DNA from: a virus
Taxonomy: Duplodnaviria > Caudoviricetes
Strand: one strand, 5' to 3'
Length of the DNA stretch: 64,000 nt
IMG/VR virus record: IMGVR_UViG_3300005611_000002
Span: 32,001-96,000 of that record
Shown: positions 1 to 64,000 of the stretch, in pieces
How the letters are laid out: each line of letters starts with the position of its first letter
Numbering within the stretch: position 1 is the stretch's first letter
Made by a program: the position numbers and the translations under genes
Notes under the pieces: generated by a model
The model's input: only the letters and a program-made list of their open reading frames with translations
Database searches by the model: none
Told to the model about the DNA's origin: nothing

Positions 1-138
1 GGATGAAGAAAAATCCAGGCAAGTATAACATGAACAAGTGGAAGACTTTTGAAAATGCGCTTGAAAAATACCGCGTAATAAAACACGATCTTCGAAAAGT
101 TTCAGGAATTCCCGATAGTTACGTTTACGAGATAAGAA

Positions 139-744
139 ATGACCGTAGTAACCGATAACACTTGTTTCATTCATATTCCGAAAAATGCTGGTACCAGCAT
201 AACAAACTGGATGAAAGAAAATACTCAGTCCTATAATCTCGTGAAGCCTGGAACAAATGGAAAATATGAATTAGGAAAACACGCGAAGCAACCTGTTATA
301 GAAAGCTTTTTGAAACAGCACTCCATTGAAGTCAAAATGTTTTTCTGCGTAATTAGAAATCCTTGGGATCGCGTTTACAGTGGATACAAATACTACAATC
401 AAAAAAGAAAAATGGTTAAAGTATCATTTGAGCAATGGATAAAAGAAGGTTTTGTAGACAGAAAACAGAGGCATAGATATAAAAGAGAATGGGGCTGTGT
501 TACGTATCCAGCAACCGATTATTGGATTGTTGATGATAGCAAAATAGATTATATTCTTCGTTACGAAAACTTAAATAAAGACTTTGAGCTCATACAAGAT
601 TACTTAGGAATTCATAAAAAGTTGCCAAATCTCAATGCTACTAAAAGTAAGTCAAATTACCAAGAGTTTTACACAAAAGAAATGATAGATATAGTATATA
701 AACAGCACATAGAAGACATCAGAAAATATGGATACGAATTTTGA
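139..744 (+). CDS. Sulfotransferase family 2-like protein
   Basis: FIHIPKNAGTSI (5'-PSB motif), VIRNPWDRVYSGY (3'-PB motif), RYENLNKDF. Confidence 0.85.
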   Translation: MTVVTDNTCFIHIPKNAGTSITNWMKENTQSYNLVKPGTNGKYELGKHAKQPVIESFLKQHSIEVKMFFCVIRNPWDRVYSGYKYYNQKRKMVKVSFEQWIKEGFVDRKQRHRYKREWGCVTYPATDYWIVDDSKIDYILRYENLNKDFELIQDYLGIHKKLPNLNATKSKSNYQEFYTKEMIDIVYKQHIEDIRKYGYEF

Positions 745-745
745 A

Positions 746-1444
746 ATGAAAGCTTACGCAATAGTTATTTCTGGTAACGAGACTTCAGAAAAAGGCTACA
801 AGAACTTGATGAAGAGTTCTTCACGAGTCGATAACGAGTTCTTTATTGAAAAGTTTGATGCAGTAACTCCAGAAAGAGTAGATGATCTCATAAAAGAACT
901 CGATATAGAATGGACTTGGCCTCATACAGGATCAGTATTCAGTAAAAAGACTGGAATTAAAAAAGTTGGTTACGGCGGCAAAGATCCTCGCCGAAGAAGA
1001 GCGTGCGGAATGAGTCACTATTTACTTTGGAAACAGTGTGCAGAGACTGAAGAACCGCTTCTTGTATTTGAACACGATGCCATCTTTACTGCTAAGCTTC
1101 CATTGGAACCTCTTCTGAATTGTGAATATTCGATCATAGGTTTGAACAACCCATATGGAGCTACTCGTCTTCCACACAAATATGATGCCATAGTACAAAA
1201 AAGTACTGAAGAGATACTTCCAGTTCCTGAGATTGATAAGGAATTTATTGCTCAAGGTATTGCAGGAAACTCTGCTTATATGATCAAACCTGCTGGAGCT
1301 CAGAAGTTACTTGAGCTTGTAAAGGAGCACGGCATGTGGAATAATGATGCAATTATGTGCAGACAATTGATGCCAGACATGATAGGTGTCACAAAAACAT
1401 ATTATACAACAGTGCAAAAACTACCAAGCACAACTATGGGTTAA
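746..1444 (+). CDS. Glycosyltransferase family 25-like protein
   Basis: FDAVTP, ACGMSHYLLWKQC, LVFEHDA, AYMIKPAGAQKLL motifs; ATG at 746 preferred over 728. Confidence 0.75.
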   Translation: MKAYAIVISGNETSEKGYKNLMKSSSRVDNEFFIEKFDAVTPERVDDLIKELDIEWTWPHTGSVFSKKTGIKKVGYGGKDPRRRRACGMSHYLLWKQCAETEEPLLVFEHDAIFTAKLPLEPLLNCEYSIIGLNNPYGATRLPHKYDAIVQKSTEEILPVPEIDKEFIAQGIAGNSAYMIKPAGAQKLLELVKEHGMWNNDAIMCRQLMPDMIGVTKTYYTTVQKLPSTTMG

Positions 1445-1448
1445 ATAC

Positions 1449-2111
1449 ATGTGGAAAAAGAGAGAAGACTGCCAAAAATTTAGACATTACGGCCTTCAAA
1501 GAAGTGGAACAAATTTTTTGGAAGGCTTGATGTACAGATACTTTGAAGTTTGGTGTCGTAATGGTGGATCTGGACCAAAGTGGAAACATTCTCTTGAGAT
1601 GGCTCCATTTGAAAGTGATATGTTTTATCTCGTCATAGCAAAAAATCCTTACTTATGGATAGAAAGTATTGCGTTTCGAAATCCAATGGATTATTTAGAA
1701 AGACAAAAACTTTATTCAGCAGGAGAACCAACTTCAGCAGATTTAATGGCGGGACCCAATAAGATCAATGTGATCAATACGGCAAAAACTTGGAATCATT
1801 TTTATAACAATTGGAAAGCCTTTGCCTCTTATGAAAAGGTATATTGCATGAAATATGAAGACTTACTAGTTGAAGAAAAAAGAAAATCAATACTCGAAGA
1901 TATTCACGTAAAATTTGGTTGTGAATGGAGGATTGACCCTTTGAAGTATAAGAAACCAGAAACTTCTATACTAGATCGAAAGCAAGATACGAATAAAACT
2001 AAGTACTATTTGTCGGAAAGGCCAAAGAATCTGACAGATATTCAGATACGAGCAATTAGTGAAAATATTGATCAAGATCTATTCGATTTTTTCAGTTATG
2101 CGCGTTTATAA
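1449..2111 (+). CDS. Sulfotransferase-like P-loop protein
   Basis: GLQRSGTNFL, KNPYLWIES, MKYEDLL motifs; start at ATG 1449. Confidence 0.7.
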   Translation: MWKKREDCQKFRHYGLQRSGTNFLEGLMYRYFEVWCRNGGSGPKWKHSLEMAPFESDMFYLVIAKNPYLWIESIAFRNPMDYLERQKLYSAGEPTSADLMAGPNKINVINTAKTWNHFYNNWKAFASYEKVYCMKYEDLLVEEKRKSILEDIHVKFGCEWRIDPLKYKKPETSILDRKQDTNKTKYYLSERPKNLTDIQIRAISENIDQDLFDFFSYARL

Positions 2112-2114
2112 ATA
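2107..2114 (+). promoter_or_regulatory. T4-type late promoter TATAAATA
   Basis: Exact gp55 consensus upstream of the 2146 gene cluster; further copies at 7850, 14814, 18772 and 49613 (+), and 61676 and 62692 (-, upstream of gp23 and gp22). Confidence 0.8.
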
Positions 2115-2145
2115 ACATAGAAACTTTATGTAAAAAGAGGCATTC

Positions 2146-5100
2146 ATGGCTGAGAAAAAAAAGAACAAGAAAAAGTTCAGTGAGCACGATCCCGAAAAAT
2201 ATATCAATCTGGAACCTACAATTCGAGAGGCAAAAAACTCGACTGCGGTCATATCATTTGGTCGTATGAATCCAATCACGAGTGGACACGAGAAGCTGAT
2301 CAATAAGGTGATTGCAGAGGCTCTTCGTATCAAAGCCACACCTATGGTTTTCATGTCACATTCTCAGGACGCGAAGAAAAATCCACTTTCGTACTCAGAC
2401 AAGGTCAAGTTTGCTCGTCGTGCATTTGGTAAAGTGATCGTTCAGTCAAAAGCACGAACAATCATTGAAGTCGCGAAGGAACTTACTGGAAAGTTCGATC
2501 ATCTAGTAGTCGTTGTTGGTCAGGATCGTATCAAGGAATTTGATACTCTTCTCAACAAATACAATGGTAAAGAGTTCAATTTTGAAAGTATTGATGTCGT
2601 TTCAGCAGGAGCAAGAGATCCCGACTCAGAAGGAGTTGAAGGTATGTCTGCTTCCAAAATGCGAGGTTTTGCTCAGGAAGGTGACTTCGAAAACTTCAAA
2701 AAGGGGCTGCCAAGAAAACTTCAATCGTCCGCAAAAGCAGTATATGATGCAGTCAGAAATGGTATGAACCTATCAGAAGAATATATGGAAGAAGAGTATC
2801 TCGAAGAACGAGGGCCTCTGTCGGTCATGCAAAGACGTCGTCGTGGCATGGTTATGAAAAGATACAAGTCTAAGATTGCTGCAGCTCGTAGAAGAGCTCG
2901 TCGTCGTAAAGCAAGCCCCGAAAAACTCAAAACAAGAGCACAAAGAAAGGCGCTTGAAATTATCCGTAAGAGACTTGCAAAGAATAAGAAATACTCCGAG
3001 ATGAGTCCAACCGAAAAAATTGCTCTTGACAAGCGTTTAGCAAGAGTATCAAAGGCTGTACTCAATCGTATTGCTAAAAGAGAATTGCCAAAGGTTCGTA
3101 AGGCTGAAGCTGAAAGATTAGCGTCAGTGCTTAAATCTAAAATCAAAAAAGAAGACTTGAATACAGTCTTTGAAAGCTTTATGATCGAAAAAGAAGATCC
3201 AGACGTGGGTCATCGTAAAGGATCTCAGCCAAAAGATTATTACAAGGGTGTAAAGAAGAGTGTCAAGGACGATCGCGCAAGACACTTTGAAAAGCATGGC
3301 AAGATGGACGATGATAATCCAGCAGCATATAAACCAGCACCTGGTGATAGTACTGCAAAGACAAAAACTTCAAAGCATACCAAAAAGTTCAAGCAGATGT
3401 TTGGTGAAGCATCTTGCGCAGATATAAGAGTTCGTAAAAGACCTCACATGGGTCTCAACAAGAACGGCAGCGCAAAGATCGACAAGAGATTCAAGATCTT
3501 TAAGAAAAAGATGAATGAAGACTATGATGATCCTGCAGAAGATCTAGCAAATCTGATTCTAGATCTGGACAGTTTCATAATGTCCGAAGAGTTTGATATA
3601 CTTATGGAGTCAGATCCAAAAGAAGCACTCAAGAAAAAAGCCGAAAAGACAGGTATCTCGTATGGTATTTTGAAAAAGGTCTTTGACCGCGGTGTTGCCG
3701 CCTGGAGGACTGGTCACCGTCCAGGGACAACACCTACTCAGTGGGGACTCGCGAGAGTGAATTCGTTTTCGACAAAGAGTAAAGGTACTTGGGGTAAAGC
3801 AGATAAAGATCTTGCTGCTAAAGTTCGTAAGGAAGAAGTAGAACTAAGCGAAAACTTTCTTGGAAAAATAAAAGGAGCATTGGGTCTTGGTTGGAACAAA
3901 ATAGGAGATACTGTTAGAGGATCAGTAATCTTAGATTACCTTGATAGTAATGACTTTTATGCAAGTCAAAATCTCGAGAAAAGAATTAAATCCAGCAAAT
4001 TTAAACTAATAGAACTTGATTTAGAAACTGCAAAAAAATATGCGGGTCGTACTGCTAAAAAGGCTAATGTTAGCAGTATGATCGATCCTGATAAAGAAAT
4101 GCATTCTCGTCAATGGAAATTAACGCGTGACAGTTTAATTAAAAGTCCGCCTGTACTAATGAGTGACGGTGATATACTTGACGGTAATCACAGGATAGAT
4201 CGTGCAATTAAACTAAAATTACCTAAAATTCCTGTTCTCATACAGGTAGGTAAAGGTACTTGGGGTAAAGCGGATAAAGATCTTGCAGCTAAGGTTCGCA
4301 AGGAAGAAATTGAACTTGATTCTTTCTTTGATCTCAATGAGAAATTCGAGCTTATGGAAGCTTCGATTATGGATAAAGCTTTAGCAGCTATTCACAAACA
4401 CGTAGTGCAAGGTACAGAGCTGAGTGACATCGCATTTCAGGTATCAAGAGCTCGCGGTGTAAATAAAAGTGGACGTGAACTTCAAAAAGCATACATAGCT
4501 AAACACGGTGAGCCAAAGAAAAAATCTGTTAGTCCACAGCGAACATCAGCTTTGAAAAAGAAGTATGGTTTTTCTGAAGCTAAAGAAATACAGTTCGAAC
4601 ACGGATCCTATAAGTCTTTGAACTTTGATATTTGTCCGAGTGCAAAAGCTGCATTCGATAAGAATGTAGAAGATGGCAAGTATGATCGAAAATTGCTTGA
4701 TGCTGCCAAAGCTGTTGATCGTTATCTTGGTATTGAAAAAGACCTAAGACTGAAAGACGAAGTGACAAAAGATGATCTAGATAAAATGACTGACGCTGTT
4801 GAAGCTGCTAAAGAAGAGATCAAAGAAGCAGGTTTAAAGGGTCATAATTATCACGAAATTCATATTGATAATGTCAAAGATATGATGAAAGATGATGTCA
4901 ATGAAAATGCTGCAACCGATGCCGTCAAAGCGAGAATCAAAGCAGAAAAACAGCGTGATGCTCGTAAACACGATCGTATGCTCGATCGCGCAAAAATGAA
5001 AGATCTCAAAACTAAATTGACTCAAGAAGGTTCAAAAGATCCAAGTGATCGTGAATGGGGAACTGACGGTCTTACAAAGACATATAAGAAAGATACTCCA

Positions 5101-5310
5101 GGTGAAGATCTGAAAGAAGAGTCTCCTTACGCGAAAGATCTACCAAGAGGATCACGAGTACGATTTTCAGTAAAAAAGATCACTGGAGAAGATTATGACG
5201 ATGAAGGTACTGTAGTCGGTACAGATGCGAATACACTTCGACTGCGTATTCGTGATAATAATGGACAACTTCATATAGTCAAACACGAAGACGCTGATAA
5301 GATTGGATAA
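2146..5310 (+). CDS. Large modular protein: N-terminal cytidylyltransferase-like (HxGH) domain, basic region, ParB/Srx-like module and further modules; probable processed head protein
   Basis: SFGRMNPITSGHEKL and MSASKMR nucleotidyltransferase motifs; ILDGNHR ParB/Srx motif; LxE/EEVEL linkers; late promoter. Confidence 0.7.
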   Translation: MAEKKKNKKKFSEHDPEKYINLEPTIREAKNSTAVISFGRMNPITSGHEKLINKVIAEALRIKATPMVFMSHSQDAKKNPLSYSDKVKFARRAFGKVIVQSKARTIIEVAKELTGKFDHLVVVVGQDRIKEFDTLLNKYNGKEFNFESIDVVSAGARDPDSEGVEGMSASKMRGFAQEGDFENFKKGLPRKLQSSAKAVYDAVRNGMNLSEEYMEEEYLEERGPLSVMQRRRRGMVMKRYKSKIAAARRRARRRKASPEKLKTRAQRKALEIIRKRLAKNKKYSEMSPTEKIALDKRLARVSKAVLNRIAKRELPKVRKAEAERLASVLKSKIKKEDLNTVFESFMIEKEDPDVGHRKGSQPKDYYKGVKKSVKDDRARHFEKHGKMDDDNPAAYKPAPGDSTAKTKTSKHTKKFKQMFGEASCADIRVRKRPHMGLNKNGSAKIDKRFKIFKKKMNEDYDDPAEDLANLILDLDSFIMSEEFDILMESDPKEALKKKAEKTGISYGILKKVFDRGVAAWRTGHRPGTTPTQWGLARVNSFSTKSKGTWGKADKDLAAKVRKEEVELSENFLGKIKGALGLGWNKIGDTVRGSVILDYLDSNDFYASQNLEKRIKSSKFKLIELDLETAKKYAGRTAKKANVSSMIDPDKEMHSRQWKLTRDSLIKSPPVLMSDGDILDGNHRIDRAIKLKLPKIPVLIQVGKGTWGKADKDLAAKVRKEEIELDSFFDLNEKFELMEASIMDKALAAIHKHVVQGTELSDIAFQVSRARGVNKSGRELQKAYIAKHGEPKKKSVSPQRTSALKKKYGFSEAKEIQFEHGSYKSLNFDICPSAKAAFDKNVEDGKYDRKLLDAAKAVDRYLGIEKDLRLKDEVTKDDLDKMTDAVEAAKEEIKEAGLKGHNYHEIHIDNVKDMMKDDVNENAATDAVKARIKAEKQRDARKHDRMLDRAKMKDLKTKLTQEGSKDPSDREWGTDGLTKTYKKDTPGEDLKEESPYAKDLPRGSRVRFSVKKITGEDYDDEGTVVGTDANTLRLRIRDNNGQLHIVKHEDADKIG
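3781..4316 (+). repeat. 65-bp imperfect direct repeat (3781-3845, 4252-4316) flanking a ParB/Srx-like module
   Basis: Both copies encode KGTWGKADKDLAAKVRKEE(V/I)EL. Confidence 0.9.
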
Positions 5311-5313
5311 ATT

Positions 5314-5757
5314 ATGTTGAGCTTCAAAGCTTATTTGCTTGAAACCCTGAAAATGCCTGCTAAATCAAGAACTCTTGGCGTTGATCGTAAAGAGATGCCG
5401 CAGATTGACGGAAAGCACACGAGTGATTTTTTATCGTATCTGAGTAAGAAGGGCATCAAGTCAAAAAAGAAAAGAATGGATCCTTCTGAGTTGAAGGCAA
5501 CTCAACACCAGTTTCATAAAACAAAGATACAGAGCTTACTTGACTACATGAATAAAGGTACTTATGATGATCAATATATACTCGTAAGTAAAGATAACTA
5601 TGTAATGGACGGTCATCATCGTTGGTTAGCTCACATGAATGCTAAAAAAGATATTGGTGTTCATCAGATCGGTATGAATGCAAAAGATCTTATTCAACTA
5701 ATGCACGAATATCCAAAATCATATACAAAGAAGTTGTACGAACATGAAATCATTTAA
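5314..5757 (+). CDS. ParB/Srx-like protein with capsid-targeting-like N-terminus
   Basis: LKATQ...ILVSKDNYVMDGHHRW; N-terminus MLSFKAYLLE. Confidence 0.7.
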   Translation: MLSFKAYLLETLKMPAKSRTLGVDRKEMPQIDGKHTSDFLSYLSKKGIKSKKKRMDPSELKATQHQFHKTKIQSLLDYMNKGTYDDQYILVSKDNYVMDGHHRWLAHMNAKKDIGVHQIGMNAKDLIQLMHEYPKSYTKKLYEHEII

Positions 5758-6805
5758 GTCATACATAAAAGAAACTCAAAGACTACAGGAAGGTGTGAAT
5801 GATCCTGCAATCTTCAAGGCAGTATTTCTTGCGGGTGGACCAGGTTCTGGTAAGTCATTTATTGTCGGAAAAACAGCTCTTACAGCTCTCGGTTTCAAAG
5901 TGATTAATTCTGATATCGCGTTTGAAACTGCTCTGCGTAAAGCAGGTCTTAAACCTACACCAGAAGACATTTATTCGCCAAAAGGCCAAGAAGTTCGAGG
6001 TCGTGCAAAAGCTCTTACAAAGAAAAAAATGAAACTTGCTATAGATGGTCGCTTAGGTCTTGTAATTGATGGCACAGGAAAAAATTATGCAAAAATAACA
6101 AATCAAGCAGAAATGCTGAGGGATCTTGGATATGAGGTTGCTATGATTTTTGTTAATACAGATCTTGATACTGCTATTAAACGTAATCAAAAAAGAGAAA
6201 GATCACTTCCAGATACTGAAGTGAAAAAAATGTGGAATGACGTTCAAAAGAATCTTGGTAAATTTCAAAACTTCTTTAGACAAAGAATGTTTATTGTTGA
6301 TAATTCAGAAGGATCTAATTACGAAGGTGCCGTTCTTTCTACCTATAAAAGAATATCACAGTGGGCGAAAACAAAACCCGCTTCACCTGCTGCAAAACAA
6401 TGGATCAAAACACAGCAAAATCTAAATGAACAAAAGTCCTGTGATCTTATTGGTATGGATCAAATTCGAGCGTTTGAAAAGTTTGTAGATCGTATGTTCG
6501 AAAAGTATGGAATTGACTTTAAGTTTACAAAACATTTTGGTGATCGCATGGGTGATGACCGAAACGATCCTTGCATTAAAATGAAAGAGCTTGCCGATTT
6601 TATCAAAAAGATTTATCAAAGACAAGGTAAGTCACTCAAAGGTGTAGCTGGAGCTGAAGCTGTGATCAAAGATATGCAATCAGACTTGAATATTCCAGTT
6701 GCTGTTGAGTACGACTCAAAAAATGATGAATTTGATGTTGTAATGAAAACAATCATGAGAAAGAAAAACTTCCGCACTCCAAATAAGGTTATCAAATATG
6801 ATTAG
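5744..6805 (+). CDS. Zeta-toxin/AAA_33-like P-loop kinase plus C-terminal domain; capsid-targeting-like N-terminus
   Basis: FLAGGPGSGKS Walker A, LVIDGTG, RNQKRER lid; N-terminus MKSFKSYIKE. Confidence 0.75.
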   Translation: MKSFKSYIKETQRLQEGVNDPAIFKAVFLAGGPGSGKSFIVGKTALTALGFKVINSDIAFETALRKAGLKPTPEDIYSPKGQEVRGRAKALTKKKMKLAIDGRLGLVIDGTGKNYAKITNQAEMLRDLGYEVAMIFVNTDLDTAIKRNQKRERSLPDTEVKKMWNDVQKNLGKFQNFFRQRMFIVDNSEGSNYEGAVLSTYKRISQWAKTKPASPAAKQWIKTQQNLNEQKSCDLIGMDQIRAFEKFVDRMFEKYGIDFKFTKHFGDRMGDDRNDPCIKMKELADFIKKIYQRQGKSLKGVAGAEAVIKDMQSDLNIPVAVEYDSKNDEFDVVMKTIMRKKNFRTPNKVIKYD

Positions 6806-7124
6806 TTTCAAGCAATACCTCGAAGAAAAAGCGTGCTGGAAGGGTTATCGTCAAGTAGGCATGAAGAAAAAAGGCGACCGAATGGTGCCTAACTGCGTGC
6901 CTGAAGAAGCAGAACTCGATGAAGGTTCTGAGTCTTGGGAAGCAGGATATAAGCGACGCGTGGTGAAGACTACTAAGCCGGAGCATAAAGAAAAAGGATA
7001 TAACTGGCGCATCAAAGGTAAGGATCGCCCTGAGATTAGTATCAAACTCTATAAGAAAAAACCTTCTCAGGCAGAGTTCAATAAACAGATGCGCAGAGTC
7101 GCAGGCCACGAGTTCGGAGGATAA
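6798..7124 (+). CDS. Small basic putative internal head protein
   Basis: MISFKQYLEE N-terminus; CWKGY...VPNCVP motif seen in T4-like phage proteins; ELDE linker. Confidence 0.6.
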   Translation: MISFKQYLEEKACWKGYRQVGMKKKGDRMVPNCVPEEAELDEGSESWEAGYKRRVVKTTKPEHKEKGYNWRIKGKDRPEISIKLYKKKPSQAEFNKQMRRVAGHEFGG

Positions 7125-7125
7125 T

Positions 7126-7677
7126 ATGAAAGCTTTCAAACAATACATGCACGAAGAGACTGTTCGTAAAGGTGTTGAATATCATGTAGAGAACTCAATA
7201 CCTCTTGCAGAATGTGTATTTCGTCCGCATAGCGAAGGTTTTTATCGTTTCTTCCAAGAAGCTCGCAGACAATATCACGAAGGTTTACTTCAAGTCACAG
7301 ATCCATTTGATATTGAATTGCTTGAAACAGATCTAGGTGATCATGGCGTGTATGAAGGTGAAGTAGTTCCTCTTGATATTCCCATGATGGAAGCTGAGTA
7401 TGATGGTAAAGATGTTGAACTTAATCAACCGAAACGCGGTGGACCAAAAAAGTTTTATGTGTATGTAAAAGACGGTGATAAAGTCAAAAAAGTTACATTT
7501 GGAGATACTACAGGTTTAGATGTTAATTTTGATGATATGTCTGCAAGAAAATCTTTTGCAGCTAGACATCAATGCCATCTCAAAAAAGATAGAACTACTC
7601 CAGGTTATTGGAGTTGCAATTTACCAAAATATGCATCTCAACTTGGACTTAAGAATGGTGGCTCATTCTATTGGTAA
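7126..7677 (+). CDS. Putative internal head protein (conserved in T4-like phages)
   Basis: MKAFKQYMHEE N-terminus; KKFYVYVKDG...SFAARHQC...YWSC domain. Confidence 0.6.
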   Translation: MKAFKQYMHEETVRKGVEYHVENSIPLAECVFRPHSEGFYRFFQEARRQYHEGLLQVTDPFDIELLETDLGDHGVYEGEVVPLDIPMMEAEYDGKDVELNQPKRGGPKKFYVYVKDGDKVKKVTFGDTTGLDVNFDDMSARKSFAARHQCHLKKDRTTPGYWSCNLPKYASQLGLKNGGSFYW

Positions 7678-7949
7678 TGAAACCTTATATTGATGAAAAA
7701 TTGAGTGAGCAGTCTTGGATACGAACATTTGATCCAAGTGTAACTGAAAATGAAGAATATGTATGGCACCGTGATCATAACGACCGCGTAGTAAAAGTAT
7801 TAGAAGGGAAGGGTTGGAAGTTCCAATTCGATAACGAGTTACCATTTGATATAAATAGTGGTGACAGCATTACAATTCCAAAAATGGTTTATCATCGAAT
7901 CATACCAAGTAATTCAAAACTAAGGATCAAGATCAATGAAAAGTTTTAA
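7677..7949 (+). CDS. Small cupin-fold protein
   Basis: WHRDHNDR...GWKFQFDNELP...IPKMVYHRI. Confidence 0.6.
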   Translation: MKPYIDEKLSEQSWIRTFDPSVTENEEYVWHRDHNDRVVKVLEGKGWKFQFDNELPFDINSGDSITIPKMVYHRIIPSNSKLRIKINEKF

Positions 7950-9234
7950 GAAATTTGTAGCAGAGTCTATTGAGCAGGAAGAGCTTGATGAAGCAGTTAT
8001 GCAGGGTTCAAAGGAACATCTCAAAAAACTACAAGGCATGCTCGATAAGGTAAAGCCAGGCTCTGTAGATCATAGCCAGATCAGAGGTGCTATTGAGTCG
8101 AAGTTTGGTAAGCAGCATATTCCAGCGAAGCACAGAAATGTAAAGCCAGATATGTATGAAGAAGTCGAGCTTGATGAAGCTTCAATCGAAAAACTTACCA
8201 GAGACAGAAACACTGTTTCTGGCCCTCTTGCCGATCGCAGAAAAGAGACCCTAAGAAAAAAGATAAAAGACGCTCGTAAAGCAGAAGAAGATAAGATTAG
8301 AAAAAATCTTGGCTTGGATGAAAAACTCAAGGCGTCTGATGATATGGGTGATTGGGTAAAGGACTTCCAAAAGTCTGATGCACCCCAGTTTAAAGGCAAG
8401 TCACAGAAAAAGCGTCAACAAATGGCTGTTGCTGCTAAGCTTGCTGCTGAAAGAAATGAAGAAGTCGAACTTGACGAAGCAGAGACAAAGTATGTGATCA
8501 AGCACAAAAAGACTAAACAAGTTTTGAATACGCATGATGACTACGCAACTGCTAAGGATGAGCATGAGGGTCTGGGTGCAGACAAAAAAGATTATGGCGT
8601 TTATAAACAGACCAAGAAGGATGCTGCTCTTCGTAATCGTAATACCTATCGTGAAGAAGTCGAGCTTGATGAAAAACTTGCAACCCATATAGTACGTGGT
8701 GATACCTACGTAGGTGTACCTGATCGTGTAGTTGCTCAAGCAAAAGATAAAGTCAAGAAAATGAATCCATCGACTGCGAGTGATCATCAAAAGGCAATAA
8801 ATAAGGTTCTTTCTGACATGGGCTGGGAAATGACTGCTGGTGGTAAATATGTAAGAGAAGAAATCGAGCTTGAGGACTATGATCCAAATGCGCAGATGGT
8901 TAAAAGGGAAGTTCAAAAAGCTAATGCAAATAGAAAAATTGCAGCAGCTAGAAATAAATCTCTAAACGTAAAAAGACAGACATCTCCAAAACCACTAAAT
9001 AAAGAAGAAGTCAACGAGTCGAATGATATAAAAATGGTTCGTCTAGGTCAAAAAATGCTCGATCTCGCACCAAAAGAAAAGAACGACATGATCTCGAACG
9101 CCTATTCAAAACTTGGTGATGCACTTACAAGATATGGTACAGACTTTGGGCCAAAAAATGTCAAAGATCTTGAAAAGAGAACAGGGCTGAATCAAAGAAT
9201 TATTATGGACCTCATCAAAAGAGCACAACAATAA
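7936..9234 (+). CDS. Putative internal head polyprotein with repeated EEVELDE linkers
   Basis: MKSFKKFVAE N-terminus; near-identical linker codons at 8158, 8458, 8653 and 8857. Confidence 0.65.
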   Translation: MKSFKKFVAESIEQEELDEAVMQGSKEHLKKLQGMLDKVKPGSVDHSQIRGAIESKFGKQHIPAKHRNVKPDMYEEVELDEASIEKLTRDRNTVSGPLADRRKETLRKKIKDARKAEEDKIRKNLGLDEKLKASDDMGDWVKDFQKSDAPQFKGKSQKKRQQMAVAAKLAAERNEEVELDEAETKYVIKHKKTKQVLNTHDDYATAKDEHEGLGADKKDYGVYKQTKKDAALRNRNTYREEVELDEKLATHIVRGDTYVGVPDRVVAQAKDKVKKMNPSTASDHQKAINKVLSDMGWEMTAGGKYVREEIELEDYDPNAQMVKREVQKANANRKIAAARNKSLNVKRQTSPKPLNKEEVNESNDIKMVRLGQKMLDLAPKEKNDMISNAYSKLGDALTRYGTDFGPKNVKDLEKRTGLNQRIIMDLIKRAQQ

Positions 9235-9246
9235 GGAGAAACTCAA

Positions 9247-9696
9247 ATGGGAAGCTGGGGAAAGACTGATACATTAGCAGACGCACCAAAGTGGCTAGAT
9301 GCTAATGATCCAAACGCGTCTAACGATCTAGACTACGCATTCATGGTTGACGTAGACGAAGCACGCGTAGATAGCAACCGTGATAAAGGACTAAAAACAC
9401 CAGGTTGGAACCTTTACAAAGAGTACACAGACCAAAATGGTAATACTCGTCGCATGGTCGAGCCACTTGTAGTCATGAAGGTAACGCCTGAAGTTGCTGG
9501 AGACGTTGGCGTAAATGTAATCACTGCGCCTAACATGGTAGCCGGTGAAACATATACTATCGTAGAAGTTGGAAATACTGACTTTACAGCAGTCGGTGCT
9601 GCAAATAATGAAGTTGGACTTGTATTTACTGCTAATAACTCCGCAACCGGTAGTGGTACAGTAACTGAAGAAGATGATACCGTAGCAGATAGCTAA
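9247..9696 (+). CDS. Putative virion structural protein
   Basis: Strong RBS; late cluster; WG...PKW...GW motif of T4-like structural proteins. Confidence 0.5.
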   Translation: MGSWGKTDTLADAPKWLDANDPNASNDLDYAFMVDVDEARVDSNRDKGLKTPGWNLYKEYTDQNGNTRRMVEPLVVMKVTPEVAGDVGVNVITAPNMVAGETYTIVEVGNTDFTAVGAANNEVGLVFTANNSATGSGTVTEEDDTVADS

Positions 9697-10073
9697 TGAT
9701 ACAACTTCGGGAATCAACCTTTCTGATCTACGCGGCAAAACATTATGACAATCCTCATTGTTCCGACGAGGCAGAATTTGAAGAAGATTTGAAAAGATTT
9801 CAGTACCTACGAAAGCTTTTCGGTAGATATAGACAGGATGCCGATCTCAAAGAGAGGTTGATTCTCAATCATTTGATCATTATCTATAATATGTTTGGAC
9901 CTGAAGCTACAAATATGCTCTTCATGAAGTTAGAAGAGTATCATGAGTATCTTAAGCCCTTCGTTGAATACTTGAACTTCATGCCAGAAGTTGTAATGTA
10001 TGATGATCGAGTAATAAATAAGAATAGTATAGTTTCAGATCAGACCATAGTAGAAACACTGAGAAAGATATGA
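9696..10073 (+). CDS. Conserved T4-like phage hypothetical protein
   Basis: YAAKHYDNPHC...EFEEDLKRFQYL...ERLILNHLI family motif. Confidence 0.65.
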   Translation: MIQLRESTFLIYAAKHYDNPHCSDEAEFEEDLKRFQYLRKLFGRYRQDADLKERLILNHLIIIYNMFGPEATNMLFMKLEEYHEYLKPFVEYLNFMPEVVMYDDRVINKNSIVSDQTIVETLRKI

Positions 10074-10074
10074 C

Positions 10075-11046
10075 ATGATTGTAGATTTATGGATGGTATA
10101 TTCGTTTATTCGTAGACTTGCTACTCCGTTTAAGGAGTGGGAAGCCTATAAACTTGGGATCATTGATGAAAATGGTAATGTACTTCGTAAAAGAAAAACT
10201 TTAAGACTGAAAAAAGAACGTGATGCATTTGGTGTCTTTGATGTTTTAGTACTGAATCTAAAGAAACTACTTGAGAAAGTGCCTGGTGGTCAATCTAGAC
10301 TTGCATCATATGCTGCTGCTTTGTACTTGATTCGTGAATGGAATCATTTTAGTGCTGATTCATTATTGACTGAAGATATTACTGATGAGCAACTGTCTGA
10401 ATCCATTGATTTATTTTATGACAGATATGTCAATTATATCCAATTACCAGAAAATGTCAAGGATTTAATTACCGAAGTTGCAAAAAATCCTAAACCGCCT
10501 AGATGGAAAAGAGCTGGGCCAAATGGTGAACTTGAAATAAAGTTTCCCACAGGTCGTAGATTCAAGGTTGAAAAACAATTTGATGAAAATGAGCGCCACA
10601 GAGGTGAATGGAAAGTTATGGAATATAAAACAGGTGGTTGGGTGGACGACTGGGAATGGATTGACACATATAAGCCGAAAGGCTTTGCTAAACAAAAAGC
10701 CATGCAGTTAGGTCAATATGATAAAAAAGGTAAAAAAGTGGCAGACTATTCTTCTACATTTCAATATGAATCAGTTCAAGAAGCTGCTACAAACCCGCAT
10801 ACTCTTAAATTGATTGATAAAATTAAAAGGTCTGGTGTTGTTAAATCCGGGTCTATGTCGAAACAAGTTAACACAAAACCAGAATTAGAAGAAGAGCCAG
10901 TAAATAACGTAGGTTCTGGTAACATAGCAGGACTTGGCGTTGGACCTCAGGGAGAACCTGGCTTGACTCCTGCTCAGATGAAAAGATACAAGAAAAAGAA
11001 CAAAGGTCCGAAAAGATTGAGAGACGTAGTAGGAAAGATGGTCTGA
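10075..11046 (+). CDS. Conserved T4-like late protein with an internal variable insert
   Basis: FIRRLATPFKEWEAYKLGIIDENG N-terminal domain; EEEPVNNVGSGNIAG C-terminal motif. Confidence 0.6.
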   Translation: MIVDLWMVYSFIRRLATPFKEWEAYKLGIIDENGNVLRKRKTLRLKKERDAFGVFDVLVLNLKKLLEKVPGGQSRLASYAAALYLIREWNHFSADSLLTEDITDEQLSESIDLFYDRYVNYIQLPENVKDLITEVAKNPKPPRWKRAGPNGELEIKFPTGRRFKVEKQFDENERHRGEWKVMEYKTGGWVDDWEWIDTYKPKGFAKQKAMQLGQYDKKGKKVADYSSTFQYESVQEAATNPHTLKLIDKIKRSGVVKSGSMSKQVNTKPELEEEPVNNVGSGNIAGLGVGPQGEPGLTPAQMKRYKKKNKGPKRLRDVVGKMV

Positions 11047-11930
11047 TGCTAGGTCTTTTCAAAAAGAAGGAACCGCCGATGATTACATTTGATCAATTTC
11101 GAGCAATGATACCAACAAATCGCGAACCTGAAGCTTGGTACAATGAAGTAGTTGACATGTTCCGAAAGTATGATATAATGACTCCAAATAGGATTGCTGG
11201 TTTCATGGCTCAGTGCGCGCATGAGTCAAGAGACTTTACTGCACTTGAAGAAAACTTGAACTACTCAGCAGATGCACTTTATCGTGTTTTTGGTCGTAGG
11301 TATTTTCCAACGAAAGCGAAGGCGCAAGAGTATCATCGCCAACCAGAAAAGATTGCAAACTACGTTTACATGGACGAAAACAGATCTAAGCGTGGTGCTC
11401 TCGGTAATGTTCGTCCCGGTGATGGGTGGAAGTTTCGTGGCCGCGGCATCAAGCAACTGACCGGAAGAAATAATTATGAAGCATTTGGTCGTAGTGTGGG
11501 AATGACCGCAGATCAAGCGGCTGATTATGTTGCAACAAAGAAGGGTGCACTCGAGTCTGCTTGCTGGTTCTGGGCAGCAAATAATATCAGCCGATACGCA
11601 GATGCTGATGATATCGTAGGTATGTCAAAACGAATCAACGGCGGTACTATCGGTCTTGACGATCGTGTAGCTCGTTATAACAGAGCAAAAGCTATTCTTG
11701 GAGGTTCTCCTGCTTCGGTAGTATCGAGACCCAAGAAAACTGCTCCGCGCACTCTTCGTCGTGGTATGAAAGGATCTGATGTAGCGAGAATGCAGAAAGC
11801 TATCGGTGTTACAGCTGATGGTACCTTCGGACCTGGTACTATGGTTGCAGTGAAGAAATGGCAGCGTGCGAATGGTCTCGTTGCAGATGGTATTGTAGGG
11901 CCTAATACTCAAGCAAAAATGTTCGGATAA
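11046..11930 (+). CDS. Endolysin: glycoside hydrolase family 19 with C-terminal peptidoglycan-binding domain
   Basis: FMAQCAHES, EENLNYS, GDGWKFRGRGIKQLTGRNNY, INGGTIGL; DGTFGPGT/DGIVGPNT PG_binding_1 motifs. Confidence 0.92.
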   Translation: MLGLFKKKEPPMITFDQFRAMIPTNREPEAWYNEVVDMFRKYDIMTPNRIAGFMAQCAHESRDFTALEENLNYSADALYRVFGRRYFPTKAKAQEYHRQPEKIANYVYMDENRSKRGALGNVRPGDGWKFRGRGIKQLTGRNNYEAFGRSVGMTADQAADYVATKKGALESACWFWAANNISRYADADDIVGMSKRINGGTIGLDDRVARYNRAKAILGGSPASVVSRPKKTAPRTLRRGMKGSDVARMQKAIGVTADGTFGPGTMVAVKKWQRANGLVADGIVGPNTQAKMFG

Positions 11931-11964
11931 TAAATAGAACTACAAAACAATAAAGGAGGCAGAA

Positions 11965-12438
11965 ATGTCAGTAAAAAGAATTATTCAAGAATCACTAGAC
12001 AAGAACCCACTGGGTGTAAAAGAAGCTCTTGAAGAAGCACTTCAGGATCGTGTTCGCGCTGCTCTTGAAGAAAAGTACGCAGAAATGACAGAATCAAAAG
12101 ATGAAGATGATGAAGACGAAGATGATGACGATGATGATGAAGACGATGAAGACGAAATGGATGAATCCTTCGATCTTTCTGATTACGCTGTAGAAGAACT
12201 TGAGGATTTCATGGAGTCTGCTGAATTTGATCAGCTAGATGAGATCAGCAAGCAAAAAGTACAGGCTTATATGGATAAATCGCACGATGAATATAAGCGA
12301 CTACAACAAAAGGGTGGTGCAAAAGGTGGCACTTCTGTAATGAACAAAAAGCAAAAGCGTAGATACGCTACCGGATCTGATGCATCGGATAATGCATTTA
12401 AGAAATTAACTGGTCGTGCACGCGTAAATGCAACGTAG
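11965..12438 (+). CDS. Acidic late protein, possibly prohead core/internal protein
   Basis: Long D/E tract, LDEISK motif, AATAAATA box upstream. Confidence 0.45.
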   Translation: MSVKRIIQESLDKNPLGVKEALEEALQDRVRAALEEKYAEMTESKDEDDEDEDDDDDDEDDEDEMDESFDLSDYAVEELEDFMESAEFDQLDEISKQKVQAYMDKSHDEYKRLQQKGGAKGGTSVMNKKQKRRYATGSDASDNAFKKLTGRARVNAT

Positions 12439-12455
12439 ATCGTCTTTCTAAATAA

Positions 12456-12932
12456 ATGAAATCCTGGATCTTCATAGGTCTGCTTTTAGCAATGATGAGT
12501 GGTGCTGCAGCATTTTACTACAGCACTACTCAAGCCACTATTCAACAACTCACTGAGAATAATGCGGTACTTCAAGAAAATAACAAGACTCTTGAAACTG
12601 TCAATAATCAAAATTTAAGTACTATCGACAATTTACAAACATCATATGAAAATGTTCAGCAAAACTACATTGAACTTCAAGATCAGTTTCAAAGTATTAG
12701 AATACAGAATAGAAAACTGCGTGAAAGACTAGGTGAACATGAACTTGACGCTCTTGCAGCTGCTAAACCTGGTCTTGTAGAACGTATCGTAAATAATGCA
12801 TCAGAGGAAGCAAGCAGATGTTTCGAACTCTTGTCTGGCTCTCCTCTTACTGAGGAAGAACAAAATGCAGAAACTGCTAGACAATTCAATTCCGAGTGTC
12901 CTTGGCTTTACGACACTCTTGTTTCTCGCTAG
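12456..12932 (+). CDS. Inner-membrane spanin (Rz-like)
   Basis: N-terminal transmembrane helix plus coiled coil; overlaps a lipoprotein gene; near the endolysin. Confidence 0.75.
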   Translation: MKSWIFIGLLLAMMSGAAAFYYSTTQATIQQLTENNAVLQENNKTLETVNNQNLSTIDNLQTSYENVQQNYIELQDQFQSIRIQNRKLRERLGEHELDALAAAKPGLVERIVNNASEEASRCFELLSGSPLTEEEQNAETARQFNSECPWLYDTLVSR

Positions 12933-13221
12933 TTGCGGAACTACCGTAGAACCAGTACAATCAGTCGAAGTTCGTACGGTTGAAGTAAAGCCTCCCAAAC
13001 CAATAGTACCGACTCCCGATCAACTTGCCCTTCGAAGCTTTGAATGGGTTGTGATCACACCAGATAATATTGACGAAGTGTTTAACGGAGTCAAGGATGA
13101 AAAGGTGCTATTTGCAGTTACTACTGACGGATATGAAGCAATTGCTCTCAATCTTTCTGATGTAAGAGCTTTGATACAGCAGCAAAAAGAAATCATCGCG
13201 ATCTACGAAAATTCATTCTAA
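12865..13221 (+). CDS. Outer-membrane spanin lipoprotein (Rz1-like)
   Basis: ATG 12865 with GAGGA RBS; lipobox LFLASC; Pro-rich linker. Confidence 0.75.
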   Translation: MQKLLDNSIPSVLGFTTLLFLASCGTTVEPVQSVEVRTVEVKPPKPIVPTPDQLALRSFEWVVITPDNIDEVFNGVKDEKVLFAVTTDGYEAIALNLSDVRALIQQQKEIIAIYENSF

Positions 13222-13287
13222 ATAAATAAATACGATTAACCATGGGTACAGTGACTTTTGAAAGCAAACAAAAGAGGATAGAGACCT

Positions 13288-13752
13288 ATGGGCAATGAAG
13301 AAATGAACTCTGTGAAAACAGATATCGCTCTGATCAAGAAAGATATCAATCAGATCGAAAAAGTGTTCAAAAAGGTTGATGATGCCATCGGACAAATGTC
13401 TGAAATACTTCAGGCACTAGCGGTACAGGAAACCATTTTGGAAAACAACGAAAAAAGAGTTTCTTTAGTAGAGCAAAGAATGTTAGCTCACTTAGAAACA
13501 GAAGAAAAACATCGCAAAGAGCTAGAAGAAGACATCGAGAGCATCAAGGAAGATGCTCGAGAAGATCGTGAGAGAAGACACAAAGAACTCATGGAATGTA
13601 TCAACAGTATGAACAAGTCTCTCAACGAAAAACTTGATACTCAGGATAAACGAATTCGCGCCCTTGAAAATTGGCGTTGGTATATCCTCGGCGGAACTGC
13701 AGTGATCATGCTTATTTTGATCAAGTTTCCATGGGCTATACTTTTCGGTTGA
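13288..13752 (+). CDS. Coiled-coil protein with C-terminal transmembrane helix (holin/haemolysin-like candidate)
   Basis: RIRALENWRWYILGG followed by a hydrophobic tail; end of the lysis cassette. Confidence 0.45.
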   Translation: MGNEEMNSVKTDIALIKKDINQIEKVFKKVDDAIGQMSEILQALAVQETILENNEKRVSLVEQRMLAHLETEEKHRKELEEDIESIKEDAREDRERRHKELMECINSMNKSLNEKLDTQDKRIRALENWRWYILGGTAVIMLILIKFPWAILFG

Positions 13753-13808
13753 CATTTTAGCTTACTTGATATAGAATAAATTATTCTAACATTACAGGAT
13801 GATTATGT

Positions 13809-14810
13809 ATGGTTGATCATGTCGACATGCACTATGCTTCAATACTTTCTTCGAGATTGGAGCGCTTCAAAATTGTTTCGAGAAATCCAGTCAAAATCAA
13901 TTTTAGGTGTCCCGTTTGCGGTGATTCTCAAAAATCGCGTTCGAAGGCCCGTGGATGGCTTCTTGAACGCAACAATGCCTTTTACTTCTATTGTCATAAT
14001 TGTGGTGCGAGCCAAGGCTTTTCTTATTTTCTGAAAAACCTCGATGGTATAGTCTACAATGACTATGTATCTGAAAAGTTTCTGAAGGGTGAAAAGAAAC
14101 CAAAATCTGACGATGGTAAATTTGCTACTCAGACTAAATTTAGCGGTGATCCACTTCGAAAGTTGACAAAAATCAGTCAACTCAAGCATGATCATCCTCT
14201 CAAGAAATACATACTCAAACGACAAATACCTTCCGACCAACACTACAGACTCTATTATGCTCCAAAGTTCAAGACTTGGATCAATAGTATCATACCAAAT
14301 AAATTTGGATACTTCAAGAAAGACGAGCCACGACTCGTTATACCTTTCCTAGACCAAGACAAAAAGATCTTTGGTGTCTCTGCTCGTGGCTTTGATCCAA
14401 AAGCTCCTAGATACATCACGATCATGTTTGACGATAGACCCAAGATTTTTGGTCTTGATACAGTCAATTTCAATAAAACATATCTTGTAGTTGAAGGCGC
14501 TATTGATAGTTTTTTCGTAAAAAATGCTGTTGCCATGGCTGGTGCTGAAGGGAATACGAACGCGTTACAGAATGTTGAAAATGCGATTTTTGTTTTTGAC
14601 GCAGAGCCGAGAAACAAAGAAATCCATAAGCGAATGGAGAAGGTAATAGATGCTGGCCATAGAATTTGCATATGGCCTTCTGATGTTCCAGGCAAAGACA
14701 TCAACGAGGTGTATATGAATGGACTTACAAACGTAGATGAACTGATTCGAGAAAATACATATAAAGGCTTGCAAGCCACACTGAAACTTACTGAATGGAG
14801 AAAAACATGA
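13809..14810 (+). CDS. 61: DNA primase (T4 gp61-like)
   Basis: NFRCPVCGDS...YCHNCG zinc finger; EPRLVIPF; VEGAIDS TOPRIM; KDINE. Confidence 0.95.
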   Translation: MVDHVDMHYASILSSRLERFKIVSRNPVKINFRCPVCGDSQKSRSKARGWLLERNNAFYFYCHNCGASQGFSYFLKNLDGIVYNDYVSEKFLKGEKKPKSDDGKFATQTKFSGDPLRKLTKISQLKHDHPLKKYILKRQIPSDQHYRLYYAPKFKTWINSIIPNKFGYFKKDEPRLVIPFLDQDKKIFGVSARGFDPKAPRYITIMFDDRPKIFGLDTVNFNKTYLVVEGAIDSFFVKNAVAMAGAEGNTNALQNVENAIFVFDAEPRNKEIHKRMEKVIDAGHRICIWPSDVPGKDINEVYMNGLTNVDELIRENTYKGLQATLKLTEWRKT

Positions 14811-14850
14811 AGTTATAAATAATTCGTGAATTCTTGAAATAGGAGAAAAC

Positions 14851-15558
14851 ATGAATTACAAAAAAGTATATAAGGATCTTATAACAAAACACGGAAAAAA
14901 GGAAAAACCAAAAAACGGTTATTATGAGCGCCATCACATAGTTCCTAGATGTGTTGGAGGCGATGATAAAATTGAAAATTTAATATATTTAGATGCAAGA
15001 TGTCATTTGCTATCTCATTGGTTATTAACTAGAATGTATCCTGGAAATGAAAAACTTATACATGCTTTTTTTATGATGTGTAATGTTAAAAATAAATCAA
15101 TGAAAAGAAAAACTCCAAGATTATCTATTTTAGCTGAAGCTAGAAGAAAAAAATCTGAAATTCAATCAAAAAAACTAACAGGAAATAAAATACAATTTAA
15201 TACCGATGAAAGTAATAAAAACCGAATAAAGACCGCAAAATTAAATGGGTCTTATAGAGGTTTAAAAAATGGCAAATCACAACCAGTAGATGTTTATAAT
15301 TACTTTACCGGAGAATTAGTAGCATCAAATGTATCTGTAACGGAATGGGGTAGAGAAAACGATGTTAAGAGAAATCTAAATCAAACTCTTTACGCAGATA
15401 GATCTATAAAATCTAGTAGTGCTAATAGGCATCACGCAAAGGGGTACTATATAGTAAAACACGGCGCTGATCCTTATCCAGCTGTCGGCGGCGAATATTT
15501 AGGGCCCTATTCAAATCAAGGACACATAGGACTGAAAAAAGTTAGAAGGAAAAAATAG
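14851..15558 (+). mobile_element. Free-standing HNH homing endonuclease
   Basis: YYERHHIVPRCVGG.D...NLIYL..RCHLLSHWLL; AT-rich; late promoter at 14814. Confidence 0.85.
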
Positions 15559-15559
15559 C

Positions 15560-16228
15560 ATGAAAGTTAATTTGGTAGCATATACTATACCCACAAAGGA
15601 AATGCAGGATGAAGGCGTAAAAAATATTAAAGATTTGATCGCGTATTGTGCAAGAGTATCAAATCCTTCAAATCAATTCAATACAGAAACTTATAATAAA
15701 CTAATAAAATATTTATTGGACCACAAACATTTTTCGCCTTTTGAGATGGCAAATATTACGTTAGAAATTGAAACTACAAGAGATATTGCTCGCCAGATCA
15801 TTCGTCATCGCTCTTTTACATTTAGCGAATTTAGTCAGAGATATGCTGATCCTGCTGAATTTGGTAATCAATTTGTAATTCGAGAAGCTCGACTTCAGGA
15901 TGAAAAGAATCGTCAAAATTCTATTGAAACAGACGATATAGCATTACAAGCTTGGTGGGATGTTCAACAAAAATTTATGATTGAAAGTGCAAAAAGAATT
16001 TACAAAGAAGCAATAGAGCGTGGTATTGCTAAAGAACAAGCTCGAGTTATCCTTCCAGAAGGCAATACTAAAACGAGACTATACATGAATGGTACTCTTC
16101 GTTCTTGGGTACACTATATTGAACTTCGCTCTGGCAATGGAACACAGAAAGAGCATATGGAAGTAGCTCGAGCAGTTGCAGAAGCCATTTCAAAAATCTT
16201 TCCTATGATCAACGACTTTATTGAGTAA
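15560..16228 (+). CDS. thyX: Flavin-dependent thymidylate synthase
   Basis: RHRSFTFSEFSQRY motif; HFSPFE; AKEQARVILP. Confidence 0.96.
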   Translation: MKVNLVAYTIPTKEMQDEGVKNIKDLIAYCARVSNPSNQFNTETYNKLIKYLLDHKHFSPFEMANITLEIETTRDIARQIIRHRSFTFSEFSQRYADPAEFGNQFVIREARLQDEKNRQNSIETDDIALQAWWDVQQKFMIESAKRIYKEAIERGIAKEQARVILPEGNTKTRLYMNGTLRSWVHYIELRSGNGTQKEHMEVARAVAEAISKIFPMINDFIE

Positions 16229-16373
16229 ACTTTGTGAAACAATGCAACATGTATAAGATTGCTCCTAATAAATACTACATATTGACATAAAATCGCAAAT
16301 CCTAAAAATCAGTTTCAGGCACGTATTTGCGTGGGTCTGTTCTTTTTCAACAATAACAACAAGAGGTACTAAC

Positions 16374-17657
16374 ATGTTCGACAATTCTTCACCTGCAGAA
16401 TATGTCAAAACTGTAAACTATGTTCTCAAACGAGACGGTTCTACAGAAGATTTCGATCAAGAAAAAATCAAGACTGCCGTTTCTAAAGCTATGAAATCAA
16501 TTGGTATTCGAAGTAAAACACTACCGGTCGAAGTTTCTTCAGAAGTGACTGAAGTACTCAATAGAGAACATATTGACGATGTGGTTGTGAATGTAGATGA
16601 AGTACATAAAACGGTCGAAAACGTGATCATGGACATGGGTCTTCACGACTTGGCTCGCGAGTACATTCTTTACCGCTTCAATAACATGCCGAACATCTTT
16701 CGTAAAAGAACAAACCTCAAGCCTTACGAGTATCCACAGCTTATTGAGTATCTAGAAGCAATCCGCCATTCATATTGGGTACATACTGAGTTTAATTATT
16801 CATCGGACATTCAGGACATGAAGGTTCGTATGACACCCGAAGAAGTAGATATTGTCAAGAAAGCAATGCTTGCTATTTCTCAGATTGAAGTTCAAGTCAA
16901 AACCTTCTGGGCAAAGATTGGCGATAAGATGCCAAAACCCGAAGTACAAGCTGTTGGTGTCACGTTTGGTGAATCTGAAGTTCGACATGCCGACGCGTAT
17001 TCAAATCTAATCGAGATCATGGGACTCAATTCAGAATTCGAAACAGTAGTAGATGTCCCCGCAATGAAAAAGCGAATTGCATATCTCGAACAATCAATTC
17101 AAGCACCAGTTGATGACAAGGATTATTTTCATAAGATAATCCTTTTTTCTATGTTCGTTGAAAATGTATCGTTATTCTCTCAGTTCTTGATCATGATGGC
17201 GTTCAACAAACATAAGAATGTGCTAAAGGGTATTTCAAATGCGGTGGAAGCTACCAGTAAAGAGGAAGATATTCATGCGCGATTTGGTTTTGAACTAGTA
17301 AACATTATTCGTGAAGAAAATCCAGATTGGTTCAATAAAGATACTATCAACGAAGTGAATCGTCTTTGCCGTGAAGCATATAAGGCAGAGGCTGCTATTG
17401 TTGATTGGATCTATGGTGATTCGGATTTAGATTTTTTACCAAAAGCTACCGTCAAAGAATTCTTGAAACATCGCTTTAATCAGTCTCTTACTGCTATTGA
17501 TATGAAACCTCTTTATGAAGTTGATCAAGCTGCTATTGAGACTACCGATTGGTTTGTTGAGGAAATTTTGAGTACAAAGAATATTGACTTCTTTGTCAAG
17601 CGTAGCACCGCATATTCAAAGAAAACAAAAGCATTTACATCAGACGATCTGTTTTGA
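16374..17657 (+). CDS. nrdB: Class I ribonucleotide reductase beta subunit with N-terminal ATP-cone
   Basis: VLKRDGSTEDFDQEKI ATP-cone; ESEVRHADAY and EEDIH di-metal motifs; DFFVKRSTAYSK tail. Confidence 0.93.
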   Translation: MFDNSSPAEYVKTVNYVLKRDGSTEDFDQEKIKTAVSKAMKSIGIRSKTLPVEVSSEVTEVLNREHIDDVVVNVDEVHKTVENVIMDMGLHDLAREYILYRFNNMPNIFRKRTNLKPYEYPQLIEYLEAIRHSYWVHTEFNYSSDIQDMKVRMTPEEVDIVKKAMLAISQIEVQVKTFWAKIGDKMPKPEVQAVGVTFGESEVRHADAYSNLIEIMGLNSEFETVVDVPAMKKRIAYLEQSIQAPVDDKDYFHKIILFSMFVENVSLFSQFLIMMAFNKHKNVLKGISNAVEATSKEEDIHARFGFELVNIIREENPDWFNKDTINEVNRLCREAYKAEAAIVDWIYGDSDLDFLPKATVKEFLKHRFNQSLTAIDMKPLYEVDQAAIETTDWFVEEILSTKNIDFFVKRSTAYSKKTKAFTSDDLF

Positions 17658-17671
17658 TAAGAGGAAAACTA

Positions 17672-18733
17672 ATGGAAAAATTTTACTGGCTAAACGACGA
17701 TTCGAGGACATTTCTATCAAGAGGATACCTAAGCGAAGGAGAAACACCAGAACAACGCATTCGTGCCATTGCAGATAAAGCTGAAGAGTATCTAGGAATT
17801 CCTGGATTTGCCGATAAGTTCTATGAATACATGAGTCGTGGATATTACTCACTTGCATCTCCAGTGTGGGCGAATTATGGAAAGAAGCGTGGTCTTCCAG
17901 TATCTTGCTTTGGTTCATACATTGATGATAATATGGAGTCCATTCTATATGGTGTTGCAGAAAATGGAATGTTGATGAAGAATGGCGGCGGTTGTTCCGG
18001 TTACTTTGGTGCAGTTCGTTACCGTGGTGCGCCAATTACTGATCAGGGCGAGTCTTCAGGTTCTGTACACTTTATGCAAATGTATGACACTCTTGCTTCT
18101 GTTGTGTCGCAAGGTTCTGTTCGTCGTGGTTTCTTTTCTGCGTATCAAGACATTGAACATCCTGATGCAGACGAGTTTCTCGACATCGGTACTGAAGGGA
18201 ATCCAATTCAAGGCTTGACTACTGGTATTGTAGTATCAGATCAATTTATTGCTGAAATGAAAGACGGTGATCCAGAAAAGCGCAGACTTTGGGCAAAGGT
18301 ACTTCAACGTCGTTCTGAGATCGGTTTTCCCTACATTCTATACAAAGACAACGTGAACAACAATAAACCTCAAGTCTACAAAGACAAGGATATGACGATT
18401 CATGCAAGTAATATGTGCTTGCGCGGCGATAGTATTATGACCGTTTGGTTTCCTTTTGAAGAAACCCCTAAAGACATTGAAATTGAAACGTTCGTAAAAC
18501 TTTGGAAAATGGGAGGAGTTGCTCCTGGTACTAAGGTAAAAACTGAAAAAGGATACCAAGAAGTTACTGCTGCGGCACAAACTGGTGTCTCAAAAGAAAT
18601 GATTCGCATTACAGATGAAAAAACTGGAAAGGTTGTTGAATGCACCCCAGATCATAAGATTTTTACTCAGAATAGAGGTTGGGTGGAAGCTAAGGAACTT
18701 ACTGAAGAGGATGATGTCCTAATAGATGAATAA
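17672..18733 (+). CDS. nrdA: Ribonucleotide reductase alpha subunit, N-terminal part fused to split intein N-half (intein 18416-18730)
   Basis: SLASPVWAN, PVSCF, QGSVRRG; ends ASNM|CLRGDS...ECTPDHKIFT...WVEAKEL (intein blocks A and B). Confidence 0.93.
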   Translation: MEKFYWLNDDSRTFLSRGYLSEGETPEQRIRAIADKAEEYLGIPGFADKFYEYMSRGYYSLASPVWANYGKKRGLPVSCFGSYIDDNMESILYGVAENGMLMKNGGGCSGYFGAVRYRGAPITDQGESSGSVHFMQMYDTLASVVSQGSVRRGFFSAYQDIEHPDADEFLDIGTEGNPIQGLTTGIVVSDQFIAEMKDGDPEKRRLWAKVLQRRSEIGFPYILYKDNVNNNKPQVYKDKDMTIHASNMCLRGDSIMTVWFPFEETPKDIEIETFVKLWKMGGVAPGTKVKTEKGYQEVTAAAQTGVSKEMIRITDEKTGKVVECTPDHKIFTQNRGWVEAKELTEEDDVLIDE

Positions 18734-18750
18734 TCTCTAAACATAACACA

Positions 18751-18805
18751 GTGTAGCGAAATTTCTCTTTTTATAAATAATAAGAAAAGAGGGGTTTCGC
18801 TACAT
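18751..18805 (+). promoter_or_regulatory. 21-bp RBS/start-sequestering hairpin with late promoter TATAAATA (18772-18779) in its loop
   Basis: GTGTAGCGAAATTTCTCTTTT pairs with AAAAGAGGGGTTTCGCTACAT (G-U allowed). Confidence 0.85.
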
Positions 18806-19646
18806 GAACTATGAAAAAATATATTACGATTTGTGTGAGAAAGGCAAAAAAAGAAAAAAGATTCGAGGAGATAATTTAGAAAGACATCATATCATTCCAA
18901 CTTTTTTCTATAAAGACAATAAAAGAAATCATCGTCATAATGACGGTATATACTCTGGTGATGGTGAACACGTTGGAAATATAACCCTGTTGACACCTAG
19001 AGAACATTTTATTGCGCATTTGATTCTTTGTAAAATATGGAAAGGAACAAAATGGGAATATAGATGCTATTTGTCTTTGAAAATGTTTTTGAATGAAGGC
19101 CAAGTAAATAAAGCTCGTTCTGTATTTGAACATAGTTCCAGAAAATACGAATATTATAAAATAAAAGCAAATAAAGCCATAAGTAAAGGTAAAAAAGGCA
19201 CCATGCCGGTTAAAGATGTAAAAACGAACGAAAGACTCGGCATTGCAGCCGTAGATCATCCAAAAGTATTGAGTGGCGAATGGGTTCATATTACAAAGGG
19301 TATGAAGAAAACAAAAGAACAGAAGATGCTTTATTCAAAACCAGGTTTTGAAAACAGCAATTCAAAATATTCTGATGAAGACTTATTTCAATCATATAAG
19401 AAATGCTGCTATTACTATAACAAATTGGTCAGTGGATCTTTTTGGGTAAATTATTCGGAAAAGAATAATTTACCACACATAAAATTTTGGAAGCCGTTTA
19501 GATATAACGGAAGAGGATTTCTAGGAATGCAAAAAGATTTATTGAAAGCTGCGAATAAAGAAAACATATACATAGAAACATTTCCAGACTATTCAGATTA
19601 TAACTGGAGAAAGTTTGTAAAAGAGGAGAAAAACAAGTGGGTATAA
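18804..19646 (+). mobile_element. HNH homing endonuclease lying between the split intein halves
   Basis: LERHHIIP...LTPREHFIAHLIL; AT-rich. Confidence 0.88.
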
Positions 19647-20656
19647 AAATCGAAAAAATTCAATACGAAGAGGAAATTCCAGTATACGATATCACAGTCC
19701 CTGAAACTAGTTCCTTTTTTGCAAATGATATATTAGTTCACAACTGTATTGAGATCGCGCTTCCTTCATCTACAGATGAAACATTTACCTGTGTTCTTTC
19801 TTCGCTCAATCTGTTACATTGGGATGAAATTCTAGAGACTGATGCTATCGAAGTACTTACAATGTTCCTCGACACCGTTTGTGAAGAGTTCATTCAAAAA
19901 ACTGAAGGGCATGAGTATCTCAAGCGCGCGCGTCAATTCGCGATCAATCACCGTGCTCTTGGTGCTGGTGTACTTGGTTGGCACTCGTATCTGCAGTCTA
20001 AAATGATTTCTTTCGAGTCAAAAGAAGCCGCGCAAAAGAACCTTGAAATTGCAAAGACTCTTCGTGAAAGATCTCATGCTGCTTCTCGTGAACTTGCAGA
20101 AAAACTTGGCGAACCACCACTGCTTCAAGGTTATGGTATGCGCAATACAACTACAATGGCTATTGCTCCAACTAAATCAAGTAGTTTCATCCTTGGTCAG
20201 GTAAGTCAATCTATCGAACCTGAGTTCTCGAACTGTTATGTAAAGGACTTGGCAAAGATGAAAGTCACAATCAAGAATCCTTACTTGAAGAAGCTGTTGC
20301 AAGAAAAAGATCAAGATAAGCCTGAAGTTTGGGAATCAATCAAGACACGTGACGGATCTGTTCAGCATCTTGAGTTCCTTACACAGGAAGAAAAAGAAGT
20401 CTTCAAGACGTTCTCAGAGATCAATCCTTACACAATAGTAGATCAAGCTGGTATTCGTCAACAATACATCGATCAAGGCCAGAGTCTCAATCTGATGCTG
20501 GATCCAGATATGTCAGTTCGTGAAATCAATCAACTCTATCTGTATGCTCACGAGATGGGTGTAAAGAGTCTTTACTATAGTTACTCGATGTCTGCTGCTC
20601 AGTCTTTGACTCGTAAGCGTGTAATGTCGACAGAATGTGCGGCGTGTGAAGCATGA
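19637..20656 (+). CDS. nrdA: Split intein C-half (19637-19744) fused to the C-terminal part of RNR alpha subunit
   Basis: GTG start with GAGGAG RBS; PVYDITV...FFANDILVHN|CIEIALP; AIAPTKSSS; DQGQSLNL; C-terminal CAACEA. Confidence 0.93.
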   Translation: MGIKIEKIQYEEEIPVYDITVPETSSFFANDILVHNCIEIALPSSTDETFTCVLSSLNLLHWDEILETDAIEVLTMFLDTVCEEFIQKTEGHEYLKRARQFAINHRALGAGVLGWHSYLQSKMISFESKEAAQKNLEIAKTLRERSHAASRELAEKLGEPPLLQGYGMRNTTTMAIAPTKSSSFILGQVSQSIEPEFSNCYVKDLAKMKVTIKNPYLKKLLQEKDQDKPEVWESIKTRDGSVQHLEFLTQEEKEVFKTFSEINPYTIVDQAGIRQQYIDQGQSLNLMLDPDMSVREINQLYLYAHEMGVKSLYYSYSMSAAQSLTRKRVMSTECAACEA

Positions 20657-21063
20657 AACGAGCATTTTGGTTTACACTTGGCATCATTCTTGTAGGTATA
20701 GCGTATGCCGGGATTTTTCTTCCTGGCATACCTTGGTCAACTCCAACAGTAGGAGCAGCATATTGTTTCGCAAAATCATCACCAAAATTTCACAAGTGGC
20801 TGTACTCGCATCATTTATTCGGTCCATTTCTCACAAACTGGGAAGAGAAAAAAGTATTTCCAACACGTATGAAATACGCAATGCTAGCGGTCATGGCCTC
20901 GAGTCTGCTTATTTTATGGCTCTCAACCGGAAACATCAACGCAATCATAGGTAGTGGTATCTTTATGACACTTGCCGCAATCTGGGGCTGGAGGTATCCA
21001 GGATCGGTAGAAGAACACGATCGCAGAGTTGCAGAGGGAAAAAGAGTTGCATGGCTGAAATGA
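20653..21063 (+). CDS. YbaN/DUF454 family membrane protein
   Basis: GIFLPGIPW...AAYCFAKSSPKFHKWL...FGPFLTNW. Confidence 0.85.
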   Translation: MKRAFWFTLGIILVGIAYAGIFLPGIPWSTPTVGAAYCFAKSSPKFHKWLYSHHLFGPFLTNWEEKKVFPTRMKYAMLAVMASSLLILWLSTGNINAIIGSGIFMTLAAIWGWRYPGSVEEHDRRVAEGKRVAWLK

Positions 21064-21067
21064 TCGG

Positions 21068-21125
21068 TTGACAAATGCGCCGAATCAGTATAGATTGATA
21101 ATAGGTAAAACGAAAGGGACCTATT
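21068..21125 (+). promoter_or_regulatory. Early sigma70-type promoter/RBS cassette (type A, GAATC in spacer)
   Basis: TTGACA-N17-TAGATT...ATAATAGGTAAAACGAAAGG; related copies start at 21461, 34560, 35576, 39613, 48769, 53725, 54919, 55676 and 56375. Confidence 0.85.
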
Positions 21126-21464
21126 ATGCTTACTACTGATCGTCCTTCTGTTGGGGAAGTCAATGGTCTTGTCAATGGCATTGCATATCATAACGCGCGT
21201 CATGATCAAGAAGGTGGTGTCGATACTGTTTGCTGGACTACACCCGGTCTTGAAATTACTCGCCTTCGTCTGTTGTCTGATCCCGGCTTCCCTGCATGGG
21301 ACGTGAGTTATTGCCACGGTGTACTTGATGGTCGACACGTCGATGTTCGGCTTCCCTTCAGTCAGCTTCCCAAGTATAAGATGAAGTCTTGGCTCTACAA
21401 GGAAGCTCAAAAGACCGGCGTCTTCATCAAGGGTTTGTTTTCTTCAATCTCAACTTTGTGTTGA
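21126..21464 (+). CDS. Early hypothetical protein flanked by near-identical promoter cassettes
   Basis: ORF with RBS directly after the promoter cassette. Confidence 0.7.
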   Translation: MLTTDRPSVGEVNGLVNGIAYHNARHDQEGGVDTVCWTTPGLEITRLRLLSDPGFPAWDVSYCHGVLDGRHVDVRLPFSQLPKYKMKSWLYKEAQKTGVFIKGLFSSISTLC

Positions 21465-21519
21465 CAAATGCCCCGAATCAGTATAGATTGATAATAGGTA
21501 AAACGAAAGGAACATACCT

Positions 21520-21870
21520 ATGATTACCATCTACCAGATCCAGATGTCTGACTCTCAGATCGACGCTTTCAACGCGGGGCACTCGGTCCCTTCTATCGAA
21601 GCCAAGCGCAAACTGATGTTTGGTTCGAAAAAGTTTACTCCTGATATGCTTCAGTACTTCACTGCTGTTGCTAAGATTGACACTCAAGATCTCGAACATG
21701 CCTTTGAACTGACCAATCTTTGGAACGACGAGTCGAAAATCACTCGTTTGGAGCGTATGAGCTCGACTTCTGTCGGTGACATCTTTATGAAGGATGGTCG
21801 TTACTTCATGGTTGACAGCTTTGGTTTCGAAGAGCTGCGCTTGTTCCAAGATGAACTGGAGGTTCTGTAA
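21520..21870 (+). CDS. Early protein, YodL-like C-terminal motif
   Basis: MSSTSVGDIF...YFMVDSFGF. Confidence 0.55.
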   Translation: MITIYQIQMSDSQIDAFNAGHSVPSIEAKRKLMFGSKKFTPDMLQYFTAVAKIDTQDLEHAFELTNLWNDESKITRLERMSSTSVGDIFMKDGRYFMVDSFGFEELRLFQDELEVL

Positions 21871-22364
21871 TGAAATTTGCAGGTATTCTCAATGCACTGA
21901 CACTTGCTGGTATGGTAGGTGTTGGTGCATATCATATTCAGGATGCAGCTGCACAAGAAACCGTGAATTTAATATCAAAAGAAGATCGTTATTGCCTTCA
22001 GCAAAATATCTTTTTTGAAGCGCGGAATCAATCGACTCTCGGTCAGGTTGCTGTTGCTTGGGTCACACTGAACCGTATGGAAAGTTCTCGTTATCCGGAT
22101 ACTATTTGCGATGTAGTCTGGCAGCATAAGCAGTTCAGCTGGACACACGACGGGAAGAAAGACACCCCGTCAGATAATGTTCTCGAACAAAAAGCATGGG
22201 AAAAAGCTCGAACAGTAGCAGAAGTTGTTCTGATTGATTGGGCACGTGGATTGAATAGCCCTGTTGGAGAAGCAACTATGTATCATGCAGACTATGTGAA
22301 CCCGTATTGGTCTACATCTTATGATCGTGTTGCTCGCGTTGACTCTCACATTTTTTATGAATAA
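21870..22364 (+). CDS. Cell wall hydrolase, SleB/Hydrolase_2 family
   Basis: CLQQNIFFEARNQ...VAWVTLNR...YPDTICDVVWQ..QFSW; ATMYHADYVNPYW...HIFY. Confidence 0.92.
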   Translation: MKFAGILNALTLAGMVGVGAYHIQDAAAQETVNLISKEDRYCLQQNIFFEARNQSTLGQVAVAWVTLNRMESSRYPDTICDVVWQHKQFSWTHDGKKDTPSDNVLEQKAWEKARTVAEVVLIDWARGLNSPVGEATMYHADYVNPYWSTSYDRVARVDSHIFYE

Positions 22365-22390
22365 TGCCTAAAAATTGAAAGGAAGTAAGC

Positions 22391-24375
22391 ATGAATGTAG
22401 ACTGGGCGCAAAAATTTATTGACAGTGATCTGATGGATCAAATTCTAGCATACAAGATCCGTGAAGCGATTATTCTAAACGAAGCAGCTATTATGAGTCT
22501 CGAAGGCCGAACAGACCTTGAAGATTACGAAAAACAAGATCTTGAAGATTGTTACTCTTGGACAAAAAGTCTCGAAGACGTCTATACTTACTTTGGCGGT
22601 AATCTGATGGACCTATCAAAATGAGATGGTATGACTATGCTTCGTGCTTGCTTTTTGCGGACTTGATTTCTGCTAGTTTGGTATCATACAACATAATTGG
22701 GTTGACATTGGGCACAGTTGGGTATATAATCTACGAAAGATTGCAAGTTATGAAAAAGGATACAGACTGATGCCCTATAAAGAAGTATGGATTGATGATG
22801 CCGATATCAATGATTTTGACGATCAAGAACTCATTGATGAGCTTGAAAGTCGCGGTTGGTGGGTCTCACCTGAAAAACGCTGGGAACCTCTTGAATTGAC
22901 CAATGATCAAAAAGACTGGATCTGTGAAAAGATTCAATCTGAAAATCTTGACGTAACTGACATGACTGCAAAAGAAATATATAATGAACTGAGGAAGAAA
23001 TAATGTACACTTGCGATAACTGGGTCGTCATCTTCGTGAATGGTGACGATCCACATTATAGATTGCTAGTTGGAACTTCTGGAGGATATACGACGGGTGA
23101 TTCGTGGCGTATGAATAGCGGCATCACTAAAGTAGAGGAAGACGATCGCTACTATTACTTTTATGGTTCGAGTGGTTCTTGTTATAAGTGCCACAAAGAA
23201 GCATATTGCCTTCGTATGAATAATGCTCATGTTTGGAATTCGCTGCAAGAAAGACATGGAGATAAGGTTGAAATGATGCCAGAAGATACTGACTGGCTAA
23301 ACAAGGACTGGATTATATCATGAAATTTAGCAGACACACTGAAGACGGTACTAAGATCGAAATGGAAATCGCCGATCACACATATATTGGTGAAGTACTT
23401 CAAGAGTTTCAGAACTTCCTTCGTGCTTGTGGTTATGTGATCGAATATAACAAAGTTTTGGATCTGGTGGATATGGACGAATGACTGATAAGAAATCGTT
23501 GTTAGATACAATCTCGCAAGAGTCTGAACGCTTCCAAGAACTGATTCGACAGGAAGATATTGAAATGGATCAGTGGTGGGATGAACTCCCTCAAGAGGAC
23601 CAAATGCGAGCGTTCTACTCAGTCGTGAAGCGTCTTGTAAAAGGTGATATAACTGATAGAGGCTCTTATCGTTATGTTCTATATGACGTGTTTGGTTTTG
23701 GGGCCGAGAGTTACATGCTCGGAATGAACTGCGGTTATATGACACTACACAACAGCATCTATACACCGGAAGAGATGCGAGAGCTTCGTGATCGTGAACT
23801 TGCTTCAAAAGGTATTGAAGTAGAAACTACAAAATGGGATATGAAAAATGAGTGAATGGTATATAGCACCAGAAATGGTGATGAATGATATTGCTAAACT
23901 TGATGCTTCTATGTTGTTTGGCTCTAGATCTATGGCGTCACGTCCTGCTGTAGAAGGGTTTGATCCTGCGTTTATGATCGGTTCTCAGATCACAGATGAG
24001 ACCGACTGGGACTTCAGTGCTCCTTACACTGAAGAGAATCACGCGGCTCTTATTGAAGCCGGTTTTACGTATTGGCCGCCAGATGATCTATCTTATAAAG
24101 ATAGTTTGACTACTGGAGTGTATATCAAGACATACATGCATAAGTTTGATATGGACAATCCTGTAATTTATAGCACTCCTCCTGTAGCAAACGTCGTTCT
24201 TCGTAACGACTTCTATATCTTTCGTCAAGTATGGGACTCTATAGATCCAGAGTTCTATTACAAGCATATCTGGAAACGCAGTCCAACTTACGATTTTCAA
24301 CAATTGTCATTGACAAAAGAAACTATCCGTGATATAATGAATCAACTATTTAGGACTGCTAAGGAAATGATATGA
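22391..24375 (+). other. Run of small early hypothetical genes (22391-22624, 22770-23003, 23003-23323, 23320-23484, 23481-23855); 23848-24375 is possibly nucleotidyltransferase-like
   Basis: Tightly coupled ORFs; LFGSR...DWDF motif in the last one. Confidence 0.6.
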
Positions 24376-24407
24376 GCGACATCTGGGTAACATCCGATTC
24401 ACATTAA
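24372..24407 (+). pseudogene. Stranded original N-terminus of the metallophosphoesterase (MSDIWVTSDSH*)
   Basis: Matches MSKDIWVSSDFH at 25335; its ATG overlaps the upstream stop (ATGA); it ends at the HEG stop codon. Confidence 0.85.
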
Positions 24408-25237
24408 TTCTGATAATTCTTACAATTATCAAAATGATATCTTGTCATACTTGACGCACCACCTTTTTTATTGCAATGAGGGCACTCTTTTATGACTTGA
24501 GGCCCTTTGGGTTTTCTCATTTTTTCTTTTGTAGCATCACTTAATTTTCTTCCTTTTCTAATTTTGCTTAATTTTTGACGGACAGTATCGTCAAAAATTC
24601 TCCCTTTATTCGGGCCTGTCAATTCTCCACTTTTTATTCTAGGATCTTCTACTGAGACATAGTGATAGTTACCTTCGGAATCTTTCATTGTAGTCATGCC
24701 TTTAGTTATACCAGTAAGATTTTCATTTTTAATAAATTCTTCCCGTGTAACTTTAATTATATCATTTTTTTCTGTTTTAGCAATTACTATATTTTTTGCT
24801 TTGCATGATATTTTGCGCGATATTTCTTTTTTTCTTTCTCCTGACATATTGGCATGATATTCTAAAGTAGTTTTTGATTGTAACATTCTAAATTCTTTAT
24901 TGAGACTTTCATATAATCTACTGTTGATTTTTTTATTCTGATAGCTTCTTAATGAGTGGGCTGCAAATGTTATGCTATTTACAGTAGGAAAAGCTTTCCA
25001 TAATATCACATGAGCAATAAAATGCTGTCTGGCGGTTAAAACCGCGCAATTCCAAGGATACAATTTAAAAGATTCGTATTTAGGAAACATATCATTTGCT
25101 TTTGGGCATATGTGATGTTTTTCAGTATATCCTTCATAATCAACATTTTTTAGTTGACATTGCTCGATGAATGTTATATAACGGTTTATATAATGGGGAT
25201 TATGTGGTTTTGAAGACAATATGGTATAAATATCCAT
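24404..25237 (-). mobile_element. Antisense HNH homing endonuclease (NUMOD3-like repeats, C-terminal CPHC...HFDNCK)
   Basis: EKHHICPK...LTARQHFIAH; AT-rich. Confidence 0.88.
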
Positions 25238-25318
25238 TGCTGGAACTCCTTTCTTTAGGTGGTATAGTTCTAGGGTTAGTGGGTATTTGCCGTACCGCGA
25301 CTAACACTATTATTTATA
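25225..25318. ncRNA. Conserved HEG-leader structured element, copy 1
   Basis: Bounded by inverted TATAAATA boxes; stems CTGGAACT/AGTTCTAG and GTTAGT-G-GGTA/TACC-GCG-ACTAAC. Confidence 0.7.
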
Positions 25319-25334
25319 ATGGAGCATACATATA

Positions 25335-25886
25335 ATGTCAAAAGATATTTGGGTTTCTAGTGATTTTCATTTAAATCACTCAAACATTTTGAAATTCACT
25401 GATAGTAATACTGGAAAACCGATCCGACCTGAATTTTCATCCGTTCAAGAAATGAATGAAATTATAATACAAAGACACAATAGCTGTGTAAAACCTGGAG
25501 ACAAATTTTACACTCTTGGAGATGTGTTCTTTGGTGACAAGGAATGGTTCAAAAAAATGTGGCCTCGTCTGAATGGTAGCAAGCGTCTCATCGTTGGCAA
25601 CCACGACGATATCAAGTTTCTATCCTCTGGTGGATTCTTTGCAAAGGTCATGATGTGGCGCATGTTCCCTGAGTTTGGTTTGATGTTTAGCCATGTTCCG
25701 CTTCATGAAAGCAGTTTGATGCGAGGAGCAAAAGGTGACAAGCCGATGTTAAATGTGCACGGGCACACTCACAGTAATGGATCGCCAAAAGGCCCTTATA
25801 CTTCAGTCTGTGTGGAATTGAGAAATTATACCCCAGTCCACATTGAAGACTTGGCGGCGGAGGCTAAAAAATTAATTAATGTGTAG
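25335..25886 (+). CDS. Calcineurin-like metallophosphoesterase
   Basis: SDFH, LGDV, VGNHD, FSHVP, VHGHTH motifs. Confidence 0.92.
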   Translation: MSKDIWVSSDFHLNHSNILKFTDSNTGKPIRPEFSSVQEMNEIIIQRHNSCVKPGDKFYTLGDVFFGDKEWFKKMWPRLNGSKRLIVGNHDDIKFLSSGGFFAKVMMWRMFPEFGLMFSHVPLHESSLMRGAKGDKPMLNVHGHTHSNGSPKGPYTSVCVELRNYTPVHIEDLAAEAKKLINV

Positions 25887-26744
25887 TCTACCTCTGACCC
25901 ACCCTTCCTGAATAGATTGATATTTTTCTATCATTTTATTGACTTTACCGTTATTAATACAAATCTTTCCGGTTGTTCCCACGTGTTTTGGTTTCTTGCT
26001 GTATACCCTCCCTCTGGTCCATCCTTCGGGTATATGTTCTCCCTTAAACATTTTAGAAGTTTTTCCGTCATTGATCCAAACTGATTTTTTTGGTGAGTTT
26101 TTTGTCATACCTCTATACCAACCTTCAGGAATAGTTTCTTCGGGTTTTATTCTTTTATTTGTTTTTCCATTTGTGATGGTTATAGTTCCAGCATTATTCC
26201 CTCTTAATTCGCCAGTTTTAAATCTAACGTCGTCGCTAGAAACGTAATGACCGTTTCCGCTTCTATCTAAAGCAAATGTTTTTCCCTTCGTGTGCCCGCT
26301 AAGTTCTTTATTCTCGTCGAATTCTTTTTTGCTTACTCTGAATACTTTATTATCATGTTTTACACTTACTGTTCCGGACATTTGTTCAGAAACTATAACG
26401 GAATAAGCCACTTTTATAGATTCATATATTTTACTACTTTTTATTTCATTGTAATTACTCATAATACCAAATGCGCGAATCATTGACTCATTTTGATACA
26501 CTTTCCATAACATCATATGAGCAATAAAATGTTGTCTGGCGGTTAAAACTGCACAGTTCCACGGATAATTGCTAAATGAACTATACTCAGGAAACATATC
26601 CTTTGCTTTGGGACAAATGTGGTGTTTTTCAGTATAACCTTCATAATCAACATTTTTTAGTTGACAATGTTTGATAAATATGATATAACGGTTTAAATAA
26701 TGGGGATTATGTGGTTTTGAAGACAATATGGTATAAATATCCAT
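25872..26744 (-). mobile_element. Antisense HNH homing endonuclease with three (W/I)INxG...IPEGW repeats
   Basis: N-terminal ~80 aa nearly identical to the 24404-25237 product. Confidence 0.88.
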
Positions 26745-26825
26745 TGCTGGAACTCCTTTCTTTTAGGTTGCAAGTTCTAGAGTTAGTGGGTATTGACAGT
26801 ACCGCGACTAACATTTTTATTTATA
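26732..26825. ncRNA. Conserved HEG-leader structured element, copy 2
   Basis: Same architecture as copy 1. Confidence 0.7.
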
Positions 26826-26839
26826 AAAGTAAAAATTCG

Positions 26840-26956
26840 GGCCATATCCATCAGAACAAGTCTCCAAAGGGACCTTACCATTGTGTATGTGTAGAACAGA
26901 CGAACTACACTCCTGTTCACATCGAAGATCTAGCAAAAATTGCGAGAAAGATCTAA
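26840..26956 (+). pseudogene. Stranded original C-terminus of the metallophosphoesterase
   Basis: GHIHQNKSPKGPYHCVCVEQTNYTPVHIEDLAKIARKI*; 27/38 identical to the product of 25761-25886; stop overlaps the next ATG (TAATG). Confidence 0.92.
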
Positions 26957-27312
26957 TGGCAAATGTATTCGTATTCGGCTCTAATCTTGCTGGAAGGCAT
27001 GGTAAAGGTGCTGCGCTGTACGCCAAACAACACTACGGCGCAGTATATGGAGAGGGTATCGGTAGAACTGGTAACTCATACGCTATTCCAACTAAAGGTT
27101 ATCAATTGAATGTTCTTTCGTTAGAACGTATTCAAGACTTTGTCACAGAGTTCGTTCAACATACACGAGAGAATCCTGAAGATACTTTCCTGCTTACACC
27201 AATTGGAACTGGTTTGGCTGGTTATGATAAGACTGAGATATTCAAACTAATTCGTAACTGTGCACCACTTCCTTCTAATATCGTATTCACAAAGGAGTGG
27301 TTTAACTTATGA
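26956..27312 (+). CDS. Conserved phage protein, macro/A1pp-like fold candidate
   Basis: VFVFGSNLAGRHGKGAA...YAIPTK...TPIGTGLAG. Confidence 0.65.
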   Translation: MANVFVFGSNLAGRHGKGAALYAKQHYGAVYGEGIGRTGNSYAIPTKGYQLNVLSLERIQDFVTEFVQHTRENPEDTFLLTPIGTGLAGYDKTEIFKLIRNCAPLPSNIVFTKEWFNL

Positions 27313-30300
27313 GTAAGTACGAAGTAGCACCCGGTCTATGGATCGGTTCTGAGATCGGTGACATCAATCGAGAAATCAAGAGTCTTATGAAACGACTCGT
27401 AGATGGCGACGAGAGTGTCCTACCCGAGATCACTCGCCTTTCTCGTGAAAAAGAGAAACTGATGATGCCTAAGAGACTAAGGAGAGAAAAATGAACGTAG
27501 GTGAAGCAATTGAAGGACTATTCTACGCATTTGTCGTTGCGGTGACCGCTGCAATTTTTCTTGCAACTTATGTGCTCTCGCAGACAGTTTTTTCATTGAC
27601 ACCTTGGGATGTCTGTGTTAAGATGGAAACAGACGCTGCAAAAGTGCAGTGTATGGAGGCACATTATGACTAAAGAACAACTACTCATCAACCTTGAGTA
27701 CTGGGCAGACTGTTTGGAGAACCCTACCTACAACAATCTTGAAGTGGGCTTTAGACACACGCCTCTCTCCAAGGACGAGATCATACAACGATATAAAGAT
27801 GAATGCCGCACGACTCGAATCGCTATACTGAGAGTGATTGAGATGATAAACGAGGATGGAATAGAATAAAATGGAAATCAAAATTAAACCACAAAAGATT
27901 ATCCCTGCCAGCTATAGTGTTCGCTTTGATGAAGGCGGTGATTATACTGGATACATTGTTCAGCCTCAGCCATATGAAGATCGTCTCCGCCCTGACATCG
28001 AAGAATGGCTCAATGATAACGCTTTAGGTTGGAACGTAACTTTTGATCGTGGCGATTGGGGTGATGGTCCGGCTTTTGTAAAAATAAATTTCGAAACTGA
28101 AGCACAAGCAAGATCGTTTGCTGCTGAATTTACTAACATTCCCTGTCCTAATTCTCGCAGTCGTGGACATTGCCCGCATATGGGTTCTGCACTTAGTCTT
28201 ATTGATAGAGAGACTGGCGATGGTAAGGGCAAATGCTTACACTGTGATCACAGATTTCAAATCTTAACCAAAGATAATAGAGAAGATTTTCTAAAACATA
28301 ATATTGAGGATGACATAGAATGAACTGGGAACAATGGTTGTCTGCAAATCAATATGATGTTGACTTTGGTGATGATACTATCGATCTGATGCGACAAGCT
28401 TATGTTGCTGGTCTTAGAATGGCGCATGACTTACTTGATAATGCGGAACCAGAAGACTTTCATTGGTGCCGCCATGAAATTGAAAAACTGATAAAGGAAA
28501 GCGAATGAGATATGCCATATCATCTCCAGAGGAAACATGGGTGAAAGTGTGTTACAAATTCTTTGAAAGACACGATTTAACTTATTGGTATGTAAGGGAT
28601 AGAGAACAGGCTTTCCGTGAAATGATGAAGGACTCTAATGGTACTTTAGATCCAACTTGGTTAAGAAATAAGATAGACGAACTTTATAGGAGTGTTGGAA
28701 TATGAGCTACAGTAGAAACACGCAACTGTTCTGGGAACTGCTCGATCTGAGCGATGCTGAGCTTATGGTCGATAACGACATGTGCATTATCACATATAAC
28801 TTTACATACAATGATGATGAAGACCAAGAAAGTGAGAGCCAGGCGTTTGATTTTGGTCCTAAGGATCTTGCTTGGTTGTTCGGAGAGAAACTTGGCATTT
28901 ATATGACGGAGGTGTGAAATGAGTGAAAACGTAGGAAGCAGCGGAATTATGGTTCCGCTCTCGACAAAGATGAGTGAAGAAGAGCGCGAGGAAATTACTG
29001 AAGCTATTTGGGATAGCGGCAACAGTTTGGTTCAGATCAACTATGAAGGGACCATCGCGTATACAAATCATCGAAGCGACGGTTATGGTATCACATTTGG
29101 CGTAACCGCGGATAAGAACGACTTGGGTTATATTCGCACGATCATGGATCACTATGGCTTTGGCATCGTCGAAGAACAGGCTCGACCGTATTCTTGCTAT
29201 TGGTACAACGGAACTGATTCGGATATGGATATGTTGGAACTTGAAGATTTTCTTGTAAGAACGAAACAAAGTAGTTGACAAATGCTCGCGAATAATATAG
29301 TATGATAATATATTCGGTGGATAAAGGAGAATCACCATGGATGCTACTGTTACTCGCCTCGCACAAGAGACGGACTTCGTTGGTTATGCGATCGTTGATT
29401 GGGACAGCTACTTCGGTAAAACTACTTGCCCGAACAAAGCTGCTGCGATGTGCTTGGAACGGTATCGTACTGGTGGCGAAGAGCTTGGTCAGTTCATCAA
29501 GTGCTACTCGATTGGTACTCTTGGTGAATATTCCGATGCTCCTGGCAAGCGTGTAGTAGAAGAATATGACTGGGATCGCGCGCTTCGTGAACTTATGGGT
29601 TGACATTTGTTTTGAAATGGTTTATACTGATTCTATAAGGAATGGAGATATACAATGATCAATCCTGCTACTCGCCCGCAAGATAAACTTAATGAATTCA
29701 CGGGAAGGTTGCTTGGCACTTATCCTCCTACTGTTCGTCTTCGCAATGGAACACTTGTTCAACCTGAATATAAGCCTGCAGAAGATGAATACTGCACAGA
29801 TGCTTTCTATGCTGAAGACTATCGCTACTGCTGGAACTTGGATGGTACTAGTGTAACTCGCAGTGATTATGATATGATGGAGATTGTTCGCAATGACTGA
29901 CTATACAGAAGCCGCCCGCTGCGAAGCCACTGTTCGTCTTGCTGATGGAAGTGAATGGACGATCCACCTTGTTCCTGCTGATACGGATGGTTGGAACGTT
30001 CCTGTGATCCGTGCGTATGACTACACCGACGATACTCAAATTTGGAACACTGATGGCACTGCGCTTTCGGCTGATGCTGACATTGTGGAGATTATGGAAT
30101 GACTAAGTATGTGACAACTCATTTACCTGAAGAAGAGATTGACCGCTTACGCCTTAAAGCATTTGCAAGTAATGACCCTGAAGATAAACTGGCGTATTAC
30201 AAGGCAACCTCACTCTACTTCCAAGAACGCCATGAACGTGCTATGAATAGGGAGGCTAAAAATGACTGATCGCGTTTTTGAAGATGCTCGCAGCTGGGAA

Positions 30301-31030
30301 GTTTCAGACGGCGGTCGTTGTGTTGAGGTCTATATGTTTGAAGCTGGTGATGTGATGATCACCGCAAACGAAGACGCAGGTTGGGATAGTCAACGAGCCA
30401 GCTTCACTATGACTCGTGAAGAAGCAACACTGCTGAAAGAATTCCTGATCCGGAAAGGATACTGAGATGACTAAAGAACAACTTATCGAGATGTTGAATG
30501 GAAACCTGTGGGTCTCAGGTCAAACCGACAAGTCTCAAACCGTAATGGGCGTTGAACGTGCTGCAGAGAAGATTGCAATTAAGTTCTTTTTGATGGAAGA
30601 AGAAATCAAACGACTACGGGAACATAACACTGAAATGGGCTGGCGTCTGAACCCAGATCGTATGGGTGGACAGTTCACAGAAGAAGAAAAGAATAGGACA
30701 GGATGGATATGACTCTCGATCGTAACTGGCTTGAAGATCGTGTAGAACCTCTCGCTCGTGAGCTGGCAGCAGAGAAGATGGGTTTGGTGAAGGACTGCCT
30801 TGGTGAGAATCTACCATACGATCTCTGGAGTCAGTGTATTCCAGATGCTCGTAAATTCTTGGGGTTGGAGTGATGGATTATCGTGTTATTACTGCTACAG
30901 GCAAATACCAACTTCAGGAAGAAGTTATAGAAATGATCAAACAGGGTTGGAAGCCTCAGGGTGGTATACTCTATACTCTTCACCTCGGCGGTGTTCACGA
31001 AACCTGGGCTCAAGCAATGATGAAAGATGA
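27309..31030 (+). other. Cluster of about 15 small early hypothetical genes, including tandem paralogues 29655-29900 and 29893-30102
   Basis: Overlapping start/stop codons; promoters at 29275 and 29600. Confidence 0.6.
29600..29644 (+). promoter_or_regulatory. Early promoter cassette (type B)
   Basis: TTGACATTTGTTTTGAAATGGTTTATACTGATTCTATAAGGAATG; copy with one mismatch at 36424; partial copy at 53426. Confidence 0.85.
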
Positions 31031-31407
31031 ATGAGTTCCGAGTCCTCGTCTGCGGAGGTCGAACATATGAAGACCGAACTCGCTTCTTTTCTTTCATGGA
31101 TAGAGTCCTTGAGACAATCGGGGGAACTGGAGAAACTCCAAGACGAGATGTGGTCATTATTCATGGATCAGCCCGAGGTGCAGACGCACTTGCAGACGAT
31201 TATGGACGTGAGCGAGGACTTAGAGTTATACGCTATCCCGCAGACTGGAACACCCACAAAAAAGCAGCAGGACCAATCCGAAACAGATTAATGTTGACAA
31301 ATGGGCAACCACATGTTATTATAGCATTTAAAGGCGGTAATGGTACTGCCGATATGATTCGACAAGGCAAGAGAGCTGGTGTTCCAGTCTATGAGGTGAA
31401 AGAATGA
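31027..31407 (+). CDS. SLOG/YspA-like (DUF2493) protein
   Basis: RVLVCGGR...IIHGSARGADALA...AGPIRN...GGNGTADM. Confidence 0.85.
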   Translation: MNEFRVLVCGGRTYEDRTRFFSFMDRVLETIGGTGETPRRDVVIIHGSARGADALADDYGRERGLRVIRYPADWNTHKKAAGPIRNRLMLTNGQPHVIIAFKGGNGTADMIRQGKRAGVPVYEVKE

Positions 31408-32147
31408 ATAGACAACAATACGACGCTTTGAATAAAGAACAAAAAGCGATTGCTACGGAAGCTTACATTGATGGATTTCTAGCTTGCATAGAACAAGTAA
31501 AATCCATCACGGTCAGAGTAGGAGATCAGGATGTCGACAAAACGTTTCGAGTTAATCGAGACATGATTACTGAAAACCTGCATGATACCTATGAGAAACT
31601 TTTACTACAAAAGTTGGTAAAATGATGTATATGGCATGGCTGTGTTACCCACACGATTATGATCCCGAATATGAAATTGAAGTAGAAACTAAGATTGTAT
31701 TTAAAGAACCCGATGGTTGGGAATACGCCAAGATTATTCCAATTCAATTTAGTGTTCTCCATCAATGGTCTGATAAAGACAAGGGGCTTTATAAATGAGT
31801 TATAAAGTATTTCTATTTGAAAACGACCATTGGCTCTACTGTAGTGATGTGACGCTGGAAGATGGTGTTTATCACGGTTGGGTAGAGAACGGTGCTTGGC
31901 ATCTAATGTATGACAGCAAACTCAAAGGATGGTTTGCTTGTCATAGCAGAGCCGCAGCAGACAGTCTTGTGGCAGTTACCAAAGGTTATAAGGAACTTGT
32001 TTGGGCTTGCGATCCTGCTCGAGCACTGTTTGACTATAACAGTGTGATTGAGGACGCTAAAAAACGCTATGCTGCTGGCGAACCTGCTGACTTTGAACTT
32101 AAACCAGAACCTGTATATGAAAATGATGACGAGGAGATTCCTTTCTA

Positions 32148-32606
32148 ATGAAACTATGGATTGATTGTGAATTTAACGAATTTGGGGGTGACCTCATTTC
32201 AATGGCTCTTGTCGCAGAAGACGGGCAAGAGTTTTACGAAGTGTTGAATCTTGAGAATGATGAGAAATATGGTTCTTGGGTATACTTCAATGTTGTTCCG
32301 TGGTTGAACAAAGACCCGATCACCAAGCAAGAGTTTCAGCAAAAACTCTGGATGTTCATTAATCAATGGGAAGAAGTCCATATTGTTGCTGACTGGCCTG
32401 ACGACATTCGGTATTTCTGTGCAGCTCTCATTACAGGTCCTGGTCAAGCACTTAACACTCCGCTGAAACTGACTATGCAGATCGATCGCGAACTGAATAC
32501 GCTCGACAGCAAAATTCTACACAATGCTCTTGAAGATGCTCGGAGTATCAAGCGTAGTTGGGAGCGGCGCGAAAAAGAAATGATTGGATATGGAGTAAAA
32601 GAATGA
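32148..32606 (+). CDS. DEDDh 3'-5' exonuclease (Rv2179c-like)
   Basis: WIDCEF...LISMALV...ADWPDD...HNALEDA. Confidence 0.8.
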   Translation: MKLWIDCEFNEFGGDLISMALVAEDGQEFYEVLNLENDEKYGSWVYFNVVPWLNKDPITKQEFQQKLWMFINQWEEVHIVADWPDDIRYFCAALITGPGQALNTPLKLTMQIDRELNTLDSKILHNALEDARSIKRSWERREKEMIGYGVKE

Positions 32607-32718
32607 AACACAACGGAAAAGATTTTTACTGTCCCAAAAGCGGAATGTGTATGTGTGCTGTTGCGGGTAAGAAGAAGCCAAGTAAAGAGTGCGTTGGAAT
32701 TGCTAAAGGGAAAAAGAA

Positions 32719-34790
32719 ATGAAACTGACTGTAACTGAAATTGCTGTTCATAAAGAAGGCGAGAGCCCGATCTTTGGTGACATTGTAACACACGTGAAAC
32801 TTGACGACGAGGGTGGTGGCCCTTTCATTAAAATTGTTCAACACAATGACACAAAGATGGATGAAATCCGTCTTGACTTCAATGAAATTGAATATATTCT
32901 CAAAGCAATCGAGATGCTGAAAGCAGGTGAACATGTTTGATCCTGAAAATCTAAAAGTAGGTGATGTGTTCTACTCTGTAAAGGAACGCAATCAAGCATT
33001 TAACCGCAAAAAAATTCAAATGGAACTGGATGGAGTGGATTGGTTTCGATATGATCGCCCTCTTCGCACTTATGAAATTGTGACTCACAAAGTTCTTGGC
33101 ATTCTTCGTAAACAGCTTGAAGGTGATTGGACTTTTGGAGAGTCAGTAGAACTTGAAACTGGCTTTGTGGTTTGCAGTCAAGATGAAACTCACGTTCGAA
33201 CATCGGAGTTTTATTTTGATGAAAATAAAAAGTATTTTGTTGACATTGACGAAGCAATGGTATATAAAGAAACTATGGAACAAGAAGCAAAAGAACTGGA
33301 TAAAAAATGAATCCACAAGAACCAGCAGAAGGTATTCTAAAACAAGGTGACTTTGGGCCCGCAAAGTTTTACTATGTTCAATGTGATTGTGGTGATGATG
33401 ATTGTTCTCATACAATCGAAGTCGAAGCAGACGATTCGCACGTGCAAGTTCATCTCTACTCGAATCATCACACGAAGTGGTGGAATAGAAGTCGTTGGAA
33501 ACAGATCTGGCAGATCCTCACAAAAGGTTATGCCGAGATGCAGACCACGATAGTGCTGAATGAACAAACTGCTCTCAACTACTCGAACGCGCTTCAAACT
33601 GCTATGACTGACGTAAAAAAGTTCCGAGATGAAAGGACTAAGAAATGACTGACGAAATCAAACAAGACCTCGAAAAGATTCTGAAGAAACTAGACAAGAT
33701 CGAAAACATTATCAATCGACCATATGAACCGTATGAATATCCTGGTGACGACACACCTCAACCATACTACTATTCAAAAATGACCACCTGTTCTAAATGC
33801 GGTATGACTTTTGAAGGTATGACGAGTTACTACTGCCCACAAAACGACTGTTCAACTTTTATGAAAGCAACCTAAATGCGCGTTTACATCGGACCCTACA
33901 TCTCTCGCTGGACAAGCTACTTAGATGAAAAGTGGCTAGAATTGCGATATAAAGACAACCACTGGAACATTGATGAAGATCAATATGATCGTTGGGATCG
34001 TCTTGCGGTAAAGCTGAGTGATTCCGTGCAGTGGATCTATAATCATACAATCAATCTTTATCTTGATGAAAAAGTACGTAAGATTGATGTTCGAATTGAT
34101 CGGCATGACATGTTTAGTGCTGATGATACACTAGCACACATCATTCTTCCCATACTGAAGAAGTTGAAAGAAAACAAGAACGGTTCTCCGTTTGTAGATG
34201 ATGAAGACGTCCCAGAAGAACTTCGTAGCACAAGTGCTGCCAAGCTTACGGATGAACAGATCAACACCGGTCACGTAGATGAGTTTCACCACGATCGCTG
34301 GCAGTGGGTACTTGATGAAATGATCTGGGCTTTTGAACAAAAAGTTCGTAATTGGTGGGAAGAAGACTACATTATCGAACATCCAGAAATTGACTTTGAA
34401 AACAAAGAAAAAGTTGAGCACGAAGGTGAAACATTCTATGAACTCAAGTGGAGAAAGAAGGGTGTCTATGATGATGAAGGTCGTAAAGCTCATCAAAAAC
34501 GTATGTCGAATGGATTCCGACTCTTTGGAAAGTACTACGAAAGTCTTTGGACCTAATAGTTGACAAATTCCAAGAATCGGTATACTATCATAATAGGTAA
34601 ACCGAAAGGAACGCTTATGGATATTTTGATTGACATTGACGGTCTCACTGTTCGTGAACTCCGCAAATTTCTCGACTCGTACAATGAAGATGATGTTCTC
34701 GAAGTACGTCAAGAAACTTATCGTTCTTTTGGTACTGGATCTAGTTATGAGCAAACGGAACTTTATATTCATGAAAAGAAAGAAAAGTAA
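32719..34790 (+). other. Small hypothetical genes (32719-32940, 32927-33310, 33307-33648, 33645-33875, 33876-34556, 34617-34790)
   Basis: Coupled ORFs with RBSs. Confidence 0.6.
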
Positions 34791-35359
34791 TGTCTGAACC
34801 TATCTGTACTGTAATGGTTGGCTTGCCTGGACTGGGCAAGTCTACTCTGTTGAACTTTGTTGATAATCCAGAGTTCGGTGATACTGTGTTTGTTTACAGC
34901 ACTGATAACTATATTGAGCAACAGGCAAAGGCGCTCGGTAAAACCTATGATGAAGTGTTCAAAGACTATATCGACAAGGCTACTTTTCGGATGAATGCTA
35001 TTCTTGACATTGCTATCAAAGATGGGGTTGACGTGTACTGGGACCAGACTAACTTGGGCGTGAAAAAGCGGGCCAAGATCATCAATCGTATGCGGCAAGC
35101 TGGTTATGCTGTTCATTGTATCTGTATTGTTCCTCCTGAAGCAGGTTGGATTGATGCTCATACAGAGTGGAAACATCGTTTGGCTAATCGCCCAGGTAAG
35201 ACTATTCCCGACAATATCATGAAGAGCATGATTGATAATTATGTTGAACCTGAACTAGAAGAAGGGTTTGATACTGTAACATACTATAACATGTATGGGG
35301 TGATGATTACTATAGATACGGAGAAAAAGAACGAAACCTTATATACACGCAAAAAATAG
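34790..35359 (+). CDS. Polynucleotide kinase-like P-loop kinase (AAA_33; PseT N-domain-like)
   Basis: MVGLPGLGKST; WDQTNL...R; EEGFD. Confidence 0.8.
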   Translation: MSEPICTVMVGLPGLGKSTLLNFVDNPEFGDTVFVYSTDNYIEQQAKALGKTYDEVFKDYIDKATFRMNAILDIAIKDGVDVYWDQTNLGVKKRAKIINRMRQAGYAVHCICIVPPEAGWIDAHTEWKHRLANRPGKTIPDNIMKSMIDNYVEPELEEGFDTVTYYNMYGVMITIDTEKKNETLYTRKK

Positions 35360-35550
35360 TGTGAAACGGTATGGAGGTATTATCGAAGATTATCTACCTA
35401 TCCACGACTGGTTTGACTCAACCAAAGCTGTCTCTTGACCCTGTTCAAAATCGTGCACTGATTGAGTATCAAGAAAACGATGAAGAGGTTGTAATTGAAA
35501 CGTCGCCGCCTCGAACAGAGGAACTTCAAGGTTTTGAGTCTCTGAAATAA
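35331..35550 (+). pseudogene. Decayed gene remnants: DUF6915-like N-terminus with ACG in place of ATG, joined out of frame to another gene's C-terminus
   Basis: KPYIHAKNSVKRYGGIIEDYLPIHDWFDSTK then TGA at 35436; second frame LDPVQNRALIEYQ...FESLK*. Confidence 0.6.
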
Positions 35551-35574
35551 AAGTGAGCTTCGGCTCACTTTTTT
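35551..35574 (+). terminator. Intrinsic terminator with C(UUCG)G loop
   Basis: AAGTGAGC-TTCG-GCTCACTT followed by a T run. Confidence 0.85.
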
Positions 35575-35633
35575 GTTTACATTTGTTCCGAATCAGTATA
35601 ATATCATAATAGGTAAAACGAAAGGAACCTCTT

Positions 35634-35909
35634 ATGCTGACTGTAGATCAAACTGTTCGTTCTTACTCTGGCCGTCCTGGCTGCATGTGCGGATGCAAGG
35701 GCACCTACAATGAAGGTGAACGTGCTCGCAAGATGGCCGTTACAGCTCTGCTGAAAAATCCTGAAGTTCGGCTGCAGACTTGGAACCAAGGCCGCGGCGA
35801 TGATGCAGGCTGTCTGTTTGTTGACACCTCTACTCGTACTCGAGTTCTGTATCTGACTGCAGAAGGTGTTGAAGCTGCTCGTGCAATGGGCGTAGAAGAA
35901 ACAAAATGA
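35634..35909 (+). CDS. Early hypothetical protein
   Basis: YSGRPGCMCGCKGTY motif; follows a promoter cassette. Confidence 0.65.
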   Translation: MLTVDQTVRSYSGRPGCMCGCKGTYNEGERARKMAVTALLKNPEVRLQTWNQGRGDDAGCLFVDTSTRTRVLYLTAEGVEAARAMGVEETK

Positions 35910-36427
35910 CTGTTCTGCAAAACCTTCGTTCTCGTTACTTCGATATGAATCTTCATACTGCTTGGGTAGATGAGGACGAAGGTGTTGCGACTTTTCCTCT
36001 GTGGAACCTCTCTGGTCAACTTGTTGGATACCAGCAGTATAGACCATCGGCTACTAAGAAGAAGGACAACAATCCAAAGATGAGCCGATACTTTACGTAT
36101 CGTAAGAACAAAGTGGTCGGTGTTTGGGGTCTTGAATCTTGGAACCTGTCGAATACACTATTTGTAACTGAAGGAACGTTCGATGCTTGCAGACTTACTT
36201 ATCTTGGGTATAGTGCTGTCGCTACCCTTTCTAACGATGTTGATGATAGCCTTAAGCGTTGGTTATGGACTGTTAGGAAGAGTCGTTTGGTTATCAGTGT
36301 TTGCGATAACGATGCTGCTGGGAAGCGCCTTGCTAAACATGGCCATCTTTCGCATGTAGTTGAGAGTGGCGACCTTGGTGATGCTACCGACGAATATGTG
36401 GCTAAACTTGTGAAAGAATACAGTTGA
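35906..36427 (+). CDS. Small TOPRIM (primase-like) protein
   Basis: FPLWNLSGQLVGYQQY; FVTEGTFDA; CDNDAAG. Confidence 0.75.
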   Translation: MTVLQNLRSRYFDMNLHTAWVDEDEGVATFPLWNLSGQLVGYQQYRPSATKKKDNNPKMSRYFTYRKNKVVGVWGLESWNLSNTLFVTEGTFDACRLTYLGYSAVATLSNDVDDSLKRWLWTVRKSRLVISVCDNDAAGKRLAKHGHLSHVVESGDLGDATDEYVAKLVKEYS

Positions 36428-36662
36428 CATTTGTTATGAAATGGTTTATACTGATTCTATAAGGAATGAAAGGATCTACAATGACTGTTTTTGAACTCGT
36501 TGGAACTTCTGCTTGTATTGATTGGGCATCGCGCGCGGAACCTAATCGTATTGGTCTCTATTCCAATCGCGAAAAAGCTGAAGCAAAAATCAAAGAGATC
36601 AAAAAAGATAAACACTGGAAGATGGATTGGTCAAGTTTTAACATTTATGAGGTAGAAGTGAA

Positions 36663-37253
36663 ATGAACTACACTTTCCCTGAAATCCGCACTATTGAAGA
36701 TGTGCTTCCGCATATCGAAGGTCGTGAAGAATTCATCGTAGCAGAGCGTGAAGGATATACCGTCGTAAATTACGTTGTGGCGATGGCTGACACCTTTGAT
36801 ATGACTGGCCCTGATGATCTTGGCGGTGCTATTCGCCGTGAGTGCAGAGGTTTGATCTTCGACCGTGACGGAAACATCATGAGTCGTCCGTTTCATAAGT
36901 TCTTCAATGTGAACGAGCGTGATGAAACTCAGTCTCATGTGATCGATATGTTGCAGCCGCATGTAATCATGGAAAAGATGGATGGATCTATGATTCGCCC
37001 TATCTTGGTTGACGGTTACTTGCGGCTTGCTACGAAAATGGGTGTGACTAACGTTGCTATGGATGCAGAGGCTTTTATGGCAAAGAATACCAAGTATAAG
37101 GATTTCTGCATATGGTGTTTGGATGAGGGGTTAACACCTATTTTTGAATGGACTAGTCCATTCAATCAAATCGTTCTTCCATATGAGAACGATATGTTAA
37201 CCCTTCTTGCTGTTAGGGAAAATATAACTGGTCGCTATCTCAGCATCAAATAA
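36663..37253 (+). CDS. rnlA: RNA ligase 1, N-terminal part (motifs I, III, IIIa)
   Basis: ECRGLIF..SRPFHKFFN; EKMDGS; TPIFEW; LLAVRENITGRY; matches the T4 Rnl1 layout. Confidence 0.88.
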   Translation: MNYTFPEIRTIEDVLPHIEGREEFIVAEREGYTVVNYVVAMADTFDMTGPDDLGGAIRRECRGLIFDRDGNIMSRPFHKFFNVNERDETQSHVIDMLQPHVIMEKMDGSMIRPILVDGYLRLATKMGVTNVAMDAEAFMAKNTKYKDFCIWCLDEGLTPIFEWTSPFNQIVLPYENDMLTLLAVRENITGRYLSIK

Positions 37254-37911
37254 TATCATATTTTTCTAGGACAGACTTCTCAAAGGTCTGTCCATTTTTC
37301 ATTTGGTTTATTATTCTAGTTCTAGTTCTTTTATATACCACATCAGGTGACTTCAAATAAGACACATCAGTATTATAGTTTCCATTTGCTTTTCTAGTTT
37401 CAACTCGTTTTTTGATAGATTCTTTAGTGTTTGCTGCGGACATATCGTTGTTGTATGTGCCCAATTTTTTACGAGTTTCTACTCTCTTTTGTATTTCTTC
37501 CTCTGTCCACCCACCTTTAGCTTTTCTAACATTCCAACTCTGTTTACCATTTTCTGTACATTTATCAATGTTATTGTTTAGATATGTTGAAATCTTGTTT
37601 TTCGTTTCTTCTGTGTGTGGTATACCTTCTCTACTTGGTGGAGCATTTCCGCCTAGTGTTAAATTATAACATCTCGGATCATTTACAAGATCATTTGTAA
37701 CAATCTCTGCTTCTTTTTCAAGTGCAGATTCTCTAGTATCAAAAAACTCTAGTATTTCTTTTGTAAACGTTTCTTTGCCATACTTTTTTATGGACTCTGT
37801 AATCGCTATGCCAGAACCCATATATCCATCAGACAAATCTGATGTGCTGTGAACACCTATATAAAATTTCAAATTGCTGTTGTTAGTGACTTTGTATAAA
37901 TAGTGATACAT
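37246..37911 (-). mobile_element. Antisense GIY-YIG (Seg-like) homing endonuclease
   Basis: YLYKVTN...FYIGVH...YMGSG...CYNL. Confidence 0.88.
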
Positions 37912-37989
37912 GCTGGAACTTCCTTTCTTGTTCTAGAGTAGTTGGGGAGACTCTCACATATCCCGCGAACTACATTACTATTTATACAA
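37892..37989. ncRNA. Conserved HEG-leader structured element, copy 3
   Basis: 13-bp perfect inverted ends TTGTATAAATAGT/ACTATTTATACAA; stems CTGGAAC/GTTCTAG and GTAGTT-G-GGGA/TCCC-GCG-AACTAC. Confidence 0.7.
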
Positions 37990-38052
37990 GATAGTAGTTG
38001 ACATTCCACAAAAACCAATATAATATGAACTTAGATGATAAGGAGTGATTCT

Positions 38053-38613
38053 ATGCTACTGAAAAAGATTTGTGAGTTTGATATCCCTACCGTGGATACC
38101 ATATTGCCATTTACTAAGATTGAATCTCTTTTAGAATTTACACGTGACCTTGAAAACGTTGAAGGCTTCGTCGTTGCTTTCGAAGATGGTCACAGAATAA
38201 AAATCAAAGCAGATCAATATGTTCGTATTCACAAGACTATTGACCGTATCACGTTTGATCGTAACATCGTTGACCTAATCATCAACGAAGAAGTTGACGA
38301 TATTATTCCGATGCTGCCGACTGTTCAAGTAGACCGCATTCGTGACTTCGAAACTCGTTTCTGGGAAGCGTTTGTAGCAACTGAGGACCGTCTTGCTGTA
38401 TATCAAACCGGTTGCGCACTGGTCTACAAGAATGACCGCAAGCGTGTTGCTTTGGAATTCATTCCGACTCTGGAGCACAAAGCAGATGCTTCGTTCATCT
38501 TTCGTATGTTGGACGGTCACGAAGTTCGTGATTTGATGATAGATCACATTCGTAAAAACATTAGTTCCAATACTCGTTGGGATGCTTGTGCAAAGTGGAT
38601 GGGAATGTGTTGA
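38053..38613 (+). CDS. rnlA: RNA ligase 1, C-terminal part (motifs IV, V and C-domain)
   Basis: EGFVVAFEDGHRIKIKADQYVRIH; own promoter (TTGACA at 37998) and AAGGAG RBS. Confidence 0.85.
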   Translation: MLLKKICEFDIPTVDTILPFTKIESLLEFTRDLENVEGFVVAFEDGHRIKIKADQYVRIHKTIDRITFDRNIVDLIINEEVDDIIPMLPTVQVDRIRDFETRFWEAFVATEDRLAVYQTGCALVYKNDRKRVALEFIPTLEHKADASFIFRMLDGHEVRDLMIDHIRKNISSNTRWDACAKWMGMC

Positions 38614-38661
38614 CATTCTCTCCCACCTAGTATATAATGATCCTATAAAGGAGAATCAGAT

Positions 38662-39855
38662 ATGAATATACATCACAGACCACTCTTTGATACTAAAAGA
38701 GTGGAAGAATTCTACTCTGAAAAAGACGGAGTTCCTGTAACTTACGTTTGTACTAGTGCTCTTGGTTCAGAAGCTCAAGCGATGGATATCTTCTATCGTG
38801 AGACACCACACTCGGAGTTTGGTAATCGCTACTTCGGTTTATATAATACAAATGATTATGGCGTCATGATTACAAATGCAGATAAGATCGAAGAACTTGA
38901 GTTTGGTATGAAAGAGTATAATGGAGAATGGCACTACAGTCAACATCGTCATGACTTCTATACCATCGGTGATACATCACTGGACGGTGGTCGTGCTTAT
39001 TTCCGTTGTGTTGGTAATGTAAATTCGCCAACTAAGTTTTTGAAAATAAAAGATGGAGAGTTTATGGAGTGCGAAAATGAGTGACGATTGTGTGCAGCAT
39101 TATGAACTAGAATGGGTTCAAGAACAGATTTGGGATTTAGAAGAAAAGATCCGGCAACTCCAAGATGGCAATACTCTCTTGAGAAAGGATATAAATGCCA
39201 TTAAGAACGAAGTAAAAGATGGAGAATTTGTAGATGCCCCTACCTGAAGGAAGAAAACCACTGGGTAAAGAGTGGTTTGTAGAGAATTCTCAAAACTTTT
39301 CTTGTGTAAAGCGCGTCGAAGTGATTGATAACGATGGTCGTATCTACACAAAGTACGACGTAAAATCTGTGCGGTATCAGCTACAAGATGATGGGCGAAC
39401 GCTCAAACTATTTGTGGAGTATGAAAATGAGTAAAGCATTTTGGGAAGGATTTTGGTATGGTTGGAGAATAACGATTCCTTACGCCTTAGCATTCTTTTT
39501 AGGCGGAGTTTTTGTCTATCTTATACATCCTTATGAGCTATGTGATCGTAAGTATGAAGACCCAAGCGATATCATGGAATGCGTCTGGATTCTCGAAAAC
39601 TGAAAATAGTTGTTTACAAACACTCCGAATCAGTATATACTAATAATATAAAGGAGGAACAACATGGCAAAAATTCATCACTTCAACCACCCAGTAGACC
39701 TTTCGAAAGAATCGATTGGCAACTATTACATGAACCTCTACGATGCTAAGACTGGAGAGTTCGTTGAAGGTCGCCACTACGAGATGTATAGTGGAAATGC
39801 AATGATGGACGAAGCTAAAGAACTTCGCCAACTTGGATATAAAACGGAGTGGTAA
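38662..39855 (+). other. Small hypothetical genes (38662-39084, 39077-39247, 39234-39434, 39427-39603, 39664-39855)
   Basis: Coupled ORFs; promoters at 38610 and 39613. Confidence 0.6.
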
Positions 39856-39856
39856 G

Positions 39857-40312
39857 ATGCTGGTAGTATTCGACATCGATGGCACACTGGCCAACATCGA
39901 GCATCGTCTTGATTATGTTCGTTCCAAGCCCAAGAACTGGAAAGCCTTTGATGCTGGCATTCCGAATGATAAAGTGAACGAGCCTGTTGCCGAAGTTCTT
40001 GTTTGCTTGAAAACAGCATTTGCAGGAAACATCATTCTTTTTGCTAGTGGTCGTAGTGAAAGGTCACGACAAGCTACTGAACAGTGGCTTGAAACAAACG
40101 GACTGCTCAAGTATTCACACGGATTATATATGCGTAAGGCAGACGACTACCGTGCAGATGATATCGTGAAAGATGAGATCATTGACGAGATTGTAGCAGA
40201 CTATGGCAAACTTCCGGATATGTGGTTTGATGACCGTCCGCGAGTTGTGCGAGCTGTTCGTAAACGTGGTATCTTCGTGTTTGATGTCTATCAAGGTGAG
40301 GAGGACTTCTAA
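39857..40312 (+). CDS. HAD phosphatase (PseT 3'-phosphatase domain-like)
   Basis: VFDIDGTLA; ASGRSE; LYMR..DYRADDIVK; FDDRPRVV. Confidence 0.88.
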   Translation: MLVVFDIDGTLANIEHRLDYVRSKPKNWKAFDAGIPNDKVNEPVAEVLVCLKTAFAGNIILFASGRSERSRQATEQWLETNGLLKYSHGLYMRKADDYRADDIVKDEIIDEIVADYGKLPDMWFDDRPRVVRAVRKRGIFVFDVYQGEEDF

Positions 40313-41143
40313 TGAGCGAAGAGTTATATCAATTCCTAGCATGTGACTACTATGCTACAGGAGAGGGGCGAACAGTCTCTCTTCTTATTACTCGAGCATA
40401 TCCTCGCACTGATGATTATGAAGATCCGGTGACAGGAAATCTCAAACCCGGGCACACAGCAAAAGTCAGAGCAGCTCGTGAATTTAGCGAGAAATTCGGC
40501 GGTTGGTATCTGCAAGGTGCTGAAAACTTACCACGAAAAGAGTTTCTTCAAAGGTTCGGTAATCACCTTCCAGAATACTTGCATAAAATACTGAACGACC
40601 CAGAACAACCGGGCAATCTCAATTTTTCAACACAAATTCATATGAACTTTTCATGAGGTATAGCATGTTCAAAAACTTTTTCAAAAAAGAACCAGAGCCC
40701 ACGGGCGAAAAAACTCTTGATGTTATCATTCGAGAAGGACGAGAACAGTGGAATCTCGAATCTACAATTCCACCAACCGAAAAAGAACCAACTATGAAAG
40801 AAATGTTTGATGAGGTTCTTGAAAGGCTAGATCGGATTGAAGCAAAAATCAAAGAGTTGTAATCGTGTACACAGTTGAAATGGATCATGACGAAACTACG
40901 GTTACCATCCTAGATGATGAAGGTAACTATGAAGACATAGTATTCAATATCTTTGATGATATTGTATACGTGAGACAATGGGATGATTTCCTGGACACTT
41001 TCAGCGCAATTGCAATGTCACCAGAAATGTTTGATGAATTCATAGCTGCTCTTCAAAGCCCTGTAGGTGCTTATAAAATTGAACGGTTGACAAATGATCA
41101 AAAGTAGTATATAGTTTAACTATACAAAACTGAAAGGTACCAA

Positions 41144-42268
41144 ATGAAAGTGATTCATAAAACCCCCGAGCTCTACAAGCGCGACACCAAAGGCAAGGTA
41201 CGTATTTGGTGGGCTGAAGCTGGAACTGACGGCGAAACTTGGGCATGGCGCGCAAACTCTGGTGTCAAAGAAGGAAAGATCGTAGAGTCTGGTTGGAAAC
41301 TCGTTCGACAGAAAAATGTTGGTCGTTCGAACGAGACTTCGCTTGAAGAACAAGCAATCGCAGAAATGACTGCTGAGTTTGACAAAAAATCAGAACGCGA
41401 ATACTTTCCTGAAATTGTCAATGTAGATTCATACGAAAAGTTCAAGCCGATGCTTGCTGCGGGTTACGAACATCACACCTTTGACTTTGAAAGCAACACT
41501 TACTTTTCTCAGCCTAAGCTTGACGGCATTCGTTGCATTGCAAAAGCTGACGGTCTTTGGACTCGTGCTGGAAAAGAAATCGTGAGTTGCCCTCATATCT
41601 TCGAGTATCTTCAGCCATTTTTTTCGAAGTATCCTCATGCGGTACTTGACGGTGAGCTCTACAATCACGATCTAAAAAATGACTTCAATAAGATCACTTC
41701 TTTGGTGCGCAAAACCAAACCGAAACCCGAAGACATCGAAGAATGCGCGCAACTTGTTGAGTATCACGTGTATGATTTTTGTAACAAAGACCTGGATTTT
41801 ACATTCGAGGATCGTTACAACTTTATTTACGATCAAGGTTTTTCTGCACCGCTGGTTGTAGTTGAAACTCGTACAGTTCATAACAATGAAGAAATCGATG
41901 CACTGTATGGGCAATACCTCGAGTATGGTTACGAGGGTCAGATGATCCGTCTCAACACTCCGTATGAAAATAAGCGTTCGAAATATCTGCTCAAGCGTAA
42001 AGAGTTTTTGACTGACGAGTTTGTAGTTTCTTCTGTTGAAGAAGGAAAAGGCAACTGGGCTGGTTATATCAAGCGATTTGTACTTGAACTACCTGACGGT
42101 CGTACATTTGGTGCTGGTGTACGTGGTACTCAAGAAGTCATGAAACAACTTTTTGAAGCAGAAGAAAAACCCACGTGGGCTACGCTTCGATATTTCACCC
42201 CAACTCCAGATGGAGTTCCGCGGTTTCCAGTCGTAGTCGACTGGGGTACTGGTCAACGCGAAGACTAA
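41144..42268 (+). CDS. ATP-dependent DNA ligase
   Basis: PMLA; QPKLDGIRC; LDGELY; YHVYD; GYEGQMIR; LLKRKEF; PRFPV. Confidence 0.95.
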   Translation: MKVIHKTPELYKRDTKGKVRIWWAEAGTDGETWAWRANSGVKEGKIVESGWKLVRQKNVGRSNETSLEEQAIAEMTAEFDKKSEREYFPEIVNVDSYEKFKPMLAAGYEHHTFDFESNTYFSQPKLDGIRCIAKADGLWTRAGKEIVSCPHIFEYLQPFFSKYPHAVLDGELYNHDLKNDFNKITSLVRKTKPKPEDIEECAQLVEYHVYDFCNKDLDFTFEDRYNFIYDQGFSAPLVVVETRTVHNNEEIDALYGQYLEYGYEGQMIRLNTPYENKRSKYLLKRKEFLTDEFVVSSVEEGKGNWAGYIKRFVLELPDGRTFGAGVRGTQEVMKQLFEAEEKPTWATLRYFTPTPDGVPRFPVVVDWGTGQRED

Positions 42269-42944
42269 GGAGAAACAAATGATCTTTTCGCTTTTTGACA
42301 ACGAGTTCGATCTTCCACTCAATGTCTTGATCTGGCTCTTTCTTTCCACATTCTATCCTTCAATCTTCTTTGCACTCTATGCTCCGGGTTATATAAAAGG
42401 ACCTCAAAATGACTGAAGAAAAATATGTAATCGTCACGGCAATCAGTAGTTATCGTATCCGCTACTGTATTCCGGTAAGCGATCTTCAAAAGATGAATCC
42501 TGGTGCTGCTGTCGATCCTGAAGAATGGGCAATGGACTCCGTTGCAATGAATGAAGTAGATGAGTTTTCGCAAGAGTGGCTTGGTGAACAAATTCTAGAT
42601 GCTCGAGAAGTAACAGAAAAAGAAATGCTGGCTCTGTTTGACAAGGAAAATAAATACCTAGAGAGTTGGTTAACGGAGAAAAAACTTGAGCATGTCAAAA
42701 ACTGGAAAGCACCTAGCTAAGTATATTGAACGGCTTGGTATCGCACTGTCGGTACTGCTCAATGTCTTACTCGGAGGATCAAGTAATCAAACATTTTCCG
42801 CAAGAAACTGGGGTTGGAAGATACAAGGGTATCCCAACCTCGTTTGGTTTATAGACTGGTGCGCAAGCTGGTACGAAGATAATCACTGTAAGAGAAGCTG
42901 GGACTTTTGGTTCAACATAATCAAGAAATACGGAGAAACTAGAT

Positions 42945-43202
42945 ATGAGCATGATCAGAATTTACGGGAAAAATAACTGCCATTGGTGTAATCAGGCTAA
43001 GGACCTAGTTTCGCGCTACGGTTTTCGACATGAATACTTTGACATCGGTCAAAAAAAATATTATGACGAGCTAAAAGAAGCGGTTCCAGACGTCAAGAGT
43101 GTACCCCAGATTTTCTGGCACGATCGTTATATCGGTGGATACAATGAACTTGTAAGTGAGATTGAAAACACGATTGGAGGCTTCGGAGACCAACTTTTCT
43201 AG
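42945..43202 (+). CDS. Glutaredoxin
   Basis: CHWC; SVPQIF; IGGYNEL. Confidence 0.92.
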   Translation: MSMIRIYGKNNCHWCNQAKDLVSRYGFRHEYFDIGQKKYYDELKEAVPDVKSVPQIFWHDRYIGGYNELVSEIENTIGGFGDQLF

Positions 43203-43875
43203 TTGACATCGCCGATCTAATATGATATGATCATATCAACACCAACTGGAGAATGACATGAATCAAGAATCTTTCGAAAAAACTATTGTAGGTATGATGG
43301 CAGAGTACGACATCACCATGTTTGATGCTCTTCTGTGGGACTTTGAAACATTCCTCCTTGACGACGCTGAAAAATTATATACCAAGTCTGGTGCAGCAAT
43401 GCTAGAAAACAGGTTTCGAAAATACCTAACTGATAGTGGTGTATCTTTTGAACGGAAAGATTTTTATGCTGACATCTTTATGGGTCGTTCTGCTAATATG
43501 GGGTTGAGTATCAATGCCAAGACAAAAAATTAGTAAAGTCCAAAAGTTACAAGCCGCAAAAGAAGAACATGAAAAATGGCTTGCATCTATGGGTTACAAG
43601 GGCGGTAAGTCTCTTCGCGGTAAATATGGTCGTCGGCAGGGCGTGCATGATCTACCTAACTTGAGAGAAGGTCTACGAGCCATGCCACCGACAAGCGATC
43701 GAGTTGCTGGTAATGGAAACAAGAAAGAATCACAAAAGTATACTGGGAATGAAATTGCTGGTATTGTCACGACGCACAAGTCAAATCTAATGCCAGTGCG
43801 CAAGGATAATAAGAAGGCGTTGGTTGATGCCGCGCAAATGCGGAGAAACTGAATAAATACTTCCAAAAGGGAGTA

Positions 43876-44316
43876 TTGTTCGTGTGGATTTATAATGGCG
43901 AAGAATTTACAAGTGAGATGATCGGTGACTATACGGGCTTTGTTTATATCATTACGAACAAGTCCAACGATAAAAAGTACATCGGTAAAAAGATCTTCAA
44001 GTCAAAACGAAAGTTACCTCCGCTGAAAGGTAAAACGCGCCGAAGAACAAAGATAGTCGAGTCAGACTGGCAGGATTACTTTGGATCTTCAGAAGAGGTT
44101 AAGAATCTTGTAGAGGAAACCGGACGTGACAATTTTTACCGCGAGATACTTCACTTGTGCAAAACAAAAGGAGAGATGTCTTACTTAGAATTGAAGGAAC
44201 AGATCGACCGTCACGCACTACTTGATGATAACTATTACAACGGAATTGTACAGGCAAAAATTCATCGTAGCCACGTACAAAGCCTAAAAGAACGGTTGAC
44301 AAATCAAACCAATTGA
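43876..44316 (+). CDS. Short GIY-YIG nuclease conserved in T4-like phages
   Basis: GFVYIITN...KYIGKK...ESDWQDYFGSS...YYNG. Confidence 0.8.
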   Translation: MFVWIYNGEEFTSEMIGDYTGFVYIITNKSNDKKYIGKKIFKSKRKLPPLKGKTRRRTKIVESDWQDYFGSSEEVKNLVEETGRDNFYREILHLCKTKGEMSYLELKEQIDRHALLDDNYYNGIVQAKIHRSHVQSLKERLTNQTN

Positions 44317-44595
44317 TATAGTATAAACTATATGAACATAATGGAGACAAGACATGCTGATCAAACGTAAAAGCGTAATCACTGGTATCGAACGCACTCG
44401 TGATATTCCCGTCAATCCTGACGATATGATTGCCTGGGAAACTGGGTCTTGCAATATTCAAGACGTCATGCCTTACCTGAATGATAACGACCGCGAGTTC
44501 ATTCTTTCTGGTATTACTGCCGAAGAATGGGACAGCGCTTTTTCCGAGGAGATTGAAGATATTATTTCGGATGAAATGGATGACGAGGTTGCGTT

Positions 44596-45243
44596 TTGAT
44601 CATTATCTTCAACGGTCCTCCGGGTACTGGTAAGGACGAAGCCGCAAATTTTTTTGAAGCTCGCGGCTTCACACACCTCAGTTTCAAAAAAGTACTTTTT
44701 AGAGAAACCATTGAACACTTCGGCGTATCTGAACAATGGTTTATGAAAGACTACCACAATCGAGAAGTAAAAGAAAGTCCAGAAAAATCTTTGCAGGGTT
44801 TGTCAAGACGTGAAGCACTTATTCATGTATCTGAAGAAATTATCAAACCCATCGAAGGTCCTGATTTCTTTGGTAGATGTGTTGCAGCAGAGATGCAAAG
44901 TGGATGTGATTATGCAGTCTCAGATGGTGGCTTTATCGAGGAATTGACTCCAATTATAAATACAATTGGAGCTGATAATATTGTTTTGGTTCAGCTCACT
45001 CGAGATGGTTGTGACTACTCTTCTGACTCTCGTCGTTATTTTGATGGCAATGTCATAGAAGAATATGTTTTAGATCACAAGACGCCAATCAACGAAAAAC
45101 ACGTTCTTTCACATAAGTTTTTCATTCGAACATATCGTATTCATAACAACAGCACTCTCGAAGACTTTCACGGCGTCCTTCAAAAAATTTATCAAAAAGA
45201 AAAGGCACTGGATGGAACAGAAAAGAAAGGAAAAGCTGCATAG
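44596..45243 (+). CDS. Deoxynucleoside monophosphate kinase (T4 gp1-like)
   Basis: NGPPGTGKD; SRREALIHVSE; SDGGFIEE; IHNNSTLEDF. Confidence 0.8.
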   Translation: MIIIFNGPPGTGKDEAANFFEARGFTHLSFKKVLFRETIEHFGVSEQWFMKDYHNREVKESPEKSLQGLSRREALIHVSEEIIKPIEGPDFFGRCVAAEMQSGCDYAVSDGGFIEELTPIINTIGADNIVLVQLTRDGCDYSSDSRRYFDGNVIEEYVLDHKTPINEKHVLSHKFFIRTYRIHNNSTLEDFHGVLQKIYQKEKALDGTEKKGKAA

Positions 45244-45725
45244 CCGAATACTTCTCGAAAACCCATATGACATCGAAACCGTGTTGGAGTCTCTTACAAT
45301 AGCATCACGATCTGGTAAAGAGATTCATTTCATGGATAAGTTTGTAAATCAAATACGAAAAGAACCCCAAAGTGACACAACAGAAGTAAGTTACAAGATA
45401 CTTCAAGACCTCAATCTACTCTAAAGGAGAACTATATTATGGCAAAAGGTAAAGTCGGTAAAAGCAAAGGCTTTATTTCTCAGGGTACGCATCGCAATGT
45501 AAGCAAATCGACTCTTCGTGCTGTACGAGCTTCAAAGTCCGAAGCAGAAAAAATGCTTGATAAGCAAAAAGCTTGGCTGAAGGGACAAAACCCTTGGGTA
45601 ACAATTGATAATCCGAACAAGGAAGAAACCAATAAGCGCCGCATTCGTGTCCGTATGAATGACCTGATGAAAGGTTCCGCTAAGGAACGTGAAAAACATA
45701 TGTTCAAAATGAAGTGAGAAATATC

Positions 45726-46001
45726 ATGGAAAAAGTAGTACTCAGCAAAAAAGATGTTGATAGCATCAAGAAGCAACTCCACGAAAAGGTCTGTAAAGTA
45801 GTTTTCACGAAGGTGAATGGAGAGACTCGCGTTATGCACTGTACTCTCAATCCCGATATGCTACCGCAAGAAGAAAACGAATCAACTAGAACGAAAAAAG
45901 AAAACGATAACGTACAAGCAGTGTACGATGTAGAAGCAAAGGGTTGGCGGTCTTTTCGATGGGACTCATTGACTAGCTTTTCTACGGAGTTCAACGCATG
46001 A
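45726..46001 (+). CDS. WYL_2/SH3-like small protein
   Basis: VVFTKVNGETRVMHCTL...VYDVEAKGWRSFR. Confidence 0.75.
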   Translation: MEKVVLSKKDVDSIKKQLHEKVCKVVFTKVNGETRVMHCTLNPDMLPQEENESTRTKKENDNVQAVYDVEAKGWRSFRWDSLTSFSTEFNA

Positions 46002-46948
46002 GTTGCATCTATAAAGGTAAAGTTGTAAATAGTGAATTGTCAAAGAATGCTCGCGGTGGCACAGAAATGATGCGACAGCGAGCACTTGATAACGTGGATA
46101 AGCAATCACTTGAAAAAGTAGCAATTCATCTATCGAGGCCTCGTGAACTATACGACGACGTAAAGAACATCTTGTGGTGCCATGACCTTGCAGGCGATCC
46201 AGAAAACAAAATTCTGCGTGATGAAGGTTGGGCTAAGTTTGATCACTTTGTATTCGTGAGCCAGTGGCAACGAGATACATACGTAATGGCTTATGGTATT
46301 CCATATTCGAAGTGTACTGTGATTCCCAACGCTATCGAACACGAATATGCTCCGAAGCAAAAAGATATGGAGACAATTAGATTCATTTATCATACAACTC
46401 CTCATCGTGGTCTTGAACTTGTTTATCCAATCTTTGATGTACTCTCGAAGGAATTTGATAACATTCATCTTGACGTGTATTCGTCCTTTGAGATTTACGG
46501 TTGGAAGCAAAGAGATAAACCGTACGAGAAACTATTTGAAAACATCAAATCGCATCCTTCTATGACTTATCACGGGAGCGTATCAAACGAAAAAGTGCTG
46601 AAAGCTCTCGAAAAGAGTCACATCTTTATGTATCCTTGCATCTGGCAAGAAACGTCCTGTATTGCTCTCATTGAAGCAATTCGTAACGGTCTAATCTGTA
46701 TCCATCCAAACTACGGTGCTCTCTTAGAAACATCAGATGGAGCTACACTCGTATATGACTATACTGAAAACGCACAAGAGCACGCAAATATCTGCTACAC
46801 ACTTACAAAAAATGTTTTGAATGTGATAACTCAGGATCCAAACTTTTTTGCGAATTACACTCAGTCTGATAGATATGCGCTTCCTCGTAGCGGTATAAAT
46901 AACTTTACACAAAGTTGGAATGGCGTATTGAGAAAACTAAATGACTGA
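45998..46948 (+). CDS. Glycosyltransferase (GT4/GT-B fold)
   Basis: GGTE; WCHD; VIPNAI; TPHRGL; YPCIWQETSCIALIEA. Confidence 0.88.
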   Translation: MSCIYKGKVVNSELSKNARGGTEMMRQRALDNVDKQSLEKVAIHLSRPRELYDDVKNILWCHDLAGDPENKILRDEGWAKFDHFVFVSQWQRDTYVMAYGIPYSKCTVIPNAIEHEYAPKQKDMETIRFIYHTTPHRGLELVYPIFDVLSKEFDNIHLDVYSSFEIYGWKQRDKPYEKLFENIKSHPSMTYHGSVSNEKVLKALEKSHIFMYPCIWQETSCIALIEAIRNGLICIHPNYGALLETSDGATLVYDYTENAQEHANICYTLTKNVLNVITQDPNFFANYTQSDRYALPRSGINNFTQSWNGVLRKLND

Positions 46949-47315
46949 GAATAATGTAATTACATTTCCCAAAATGAAGCTTGATTCTCCTCCGCAGTCT
47001 CCGGAAGAATTAGCTCAAAAGCTTGCAGAGTATAAGACTAGTTTTGCTGATGATATTTCAGAGTTCTTGTGGAATCATGTATTGACTGAGATGGTCCGAG
47101 CCGGTTGTCGATTTGATGCGGAAGCAGAAGAATACTACCCTTCGATCATTCTTCTTTTAGAAGCGATTCGTTCTCTTTATCTTCATGCTCAAGGTATAGA
47201 GCATCCATTACAGGAATTCGCAGCGGAATTTATTGACCTCGATGATGAAGAATCGGTTGACAAATCAGAAGAAGAATGATACTATATCTATATAAAATAA
47301 TTATGGAAACCTGAA

Positions 47316-48173
47316 ATGCTACTCATAGACTATAACCAAGTCATGCTCGCTTCTCTGTTTGCTAGCATTGGCAACCACCACAACATTGACGTAGATGAAA
47401 ATCTGATTCGTCACATGTTTCTCAACTCTCTTCGTTCAAATCGAAAAAAGTTCACTGAACAGTTTGGCGAAGTCGTAATCTGCGCTGATGGTATCAACAG
47501 CTGGCGCAAAGAAGTTTATCCCTATTACAAAGCAAACCGTAAAAAGTCTCGTGACGAGTCTGAACTCGATTGGAATGAACTTTTCCGAATTATCAACACA
47601 ATTCGCGATGAACTGAAAGAATTCTTTCCTTACAAAGTTATTCACCTCGATCGCTGTGAAGCAGATGATGTCATTGGTACTATTGTTCACGTGTTTGGAA
47701 CAGAACTCAATATTGGCGCCGAACAGATGTTGATCTTGTCTGGTGACAAAGACTACATCCAACTTCACAAATACGCAAATGTTCAACAGTTCGATCCGGT
47801 TCGTAAGAAGTGGGTCAAGAATGCAAATCCAGAAAAGTACCTCGTCGAACACGTACTTCGAGGTGATGTTGGTGACGGTGTACCAAATATTCTTTCACCC
47901 GACAACTGCCTTGCGGTAGGCCAGCGTCAAAAGCCAATGACGAGCAAGCGCCTTGAAATGTACTCGAAGGGTACGAATGAAATGGATGAAGAAACACTTC
48001 GTCGCTATCATCGTAATCGCACAGTCATTGATCTAGGTGAAATCCCCGAAAAATACAAGACACAAATTCTCGAAGAGTTCAACAAAGAAAAGGAAGTTGG
48101 TCGTGGTCAACTGATGAACTTCTTTATGAAAAAGAAACTCAAAAACCTCCTTACAGATATACAGGACTTCTAA
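47316..48173 (+). CDS. rnh: T4-like RNase H (5'-3' exonuclease)
   Basis: SWRKEVYPYYKANR; EADDVIG; LSGDKDYIQL; GDVGDGVPN. Confidence 0.95.
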   Translation: MLLIDYNQVMLASLFASIGNHHNIDVDENLIRHMFLNSLRSNRKKFTEQFGEVVICADGINSWRKEVYPYYKANRKKSRDESELDWNELFRIINTIRDELKEFFPYKVIHLDRCEADDVIGTIVHVFGTELNIGAEQMLILSGDKDYIQLHKYANVQQFDPVRKKWVKNANPEKYLVEHVLRGDVGDGVPNILSPDNCLAVGQRQKPMTSKRLEMYSKGTNEMDEETLRRYHRNRTVIDLGEIPEKYKTQILEEFNKEKEVGRGQLMNFFMKKKLKNLLTDIQDF

Positions 48174-48592
48174 TGAAACTTTCACTGTCAGAAATTATCA
48201 ATAAAGCCACTGAACTGAAGAATAAGAAAGAAAAGGTAGATTGGCTACGTTCCAATGCATCCATTCCTTTACAGACTATTCTAAAGTACACATACGATAA
48301 GGATAACGTCAAGTTCTTGATACCACAAATACCACCGCCTTGGAAAAAGAACGGTTATGTAGGTGTTGAAGGTATGTTATACAAAGAAACAAGACGACTT
48401 CGCATCTTTATTGAAGGTGGTGGTTATGATAATTTGAATCAAGTCAAGCGTGAAAATCTATTCATCAGCTTGTTGGAAGATGTTGATGATAATGATGCAG
48501 AGTTGCTCGTTCAGATGATTCAACAGAAGCCACTCAAGGGTCTACCCAAGAGTGTAGTAGAAGAAGCATTTCCTGGTTTGGTTGGTAAGTAA
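48173..48592 (+). CDS. Conserved T4-like hypothetical protein downstream of rnh
   Basis: KRENLFISLLE...VEEAFP family motif. Confidence 0.65.
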   Translation: MKLSLSEIINKATELKNKKEKVDWLRSNASIPLQTILKYTYDKDNVKFLIPQIPPPWKKNGYVGVEGMLYKETRRLRIFIEGGGYDNLNQVKRENLFISLLEDVDDNDAELLVQMIQQKPLKGLPKSVVEEAFPGLVGK

Positions 48593-48601
48593 GAGGAAAA
48601 A

Positions 48602-48772
48602 ATGGCCAAGTCGTTCAAAAAGTTCCGCGAAGAGTGGGAAGATGATGAATGGAGTGATGACGATGATCACCGCCGAAAAGAAAAGCGAATGGAAAAGCGC
48701 CGCGCGAAGCGTCGAACTAAGGTTCAAGAAAAAAATTCAGCATTTTATAATGCTGACGAACAAGACAGTTGA
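48602..48772 (+). CDS. Small charged protein (56 aa, absent from the ORF track)
   Basis: MAKSFKKFREEWEDDEW...; GAGG RBS. Confidence 0.6.
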   Translation: MAKSFKKFREEWEDDEWSDDDDHRRKEKRMEKRRAKRRTKVQEKNSAFYNADEQDS

Positions 48773-49035
48773 CAAATGTAAAGAATCGGTATAGTATCAT
48801 AATAGGTAATACGAAAGGAACCTATCATGAACCGTGAATTTACCATCACCGCCCCGAAAACCTACAAAACCGCAGCTAATGCACGCCGTGCAGTTGAAAA
48901 AGCAGGCTGTGCAGGCTTTCGGCATTTTATGATGACTAATGAAGAAGGTCGTTTCTTCCCAGTGTTCGTTGGCCAAGAAGCTGTTCAGAATGGCGTTCAC
49001 TTTCACTTCAATGTAGTTGGATAAGGAGATACAAT

Positions 49036-49617
49036 ATGAAACTGAGTGACAAACTAATTCTGGTAGACTGTGACGGTGTTCTGCTTGACTGGAAATACGG
49101 CTTCTTTCGCTGGATGCGCGAACGTGGGTTTGAACCAGTACAAACTGGTGAATACGATATTGCAACAACATTTGATATTCCAAAGGATCGAGCAAAAGAA
49201 CTCGTTCGGCATTTCAATGAGTCTGCTGCCATCGGCTGGCTACCTCAATTTCGCGATGCTGTAAAGTATGTTCGAAAGCTGCACGAAGATCACGGTTTCA
49301 TCTTTCACTGCATTACTTCATTGAGTACTGACACCTATGCTGGAAAACTTCGTGTCAAGAACCTTGAAGCTCTCTTTGGTAAGACTGTATTCGAAAAGGT
49401 CGAGTGTCTTGAGTGTGGAGCTGATAAAGATGAAGCACTTCTTCCCTACGCAGATAGCGGATGCGTTTGGGTGGAAGATAAGCCAGACAATGCGCTCGCA
49501 GGCCAAAAGATTGGTCTCAATTCTCTGCTCATTGCACACGACTTCAATGAAGATTTTGATCACCCTTCGATCACAAAAGTGCAAAATTGGCGCGAAATTC
49601 ACGACATGCTTGTATAA
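49036..49617 (+). CDS. HAD 5'(3')-deoxyribonucleotidase-like protein (T4 30.2-like)
   Basis: LVDCDGVLLDW; WVEDKPDN. Confidence 0.85.
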   Translation: MKLSDKLILVDCDGVLLDWKYGFFRWMRERGFEPVQTGEYDIATTFDIPKDRAKELVRHFNESAAIGWLPQFRDAVKYVRKLHEDHGFIFHCITSLSTDTYAGKLRVKNLEALFGKTVFEKVECLECGADKDEALLPYADSGCVWVEDKPDNALAGQKIGLNSLLIAHDFNEDFDHPSITKVQNWREIHDMLV

Positions 49618-49650
49618 ATAAAAACAAGCAGATCTATATGATGTATTGAT

Positions 49651-49677
49651 GGCGGTCTGCTCTGCAGCCGCCTTTTT
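49651..49677 (+). terminator. Intrinsic terminator-like hairpin
   Basis: GGCGG(T)CTGC-TCT-GCAGCCGCC followed by TTTTT. Confidence 0.65.
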
Positions 49678-49691
49678 GTAAAGGAGAATCA

Positions 49692-49925
49692 ATGCCTACG
49701 TATTCGTTTCGAGACGAAAACACGAAAGAAGAATTTGAAAAGTCGATGAGTAACTCTGACCGAGAGTTATTCCTCGAAGAAAATCCTCATATCAAGCAAA
49801 TTTTCAAGAGGTTTCCGGGAACCGTTGACCCGGTTCGTGTTGGTGTCAAAAGACCCGACGACAGTTTTCGTGATGTTCTCAAAAAAGCAACCGTGCATAA
49901 GCACAATACAATCAATACATGGTGA
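49692..49925 (+). CDS. FmdB-like regulatory protein (Cys-less variant)
   Basis: MPTYSF...FEKSM...FLEENP; usual position upstream of phoH. Confidence 0.6.
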   Translation: MPTYSFRDENTKEEFEKSMSNSDRELFLEENPHIKQIFKRFPGTVDPVRVGVKRPDDSFRDVLKKATVHKHNTINTW

Positions 49926-50004
49926 TTCAATGTTGTGCTTTCACAAATAACCAATAAACGGCTTCTTAACAATTTCGACTGAGGTCGTTTTAGAAGGAGG
50001 TTTC

Positions 50005-50754
50005 ATGGCTAAACAACGCAGACTATCCCGCAAGGAAAGACGTAGACAGGAAAGAGATACGGATCATATGGTCAATATTCTAAACACAAAGTTTGGAATG
50101 AGACAGATCAAACCACTTACTCCAACTCAATCCGAATTGTTCAACTCTTATCGACAAGGATATAATCTAGCGGCCATCGGAACAGCAGGTACAGGAAAAA
50201 CAATGTGCGCTACATACCTAGCGTTACAGGACGTACTAGAGAAAGGAGAGTATGAGAGAATCGTCATCATTCGATCTGCAGTTCAGACGCGCGAACAGGG
50301 TTTCGTCCCAGGCACTTTACCACAAAAGGAAGCAATTTTCGAAGCACCTTACGTAGATATTGTAAACGATCTATTTGGAAGAGGCGATGCCTATCAAATA
50401 CTCAAGCAAAAAGGTATGATACATTTTACGACTTCATCGAATATTCGAGGTCTCACCTTTGATAACTCAGTAATCATTGTAGACGAATGTCAGTCTATGA
50501 CGTATCATGAACTCGACACTATCATTACTCGAGTAGGAGAATCTTCTAAGATTGTATTCTGTGGAGACACTCGCCAGGATGATCTAAAACAATCAAGGAA
50601 TAAAGCAGACATCTCAGGCCTTTCTAATTTCCTGAAAGTACTCAGTTCAATACCGTCTTTTGAAGTAGTTGAGTTTGGAATTGATGACATCGTTCGCTCA
50701 GGACTCGTGAAAGAATATATAATAGCAAAAGAGCAATTATTAGAAGTAGCATAA
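50005..50754 (+). CDS. phoH: PhoH-like ATPase
   Basis: GTAGTGKT; GFVPG; RGLTFD..IIVDECQ; CGDTRQDD; DIVRSGLV. Confidence 0.95.
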   Translation: MAKQRRLSRKERRRQERDTDHMVNILNTKFGMRQIKPLTPTQSELFNSYRQGYNLAAIGTAGTGKTMCATYLALQDVLEKGEYERIVIIRSAVQTREQGFVPGTLPQKEAIFEAPYVDIVNDLFGRGDAYQILKQKGMIHFTTSSNIRGLTFDNSVIIVDECQSMTYHELDTIITRVGESSKIVFCGDTRQDDLKQSRNKADISGLSNFLKVLSSIPSFEVVEFGIDDIVRSGLVKEYIIAKEQLLEVA

Positions 50755-51285
50755 ATGGCGTATGTCGTAAGTTATGAAATAGAAAATTCTAATACTATAT
50801 TCGAGTCTCCGGCAAATGAGCCGGAGACTCAGTTTCCTAGTATCAGATCAACCAGTGATTATACATTCAACGTAACTTTCAACGTATTTGATGATGTAGC
50901 AAATGCAGACGTTGTGGTATTGAGTTCAAATGTTTCAGTTGCTAATACCACAGCAAATGTAAGTATTACATCCACTTCAAACAATTCAGTTCAAATCACG
51001 GTAGAACAGATTGGACCAATTGAACCAGAAATTGATTTGTACAGATTTATAAGCTTTGCAGAAGATTTTGGAAGCTTTGATATAGAACTTAAGACGGCAA
51101 ATAATGCTACGGAAGAAGACTCTGTCATAGAATGGGCAATTACAAGCGAAGTAATTGAATACAAAGTTTCATTAGCAACAGAAGCAAATAGCGTAGTGTC
51201 GACATACGAACAAGACTATCTTTTCCCAAATCTTACGTTAGACACCACTATTCTTTTAGATCTAGTTTCAAGGAGTAAATACTAA
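50755..51285 (+). CDS. Putative virion/baseplate protein
   Basis: Acidic, S/T/N/V-rich beta-type composition; coupled to the PAAR gene. Confidence 0.45.
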   Translation: MAYVVSYEIENSNTIFESPANEPETQFPSIRSTSDYTFNVTFNVFDDVANADVVVLSSNVSVANTTANVSITSTSNNSVQITVEQIGPIEPEIDLYRFISFAEDFGSFDIELKTANNATEEDSVIEWAITSEVIEYKVSLATEANSVVSTYEQDYLFPNLTLDTTILLDLVSRSKY

Positions 51286-51593
51286 TGCCAGCGGTAGCAG
51301 TATGCACAGTAGACAAAATATCAACCGGTCATCCATGCACAGTGGTTGCTGGCATAAAAGGAGCTTTGCAGGATAAAGTAACGATAGGCGGAAAACCGGT
51401 TGCAATCGTAGGAGACGTTATAGCACCGCATACGATCCTTGTTCCTATTCCTGCATGCATACCTCACTCTGCTGTAGTAAATGCTGGTTCAAGTAAAGTT
51501 TCCATTGGAGGAATTCCAGTTGCTAGAATAGGAGACTCGGCTGATATGGGCGCAATTATTTCAGGATCATCAAAAATATTTGCTGGCGGCTAA
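51285..51593 (+). CDS. PAAR spike-tip protein (T4 gp5.4-like)
   Basis: PVAIVGD, GSSKVSIGGIPVARIGD, GSSKIFAG. Confidence 0.9.
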   Translation: MPAVAVCTVDKISTGHPCTVVAGIKGALQDKVTIGGKPVAIVGDVIAPHTILVPIPACIPHSAVVNAGSSKVSIGGIPVARIGDSADMGAIISGSSKIFAGG

Positions 51594-51607
51594 CTAAGGA
51601 TTATATT

Positions 51608-52279
51608 ATGTTTCATCATGTAGACCATGGAATTGTTTTACCGAAGATCACTCGTAAGAATACTGAAGTAGGAAGAAAATACTTCACGCCAGAAGGTAAC
51701 GCATATCCTTCTATCACAACTGTGTTGTCTATTCTCGGAAAGGACGCGATCCAAGAATGGCGCAATCGAGTAGGAGAGGAAGAAGCAAATCGTGTTTCTG
51801 CATTTGCTTCGAAGCGAGGAACTGCAGTTCATAAGATTGCAGAAGACTATCTTAACAACGAACCAGATTACAAGAAAGGACACATGCCAACAAGCGTGGT
51901 GTCCTTCAATGGTATAAAGTCGATACTTGATGAGAGACTAAACAACATCTGGATGCAAGAGACTTTCCTGTATAGTGATAAGCTCAAGTGCGCAGGTCAA
52001 GTTGATTGTATTGCAGAATTTGATGGTGAACTCTCGATTATCGATTTCAAAACGTCTCGTAAGGAAAAGAAGAGATCTTGGATTAGAGGTTATGAAATGC
52101 AAACTTGCTTTTACGCCGCGGCGTTTTTAGAACGTACAGGCATTGCCATAAAAAATTATGCAATAATTATAACAGTAGATGAAGGAAATTCTCAAGTTTT
52201 CACTGGAAATACTTATGAGCCCTTTCATGATTTCTTATCATGTCGTCAAAAGTACGAAGAATATGTAAGATCTCTTTGA
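51608..52279 (+). CDS. PD-(D/E)XK exonuclease (Cas4/RecB-like) with a replaced C-terminus
   Basis: YPSITTVL; RGTAVH; AGQVDC; IIDFKTS; Q...Y. Confidence 0.88.
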   Translation: MFHHVDHGIVLPKITRKNTEVGRKYFTPEGNAYPSITTVLSILGKDAIQEWRNRVGEEEANRVSAFASKRGTAVHKIAEDYLNNEPDYKKGHMPTSVVSFNGIKSILDERLNNIWMQETFLYSDKLKCAGQVDCIAEFDGELSIIDFKTSRKEKKRSWIRGYEMQTCFYAAAFLERTGIAIKNYAIIITVDEGNSQVFTGNTYEPFHDFLSCRQKYEEYVRSL

Positions 52280-53153
52280 GCCATTTTGTATTTTTTTGAT
52301 ACCAACTCCGACCTAATGTGATACGATATTTTGCTAAATAAATTTTAATCTCCATCACTTCTTTTCTTTTTGATTTTAATTTTCTCGTTTGAATATAACA
52401 CCCAGTCGTTATTTCCGGTGCTTCCTTTGTGTATTTCACTTTACTAATATCTGTTTTAAGTTGATCAATAAGATTTCTTTTTTCTATTATCTCTATACTA
52501 ATTTCTTTACAATTATCAAAATGGTGTCTAGACATTGCAGATGCGGATCTTGCCTTTGCTTTTTTCCCGCAGTGTGGGCATATTATATCTGGTTTTGAAT
52601 CTATAGTTTGCTTTCTTTTTTCTATTTGTTTTTTTCTAGTATTTTCTGAAATTTTAGATTGTCCGTTTCTAAATTTTTCACATCTTTTTTCATATTCTTC
52701 TTTAGTATAAGATTTCCAAATTTTTTTGTGTGTTTTTCGTGACTTTTCTTTAGATTTTTCTGATATAACTCTTCCAGGATATGATCTAGATTTACTAGAT
52801 TTACTTATTAGTTCGCTTCTTCTTCTTTGTACGTCTTCAGGTAACTCACTTAGTAATGGAAACCCTCTATTGTGAGTTATGTTCAACCATTTATCTGATT
52901 TTGATACTTTTAATCTTCGAAGTACACATTCTTCCCAAATTAAAGCATCTTTATGATTATTAAATTTTTTGCGAATTTGTATTACGTCTGGTTCGCCATT
53001 GATTTCTCTAAATTCCTTTACGTGTTTTGATGAAGTAAAGTATTTGACCCACAGATCAGACGGATGACAATTTTTTGCATAGCGAACACCATAATACCAT
53101 TTATCATATTTTGTCCAACCGATAAGATACGTGTAGGGAGTATAAATAGACAT
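52200..53153 (-). mobile_element. Antisense GIY-YIG-like homing endonuclease with CPHC...HFDNCK motif
   Basis: YTYLIGW...WYYGVR...YFTSSK...WE..VL...WLN; AT-rich. Confidence 0.82.
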
Positions 53154-53232
53154 GAGCTGCGTTCCTTATTTTTAAATGCGTTAACGTAGAGTAGTTGGGA
53201 CTGGTACTCCGCGAACTACATTAATATTTATA
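53141..53232. ncRNA. Conserved HEG-leader structured element, copy 4
   Basis: Compensatory stem CTGCGTT/AACGTAG; GTAGTT-G-GGA/TCC-GCG-AACTAC; inverted TATAAATA ends. Confidence 0.7.
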
Positions 53233-53237
53233 ATTTT

Positions 53238-53429
53238 GGTTACTTCGTCCAAGCAAGCTTCTACGCCGCCGCATTTCTTGAAAGGACTGGAATTGCTATC
53301 AAGCAAGGTGTAATCTTGATCACTGTCGATGATGGTGAACCTCAAGTCTTCAAGATCAATACCTATGACTACCTCGAGCACTTTCTTGAAGTGCGAAAAA
53401 AGTTCAAACAAATGTACGAAGGGGGTTGA
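53238..53429 (+). pseudogene. Stranded original C-terminus of the exonuclease
   Basis: GYFVQASFYAAAFLERTGIAIK...MYEGG*; 63 aa, 34/63 identical to the product of 52088-52279; no start codon. Confidence 0.92.
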
Positions 53430-53482
53430 CATTTGTTTTGAAATGGTTTAGAATCATATTATAAGTTAGGAAAGGAAAACTT

Positions 53483-54388
53483 ATGACGATGATTCGGATT
53501 ACCAAGCGCTTCTATGATGATCACATCGAGCGCGATCTCGAAGCCCCTGCAATTGTTCGCGAGTCAAAGCGTTACTATTGGATCGACACCTCAGATGAAA
53601 ATTTCGATGAGCTTCACGCGGATGCAATCTTCTACCGCGGTATGTGGCTCGATGGCGCTTATGACGCTTACCTCAAGCCGATCTGTATGTCGGCTCACCA
53701 GTTGATTACTGCGTACGAAAGGGGTTGACAAACACCCCGAATCAGTATAGTATCATAATATCAAATCAAACCGAAAGGAACTACACTATGGGTACTCATG
53801 CGATGATCGGCATCTGGAATTCCGAAGACGGCTCGGTTGAAGCCACTTATGTTCACTACGACGGCTACGTGGATGGCGTTGGAAATGCGCTGATCCACTT
53901 TTTCAATACTCAAGAAAGCGCATCGGCTGTTGCCAATGTTGGCTATCTTTCTTCTCTGAGTGCTGATCTTGAAACCTCCATCGAGGAATCAGTTCACCAG
54001 GAACCTACGGTTCCCTATGAGTCTGTCGAGCAGTTCATGAAGAACGGCTACGATTACGCAGGTGCGGAATATCTTTATCTTTGGGACGGTGAAGCGTGGT
54101 TTGTAGCTTCTCGGTATGGAGAACAGCGCTTCACTGATGTTATTACTGTTTTGAGTGAAAAAGATGCAGCTTAACACGAACCGGATACTCACCAAATTCA
54201 TTCGAACCGAGAGCCATCATTTTGTAGGCACAGTCTGGCCCTTTCGAGGCTGTCAAGTCGAAATGCACGATGATGGCTTTTCGTGTACTTGTAAAAAGCG
54301 CATGACGTATAAATGCAATCATATCAAATCCGTAGAACTTGGTATTCTTGGCGTAGGACTAAAACAATATGAACTTATTCGTACTTGA
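53483..54388 (+). other. Early hypothetical genes (53483-53728, 53788-54174, ~54164-54388)
   Basis: Promoter cassettes at 53426 and 53725; YVHYDGY motif in 53788-54174. Confidence 0.6.
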
Positions 54389-54944
54389 TAAACACCCAGT
54401 CAAAGCAGCACAACTTCAGTGCAATCGCCATATTGTGAAGATGGTGGTGGAAAGCGCGCAAATGCTTTCCACTGCTCATCGTATGCTCGACGGCACCGAA
54501 GAGCGCCGATCTTCTAAATCTGGTAAAACCCTGTCGCGGTACTGGGCACTGCCAGATGATCGAGAAGATGTTCTTTACAAAGCTGTTCACATGCATCATC
54601 CGTGCACGGTTTGGACAATGCAATCAAATAACAACTACACGTGGCACTGGGTTCACTTTGCAGCTCTCTGTGATGAATACCAATATCGTTACGGTAAGGT
54701 ACACAAAACAGACACTTTGCTACGAGATCGACTGAAAGAACTTCCGCGAAACATTCCCGTTGGGCCTTTCACACCACAGCCTCTTGCAATGAAATCAAAC
54801 CCTGAGTGCATGTTTCCAAATGATGTAGTCAAGTCGTATCGAGCTTTCTATCAGACTAAGCAACACCGCTTCAAGATGGTGTGGTCAAAAAGATCTGTAC
54901 CAGAATGGTTTGAAATGGTTGACAAATGTGAAGAATCAGTATAG
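54369..54944 (+). CDS. Pyrimidine-dimer DNA glycosylase-like protein
   Basis: MNLFVLD..P..AAQ..C.RHIVKM..ESAQMLSTAH; HHPCTVW; LCDEY..RYGKVH. Confidence 0.75.
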   Translation: MNLFVLDKHPVKAAQLQCNRHIVKMVVESAQMLSTAHRMLDGTEERRSSKSGKTLSRYWALPDDREDVLYKAVHMHHPCTVWTMQSNNNYTWHWVHFAALCDEYQYRYGKVHKTDTLLRDRLKELPRNIPVGPFTPQPLAMKSNPECMFPNDVVKSYRAFYQTKQHRFKMVWSKRSVPEWFEMVDKCEESV

Positions 54945-54976
54945 TATCATAATAGGTAAAACGAAAGGAACCTACA

Positions 54977-56367
54977 ATGTTTACACCTCAGTTCGTAATC
55001 TTTGTCGAAACTACTACTGGCCAGATTATTCGCGCTTTTACGTGGTGTCGCGATGAAGCTTCTGGTATCGCGCGCGCCCGGCGTGATGCAGTTGAATTTG
55101 GACACACTCCAGCGCGTATCTGGACTGAACGCGTCATTGTAGCAAACCAAAACTAAGGAGACTCAAATGATGGAACATTATGAATTCGCAAAGCAGCTTC
55201 GGAATCTTCTTCGTCGTGCAGATCGTTTTGGCTATGATCTTCAAACACTGAAAGAAGAAGTCCTCTACGTTGCTGAGCTTCAGGAAAAGCAAGCTGAGCG
55301 CATTGAGCTAAAGATGATTGCCGATGCTCAAAATGACCCTAGCAATCCTCGGTATGATTACGGCTTGGCGTGAGTAGATATTTAGTGATTGATAAAGAGA
55401 TGGGTGTCTTTCTAGGTACCTATCTCAAGTTTGCTCTCTTTGCAGCAAATGATGGCTTTGATGTAGTCAAAGCTTTCAGCTTCGAGAGTGAAGATTCTGC
55501 TCACAAATTTGTGGCAATGAATACAAGTCTCGAAGAAGATGACTACTTTGTAGCTCCAATCAAGACGAAAGATAAGTATGTGAGTATTATTGACGTGATT
55601 AAAGCTGGTTACGGAGAGCATACACATAACATGATGAATAATTTGCAAATGATTTCATATTCTGAACATTAGCAGTTGACAAACGAGTAGAATCAGTATA
55701 GTATCAAAATATACGGTATGAAAGGAAACATCATGACTTACACCTTCGACGAGAACATTGTTTCTGATCTTCACAAAGATGCTCGTGGCTTCCGTCCTAG
55801 TGAATACTTCTGGGAAGAATGGACTCAGTGTGGTGACGATACCCGTCAGGCAATGTGGGACTCTCTGATCGAGGAACTCAATGAAACAATGGATCGTGAG
55901 CGTCGAGCCGAAGCTCGTGCTGCTCTTGCTCTGACTGAGCGTCTCGAAAAAATGTACGAACTCGGTGCCACTTCTGAAGTTCAAGCTCTTCAGTGGATCA
56001 TGGAAGCAGAAGAGTTCGAAGACTATGATCTTCGTTACGGCGCAGACTACTTCTGCTACCACTTCGGTCTCAGCTACAGTCTAAAAAATGAGTTTCCCAT
56101 CCAGGAAGCTATCAACGAAATGCTCTCGGAGGTTGTATAATGAACGCAAATGGAATTATTCCCGTGGAAAGTAGCGAATGGCCTACTCATGGAAGCCCTC
56201 AAGATCGTGGTTCTGCTGATGCTTACTATGGTCGACGCTTTGATCCTCACTGGTGGCCCGAAGGTACTGGTAAAGGAACTCGTGTAGAAAAAGAAGACAT
56301 GTCTGCTAATCAGATCAAGCAGTATGAATATGGCTACATGAATGAAGAAGATCGGAAAGAATGGTAA
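54977..56367 (+). other. Early hypothetical genes (54977-55156, 55167-55373, 55370-55672, 55733-56140, 56140-56367)
   Basis: Promoter cassettes at 54919 and 55676; RBSs. Confidence 0.6.
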
Positions 56368-56439
56368 AAACCTGTTGACAAATAGACAGAATCATTATAT
56401 TATCTAAATACCGAAACAAAACTGAAAAGGAACTACATC

Positions 56440-57390
56440 ATGGCACACGAACTTGAAATCATCAACGGTGAAGCTCAAATGGCGTATCGCGCTTCGCAGG
56501 GCAAGCCGTGGCACGGTCTTGGTACTCCGGTATCGGACGACATGACTCCGCTTCAAATGATGGAAGCTGCAGGTCTTAACTGGAAAGTCGAAAAAGTCGA
56601 TACATTCTTCGAAGCAGGAGGCCAAAAATTTCCGACTGGTCGGCAAGCACTTATTCGCTCTTCGGATCATAAAATCTTGTCTGAAGTGGGCAAGGGTTGG
56701 AACCCAGTCCAAAATCGCGAAGCTTTTGAATTCTTTACAGACTTCGTTGCTAACGGCGACATGATGATGGATACCGCTGGTTCTCTCAAAGACGGTCGGA
56801 TTGTTTGGGCTTTGGCTGATGTCAAGGATGGCTTTACACTCTTTGGCGGTGACGAAGTTCGCGGTTATCTTTTGTTTTCAAATCCTCATATCTACGGTAA
56901 CTCGATCGACGTCAAGTTTGTTCTCGAACGCGTTGTTTGTAACAACACACTGACGATGGCTCTCAACGAAAAGGGTCAGCCTTCGGTTCGAGTCAACCAC
57001 CGCGCTGAATTTGATGCGGAACGCGTAAAGGAAATCCTTGGTCTGTCTCACCGTCGCGTGGAAAACTTCAAGGAAGCTGCAGAGTTTCTTGGTTCTCGTA
57101 ACTACCAGGAGCAGGATCTGACTCAGTACTTCGGTCAAGTCTTTGGTACTTCAAATAAGGAAGACAAGGATCTGTCTCGTACTGCTGAGCGCGCGGTGGA
57201 ACTCGTTGAGACCTCTCCAGGTGCGAACTTCAAGCCTGGTTCCTGGTGGAACATCTATAATGCGGTGACTTATCTTACTGACCACGAGCTCGGTCGTTCT
57301 GACGACAACCGCATGACTTCGGCTTGGTTTGGCGGTAACGCAAAGCGCAAGACTGAAGCACTGAACCTTGCACTTGACATGGCGGCCTAA
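56440..57390 (+). CDS. DUF932 family phage/plasmid protein
   Basis: PWHGLG; AAGLNWKV; PVQNREAFEFF; TAGSLKDGR; RVVCNNTL; NAVTYLTDH. Confidence 0.88.
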   Translation: MAHELEIINGEAQMAYRASQGKPWHGLGTPVSDDMTPLQMMEAAGLNWKVEKVDTFFEAGGQKFPTGRQALIRSSDHKILSEVGKGWNPVQNREAFEFFTDFVANGDMMMDTAGSLKDGRIVWALADVKDGFTLFGGDEVRGYLLFSNPHIYGNSIDVKFVLERVVCNNTLTMALNEKGQPSVRVNHRAEFDAERVKEILGLSHRRVENFKEAAEFLGSRNYQEQDLTQYFGQVFGTSNKEDKDLSRTAERAVELVETSPGANFKPGSWWNIYNAVTYLTDHELGRSDDNRMTSAWFGGNAKRKTEALNLALDMAA

Positions 57391-57412
57391 GGGCCGTTAT
57401 TCTGGAGAAATC

Positions 57413-57763
57413 ATGACCTCAGTAGGATATACAACGGTAGCGCTAATACACCTAGGTGGTGTATTAGCTTTTCAACAAACCGGCATTGCTTGGATTTTAC
57501 TTATACCTGTAGCTCATGCCGCGTTTGCAACTTTTATTTTTGTATTTGCAGTTTCTGCGCTTTTAGGAACTTCGCACGAAAAAATAAAGTTCGAGCCAGA
57601 AAAAGATCATATCGGAATTCGTTTCTTATCGCAGTTTGCATCTTTATTGACCGCATATCAAGTTTATTTGCTTGGATATGGATTACTGGCAGGTATCATG
57701 ATTATGACTGCAATTTGCTTGATTCTTACTTTGGTATACATTGCAGCAGAAAAGGAAGCATGA
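57413..57763 (+). CDS. Membrane protein
   Basis: Several hydrophobic segments; GGAG RBS. Confidence 0.6.
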   Translation: MTSVGYTTVALIHLGGVLAFQQTGIAWILLIPVAHAAFATFIFVFAVSALLGTSHEKIKFEPEKDHIGIRFLSQFASLLTAYQVYLLGYGLLAGIMIMTAICLILTLVYIAAEKEA

Positions 57764-57764
57764 T

Positions 57765-58190
57765 TTGAAAATACTCATTATGGGCTTGCCTGGTTCTGGT
57801 AAGACTTGGTTGGCAGAACGTCTTCAGAAACGACTTGAATGTGCTTGGTATAACGCTGATGAAATTCGTCGTATGGCTAACGATTGGGAATTTGGTGAAG
57901 AAGCTCGAATTCGTCAAGCACGGCGCATGCGAAATCTTGCGAACTACGAAAAGGGCGAGGGTCGCACTGTAATTTGTGATTTTGTCTGTCCGACGGAGCT
58001 CACTCGATATATCTTCGAGGCTGACTATACAGTTTGGATGGATACTATCAAAGAAGGTCGCTTCGAAGACACAAACAAAATATTTGAAGCTCCTTTACAC
58101 TACAATTATCATATTTCTAAGTGGTTTGATAATACTGATGAGACTCTAGTAAACGCAATTGAAAGACACATAAGGATAAAAGATGTTTGA
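57765..58190 (+). CDS. Adenylylsulfate-kinase-like P-loop protein
   Basis: MGLPGSGKT; NADEIR; R.RQARRM; DFVCP; FEAP; TTG start. Confidence 0.75.
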   Translation: MKILIMGLPGSGKTWLAERLQKRLECAWYNADEIRRMANDWEFGEEARIRQARRMRNLANYEKGEGRTVICDFVCPTELTRYIFEADYTVWMDTIKEGRFEDTNKIFEAPLHYNYHISKWFDNTDETLVNAIERHIRIKDV

Positions 58191-58593
58191 TTGGAAAAAA
58201 CCCACGGTGCAAATGCTAGGACGATGGCAGCCATGGCATGACGGACACACAGCTCTTTTCAAAAAAGCGCTTGAAACTACAGGTCAAGTTTGTATCATGA
58301 TTCGAGATGTCTATAACTTTGATGGCGACGCCGGCGCAGGACGAACCGCAAAGCAAGATGATAATCCCTTTGGTGAGATTGATGTAATCAAGAATATCGA
58401 AGAAGCACTTCGAAAAGAAGGCTACGAAAACGGACATCAGTATCTAATTCTGTGTGTACCTAATATTGTTGACATCAGTTATGGACGAGGAGTTGGTTAC
58501 ACATTTACGGAACACGATCTCGGTGAAGATATACATCAGATTAGTGCAACAAAAATTCGCGCAAAAATGAGAGAAGAAGGAAAACTTTCATGA
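58183..58593 (+). CDS. Cytidylyltransferase-like (HxGH) nucleotidyltransferase
   Basis: LGRWQPWHDGH; YGRGVGY; ISATKIR. Confidence 0.8.
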   Translation: MFDWKKPTVQMLGRWQPWHDGHTALFKKALETTGQVCIMIRDVYNFDGDAGAGRTAKQDDNPFGEIDVIKNIEEALRKEGYENGHQYLILCVPNIVDISYGRGVGYTFTEHDLGEDIHQISATKIRAKMREEGKLS

Positions 58594-58634
58594 ACTCGAT
58601 GGGTGACTTGAAATTTACAACAGCAGGAGACTAT

Positions 58635-58883
58635 ATGATGAATGATGAATCTTACGCAGTAACAGCAGAAGAACTTCGACAGTTTATCGAGCGATATGAA
58701 CGTCTAGAAACAGAAAAGAAGGACATCGCGGATCAGCAGAAGGAAGTGATGTCTGAAGCCAAAGGCCGCGGATATGACACAAAGGCTATCCGTAAGATTA
58801 TTGCGATGCGCAAACGTGATCGTGATGATATTGCTAACGAGGAAGCTGTAGTCGAAATGTATAAAGAAGCACTAGGTATGTAA
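58635..58883 (+). CDS. gapR: GapR (DUF2312/UPF0335) nucleoid-associated protein
   Basis: AEELRQFIERYERLETEKKDIADQQKEVMSEAKGRGYDTKAIRKIIAMRK...YKEALGM. Confidence 0.92.
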   Translation: MMNDESYAVTAEELRQFIERYERLETEKKDIADQQKEVMSEAKGRGYDTKAIRKIIAMRKRDRDDIANEEAVVEMYKEALGM

Positions 58884-59233
58884 AATGAAACAAAAAGATC
58901 TACAGATTGTATGCGAAAATATTATTGCAAGATATCCACCGCACCGAAATTTCACGTCTGCAGATGTCGCGTATGACGCAGGATACGTTTTTCCAGATTA
59001 TCAATACGCTGATGTTATATCTGGCGTCGTGAGTAAAATCAAGCAAAAGCAAACACTCGCAAAACACGGTAAAAAAATTATACTTGTTGGATATAGCCCA
59101 AAATATGGAAGGAATCAAAAGCGACCAACGAATTTGTTAAGAGTGATAGACTGTTGATCCAGAATTGACATTCTAATCTATTGGTAGGTTACCTTATAAA
59201 GAAGTACAACGTCAACTGGTTGACTCTCAGAAT

Positions 59234-59261
59234 AAAAAAAGGCGGGCATAAAGCCCGCCTT
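59234..59261 (-). terminator. Intrinsic terminator after the HEG
   Basis: Minus strand GGCGGGC-TTTAT-GCCCGCC followed by T7. Confidence 0.85.
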
Positions 59262-59270
59262 AGCACTCTT

Positions 59271-60095
59271 CTAGCACTCTTCTTTCTTGTGTTTACAGTT
59301 ATCGAAATGATATCTTTGACCACCTTTCCCTTGAAACCTACAATGCGGGCACGTAAATGGCTTGCGGATTTTTGCAGACTTTTTCATATTTTCTTTATGT
59401 TCACCAGATTTGGGCACACCTTTTAGAGTTTTAGAAATGTTATTCTTAGTTTCATCTGAATGTACCCTACCTTTCATAGAAGTAGATATTTTTTCAGGAT
59501 CAGGTTTTTTCCTGTGTTTCATTTTTTCTTTATAACCAGGTCTTTGCCATATCTCCTTTCCAATCTCAGATCTTTTCTGTCTTTGTTCTTCGGTCAAATT
59601 CATTGGAACATCCTTCTTTGCTTTCGAGATAGATGCGCATTTTTTACCCTTATTCCAAGGAATATTACCTTTCTTACAAGGATTATTTTCAGACATTTCT
59701 TTACTCATTATCTTCTTTCGCTCAGCGCCCATGTCACTATCCCAAAACTGTTTCTTCAAAACAGATGCTGCTTTACCCGACAAACCAATAGCACGTTTTT
59801 TCACATTATAATATCTAATAGTTTCGTTACGTTTATTTTCTCCCAAACACAACTCTTCATCTTTGATCATGTCAAGATACTTTTGTTCTAGTGCAAATAA
59901 CTCTTTGGGATCATTACCGTAATAAAACTCAAGTATTTTCCTTCTGAAATCATGAGGTCTTTTCTTGATTGCGCTATCCATGAAACCAGTTGATGAAGTA
60001 TATCCATCATCCAATGAACCCATATGGGATCCAATACAAAACCACTTTCTTTTGCGGTCATACCAAATATATACGAAACCTGAATAAATATCCAT
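59271..60095 (-). mobile_element. GIY-YIG (Seg-like) homing endonuclease downstream of gp23
   Basis: GFVYIW...CIGSHMG...YTSS...EQKYL...YYN; NUMOD3-like repeats; CPHC...HFDNCK. Confidence 0.85.
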
Positions 60096-60173
60096 TGCTG
60101 GAACTCCTTTCTGTAAATGTTTAGTTCTAGAGTAGGTGGGACTGGTACTCCGCGACCTACATTTTTATTTATT
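60083..60173. ncRNA. Conserved HEG-leader structured element, copy 5
   Basis: Ends AATAAATA/TATTTATT; stems CTGGAACT/AGTTCTAG and GTAGGT-G-GGA/TCC-GCG-ACCTAC. Confidence 0.7.
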
Positions 60174-60234
60174 AGAATAAGTTTGGTACACAGACAAAAA
60201 TGTAATCTTTTTGATAATATTTTGCCGGGGCAAT

Positions 60235-60262
60235 AAAAAAGGCGGGTCCGAAGACCCGCCTT
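60235..60262 (-). terminator. gp23 intrinsic terminator with C(UUCG)G loop
   Basis: Minus strand GGCGGGTC-TTCG-GACCCGCC followed by T6. Confidence 0.9.
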
Positions 60263-60300
60263 AGTTTGATCTGGTTGATTCCAGATTCTTTTATTCTAAA

Positions 60301-61638
60301 TCAAAACAGATTTGCAACTTTTACTCTTCTGTAGTACACGTTGGTGTTTGTTTCCAGACGACCCAGAGCAGTTGCAACACCAGTGATGCCGCCTTCTGCG
60401 AATGGGTTAGCAACCATGCCATAACGAGTCTTGAACCCGATTTTAGGCTGGAAGCTGTTTTCACCAACTGCACGGTACATCTGTAGCGGTACATATGGGC
60501 AGTAGAAGAGGCCTGCGTCGAATGCGCTGGAACCCTTGTAACCAACTACGAGATAGTTGCTACCTGCATATGGATCGATGTAAACTCTGTAGCGACCGTT
60601 GAGAACACCAGCGAAGGTATTACCTGTATCGTCTACGTTCAGTGCGTTGCTGTTCAGTGCTGGAGTATAATCCAGGACACCTGCCATCTGAAGAGCGGAT
60701 GCAACATCGGAAGAACAGATAACGATGTTACCCTTACCTCTACGAGTCGCTTTTGCGATCGCGTTGGCTTCTTGCTCGATCTGGAACATCAGACCCTTGA
60801 ACTTCTCAACCGACCAACGACCATTTGCGTCAACATCTAGGTCGAAAGTACCAGCTGCAGCAGTATTAGCAGCACCAGTTACAGCAGTTGAGTAGATGGT
60901 ACGAACAAGCTCGCGGTTGATTTCTACAAGAATTTCAGACTGTAGAATGTTTGCAAGCTCAGTTTCAGCATCTAGACCATGAACAGCACGTAGGTCTTGT
61001 GCAAGTTCAGTGGTGTATTCTGCTTTCAGTGCGCGGCTCTTTGCAGATACAGTTACTTTCTCGATTGAGAATGCCATTTCTGCGAAAGTGTTTGCGCCAT
61101 CAGCACCAAGAGATTCTGCAACACCAGTTGTCATACCTGTACCAGTGCTAAACTGTGAAGTATTAGCAATATCGGTTGGCATCATTGAACCGGTATGTGT
61201 ACCTGTACCAGAGAAGTCGGTATCAGCTTCATTGTAGAATGCTTCAGTACCAGTTTGTGATTCGTAACGTGAACGCATTGCAAAAATCAGACCGGTTGGA
61301 CCAGTCATTGGCTGAACACCTGCAATGTCATATGCCATCAGGTTTGGCATCGCGCGACGTACGAGGCTGATCAGAACTGGATCGTAACCAGCAACTGGAC
61401 CACCAGCAGCTGCAGAAGTACTGAAACCACCGGTTCCTGCTGCGTTAGTTGGTGTCTCCATGAGAAGTGAGCTCATTGAGATTGACTGATCGCCAGACTC
61501 CATGAGTGCTTTCTCGGTGTTTTCAAGAATCGTAGCAGTAACTGCTCGTCTATGCTGATCCTTGATTGGCTCGAAAGTAGAGTGCTCAAGTACTGGACCC
61601 CACTTTTCCACCAGAGCTTGATAGTTTGACTGTGTCAT
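60301..61638 (-). CDS. 23: Major capsid protein
   Basis: DPVLISLVRR.MPNL; GVQPMTGPTGLIFAMR; KSRALKAEYT.ELAQDL; FYCPYVPL; FQPKIGFKTRYG. Confidence 0.98.
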   Translation of the reverse strand: MTQSNYQALVEKWGPVLEHSTFEPIKDQHRRAVTATILENTEKALMESGDQSISMSSLLMETPTNAAGTGGFSTSAAAGGPVAGYDPVLISLVRRAMPNLMAYDIAGVQPMTGPTGLIFAMRSRYESQTGTEAFYNEADTDFSGTGTHTGSMMPTDIANTSQFSTGTGMTTGVAESLGADGANTFAEMAFSIEKVTVSAKSRALKAEYTTELAQDLRAVHGLDAETELANILQSEILVEINRELVRTIYSTAVTGAANTAAAGTFDLDVDANGRWSVEKFKGLMFQIEQEANAIAKATRRGKGNIVICSSDVASALQMAGVLDYTPALNSNALNVDDTGNTFAGVLNGRYRVYIDPYAGSNYLVVGYKGSSAFDAGLFYCPYVPLQMYRAVGENSFQPKIGFKTRYGMVANPFAEGGITGVATALGRLETNTNVYYRRVKVANLF

Positions 61639-61699
61639 AATTTCTATCTCCTTATGGTTATTGTTATTCTGGATATATTTATAAAACTATATTTTTCAC

Positions 61700-62653
61700 T
61701 TACTTGGAGTTGCGTGCGTTGAGCGCTTCAACTAAAGCATTGACGGTGGAGTACTGGGAAACTGGTTTCTTTTCTTCCTCTTCAGTGATGATTTCATCTT
61801 CATCATCAGATACATTCTCTGTTAGGGCCTTACCTTTTTTGAAGAATGATTCCTTGAGAGTCTCAAGATTTGAAGAATAAGCTTCAAGGTCACTTACGTC
61901 AAGGTTCTCAGAAAGTGTTCTCAGTCTTTCGCGTTGAGAAACTGTAAGACCTTCGGTCATTTCTTCAAATACTTTTTCTGCTTCGAGACTAAGAACTACT
62001 TGTGAAAGCTCAATGTTCTCGTTAATCGTTTTGTTGACTTGAGCTTGCAGTTCTTCGATCTGCTCTTCAAGACCTGCAACGACGTCGATTGTTTCTTCGT
62101 CTACGTCGATGTTATGCTCAGTGAAGAGTTCTTTGAGACCTTCCATGAGAGACTCAGCCATTTCAACCTTGATACCGGTTTCTACAGCAAGTTCATTTTC
62201 TTCCATCCATTCGCCAACAACGTAGTCAAGATATGAATCAAGATTTTCTACGATCTCGTCCATTGTTTCTTCAATGGATTCTTCAAGCTGTTTTTCGAAC
62301 TCTTCTTCAAGTTCAGCAGCGATTGCCTCGGCTTTTGCAGTTGCTGCTTCATTGACTGCAGCTTCGAAAACCATAGTAACCTTTGACTTGAAGTCTTCGG
62401 AAAGATCCATACCTTCAAACATAGAAGCGATAGACTCATCAATGGAAATAACTTCCTCTTCAACAACTTCTACTTCTTCTGTTTTGGTTTGACCTGGTAC
62501 TTCGCTAGCTGAAACTTCATCAGCCTTAGGATCAGCTTTTTTATTCAGATCTGCTCTTTTCTTTTTGTGTTCTCCGCCCGCTGGTGTCACAGAGTCAGGC
62601 ACTGTAGAAACACCGTCGTCAGCAACGAACTTTTCTTCTAGATCATTTGCCAT
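61700..62653 (-). CDS. 22: Prohead core scaffold protein
   Basis: LSEDFK.K..VFEAAV; LDSYLDYVV.EWM.EN; position between gp21 and gp23. Confidence 0.93.
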   Translation of the reverse strand: MANDLEEKFVADDGVSTVPDSVTPAGGEHKKKRADLNKKADPKADEVSASEVPGQTKTEEVEVVEEEVISIDESIASMFEGMDLSEDFKSKVTMVFEAAVNEAATAKAEAIAAELEEEFEKQLEESIEETMDEIVENLDSYLDYVVGEWMEENELAVETGIKVEMAESLMEGLKELFTEHNIDVDEETIDVVAGLEEQIEELQAQVNKTINENIELSQVVLSLEAEKVFEEMTEGLTVSQRERLRTLSENLDVSDLEAYSSNLETLKESFFKKGKALTENVSDDEDEIITEEEEKKPVSQYSTVNALVEALNARNSK

Positions 62654-62703
62654 GTGTTCTTCTCCTTTATTGTGGATTTCATATTATGGTTTATTTATAA
62701 AAA

Positions 62704-63381
62704 TCATTTCCTGAGTGACTCGATGAAGATCTCGAACATTCTTGCCGCAGTGCTTTCATCAATCTTACGAACTGTTCGCTTATATTCTCTTTTCACTTCT
62801 TGAACTGCTTCTTCGATAAACTCTTGCGCTCTCCAAGTACCAGACGTGATGTCATAATAGTACTCGGTATTTTCCATGATGCCATTGACAAAGCAGTTTG
62901 GACCGCTTGGATCTGTTACTACGTCAACAGTCGCTAGATGAAAGTCATCTTGAACTTCCATGATACCTTCTTTGGTCTGTTTGACCGAGCCGAGACCACG
63001 AGTAGAAACACCAACTTTTACACCTTCATCGATGAATGTCTTGACGATCTCACCCATTGGTGTACCAAGGATTTTTGCTTTACCGATGAAATTAGAACCA
63101 TCACGCTTCATTTCAGTAATTAGGTGAGAAACACGATCACCATTGATCTGAGGACCATCAGGATGTCCAAGTTCACCCAGGGCACGCTTCGTCTGAATAA
63201 AGTCTTTGTTATAGCGATTCATTTCTTTTTCAAGAACTGCGGAAGGATAGATACGACCATTACGGTTCTTGAGATCTCCTTGCATAAAGATCCCATGAAT
63301 AAAATAATTTTTCTTACCATTTTCACTTGCTTCAGTAAGAACTTCACAATCTTCTTCAAAAACTTCAGTTATTAATTTCAT
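62704..63381 (-). CDS. 21: Prohead core protease
   Basis: MKLITE; GIFMQ...NRNGRIY; ALGELGHP; VSHLI; GVSTRGLGS; DVVTDPS. Confidence 0.96.
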   Translation of the reverse strand: MKLITEVFEEDCEVLTEASENGKKNYFIHGIFMQGDLKNRNGRIYPSAVLEKEMNRYNKDFIQTKRALGELGHPDGPQINGDRVSHLITEMKRDGSNFIGKAKILGTPMGEIVKTFIDEGVKVGVSTRGLGSVKQTKEGIMEVQDDFHLATVDVVTDPSGPNCFVNGIMENTEYYYDITSGTWRAQEFIEEAVQEVKREYKRTVRKIDESTAARMFEIFIESLRK

Positions 63382-64000
63382 TTTTATGACCTTTCCTTTT
63401 TGTGAGCATACCCTTTTTCCATCCATTATTAATATACTCATCCAGGAGATGCATTTTTATTTTTGTATTTTTTCCGTCCTTATTTACAAAAACGGTGCCT
63501 CTACTAGCTGCTCCCAATTTAGACTTTTCTTCTTCGCTTTTAATTCTTCCTTTTTGTACTTTCGAAATTTTTTCAGCAAAGCCGCCAGGTTTTTTCTTAC
63601 CTTTATTTGCGACAGATATTTTATTGGAAATTTCTTTTTTCTTTTCTTCGCTTAAATTTTCTCTGTACAAAATATTAGATTTTCTATTCTTTTCTATAGA
63701 ATTAACTGAATGTTTTCTTCCTGCATTAATTTCGCCTTGTTTTTTACTTTTCATTCTTTTTAATCTAATAGCAGTTTTTTCTCCATAAATTTCTTCGTAT
63801 GTTTTACCTTTTCTTTTGAAAGATAATGCTTTTGCAAAAGCTCGTCTACATTCATCATACTCTCTTGAAGATAGAAATCTTTTTTTACTTCGAACCATAG
63901 CGCCGAAAGCAGAAATCATTTTATAATATGCATTGGTATTTTCATCGACTATTTTTATAAGCAGTTTATGGGCTATAAAGTGTTCTCTGGCTGTCAATTT
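63365..64000 (-). mobile_element. HNH homing endonuclease, 5' end outside the window, overlapping the gp21 start
   Basis: LTAREHFIAHKLL; GKTYEEIYG; NUMOD3-like repeats; GWKKG. Confidence 0.82.

Follow-up and report, generated by a model that had tools for sequence, protein, structure and literature searches.

The locus under study lies in a 64,000-nucleotide stretch of DNA (the window, meaning the whole stretch that was analysed) within a 194.6-kb T4-like virus record from an uncultured aquatic T4-like phage. Inspection of its letters reveals a complete metallophosphoesterase gene placed between two antisense homing endonuclease genes (HEG1 and HEG2), with a short stub of a phosphoesterase gene end on the outer side of each (Table 1). 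The HEG1 stop codon overlaps that of the start stub, where the junction with the HEG1-bearing cassette (cassette 1) falls after base 24405, and HEG2 shares 15 nt with the end of the working gene. At the other border, the TAA of the tail stub overlaps the ATG of the downstream gene as TAATG. The start stub ends at D-x-H (SDSH) and the tail stub begins at G-H-x-H (GHIH), both of which are metallophosphoesterase metal-ligand motifs. The original prediction had described this order of features, the ATGA and TAATG couplings to the neighbouring genes and the two breakpoints at metal-binding motifs, and each was located in the letters as described. Pfam returned nothing useful for the genes flanking the block, no relatives of the upstream gene were found in viral contigs, and none of 50,697 phage records matched the region by megablast, so that no near-identical HEG-free genome is present among them.

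Table 1 Features of the phosphoesterase locus, in window coordinates
Feature	Position	Strand	Description
Upstream gene	23848..24375	+	175 aa, family not found; stop overlaps start-stub start (ATGA)
Start stub MSDIWVTSDSH*	24372..24407	+	Native first 11 codons, with stop created at junction
HEG1	24404..25237	-	Antisense Mob-like HNH homing endonuclease gene, 277 aa
HEG1 leader	25238..25334	-	TATAAATA box, hairpin, AGGAG
Working phosphoesterase gene, whole	25335..25886	+	Begins MSKDIWVSSDFH
Working gene, imported N-terminal tract	25335..25545	+	Codons 1 to ~68; boundary near codons 62-75
Working gene, native middle	25546..25762	+	~Codon 70 to codon 142/143
Working gene, imported tail	25763..25886	+	GHTH type, codons 143-183 and stop
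HEG2	25872..26744	-	Antisense Mob-like HNH homing endonuclease gene, 290 aa
HEG2 leader	26745..26839	-	TATAAATA box, hairpin
Tail stub GHIHQNK...ARKI*	26840..26956	+	Native last 38 codons and stop
Downstream gene	26956..27312	+	118 aa, phrog_2072

Calcineurin-like metallophosphoesterases carry the metal-ligand motifs D-x-H, G-D, G-N-H-D/E, H and G-H-x-H, and all five are present in the in-use protein as SDFH, GDV, GNHD, SHVPLH and GHTH. The protein has matches to phrog_547 (phosphoesterase, 1.8e-44) and to PDB 1xm7 (1e-5); Pfam at E ≤ 0.01 gave no match for the window's own phosphoesterase, and PF00149 and PF12850 were found in its relatives. With its own ribosome site, start and stop, the in-use reading frame is complete without splicing. 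Its GGAG ribosome site is the plus strand of the far end of the HEG1 leader.

Both HEG reading frames are intact, and an H-H-I-x-P ... N ... H-F-I-A-H motif is visible in their sequences. HEG1 matches phrog_655 at 1e-36 and phrog_12434 (HNH endonuclease) at 2.5e-18, the corresponding values for HEG2 being 1.5e-31 and 4e-16, and over 92% of its length HEG1 shares ~29% identity with T4-like phage proteins annotated as Mob-like HNH endonucleases. The Pfam HNH models matched neither protein at E ≤ 0.01; for HEG1, a NUMOD3 match fell below the cutoff and a nitroreductase match was spurious. HEG1 also had no sequence match in the PDB. The leader and HNH domain are common to the two genes (329 nt at 87.5% identity; 71 of 90 residues) and their C-terminal parts differ, in keeping with the earlier proposal that one type of antisense cassette can bring a replacement N-terminus with its ribosome site or a replacement C-terminus.

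Each cassette leader combines a T4-type late promoter box with a covarying hairpin and a Shine-Dalgarno site. In the HEG1 leader, the minus-strand TATAAATA lies at 25311-25318 and the covarying hairpin at 25274-25304, with AGGAG ahead of the HEG1 start; a plus-strand TATAAATA is located at 25225-25232, within HEG1 codons 2-5. The HEG2 leader has its minus-strand TATAAATA at 26818-26825 and its hairpin at 26782-26812, and the plus-strand copy (26732-26739) is again within HEG2 codons. Scanning 23800-27400 with Rfam at E ≤ 1 yielded no family, introns included, and on this result the intron reading was dropped. The two genes fit the class of free-standing HEGs, with no intron or intein host and with reading frames antisense to the host gene, and assignment to group I or II introns or to inteins failed on the same two findings. 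As a separate observation, a 226-nt contig from a metatranscriptome run is 100% identical over 25225-25450; it carries no strand information and may stem from DNA carry-over, so it is not taken as evidence of transcription.

Provenance of the gene ends

The stubs had been predicted to resemble the HEG-free allele more closely than the in-use ends do, and this was borne out. The tail stub is identical at 37 of 38 residues to the end of the intact phosphoesterase of a close relative (P0009), a match too close for the likeness to be due to chance, and the start stub agrees at 9/9 residues with P0002, P0003 and P0009. Of 130 homologues, 101 score higher with the tail stub and 26 with the in-use tail. 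For all 13 homologues closest in the gene middle, it matches at 27-37 of 38 residues versus 24-28 for the in-use tail. The two tails are identical to one another at 27/38 residues, a figure that agreed on recounting, but at only 67 of 114 nt (59%), and 21 of the 27 conserved residues use another codon. Judged from these comparisons, the start and tail stubs are evidently the phage's own gene ends, now dead.

The ends in use point elsewhere. Codon-wise sliding identity places the N-terminal tract at 80-90% nt identity to L062 versus 51-72% to L001 and L063, while the middle segment is 71-90% identical to L001. Separate trees for the three segments, as originally proposed, give a consistent picture. 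The N segment falls in a clade (99*) with SSDxH-type alleles, and its grouping with native-type relatives was rejected (p-AU 0.0018); the rows nearest to the middle segment (P0002, P0003, P0007, P0006 and P0004) are native-type relatives; and the in-use tail joins a clade (98*) with all five HEG2-linked tails. These analyses show the working enzyme to be a three-part mosaic, with both in-use ends drawn from other allele clades and heavily recoded. The three-part chimera of the original prediction therefore stands on the segment trees and sliding identities, with one amendment to its extent: the N-terminal import covers ~65-70 codons, not just the first 12. The foreign stretch beside HEG1 has this length and that beside HEG2 is the 41-codon tail, as would be expected from co-conversion of flanks.

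Alignment with HEG-free relatives, also part of the original proposal, locates the boundaries. The HEG-free forms are short Logan contigs from relatives 93-96% identical and not from the window's own strain. A run X1 contig (559 nt, ~93% identical) aligns to 25265-25762 and, after a single letter, to 26843-26901, joining the gene body to the tail stub; it skips exactly 1080 nt (25762 joined to 26843), within which the in-use imported tail falls. Cassette 2, exactly 1080 nt long, sits as an insertion inside the Gly codon of the G-H-x-H motif. On the other side, a contig of run X3 covers 24300-24405 and continues from the start stub into the native-type codons W-N-H-A-N-I-L. Cassette 1 starts directly after the His codon of D-x-H. 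Run X3 contains both a HEG1 piece and this HEG1-free junction.

Distribution in other phages

The arrangement of HEG2, foreign tail and native tail stub recurs in L074, L075, L095, L096 and L097, with HEG2 orthologues in the same position (~70% identity in L075, 62-73% in the other four). Proteins picked by tail type alone had the HEG2 layout in three of three cases. HEG1 with a start stub is found in three other phage lineages (L002, L100/L101 and L102), where HEG1 orthologues occupy the same gene end. Overall, HEGs are present in L002, L074, L075, L095-L097 and L100-L102, and absent from L001, L003-L010, L062, L063, L065, L098 and L103.

The association of allele type with a HEG is not absolute, since in-use-type ends occur without a HEG in some phages. 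Four of eight SSDxH-type contexts lack HEG1 (the in-use-type N-terminus is without any HEG in L062, L003, L065 and L103), and GHTH-type tails lack HEG2 in L065 and L098, both of the VEM sub-type. The start-stub junction lies at codon 11 here, at ~14-15 in L002 and L102 and at ~50 in L100, and this variation indicates either that insertion is not exact to the base or that the stubs have eroded.

Proposed mechanism and competing explanations

We consider it highly probable that two related intron-less homing cassettes inserted independently into one T4-like phage metallophosphoesterase gene. Weighing against this are the in-use-type ends that occur without any HEG, the shifting start-stub junction, the origin of the HEG-free contigs in other strains and an AU test that did not reject the two tails as sisters. 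Each cassette would comprise an antisense Mob-type HNH gene behind the conserved leader, together with a foreign, recoded version of whichever gene end it displaces; cassette 1 would supply a new ribosome site and N-terminus, and cassette 2 a new C-terminus and stop. Junction positions and recoding suggest that conserved active-site codons, or sites close by, are where each nuclease would nick or cut an allele lacking the HEG, whereupon the cassette may be copied from a co-infecting donor by break repair. The crossover next to the spare end would fall within the gene body; on the opposite side, the recipient's own gene end would be kept but severed from its gene. The recoded spare end would both restore the reading frame and shield the allele from being cut again.

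The nearest competitor accepts these insertions and differs in holding that homing by HEG1 and HEG2 is now inactive, the arrangement being merely inherited. The failure of the Pfam HNH models to match either protein at E ≤ 0.01 and the retention of foreign-type ends without any HEG in some phages are in its favor, but we regard it as unlikely: both reading frames are intact with the H-H...N...H motif, intact orthologues of 50-73% identity occur in eight other contexts, and HEG-plus and HEG-minus forms are found in present-day metagenomes, with both states of the HEG1 site in run X3.

Harder to sustain is duplication in place, by which the gene ends were duplicated within the lineage, one copy drifted and the endonuclease genes came separately. 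The low nucleotide identity of the two tails and the recoding of most of their shared residues contrast with a gene body only ~7% off the run X1 relative, the in-use tail sits in one clade (98*) with the HEG2-adjacent tails of four other phages with differing gene bodies, and the N segment is excluded from the native clade (p 0.0018). This explanation is accordingly very unlikely, even though an AU test did not reject the in-use tail and tail stub as sisters (p 0.15 on 38 columns).

An assembly artefact is more improbable again. The genome was assembled from a metagenome, and the co-occurrence of related strains could in principle yield a chimeric contig with stubs made of mis-joined reads. 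However, a separately filed 2925-nt metagenome contig (L076), 100% identical and perhaps from the same sample, reaches from two genes upstream into HEG2, taking in the start stub, HEG1 and the working gene; contigs from other Logan runs span the tail/HEG2, leader/tail-stub and HEG1/leader/gene-start junctions; and the layout was found in at least eight independent assemblies. Equally improbable is a spliced or switchable system, with the stubs as exons or alternative ends that splicing (of RNA or protein) or programmed recombination would join to the middle: neither stub has lost frame with its neighbour, and the 38-codon frame of the tail stub shows no damage, but no Rfam family (introns included) was matched at E ≤ 1, an intein is impossible because the endonuclease genes are antisense, the in-use frame has its own ribosome site, start, five motifs and stop, and the tail stub is shortened to 29 or 9 codons in other phages, as dead DNA would be.

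Building on the preferred reading of two independent homing insertions, a wider one can be put forward tentatively, as a whole that we judge possible but short of an even chance. Under it, the cassettes would belong to one family of modular elements that invade open reading frames. A generic leader with back-to-back late promoter boxes and a covarying hairpin would be joined to swappable nuclease (HNH or GIY-YIG) and DNA-binding modules, and the recoded spare end would let the element enter an essential-motif region at either of its ends with no need of an intron or intein. The downstream gene would be driven anew from the plus-strand promoter box in the nuclease's first codons, and later recombination between spare end and stub would delete the nuclease, leaving an uncuttable chimeric allele. 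If all this were true, such elements would be a main source of mosaic active-site regions in the enzymes of aquatic T4-like phages.

Relation to known mobile elements

Homing endonucleases of group I introns and inteins target conserved active-site codons, and their presence or absence at a fixed site varies among relatives. In contrast to those elements, neither a ribozyme match nor an intein is found here, and harm would be avoided by a spare end at the DNA level, not by splicing.

The free-standing Seg and Mob genes of T-even phages (SegF, SegG, MobE and others) exemplify intron-less homing (PMC2988022, PMC2790892). Likenesses to the present cassettes include spread by break repair, co-conversion of flanks, conserved-gene targets, expression controlled by late promoters and RNA hairpins, and, for the Mob enzymes, an HNH domain followed by a variable C-terminal DNA-binding part (PMC2988022, PMC2790892). 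The T4 genes are, however, intergenic and have no duplicated gene end, whereas the cassettes here lie within an open reading frame and have a spare end and a stub.

The closest published parallel is the mobile-ORF (mORF) gene hybrids of fungal mitochondria, described for Allomyces macrogynus atp6, Glomus sp. atp6, atp9, cox2 and nad3, Rhizopus atp9 and Mortierella cox2, and read as horizontal transfer driven by the endonuclease (PMC3630166). There too, an endonuclease ORF and a foreign in-frame gene C-terminus lie inside a protein gene, the native C-terminus is displaced downstream, and the native end is much closer to relatives than the inserted copy (PMC3630166). The differences are nonetheless substantial. 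The host here is a phage and the nuclease is HNH, versus LAGLIDADG or GIY-YIG; it is antisense with its own putative late promoter and leader instead of being fused in frame, while the mORF nucleases lie on the same strand as the host gene and in some cases (atp6, nad3) in phase with it (PMC3630166). Cassette 1 also replaces an N-terminus and supplies a ribosome site, which is not described in the mitochondrial cases considered here (PMC3630166), and both ends of one gene are hit. Given the HNH nuclease, its antisense placement and its own promoter box and leader, the cassettes work like an mORF hybrid but do not belong to those element families. The novel elements are the replacement of an N-terminus, two insertions in a single gene and the evidence from related populations.

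A HEG with a recoded spare gene end, for the 5' or the 3' end, would represent a third harmless way into coding sequence besides introns and inteins. For this one gene, the native stubs, foreign ends, exact boundaries and HEG-free relatives provide a dated before-and-after record. Such elements may shuffle active-site segments of phage enzymes among lineages and thus act as a source of protein mosaicism. For annotation, they are a warning that short stubs coupled to neighbours, and chimeric ORFs beside antisense nucleases, are to be taken for homing scars, not for new small genes or alternative ends.

Split genes provide a final comparison: mobE in nrdA of Aeromonas phage Aeh1, mobA in the T4 gene 39/60 topoisomerase and seg in gene 43 of phage 25 (PMC2988022). 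In these cases, as here, a free-standing nuclease gene, carried by neither intron nor intein, enters a functionally critical part of a phage enzyme's coding sequence (PMC2988022). The outcome there is two reassembling polypeptides (PMC2988022), whereas here the replacement end brought by the cassette would keep the phosphoesterase a single polypeptide. Elsewhere in the window, an RNA ligase at 36663-38613 may be another split-gene case.

Layout of the interrupted phosphoesterase locus

The phage record carrying this locus spans 194,645 bp, has a G+C content of 39% and is bounded by direct terminal repeats; the window represents its bases 32001-96000. The table below presents the locus, in which a working metallophosphoesterase gene stands between two antisense homing endonuclease genes (HEG1 and HEG2) and, beyond these, two stubs of a phosphoesterase gene. 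Each HEG with its leader and the spare gene end that it accompanies is termed cassette 1 or cassette 2. On re-reading of the window, all coordinates of the original prediction were correct.

Features of the metallophosphoesterase locus (window coordinates)
Feature	Coordinates	Strand	Remarks
Upstream gene, 175 aa	23848-24375	plus	
Start stub, 11 codons	24372-24407	plus	MSDIWVTSDSH, then stop; ATG overlaps upstream stop as ATGA
HEG1, ORF of 277 aa	24404-25237	minus	
HEG1 leader, 97 nt	25238-25334		
Working phosphoesterase ORF, 183 aa	25335-25886	plus	Start is MSKDIWVSSDFH
HEG2, ORF of 290 aa	25872-26744	minus	15-nt overlap with the end of the 183-aa ORF
HEG2 leader, 95 nt	26745-26839		
Tail stub, 38 codons	26840-26956	plus	GHIHQNK to ARKI, then stop; TAA overlaps next ATG as TAATG
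Downstream gene	26956-27312	plus	Coupled by TAATG to the tail stub

The 183-aa protein shows similarity to PHROG 547 (phosphoesterase, 1.8e-44) and to the calcineurin-like protein aq_1665 (PDB 1xm7), and retains all five metal-ligand motifs. Its more than 1000 homologues, many of which carry PF00149 or PF12850, include the metallophosphoesterases of Sinorhizobium phages phiM12 and phiN3 (55% identity). Both HEG1 and HEG2 match PHROG 655 (homing endonuclease) and PHROG 12434 (HNH), and HEG1 is ~29% identical to Mob-like HNH endonucleases of T4-like phages over 92% of the length. Similarity between the two genes covers the leader and the initial third of the ORF (329 nt at 87.5%; 71 of the first 90 residues); their C-terminal two thirds, which presumably bind DNA, are different. 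The similar 5' parts lie as direct repeats (24994-25319 and 26501-26826) on either side of the working gene, and recombination between them would remove the phosphoesterase gene.

Native stubs and foreign ends in use

We aligned 130 homologues and scored three parts separately: the start, the middle (residues 13-142) and the tail. For each of the 13 homologues with the highest middle-segment identity (98-104 of 130 residues), the tail matches the tail stub at 27-37 of 38 positions versus 24-28 of 38 for the in-use tail. The tail of one homologue, P0009, is identical to the stub at 37 of 38 residues, and DIWVTSDSH of the start stub is found at 9/9 positions in P0002, P0003 and P0009.

Inspection of contigs from public metagenome runs reveals HEG-free junctions. 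A 559-nt contig from run X1, ~93% identical to the window, follows 25265-25762 and then 26843-26901, a jump of 1080 nt with one letter separating both pieces, and so reads ...N-V-H-G-H-I-H-Q-N.... Its source is a relative with the HEG1 leader and the in-use start, in which HEG2 is absent and the native tail is in place. A contig from run X3 follows 24300-24405 with 4 differences, continues with codons for W-N-H-A-N-I-L-R-F, and is the native gene start, uninterrupted. These junctions define cassette 2 as an insertion (25763-26842) that interrupts the Gly codon of G-H-x-H, and place the start of cassette 1 directly after the His codon of D-x-H. Both the alignment and the HEG-free contigs indicate that the stubs match native alleles, those of the nearest relatives, better than the in-use ends do, confirming them as the phage's own ends. 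One further contig, from run X2, matches the window from ~25718 and along the in-use tail up to 25849, then continues into a native-type end (L-A-K-I-A-K-K-I and a stop); as a single contig with a 30-nt consensus, it could represent a recombinant of spare tail and tail stub that lost HEG2.

The working gene itself is a composite. By codon-wise sliding identity, codons 1 to ~70 are closest to related locus L062 (68-90% nt), with L001 and L063 reaching 51-72% nt in windows up to codon 70; codons ~70-145 are closest to L001 (71-90% nt), and codons beyond 145 have no closest relative among those compared. In segment trees, the N segment falls in a clade of 11 rows supported at 99, 7 of them of the SSDxH start type (nearest P0001, 88%), the nearest rows of the middle segment are the native-type relatives, and the in-use tail joins a clade of 12 rows supported at 98 that includes all five HEG2-linked tails, with the tail stub placed beside P0009. 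AU tests, whose p-values are indicative only because the groupings were chosen with the identity tables already in view, rejected holding the N segment with the native-type relatives (p-AU 0.0018) and did not reject grouping the middle segment with those same relatives (p 0.37). The in-use tail and tail stub share the predicted 27 of 38 residues at 59% nt identity, with different codons at 21 of the 27; an AU test with the two as sisters gave p 0.15 on 38 columns, which by itself does not exclude a sister relation. Sliding identity and the segment trees show the working enzyme to be the three-part chimera originally proposed.

Recurrence of the cassettes and their leader

A metagenome scan with HEG2 recovered full-length orthologues (~70-73%) in loci L074 and L075 of other phages, each with the order phosphoesterase gene, antisense HEG2, leader, and tail stub coupled by TAATG to the next gene. 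Homologues P0013, P0019 and P0041 were chosen solely by their in-use tail type (GHTH...VEL), and all three of their contigs (L095, L096 and L097) carry an antisense ~290-aa gene and a native-type tail stub; the contig of P0090, with a VEM-type tail, does not have this layout. The tail stub begins GHIHQN in the window, L074 and L096, SHIHQN in L097, PSPEGPY in L095 and VNIEDL in L075, a variety that would resemble the product of eroding dead DNA. The L074 tail stub is of the same type as the L004 tail, and the gene bodies of these two loci are also closely alike. Orthologues of HEG1 (50-58%) occur in L002, L100/L101 and L102, antisense and ahead of an SSDxH-type gene start, with a native-type start stub upstream whose last codon is ~15, ~50 and ~14, respectively. 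Among the contexts examined, HEG1 is present at 4 of 8 SSDxH-type starts versus 0 of 14 of the common [ITV]SDTH type.

Twelve leaders were compared: window 25238-25334, 26745-26839 and 60096-60185, and those of L002, L012, L074, L075, L095-L097, L100 and L102. All contain TATAAATA, the T4 late-promoter box, on the HEG strand, which for HEG1 and HEG2 places it at 25318 and 26825 of the minus strand. They also share CTCTAGAAC, AGGAG, and then ATG GAT ATT TAT. They form a hairpin with a 6-bp outer stem (100% of cells paired, compensatory changes in 5 of 6 pairs, score reached by 0 of 500 shuffles) and a short G-G/C-C inner stem. A second TATAAATA on the opposite strand (25225-25232 and 26732-26739, plus) is formed by the first HEG codons (2-5, M-D-I-Y) and points to the in-use gene, or to the tail stub and next gene. 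The leader of HEG1 and HEG2 also precedes the GIY-YIG endonuclease gene at 59271-60095, so it is a module common to different nuclease families. That GIY-YIG gene adjoins the major capsid gene (60301-61638) and shares with HEG1 both the M-D-I-Y start and a C-terminal Cys-rich motif ending Y-H-F-D-N-C-K, which suggests that nuclease and DNA-binding modules have been exchanged among families.

Other genes show related arrangements. The exonuclease gene at 51608-52279 shares its final stretch with an antisense GIY-YIG-like endonuclease gene (52200-53153). Past the shared leader comes an orphan paralogous tail of 63 codons (53238-53429), which begins with the G-Y at which the in-use tail also starts; with this, 51608-53429 provides the genome's third instance of the spare-end layout. 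In related phage contig L098, a 292-aa antisense gene (786-1664, minus) directly adjoins the end of a Pif1-like helicase gene and may be another such cassette with a different target. An RNA-ligase-like gene (motif K-M-D-G) at 36663-38613 is present as two ORFs (36663-37253 and 38035-38613) separated by an antisense GIY-YIG endonuclease gene (37246-37911), and its homologue in L074 (1-774, minus) is uninterrupted at that point. The arrangement resembles the splitting of a gene by a homing endonuclease more than it resembles the spare-end layout.

Proposed route of spread and known parallels

The anatomy, native stubs, foreign ends, boundaries and recurrence are established by observation and support the predicted double invasion with end replacement; the mode of spread we infer from sequence. 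During mixed infection, late-made HEG1 or HEG2 would attack a HEG-less allele near codons 11-12 or 143, and repair would copy the cassette from the donor. For cassette 1, the spare-end crossover would lie ~200 nt into the gene; for cassette 2, it would coincide with the Gly codon. The other end would be joined with the recipient's own gene end left in place, either with the donor stub and neighbour gene as homology arm or by an illegitimate join. The differing start-stub junctions fit an illegitimate join or later erosion. Heavy recoding of the spare end would keep the allele from being cut again and restrict its recombination with the stub.

In a review of mobile DNA in T4-related phages, coding-region insertions are described as splitting a gene, as in Aeh1 nrdA, T4 gene 39/60 and phage 25 gene 43 (PMC2988022). 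A non-exhaustive literature search did not turn up any description of the spare-end layout in phages. Among published systems, the nearest counterpart is the mobile-ORF gene hybrids of fungal mitochondria (such as Allomyces atp6 and Glomus atp6, atp9, cox2 and nad3), in which a foreign C-terminus has been inserted along with an endonuclease ORF, and the native C-terminus, now displaced, is closer to relatives (PMC3630166). In contrast to those hybrids, the host here is a phage, the HNH nuclease is antisense and has a promoter of its own, the N-terminus is the end replaced by one cassette, and a single gene has been struck at both ends.

Follow-up and report, generated by a model that had tools for sequence, protein, structure and literature searches.

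We identified a cassette of about 90 bases that is shared by more than 150 homing endonuclease genes in related phages and whose conserved fold fits the strand opposite the endonuclease gene. Judging from its sequence, the cassette is probably the source of a small antisense RNA that keeps the nuclease in check. The chief selfish elements in the genomes of large phages are homing endonucleases, and to our knowledge their control against harming their own phage is known in only a few T-even cases, all of which are mRNA hairpins. If our reading is correct, the cassette would represent a second, RNA-against-RNA solution to restraining these genes, one that is both widespread and portable. It would likewise add to the known structured RNAs a new family of more than 150 members, with a rare helix that is seemingly constrained on both strands.

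Cassette copies and the genes behind them

The sequence studied is the 194.6-kb genome of an uncultured T4-like phage; the window is the stretch of 64,000 nucleotides inside it that was analyzed, and its positions are used below unless a genome coordinate (C1) is given. Five copies of the cassette lie in the window, one before each of five minus-strand homing endonuclease ORFs. All five places listed in the initial annotation were recovered, with a 17-base core pattern that matches the window at exactly these positions (no matches in 100 shuffles) as well as with a covariance model (R1). R1 finds eight copies in the whole genome, namely three outside the window and the five inside it, at C1:57225-57319, 58732-58826, 69895-69987, 85141-85233 and 92083-92174, which correspond to the window copies starting at 25225, 26732, 37895, 53141 and 60083.

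Copy 1 (25225..25318, minus strand) comprises an inner box at 25225-25232 (plus strand), stem A at 25240-25273, stem B at 25275-25305 and an outer late box at 25311-25318 (minus strand). It heads a gene of 277 aa (24404..25237, minus strand) that matches PHROG 655 and the HNH family PHROG 12434. Copy 2 (26732..26825, minus strand), with the inner box at 26732-26739 (plus), stem A at 26747-26780, stem B at 26782-26812 and the outer box at 26818-26825 (minus), heads a paralogue of this gene (25872..26744, minus strand; 290 aa; PHROG 655/12434, HNH). Copy 3 (37895..37986, minus strand; inner box 37895-37902 (plus), stem A 37913-37936, stem B 37938-37973, outer box 37979-37986 (minus)) precedes a 221-aa gene at 37246..37911 (minus strand) with matches to Pfam GIY-YIG and PHROG 314, which sits inverted within an RNA ligase gene. 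Copy 4 (53141..53232, minus strand) has its inner box at 53141-53148 (plus), stem A at 53157-53189, stem B at 53191-53219 and its outer box at 53225-53232 (minus). The matches of its 317-aa gene (52200..53153, minus strand) are weaker, to PHROG 37840 at the N-terminus, a family also matched by gene 3, and to PHROG 655 at the C-terminus. Copy 5 (60083..60173, minus strand) is located downstream of gp23 on the same strand; its boxes at 60083-60090 (plus) and 60166-60173 (minus) enclose stem A at 60098-60130 and stem B at 60132-60160, and its 274-aa gene (59271..60095, minus strand) shows weak matches to PHROG 314 and 655.

IMG/VR yielded 157 distinct copies, as many as 13 of them in a single phage genome, and a pattern scan also revealed truncated ones. 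The cassette is found at the 5' end of a gene only, never flanking it, and all genes headed by the copies examined encode nucleases, of the GIY-YIG, HNH, TnsA-like and DUF559/Vsr-like types. The earlier proposal of a portable module common to unrelated nuclease families was thus borne out, with at least three unrelated nuclease folds behind the cassette. Such a module would explain why unrelated nuclease genes have ready-made late expression signals and similar first codons.

Covariation and strand asymmetry of the two stems

Modeling of the copies revealed strong covariation in both stems. In stems A and B, 97.3% of the alignment cells are paired as against 84.5% in shuffles, changes on both sides of a pair number 318 (65 in shuffles), and slid registers of the alignment reach a pairing of 34-49%. 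Stem A occurs in 58 haplotypes with compensatory changes, 30 of which have an antisense-type wobble besides the invariant pair. In agreement with the initial annotation, stem A of copy 4 is compensatory, with four such pairs, and stem B has a G/GCG internal loop.

These data bear on whether the cassette has any function of its own, or merely reflects common descent or gene conversion of the 5' regions of endonuclease genes. Copies 1 and 2 would suit the latter, since they are close paralogues whose likeness runs on into the coding region. However, similarity among the window copies otherwise stops sharply at the boxes, the cassette is conserved in protein families unrelated to one another and in all three reading frames, and the stem A haplotypes and covariation counts argue against simple descent, which makes this explanation hardly credible.

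The pairing of stem A depends strongly on the strand. Cells with a G.U pair on the antisense strand only number 233, compared to 5 on the sense strand only, none of which falls in the five basal pairs. The third pair of stem A, noted previously as G.U on the antisense and A.C on the sense strand, is asymmetric in this way in 150 of 150 aligned copies, and two further stem A pairs behave likewise. The invariance of the third pair could also reflect other constraints on conserved flanking bases. In all 157 copies, folding of the region around stem A is more favorable on the antisense than on the sense strand (mean -6.9 vs. -3.0 kcal/mol), and in the five window copies stem A folds on the antisense strand throughout. 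On the sense strand it has one or two A.C mismatches and is missing from most centroid folds. The loop of stem A carries, on the antisense strand, the complement of the ribosome site (anti-Shine-Dalgarno). Stem B, on the other hand, is strand-neutral and almost without wobbles (18 vs. 14, nearly all in the uncertain top pair), which fits its use on both transcripts. Compared to shuffles, the folding energies of the five window copies are unremarkable (z -0.2 to -2.3). These z-scores are modest; our case rests on covariation and not on stability.

G.T is the best-tolerated mismatch in DNA hairpins, so that the strand asymmetry by itself is also compatible with single-stranded DNA. The inverted repeats could function at the DNA level, in single-stranded or cruciform form, as a site of recombination or mobility by which nuclease genes are shuffled, similar to PeSL cassettes or integron attC sites, and the variety of nuclease folds, the number of copies per genome and the existence of truncated copies are in line with such a role. 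We nevertheless regard it as highly unlikely, given that no recombinase is associated with the cassette, that it does not flank genes, and that its boundaries match promoter, ribosome site and start codon exactly, as expected from an expression logic.

Facing late-promoter boxes and the proposed antisense control

The inner box is present in 102 of the 110 copies of the first pattern scan. In the window copies it occurs in two reading frames; in the larger set it is kept in all three. The distance from the inner box to stem A is 6 nt in 118 of 153 copies, and the spacers before and after the ATG compensate each other (1+2, 2+1 or 3+0). Within the phage genome the box is found at all eight cassette genes; among its 269 called ORFs, 6 are cassette genes and none of the other 263 has it. 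Conservation of the box as coding sequence for Met-x-Ile-Tyr was ruled out by its use of three frames and by the HNH, TnsA-like and DUF559 genes. These observations support the conclusion that the inner box behaves as a signal at the nucleotide level, separated from stem A by the spacing expected of a promoter. In the same genome, the late-promoter sequence TATAAATA occurs at 54 sites. Nearly all of these either are cassette boxes or precede, by 22-50 nt, a gene on the same strand, gp23 and the scaffold gene among them. Only about 7 sites are orphans compared to about 29 expected from composition, showing that TATAAATA is a selected signal in this genome.

T4 late promoters need just this late box, at -13 to -6 (PMC2988020). 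With this geometry, both predicted starts fall on conserved G residues at the base of a stem. As the outer box ends 5 nt before stem B, the late transcript is predicted to contain both stems.

From the observed conservation, covariation, strand asymmetry and box placement we infer the start sites, termination, pairing and effect of the putative transcripts as follows. The cassette would be a portable expression unit bounded by two facing late promoters. The outer box, NATAAATA on the strand of the gene, would start the endonuclease mRNA at the first base of stem B, a G, while the inner box, on the opposite strand within codons 2-5, would start an antisense RNA at the conserved G just before stem A. 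This RNA would consist of stem A with the anti-Shine-Dalgarno in its loop, stem B and a U-rich tail complementary to the outer promoter. It would be fully complementary to the mRNA leader of ~65 nt, and by pairing with it would make the nuclease message less well translated or less stable. Mutual interference between the two facing promoters may add to this. In the mRNA, the A.C mismatches would weaken stem A and leave the ribosome site open, and stem B would form a 5'-terminal hairpin. That two face-to-face late promoters yield the endonuclease mRNA and a complementary antisense RNA of ~65-70 nt that limits its translation is, in our estimation from the sequence, about evenly balanced.

The inner box may instead point outward and serve mainly to restore late transcription of a host gene cut off by the inverted endonuclease gene, with the antisense fold being the 5' leader of that gene, for example a stabilizing 5' hairpin. 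The endonuclease gene is inverted relative to both neighbors in 58 of 102 copies, the next host gene begins a median of 49 nt past the cassette, and the host genes after copies 1-3 are without another upstream TATAAATA. In copy 1, the ribosome site of the next plus-strand gene begins 3 nt past the outer box, so that this gene must be transcribed through the cassette and some antisense transcripts must read on. Host-gene promoters embedded in segG, segA, segE, mobB and mobC of T4 provide a precedent (PMC2988022). However, the inner box is kept equally well where the upstream gene runs in the same direction, so that a promoter pointing backward would serve no purpose (80%, and 73% with a divergent neighbor), and 28 of the 102 copies are fully colinear. 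An outward promoter would also account neither for the anti-Shine-Dalgarno displayed in the covarying leader stem nor for the avoidance of wobbles on both strands in stem B, and we consider it unlikely as the explanation of the cassette, though worth keeping in mind.

The two boxes are exact complements, and in copy 3 the cassette ends form the 13-bp perfect inverted repeat described in the initial annotation. When the element is folded on its own, the minimum-energy structure contains a helix between the boxes in 118 of 157 sense sequences and in 136 of 157 antisense sequences; given these predicted folds, the inner box could be a pairing partner. On the sense strand, read-through transcripts might thereby form a three-way junction that hides the start, while late transcripts, which lack the 5' arm, would be translated. 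Control of this kind has been established for I-TevI, segB, mobE, e and soc (PMC2988022), and a textbook example exists in the phage genome itself at C1:21750-21805. The initial annotation held that both boxes change together. Copy 5 does read AATAAATA twice, but in the wider family the first base does not covary: the first layer is weakly associated, an outer box starting with C having G as its inner partner in 3 of 11 copies vs. ~3% otherwise, and the next layer of the putative helix is without covariation. We had considered box covariation as a discriminator and discarded it, as a promoter pair and a pairing helix predict the same pattern. Against a sense-strand bypass, stem A is weak on that strand and its wobbles are of the antisense kind, and the predicted late start precedes both stems, which hence are not bypassed. 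Moreover, co-oriented genes on both sides, which would supply read-through, are found in only 27% of the copies while the box is kept everywhere. We therefore hold this mechanism to be distinctly improbable for the cassette.

Regarding the 3' end of the candidate antisense RNA, a simple promoter and terminator scan of copies 1 and 2 called no terminator after stem B. The tail that follows stem B is U-rich but is not a canonical terminator, and its U-richness is the same in colinear and divergent contexts and regardless of the gap to the next gene.

Relation to described systems

A search of Rfam identified no named family, the window being without a match at the gathering score and copies 1 and 2 having none in Rfam 15 even at E up to 10. 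A blastn search against 50,697 phage records returned nothing but one 18-nt chance match, and megablast of the region against phages gave no match. While R1 yields eight copies in the genome of origin, it found none in eight cultured T4-type phages (phiM12, phiN3, DLP6, S-SSM7, Melnitz, S-PM2, T4 and Aeh1).

The homing endonuclease genes I-TevI, I-TevII, I-TevIII, segB and mobE of T-even phages and Aeh1 have late-promoter bypass hairpins (PMC2988022). The cassette resembles these in having a late promoter directly upstream, an RNA structure near the ribosome site and a potentially harmful nuclease to curb. In the bypass systems the promoter is part of the hairpin itself, which leaves late transcripts without the inhibitory arm, and it is the mRNA strand that works (PMC2988022). 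In the cassette, by contrast, both stems are downstream of the predicted start, so that a bypass would affect only the hypothetical helix between the boxes, stem A forms on the strand opposite the gene and is not a stable sequestering structure on the mRNA (mean -3.0 kcal/mol), and a facing second box is conserved.

For endonuclease genes located in metagenomic 'fractured genes', Dassa et al. (2009) described 5' UTR hairpins that carry a late promoter of the T4 type (PMC2677866). As far as their description goes, these loci are similarly environmental and phage-like, with free-standing Vsr-like and GIY-YIG endonucleases, a TATAAATA box and two conserved motifs pairing in a hairpin. Among our copies, one (L046) is found in a locus with a split intein and another precedes a DUF559/Vsr-like gene, so that part of the cassette may have been seen in that study. 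As they describe it, the hairpin is a sense-strand translational mask; a promoter on the antisense strand, an asymmetry between strands or a family with two stems does not figure in that description.

PeSL cassettes of T4-type phages, which consist of early-type promoters and a stem-loop and flank variable genes of many kinds (PMC2839356, PMC4122927), are likewise short promoter and stem-loop motifs that are repeated in a genome and tied to modular gene shuffling. Instead of an early sigma-70-type promoter and a terminator-like stem-loop flanking variable genes, our cassette carries boxes of the late type, extends over the ribosome site and the start codon, and precedes nuclease genes only. 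An antisense RNA opposite a homing endonuclease gene of a T4-like phage has a precedent in CfrI of cyanophage S-PM2, which is ~225 nt long and links the endonuclease gene to psbA (Millard et al., 2010, via PMC2984593). According to the latter account, CfrI is co-expressed and thought to be regulatory, whereas the RNA of the cassette is predicted. S-PM2 itself is among the phages in which R1 finds no cassette.

In IS10 RNA-OUT/RNA-IN and in type I toxin-antitoxin pairs, a promoter inside the 5' end of a harmful or mobile-element gene gives rise to a short structured RNA with a recognition loop that is complementary to the translation start. The cassette shows, at the sequence level, an opposite-strand late-promoter box in the 5' end of the nuclease gene and would similarly encode a structured, start-complementary RNA with a loop. 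A conserved antisense fold with an exposed recognition loop is also found, as seen from the covariation, the antisense-only wobbles and the ribosome-site complement in the loop. The cassette differs in sequence and fold, in having phage late promoters on both strands and in being shared by many unrelated nucleases. We tentatively propose, with somewhat less confidence than the antisense control itself, that the cassette constitutes an RNA family not described before, which would act as a self-contained antisense governor. Carried along by homing endonuclease genes of at least three unrelated folds, it would let them settle in either orientation in T4-like phage genomes. Its two complementary late RNAs would share the stem B hairpin, and the antisense RNAs of the copies might cross-act on each other's messages.

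Five cassette copies and the wider family

The virus record comprises 194,645 bp with direct terminal repeats, the window being its bases 32001–96000, and represents a T4-type phage with genes for the gp23 major capsid protein and a T4-like scaffold protein. The closest gp23 is that of Sinorhizobium phage phiM12 (67.7% identity), with cyanophages next. The majority of the window genes lie on the plus strand, and the minus strand carries five endonuclease genes along with late structural genes. Each endonuclease gene is headed by a cassette of ~90 bp consisting of an outer late-promoter box, stem B, stem A, the start codon and an inner box.

All five copies reported in the initial annotation were found at 25225, 26732, 37895, 53141 and 60083 on the minus strand (copies 1 to 5), and a 17-base core pattern matched exactly these five places in the window and none in 100 shuffles. 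The details described for single copies were also seen: stem A of copy 4 has compensatory changes, copy 5 carries AATAAATA at either end, and copy 3 contains the 13-bp inverted repeat. The G/GCG loop in stem B was likewise present, as was the third pair of stem A, which forms G.U on the plus strand and A.C on the mRNA strand. The similarity between copies runs from the outer box to the inner box, which lies a few codons inside the gene, and goes deeper between copies 1 and 2 alone. Searches against PHROG and Pfam identified the downstream open reading frames (ORFs) as homing endonucleases, of the HNH type for genes 1 and 2 and of the GIY-YIG type for gene 3, with weaker matches of the same kind for genes 4 and 5.

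Two local features were observed beside these copies. A plus-strand sequence resembling an early promoter (TTGACA-N17-TATAAC) lies in the part of endonuclease genes 1 and 2 that codes for the N-terminus (25153–25183 and 26660–26690), directed through the cassette toward the next plus-strand gene; a simple promoter scan made no call at either site. Between 36663 and 38613, an RNA ligase gene appears to have been split by insertion of endonuclease gene 3: the ORF at 36663–37253 covers just the first 152 of the 227 positions of the T4 RNA ligase 1 family and is directly followed by the inverted endonuclease gene and then by a second ORF (38035–38613), which is preceded by a TTGACA-type promoter-like sequence.

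IMG/VR was searched with two patterns, each of which returned more than 117 stretches as a lower bound, and at least 157 distinct copies were taken from the matches. A covariance model was built on 150 of them, aligned in antisense orientation, i.e., on the strand opposite the endonuclease gene. This model found 8 copies in the phage's own genome and 1 to 13 copies per record in five other large phage records, one of them a complete 360-kb genome. At least 11 N-terminal groups can be told apart among the genes behind the cassette, and these include several types of GIY-YIG nuclease along with HNH, HNH_3, TnsA-like PD-(D/E)xK and DUF559/Vsr-like nucleases, so that the proposal of a module portable between nuclease families was right on a scale far beyond five genes. 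A contig scan also located the cassette core on five contigs (L182–L186) in metagenome-assembled genome bins assigned to Haliscomenobacter (two bins), Mucilaginibacter, an uncultured Bacteroidetes and Terrimicrobiaceae. Phage contigs placed in the wrong bin are the probable explanation, and the bins may hint at Bacteroidota hosts. In shortened copies on other contigs (L084, L088:1136, L094 and L042), the outer box and stem B are kept and the inner box, the start codon or stem A is missing; loss of the nuclease gene has probably left these copies behind.

Covariation and strand of the fold

RNAalifold recovered both stems from the 150-copy alignment, with changes on both sides at 12 of the 19 pairs. 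On the named structure 97.3% of the cells were paired vs. 84.5% in shuffles, double changes numbered 318 vs. 65, and pairing fell to 34–49% when the partner registers were slid. Stem A provides the cleaner test, since the search patterns put constraints on parts of stem B and left the pairing of stem A free. The three-base bulge of stem B has its middle base paired to the lone base across from it, as G-C in 149 copies and as A-U in one variant. Mere common descent of the copies had also been considered and is ruled out by the compensatory changes.

The bias of the G.U pairs extends beyond the third pair of stem A noted at the outset. Over the whole of stem A, 233 cells are G.U in antisense orientation, and hence A.C mismatches on the mRNA, vs. 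5 of the reverse kind, which are confined to the top of the stem, where the alignment is poor. All 150 aligned copies have G.U as the third pair; a further 20 wobbles occur at the fourth pair and 49 at the fifth, with none of the opposite kind. Because the antisense wobbles beyond the third pair are distributed over 30 of the 58 distinct stem A haplotypes, they do not reflect one inherited event. Taken alone, the asymmetry would also be compatible with a recombination site acting at the level of DNA, a reading to which nothing else points.

Folding energies agree on the strand: the stem A region is more stable in antisense orientation in all 157 copies (mean −6.9 vs. −3.0 kcal/mol). For the five window copies, both stems are present in the minimum-energy and centroid folds of the plus-strand RNA, and stem A is weak or lost on the mRNA strand. 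That the fold is that of the strand opposite the endonuclease gene is therefore well supported. In an alternative reading, the promoter box and the inner box, the latter as 3' arm, may form a closing helix according to the classical bypass logic. Such a box-to-box helix is thermodynamically possible but is disfavored by the antisense-only wobbles, by the weakness of stem A in the sense orientation and by the rarity of contexts that allow read-through. Stem B has the same stability on either strand, and its variable pairs show hardly any wobbles of either kind, as would be expected of a helix required on both transcripts, since a wobble on one strand is a mismatch on the other.

Predicted facing late promoters and a candidate antisense RNA

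Late promoters of T4 consist solely of an 8-bp box at −13 to −6 (PMC2988020), and NATAAATA, the outer-box consensus here, is a late box in related phages (PMC2984593). The phage's own genome contains 54 TATAAATA sites, nearly all of which either lie 22–50 nt upstream of a co-oriented gene, the gp23 and scaffold genes among them, or are cassette boxes; orphan sites number ~7, vs. ~29 expected from base composition. TATAAATA, which the T4 late polymerase recognizes, is thus clearly selected as a signal in this genome, so that a perfect box within the first codons of a gene would hardly be silent.

In a first scan, 102 of 110 copies among the matches listed had the complement of the late-promoter core, which is read in all three reading frames. 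In 118 of 153 copies it lies 6 nt from the end of stem A, a spacing maintained because the spacers flanking the start codon compensate (1+2, 2+1, 3+0). Only 6 of the 269 ORFs called in the own genome carry the motif in their first 30 nt, and all six are cassette genes; the remaining two cassette genes carry it as well. To judge from this placement, the inner box is a nucleotide signal positioned relative to stem A. When the T4 geometry is applied, the predicted start from the outer promoter is the G opening stem B, and that from the inner promoter is the conserved G immediately before stem A.

On the reading we favor, two facing late promoters would yield two complementary RNAs, one of them the endonuclease mRNA. 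Its leader would begin with stem B, and the mismatches in stem A would keep the ribosome site open. The antisense RNA, of ~65–70 nt, would begin with a stable stem A displaying the anti-Shine-Dalgarno in its loop, with stem B and then a U-rich tail at its 3' end. If the two RNAs paired, ribosomes would be kept from entering or a cleavable duplex would form, and nuclease output would be held at a set level. From these sequence features we infer start sites, a 3' end, pairing and an effect that together would amount to antisense control, a mechanism to which we give an even chance overall. The tail after stem B contrasts with an ordinary terminator of this phage, a canonical GC-rich hairpin with a T run that follows gp23 on the minus strand (60225–60250), just upstream of copy 5.

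Among 102 copies with both neighbors visible, 58 are inverted to both, as in the window, and 28 are colinear with both. Colinear copies often have the upstream gene's stop codon within the outer box, and one copy is located in a split-intein locus. The main role of the inner box may be to restore late transcription to a host gene cut off by the inverted insertion; T4 has embedded promoters of this kind (PMC2988022), and the gene after copy 1 must be transcribed through the cassette. However, the inner box is similarly conserved in the inverted and the colinear contexts (73% and 80%), which argues against this as its main role. Restored host-gene transcription and an antisense role can coexist.

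A further arrangement was seen outside the window, at 149506–149531 of the whole record, where two TATAAATA boxes lie on opposite strands with 10 nt between them. Their predicted starts are adjacent and point apart, making this a crossed, back-to-back pair of late promoters, flanked by a block of minus-strand genes on one side and a plus-strand endonuclease gene with a cassette on the other.

Relation to known control systems

A search of Rfam gave no family match, for copies 1 and 2 even at E-values up to 10, in line with the initial annotation, which did not recognize a named RNA family. The covariance model found no copies in S-PM2, T4, Aeh1 and five closer cultured relatives, nor did blastn find the cassette in 50,697 phage records. 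The literature searches yielded no description of it; closest come the hairpins that Dassa et al. (2009; PMC2677866) describe ahead of metagenomic endonuclease genes, which contain two motifs that pair and a late-promoter box and which, in the passages concerned, are interpreted as sense-strand masks. As far as that text description allows comparison, stem B may have been observed there. In the accounts consulted, the only antisense RNA reported to lie opposite an endonuclease gene of a phage is CfrI of S-PM2. The cassette is best classed with two known kinds, cis-antisense control and endonuclease control cassettes, and constitutes a widespread, undescribed structured RNA candidate. The initial interpretation is borne out in part: there is good support for the portable module, for its structure and for its strand, and the module may act through an antisense RNA.

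A textbook bypass hairpin is also present in this phage, at an HNH_3-type endonuclease gene at 21740–22640 of the whole record, ~10 kb before the window start. It consists of a 15–16-bp inverted repeat with TATAAATA in the loop and a 3' arm adjoining the ribosome site, with a gp41-1-like C-intein motif downstream of the gene. With the hairpin and the cassette in one genome, the two control designs are distinct and coexist.

Follow-up and report, generated by a model that had tools for sequence, protein, structure and literature searches.

A candidate homing cassette in an uncultured phage that pairs a GIY-YIG endonuclease gene with a replacement 3′ end for an exonuclease gene

In the genome of an uncultured phage, a homing endonuclease gene (HEG) is positioned between a full-length exonuclease gene and a downstream fragment corresponding to the 3′ end of the same gene. 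Based on sequence comparison with related alleles and on the analogy to the WHO elements of yeast, we consider it quite probable that a mobile unit of ~1,165 bp, comprising the foreign last 68 codons of the exonuclease gene, an antisense GIY-YIG endonuclease gene, and a leader with a late-type promoter, homes as described by the WHO-element model. The sequence analyzed, hereafter called the window, is a stretch of 64,000 nucleotides representing bases 32001–96000 of a 194,645-bp IMG/VR virus record. The record has direct terminal repeats and also encodes a ribonucleotide reductase, a primase, a DNA ligase, PhoH, and a major head protein.

The exonuclease ORF occupies positions 51608–52279 on the plus strand and encodes a protein of 223 amino acids. 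The whole protein matched PF12705 (E = 4e-8) and, over residues 1–219, phrog_298 (E = 5e-77). Its best relative among GenBank phages was 52% identical at the protein level, and a megablast search of the region against GenBank phages returned no match. The native 5′ part of this PD-(D/E)XK exonuclease gene (codons 1–155; 51608–52072, plus strand) contains the (D/E)xK motif as IIDFKTSRK, and the putatively cassette-borne replacement 3′ end (codons 156–223 plus the stop codon; 52073–52279, plus strand) carries the QxxxY motif, formed by the invariant residues Q165 and Y169. This replacement tail retains all 24 columns that are invariant in the family alignment.

The downstream fragment, hereafter called the orphan (53238–53429, plus strand), consists of 63 sense codons plus TGA and corresponds to codons 161–223 and the stop codon of the native exonuclease 3′ end. 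It is cut off from any start, the first in-frame start codon being a TTG at 53316. The orphan alone matched the exonuclease family phrog_298 (E = 2e-12, profile positions 199–257 of 293), and a Pfam search of it gave no match at E ≤ 0.01; together with its 65–85% identity to the tails of related genes, the phrog_298 match shows the orphan to be a real gene remnant and not a chance reading frame. The in-use tail and the orphan both begin at GY, align without gaps, and are identical at 34 of 63 amino acids and 113 of 192 nucleotides. An initial annotation of this region, made from the sequence alone, had delimited the exonuclease tail, the antisense HEG, and the orphan and had counted 34 identical residues as well as synonymous differences in 10 of 15 codons of the block FYAAAFLERTGIAIK; all of these coordinates and counts hold. 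It had also described the orphan as running into the next promoter, and the TGA indeed sits inside the −35 box of a sigma-70-like promoter site of the downstream gene (TTGACA-17-TAGAAT; 53426–53454, plus strand; 11 of 12 matches), which overlaps the orphan stop codon. The gene downstream of the orphan (53483–53728) is also located 3′ of the exonuclease gene in L001, the closest uninterrupted allele, with one extra 68-aa ORF intervening.

Uninterrupted relatives were taken from seven IMG/VR loci and 80 metagenome loci encoding relatives of the exonuclease. The gene is uninterrupted in all 87 loci, and the encoded tails are 65–85% identical to the orphan and 47–61% identical to the in-use tail. 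No close homologue of the HEG was found among these loci, and none of the 80 alleles returned by the single metagenome scan was HEG-bearing. Comparison with HEG-less relatives was the check suggested in the initial annotation, and its proposal that the cassette provides the gene with a new C-terminus and leaves the old one stranded is well supported by these alleles, as every one of the 87 carries a tail of the type found at 53238 and none carries a tail of the type found at 52088.

A search scored on residues 156–223 alone identified seven other exonucleases of 223 amino acids (P0002–P0008) with tails 75–79% identical, and a search with the HEG identified seven homologues (P0012–P0018) that are 61–67% identical. 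Tails of the in-use type were found only in P0001–P0008 and their cluster mates. For each exonuclease of this type, the longest contig is equal in bp to one with an HEG homologue or a cluster mate thereof, the matching exonuclease and HEG contigs being 26338, 21395, 13318, 5374, 5097, 5095, 3241, and 112704 bp in length. From these equal sizes, the exonucleases with an in-use-type tail seem to share contigs with homologues of the HEG. IMG/VR scans with the HEG and with the HEG alignment yielded distant Seg-like genes only. An assembly artefact was ruled out as the source of the arrangement, since the same protein architecture recurs in eight or more contigs of different origin.

Over codons 1–155, L001 is 93% identical to the gene in the window at the amino acid level and about 80% identical at the nucleotide level, and its nucleotide identity falls to 40–63% across the in-use tail. 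The residues KEKK at codons 152–155 are lineage-specific, being common to the window, L001, and P0009, and mark the end of the native sequence; from R156 onward the sequence is of the other type, which sets the left junction at 52072/52073. The start of the unit had earlier been placed at 52088, a position that stands as the beginning of the part paralogous to the orphan (52088–52279), although the unit itself begins five codons earlier, at 52073. The right junction falls at 53238–53241, where the homology of the orphan to uninterrupted alleles starts. The inserted unit spans ~1,165 bp (52073–53237), and the five native codons 156–160 are absent from the orphan. A second orphan, a 72-aa ORF (P0132) on the 26338-bp contig, was identified by a search for short orphan-like proteins and is the only other one documented. 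Its junction peptide, NYTFIYNF-R-YFIQASFY, matches that of the window, NYINIYNF-G-YFVQASFY, in the same frame, and the right junctions of the two genomes therefore coincide. The segment NYINIYNF-G in the window is the antisense of the HEG promoter region.

Phylogenetic trees were compared for the two parts of the gene. In the tail tree, which is built from only 62 columns, 11 in-use tails form one clade with a support of 100, and both orphans are nested among the native tails. In the tree of the 5′ part (codons 1–155), the same 11 genes are interspersed with HEG-free alleles. The gene from the window clusters with two HEG-free alleles, L001 and P0009 (support 98), the HEG-free L110 is the sister of P0002, L104 falls together with P0003 and P0136, and P0005 joins L003 and L107. 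When the HEG-bearing label is traced on this tree, five changes result, at least two of which are forced by strongly supported branches, and an AU test rejected monophyly of the 5′ parts of the 11 HEG-bearing alleles (delta lnL 121.7, p = 3.1e-6). The orphans follow the 5′ parts: that of the window is closest to the tails of P0009 (85%) and L001, the lineage of the gene's 5′ part, and that of P0132 is closest to the tail of L110 (89%), the sister of the 5′ part of P0002. The window orphan is 83% identical to L001, whereas pairs whose 5′ parts are similarly close average 91% (sd 5), a difference that is not significant. The discordant trees, together with the lineage-matched orphans, therefore indicate that a unit of tail and endonuclease has moved between alleles. 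On this evidence, the in-use 3′ end is of foreign origin and the stranded one is native, and the unit appears to be present on exonuclease alleles of several lineages.

The two tails could in principle have arisen locally, by a tandem duplication of the gene end followed by insertion of the HEG between the copies and divergence of the upstream copy in place. Such an origin would fit the collinearity, equal length, and common GY start of the copies. The in-use tail, however, falls in a separate clade together with tails from other phage lineages, and its own orphan is not its sister. Its synonymous sites show the degree of saturation seen between different phages, and in composition it resembles the HEG and not the host gene. 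A local duplication is, in light of these observations, very improbable.

The synonymous differences between the two tails had been read as evidence that the in-use tail was recoded. Across both tails, 21 of the 34 codons for identical residues differ synonymously, and between the window and L001 the corresponding count for the 5′ part is 69 of 144. As a control for the same block, the orphan was compared with 67 uninterrupted alleles of other phages, giving a mean fraction of synonymous differences of 0.64 (range 0.42–0.92), versus 0.67 between the in-use tail and the orphan. Across this phage group, synonymous sites are near saturation. Because the synonymous differences match those of alleles from other phages, the term recoded is an overstatement; what the differences show is that the in-use tail did not arise as a recent local copy. 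Adaptive recoding of the tail was rejected as unnecessary, as a difference in 10 of 15 codons represents ordinary divergence between these phages. The in-use tail is a foreign allele rather than a designed one, and its unusual aspects are its amino acid divergence (46%) and its separate clade.

The GC3 is 0.22 for the in-use tail, 0.21 for the HEG, 0.38 for the 5′ part of the gene, and 0.49 for the orphan, with a genome mean of 0.32. The in-use tail is AT-rich relative to the 5′ part, but when all 63-codon windows of this genome are ranked, its GC3 is only at the 18th percentile. The orphan, which had been described as having genome-typical codons, does not have them, given that its GC3 is at the 96th percentile of such windows. 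The likeness in GC3 between the in-use tail and the HEG fits a common origin of the two and is not significant alone. The longest identical run shared by the in-use tail and the orphan is 8 nt, and deletion by homologous recombination should therefore be rare. This short run fits the suggestion that the tail resists recombinational deletion, a property that need not be an adaptation.

The Seg-like GIY-YIG HEG (52200–53153, minus strand) encodes a protein of 317 amino acids, and its last 26 codons overlap the replacement tail in antisense by 80 bp (52200–52279), as had been noted before and is confirmed from the sequence. A tblastn search with the HEG matched large-phage endonucleases that are annotated as SEG-like or GIY-YIG, including one of Aeromonas phages whose annotation places it between 17A and 17B, the two halves of the terminase; phrog_655, annotated as a homing endonuclease, also matched. 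PF07460 is present in many relatives of the HEG; the HEG of the window had no Pfam match at E ≤ 0.01, and nothing meaningful was obtained when the HEG alignment was used as a profile against PDB sequences. An AlphaFold model of the HEG product, calculated with 46 homologues, had a mean pLDDT of 81.7. When residues 4–99 of the model were aligned to the I-TevI catalytic domain (1mk0) with VIA-align, a Z score of 9.0 and an rmsd of 2.6 Å over 89 residues were obtained, and alignment to 1ln0 gave a Z score of 8.7. A Foldseek search with the whole model placed 1mk0 at the top rank, but weakly (E = 0.18). Among the 46 homologues, Y9, Y20/Y21-G22, E74, and N91 are invariant and R24 is nearly so; these residues were equated with those of I-TevI by position. 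With regard to a possible separate DNA-binding region of the NUMOD or zinc-finger type, a CPHC...HHFDNC motif is conserved, in which C192, P193, C195, H210-H211, and C215 are invariant. In the model, the nuclease domain has the GIY-YIG fold, and the HEG apparently encodes an intact GIY-YIG nuclease. Some relatives of the HEG are split or truncated, as in the usual HEG life cycle. Among the relatives, an exonuclease variant with the sequence ...EPLKD... is paired with an HEG that is 8 amino acids shorter; if an overlap of the 80-bp type is conserved there, the shortening would arise because the antisense of TTA AAA contains TAA.

The HEG is preceded by a leader (53154–53237, minus strand) that contains a ribosome-binding site (AAGGAA), a conserved hairpin module with covariation, and the octamer TATAAATA, which corresponds to the consensus of T4 late promoters. 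The octamer is located at 53225–53232 on the minus strand, 72 bases upstream of the HEG, and occurs 17 times in the window versus 3.1 expected. A leader of ~90 nt with both TATAAATA and the hairpin precedes seven HEG-like genes in the genome, and an RNAalifold consensus of the hairpin includes compensatory changes.

An intact orphan frame downstream of an endonuclease gene is also what would be expected of a self-splicing intron or other spliced element that joins about position 52087 to 53238, restoring the native protein and leaving the in-use tail incidental. A search of positions 51000–54000 on both strands against Rfam, including group I and group II introns, gave no match at E ≤ 1, and the HEG is on the opposite strand from the exonuclease gene; neither splicing nor an intein is therefore a serious alternative. 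The in-use tail, moreover, keeps the residues that are invariant in the family and is 75–79% conserved in the 223-aa proteins of other phages. Splicing across the insert is thus extremely unlikely.

Under the homing model favored here, the HEG product would act during co-infection by cutting an uninterrupted allele near codons 153–161, just ahead of the conserved QxxxY motif. Repair of the break would then draw on the cassette-bearing genome, in which the 5′ part of the gene would provide the homology on the left and the donor's orphan that on the right. The recipient would be left with a chimeric yet complete gene and a disrupted target site, and its own old tail would be displaced downstream. 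The divergent tail would keep the exonuclease functional and would probably render the allele uncuttable and hence immune, and a longest identical run of 8 nt between tail and orphan would leave little homology for deletion of the insert. The switch from native to foreign sequence is 15 nt upstream of the start of the orphan, and I-TevI cuts 23–25 nt upstream of its insertion site.

General phage recombination could yield the same mosaic without nuclease action, and the main rival to homing is accordingly a single ancient insertion that was inherited vertically and reshuffled, with its present scatter resulting from ordinary recombination or cassette loss and not from current nuclease-driven homing. 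The cassettes are about as diverged as their host genes (61–67% identity for the HEGs and 75–79% for the tails, with 5′ parts that are about 76% identical between the window and P0002), and the copies are old. An ancient insertion would also agree with the confinement of all HEG-bearing alleles to one 18-row subclade of the 5′-part tree and with the decay of some HEGs, and the sequences compared included no cassettes that are near-identical yet sit on two backgrounds. A single HEG-bearing clade is nevertheless rejected by the AU test (p = 3e-6), and the orphans are intact frames that are 85–89% identical to the tail of their own lineage. Precise loss of the cassette would need recombination between tails that share a run of at most 8 nt, and chimeric tails would be expected from such loss; none is present in the 87 alleles. 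On balance, we regard an ancient insertion scattered by recombination as unlikely, and homing of the cassette as the better account of the alleles compared.

The closest parallels to the exonuclease cassette are found in fungi. For the WHO elements at yeast FBA1, the mechanism is experimentally supported (Coughlan et al. 2020, eLife; PMC7282813), and the model was prompted by 5′ and 3′ trees of the target that contradict each other, together with 3′ fragments. The phage cassette resembles these elements in combining an endonuclease gene with an upstream replacement 3′ end of the target, which confers resistance in the WHO system, in keeping the old 3′ end downstream as a fragment, which is a homology arm in the WHO system and is proposed to be one here, and in leaving a chimeric target gene whose 5′ and 3′ phylogenies disagree. 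WHO elements, however, encode intein-like LAGLIDADG/zinc-finger nucleases and operate in a eukaryotic nuclear genome with meiosis, whereas the present cassette encodes a GIY-YIG Seg-like nuclease, resides in a phage, and is known from sequence. Unlike the WHO genes, its HEG runs antisense to the target, shares 80 bp with the replacement tail, and is served by a late-type promoter of its own, and a single orphan is present instead of a cluster.

Mobile ORFs (mORFs) with a carboxy-terminal duplication have been described in fungal mitochondria, in atp6 of Allomyces macrogynus and in atp6, atp9, cox2, and nad3 of Glomus sp. (Beaudet et al. 2013, PMC3630166). The initial annotation had pointed to fungal mitochondria as the precedent, and the A. 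macrogynus atp6 case bears this out, although it is not the sole closest parallel given the similarity to WHO elements. As in the phage, a conserved gene has an endonuclease ORF inserted close to its 3′ end together with a foreign C-terminus, and the native C-terminus is found downstream and clusters with close relatives. The nucleotide identity between the foreign and native C-termini is 63.5% in Glomus atp6 (PMC3630166) and 59% here. The mitochondrial ORF is usually on the same strand as the host gene, often in frame with it, and mostly of the LAGLIDADG family, in contrast to the antisense GIY-YIG gene of the phage, and the two also differ in genetic system and mode of transmission.

Among phages, the nearest comparison is with the Seg and Mob enzymes of T4-type phages, free-standing endonucleases that are cited in PMC3037559 under the term 'intronless homing' (SegF and SegG). 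The cassette is similar to the Seg genes in encoding a Seg-type GIY-YIG nuclease, in being carried by a large phage next to a conserved gene, and in its likely late transcription; its spread, likewise, would proceed via double-strand-break repair in which flanking markers are co-converted. Classical Seg genes are intergenic and have no duplicated gene end. By contrast, the insertion point here is within a coding region, the integrity of which is restored by the gene end that the cassette carries. A related GIY-YIG HEG inside an essential gene, without an intron or intein, is also found in gp17 of Aeromonas phages (17A/17B, H52-H53) and in an RNA-ligase-like gene in the window. Those genes are split, and their two parts must function as separate polypeptides, whereas the exonuclease stays in one piece by virtue of the replacement end. 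Limited literature searches did not find a phage example of an HEG with a duplicated gene end, which does not prove that there is none.

The same genome contains a second cassette at 24404–26956, in which a phosphoesterase gene (phrog_547) is followed by an HNH-type endonuclease at its 3′ end and then by an orphan tail. This cassette behaves like that of the exonuclease gene: in L184, the closest HEG-free relative, the identity is 83% with the orphan but 68% with the in-use tail. The design itself is known, having been experimentally supported in yeast and described in fungal mitochondria (PMC7282813, PMC3630166). What is new here is the occurrence in a phage, the family to which the nuclease belongs, the antisense interlock between HEG and rescue tail, and evidence at the population level, drawn from about 100 alleles. 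More tentatively, and with less expectation of being right than in the case of the exonuclease cassette itself, we raise the possibility of a phage guild of 'cut-and-rescue' HEG cassettes that reside in essential genes without introns or inteins, each bringing a substitute gene end. In the present cassette, the tail and the HEG would be interlocked by the 80-bp overlap such that neither could be lost alone, and across the guild the leader-promoter module would be common to unrelated nuclease families.

If such a guild exists, it would be a general way, so far undescribed, in which the gene ends of large phages turn over and become mosaic. The exonuclease cassette itself would bring to phages a mode of homing that differs from those using inteins, introns, or intergenic insertion and that has been proven only for the WHO elements of yeast and described in fungal mitochondria. 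It accounts for a conserved phage gene having a highly divergent end and a front that is close to its relatives, and it bears on the reading of phage gene phylogenies and of 'hypervariable' gene ends. The exonuclease cassette offers a testable system, as cleavage is predicted within a short conserved stretch of a small nuclease gene, just ahead of its QxxxY motif, and natural alleles that are predicted to be sensitive (the L001 type) or resistant (the window) are available. The interlocked antisense layout may be viewed as a natural counterpart of engineered cleave-and-rescue drives.

Judged from its sequence, the region at 24404-26956 of the window is a second gene-end-replacing cassette in the same genome. 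Here a phosphoesterase gene (phrog_547; 25335-25886) is flanked by two HNH-type endonuclease genes on the minus strand (24404-25237 and 25872-26744), which are paralogous and 53% identical to each other, and an orphan phosphoesterase tail lies within 26711-26956. The closest endonuclease-free relative locus (L184) matches this orphan tail at 83% versus 68% for the in-use tail. An antisense GIY-YIG endonuclease gene (37246-37911) was also found within an RNA-ligase-like gene (36663-38613), between what appear to be two ORFs of that gene (36663-37253 and 38035-38613). A duplicated gene end is absent at this locus, and its layout is therefore that of a gene in pieces rather than that of a replaced end.

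Seven endonuclease-like genes from different families have in common a leader module roughly 90 nt long, with copies in the window at 25225-25318, 26732-26825, 37895-37986, 53141-53232, and about 60083-60173, and in the coordinates of the whole phage genome (G000:C1) at about 149614 (plus strand) and about 189374 (minus strand). The module contains TATAAATA and a predicted hairpin with compensatory changes (GUUAGU/ACUAAC, GUAGUU/AACUAC, GUAGGU/ACCUAC, and GUCAGU/ACUGAC); its ribosome-binding site is AAGGA and its start reads ATG-x-ATT-TAT. Codons 2-5 contain another TATAAATA on the opposite strand, such that the putative promoters converge, 84-86 bp apart.

At the exonuclease locus, the stranded native 3' segment (the orphan) runs into the promoter-like site that follows. 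Two consecutive genes terminate in ...GG TTGACA (53426-53431 and 53725-53730), and at both gene ends the TGA stop falls within the -35 box of the promoter-like site of the next gene. Such an overlap would keep the orphan's 3' end under constraint, though the orphan is no longer translated. With regard to the origin of the replacement tail, a distant uninterrupted exonuclease (P0010, 221 aa) has a mixed tail, with YFMQASFY as in native tails and AIIITVD and VFTGNT as in the in-use type, a combination that hints at what sort of natural allele first gave the cassette its tail.

All-against-all blastp of stop-to-stop ORFs identified at least 13 mutually similar endonuclease-like ORFs in the 194.6-kb G000:C1, including those at 2952-3635, 4964-5614, 46830-47555, 50777-51643, 69249-69932, 91274-92164, 95368-96201, 178169-178876, 185690-186313, and 188437-189369. 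The load of selfish nuclease genes in this phage is unusually heavy. Outside the window, G000:C1:121407-125490 contains long minus-strand ORFs whose repeats, each about 300 aa long, are mutually 57-73% identical, which points to a large protein region built of internal repeats. The 90% cluster of the closest homologue of the exonuclease-locus endonuclease includes the relatives P0139/P0140, P0142/P0143, P0144, and P0145; in some members of this cluster the gene is divided between two ORFs (127 + 112 aa or 127 + 106 aa) and others are truncated to 224 aa, suggesting that the nuclease is decaying in some of the phages that retain the replacement tail.
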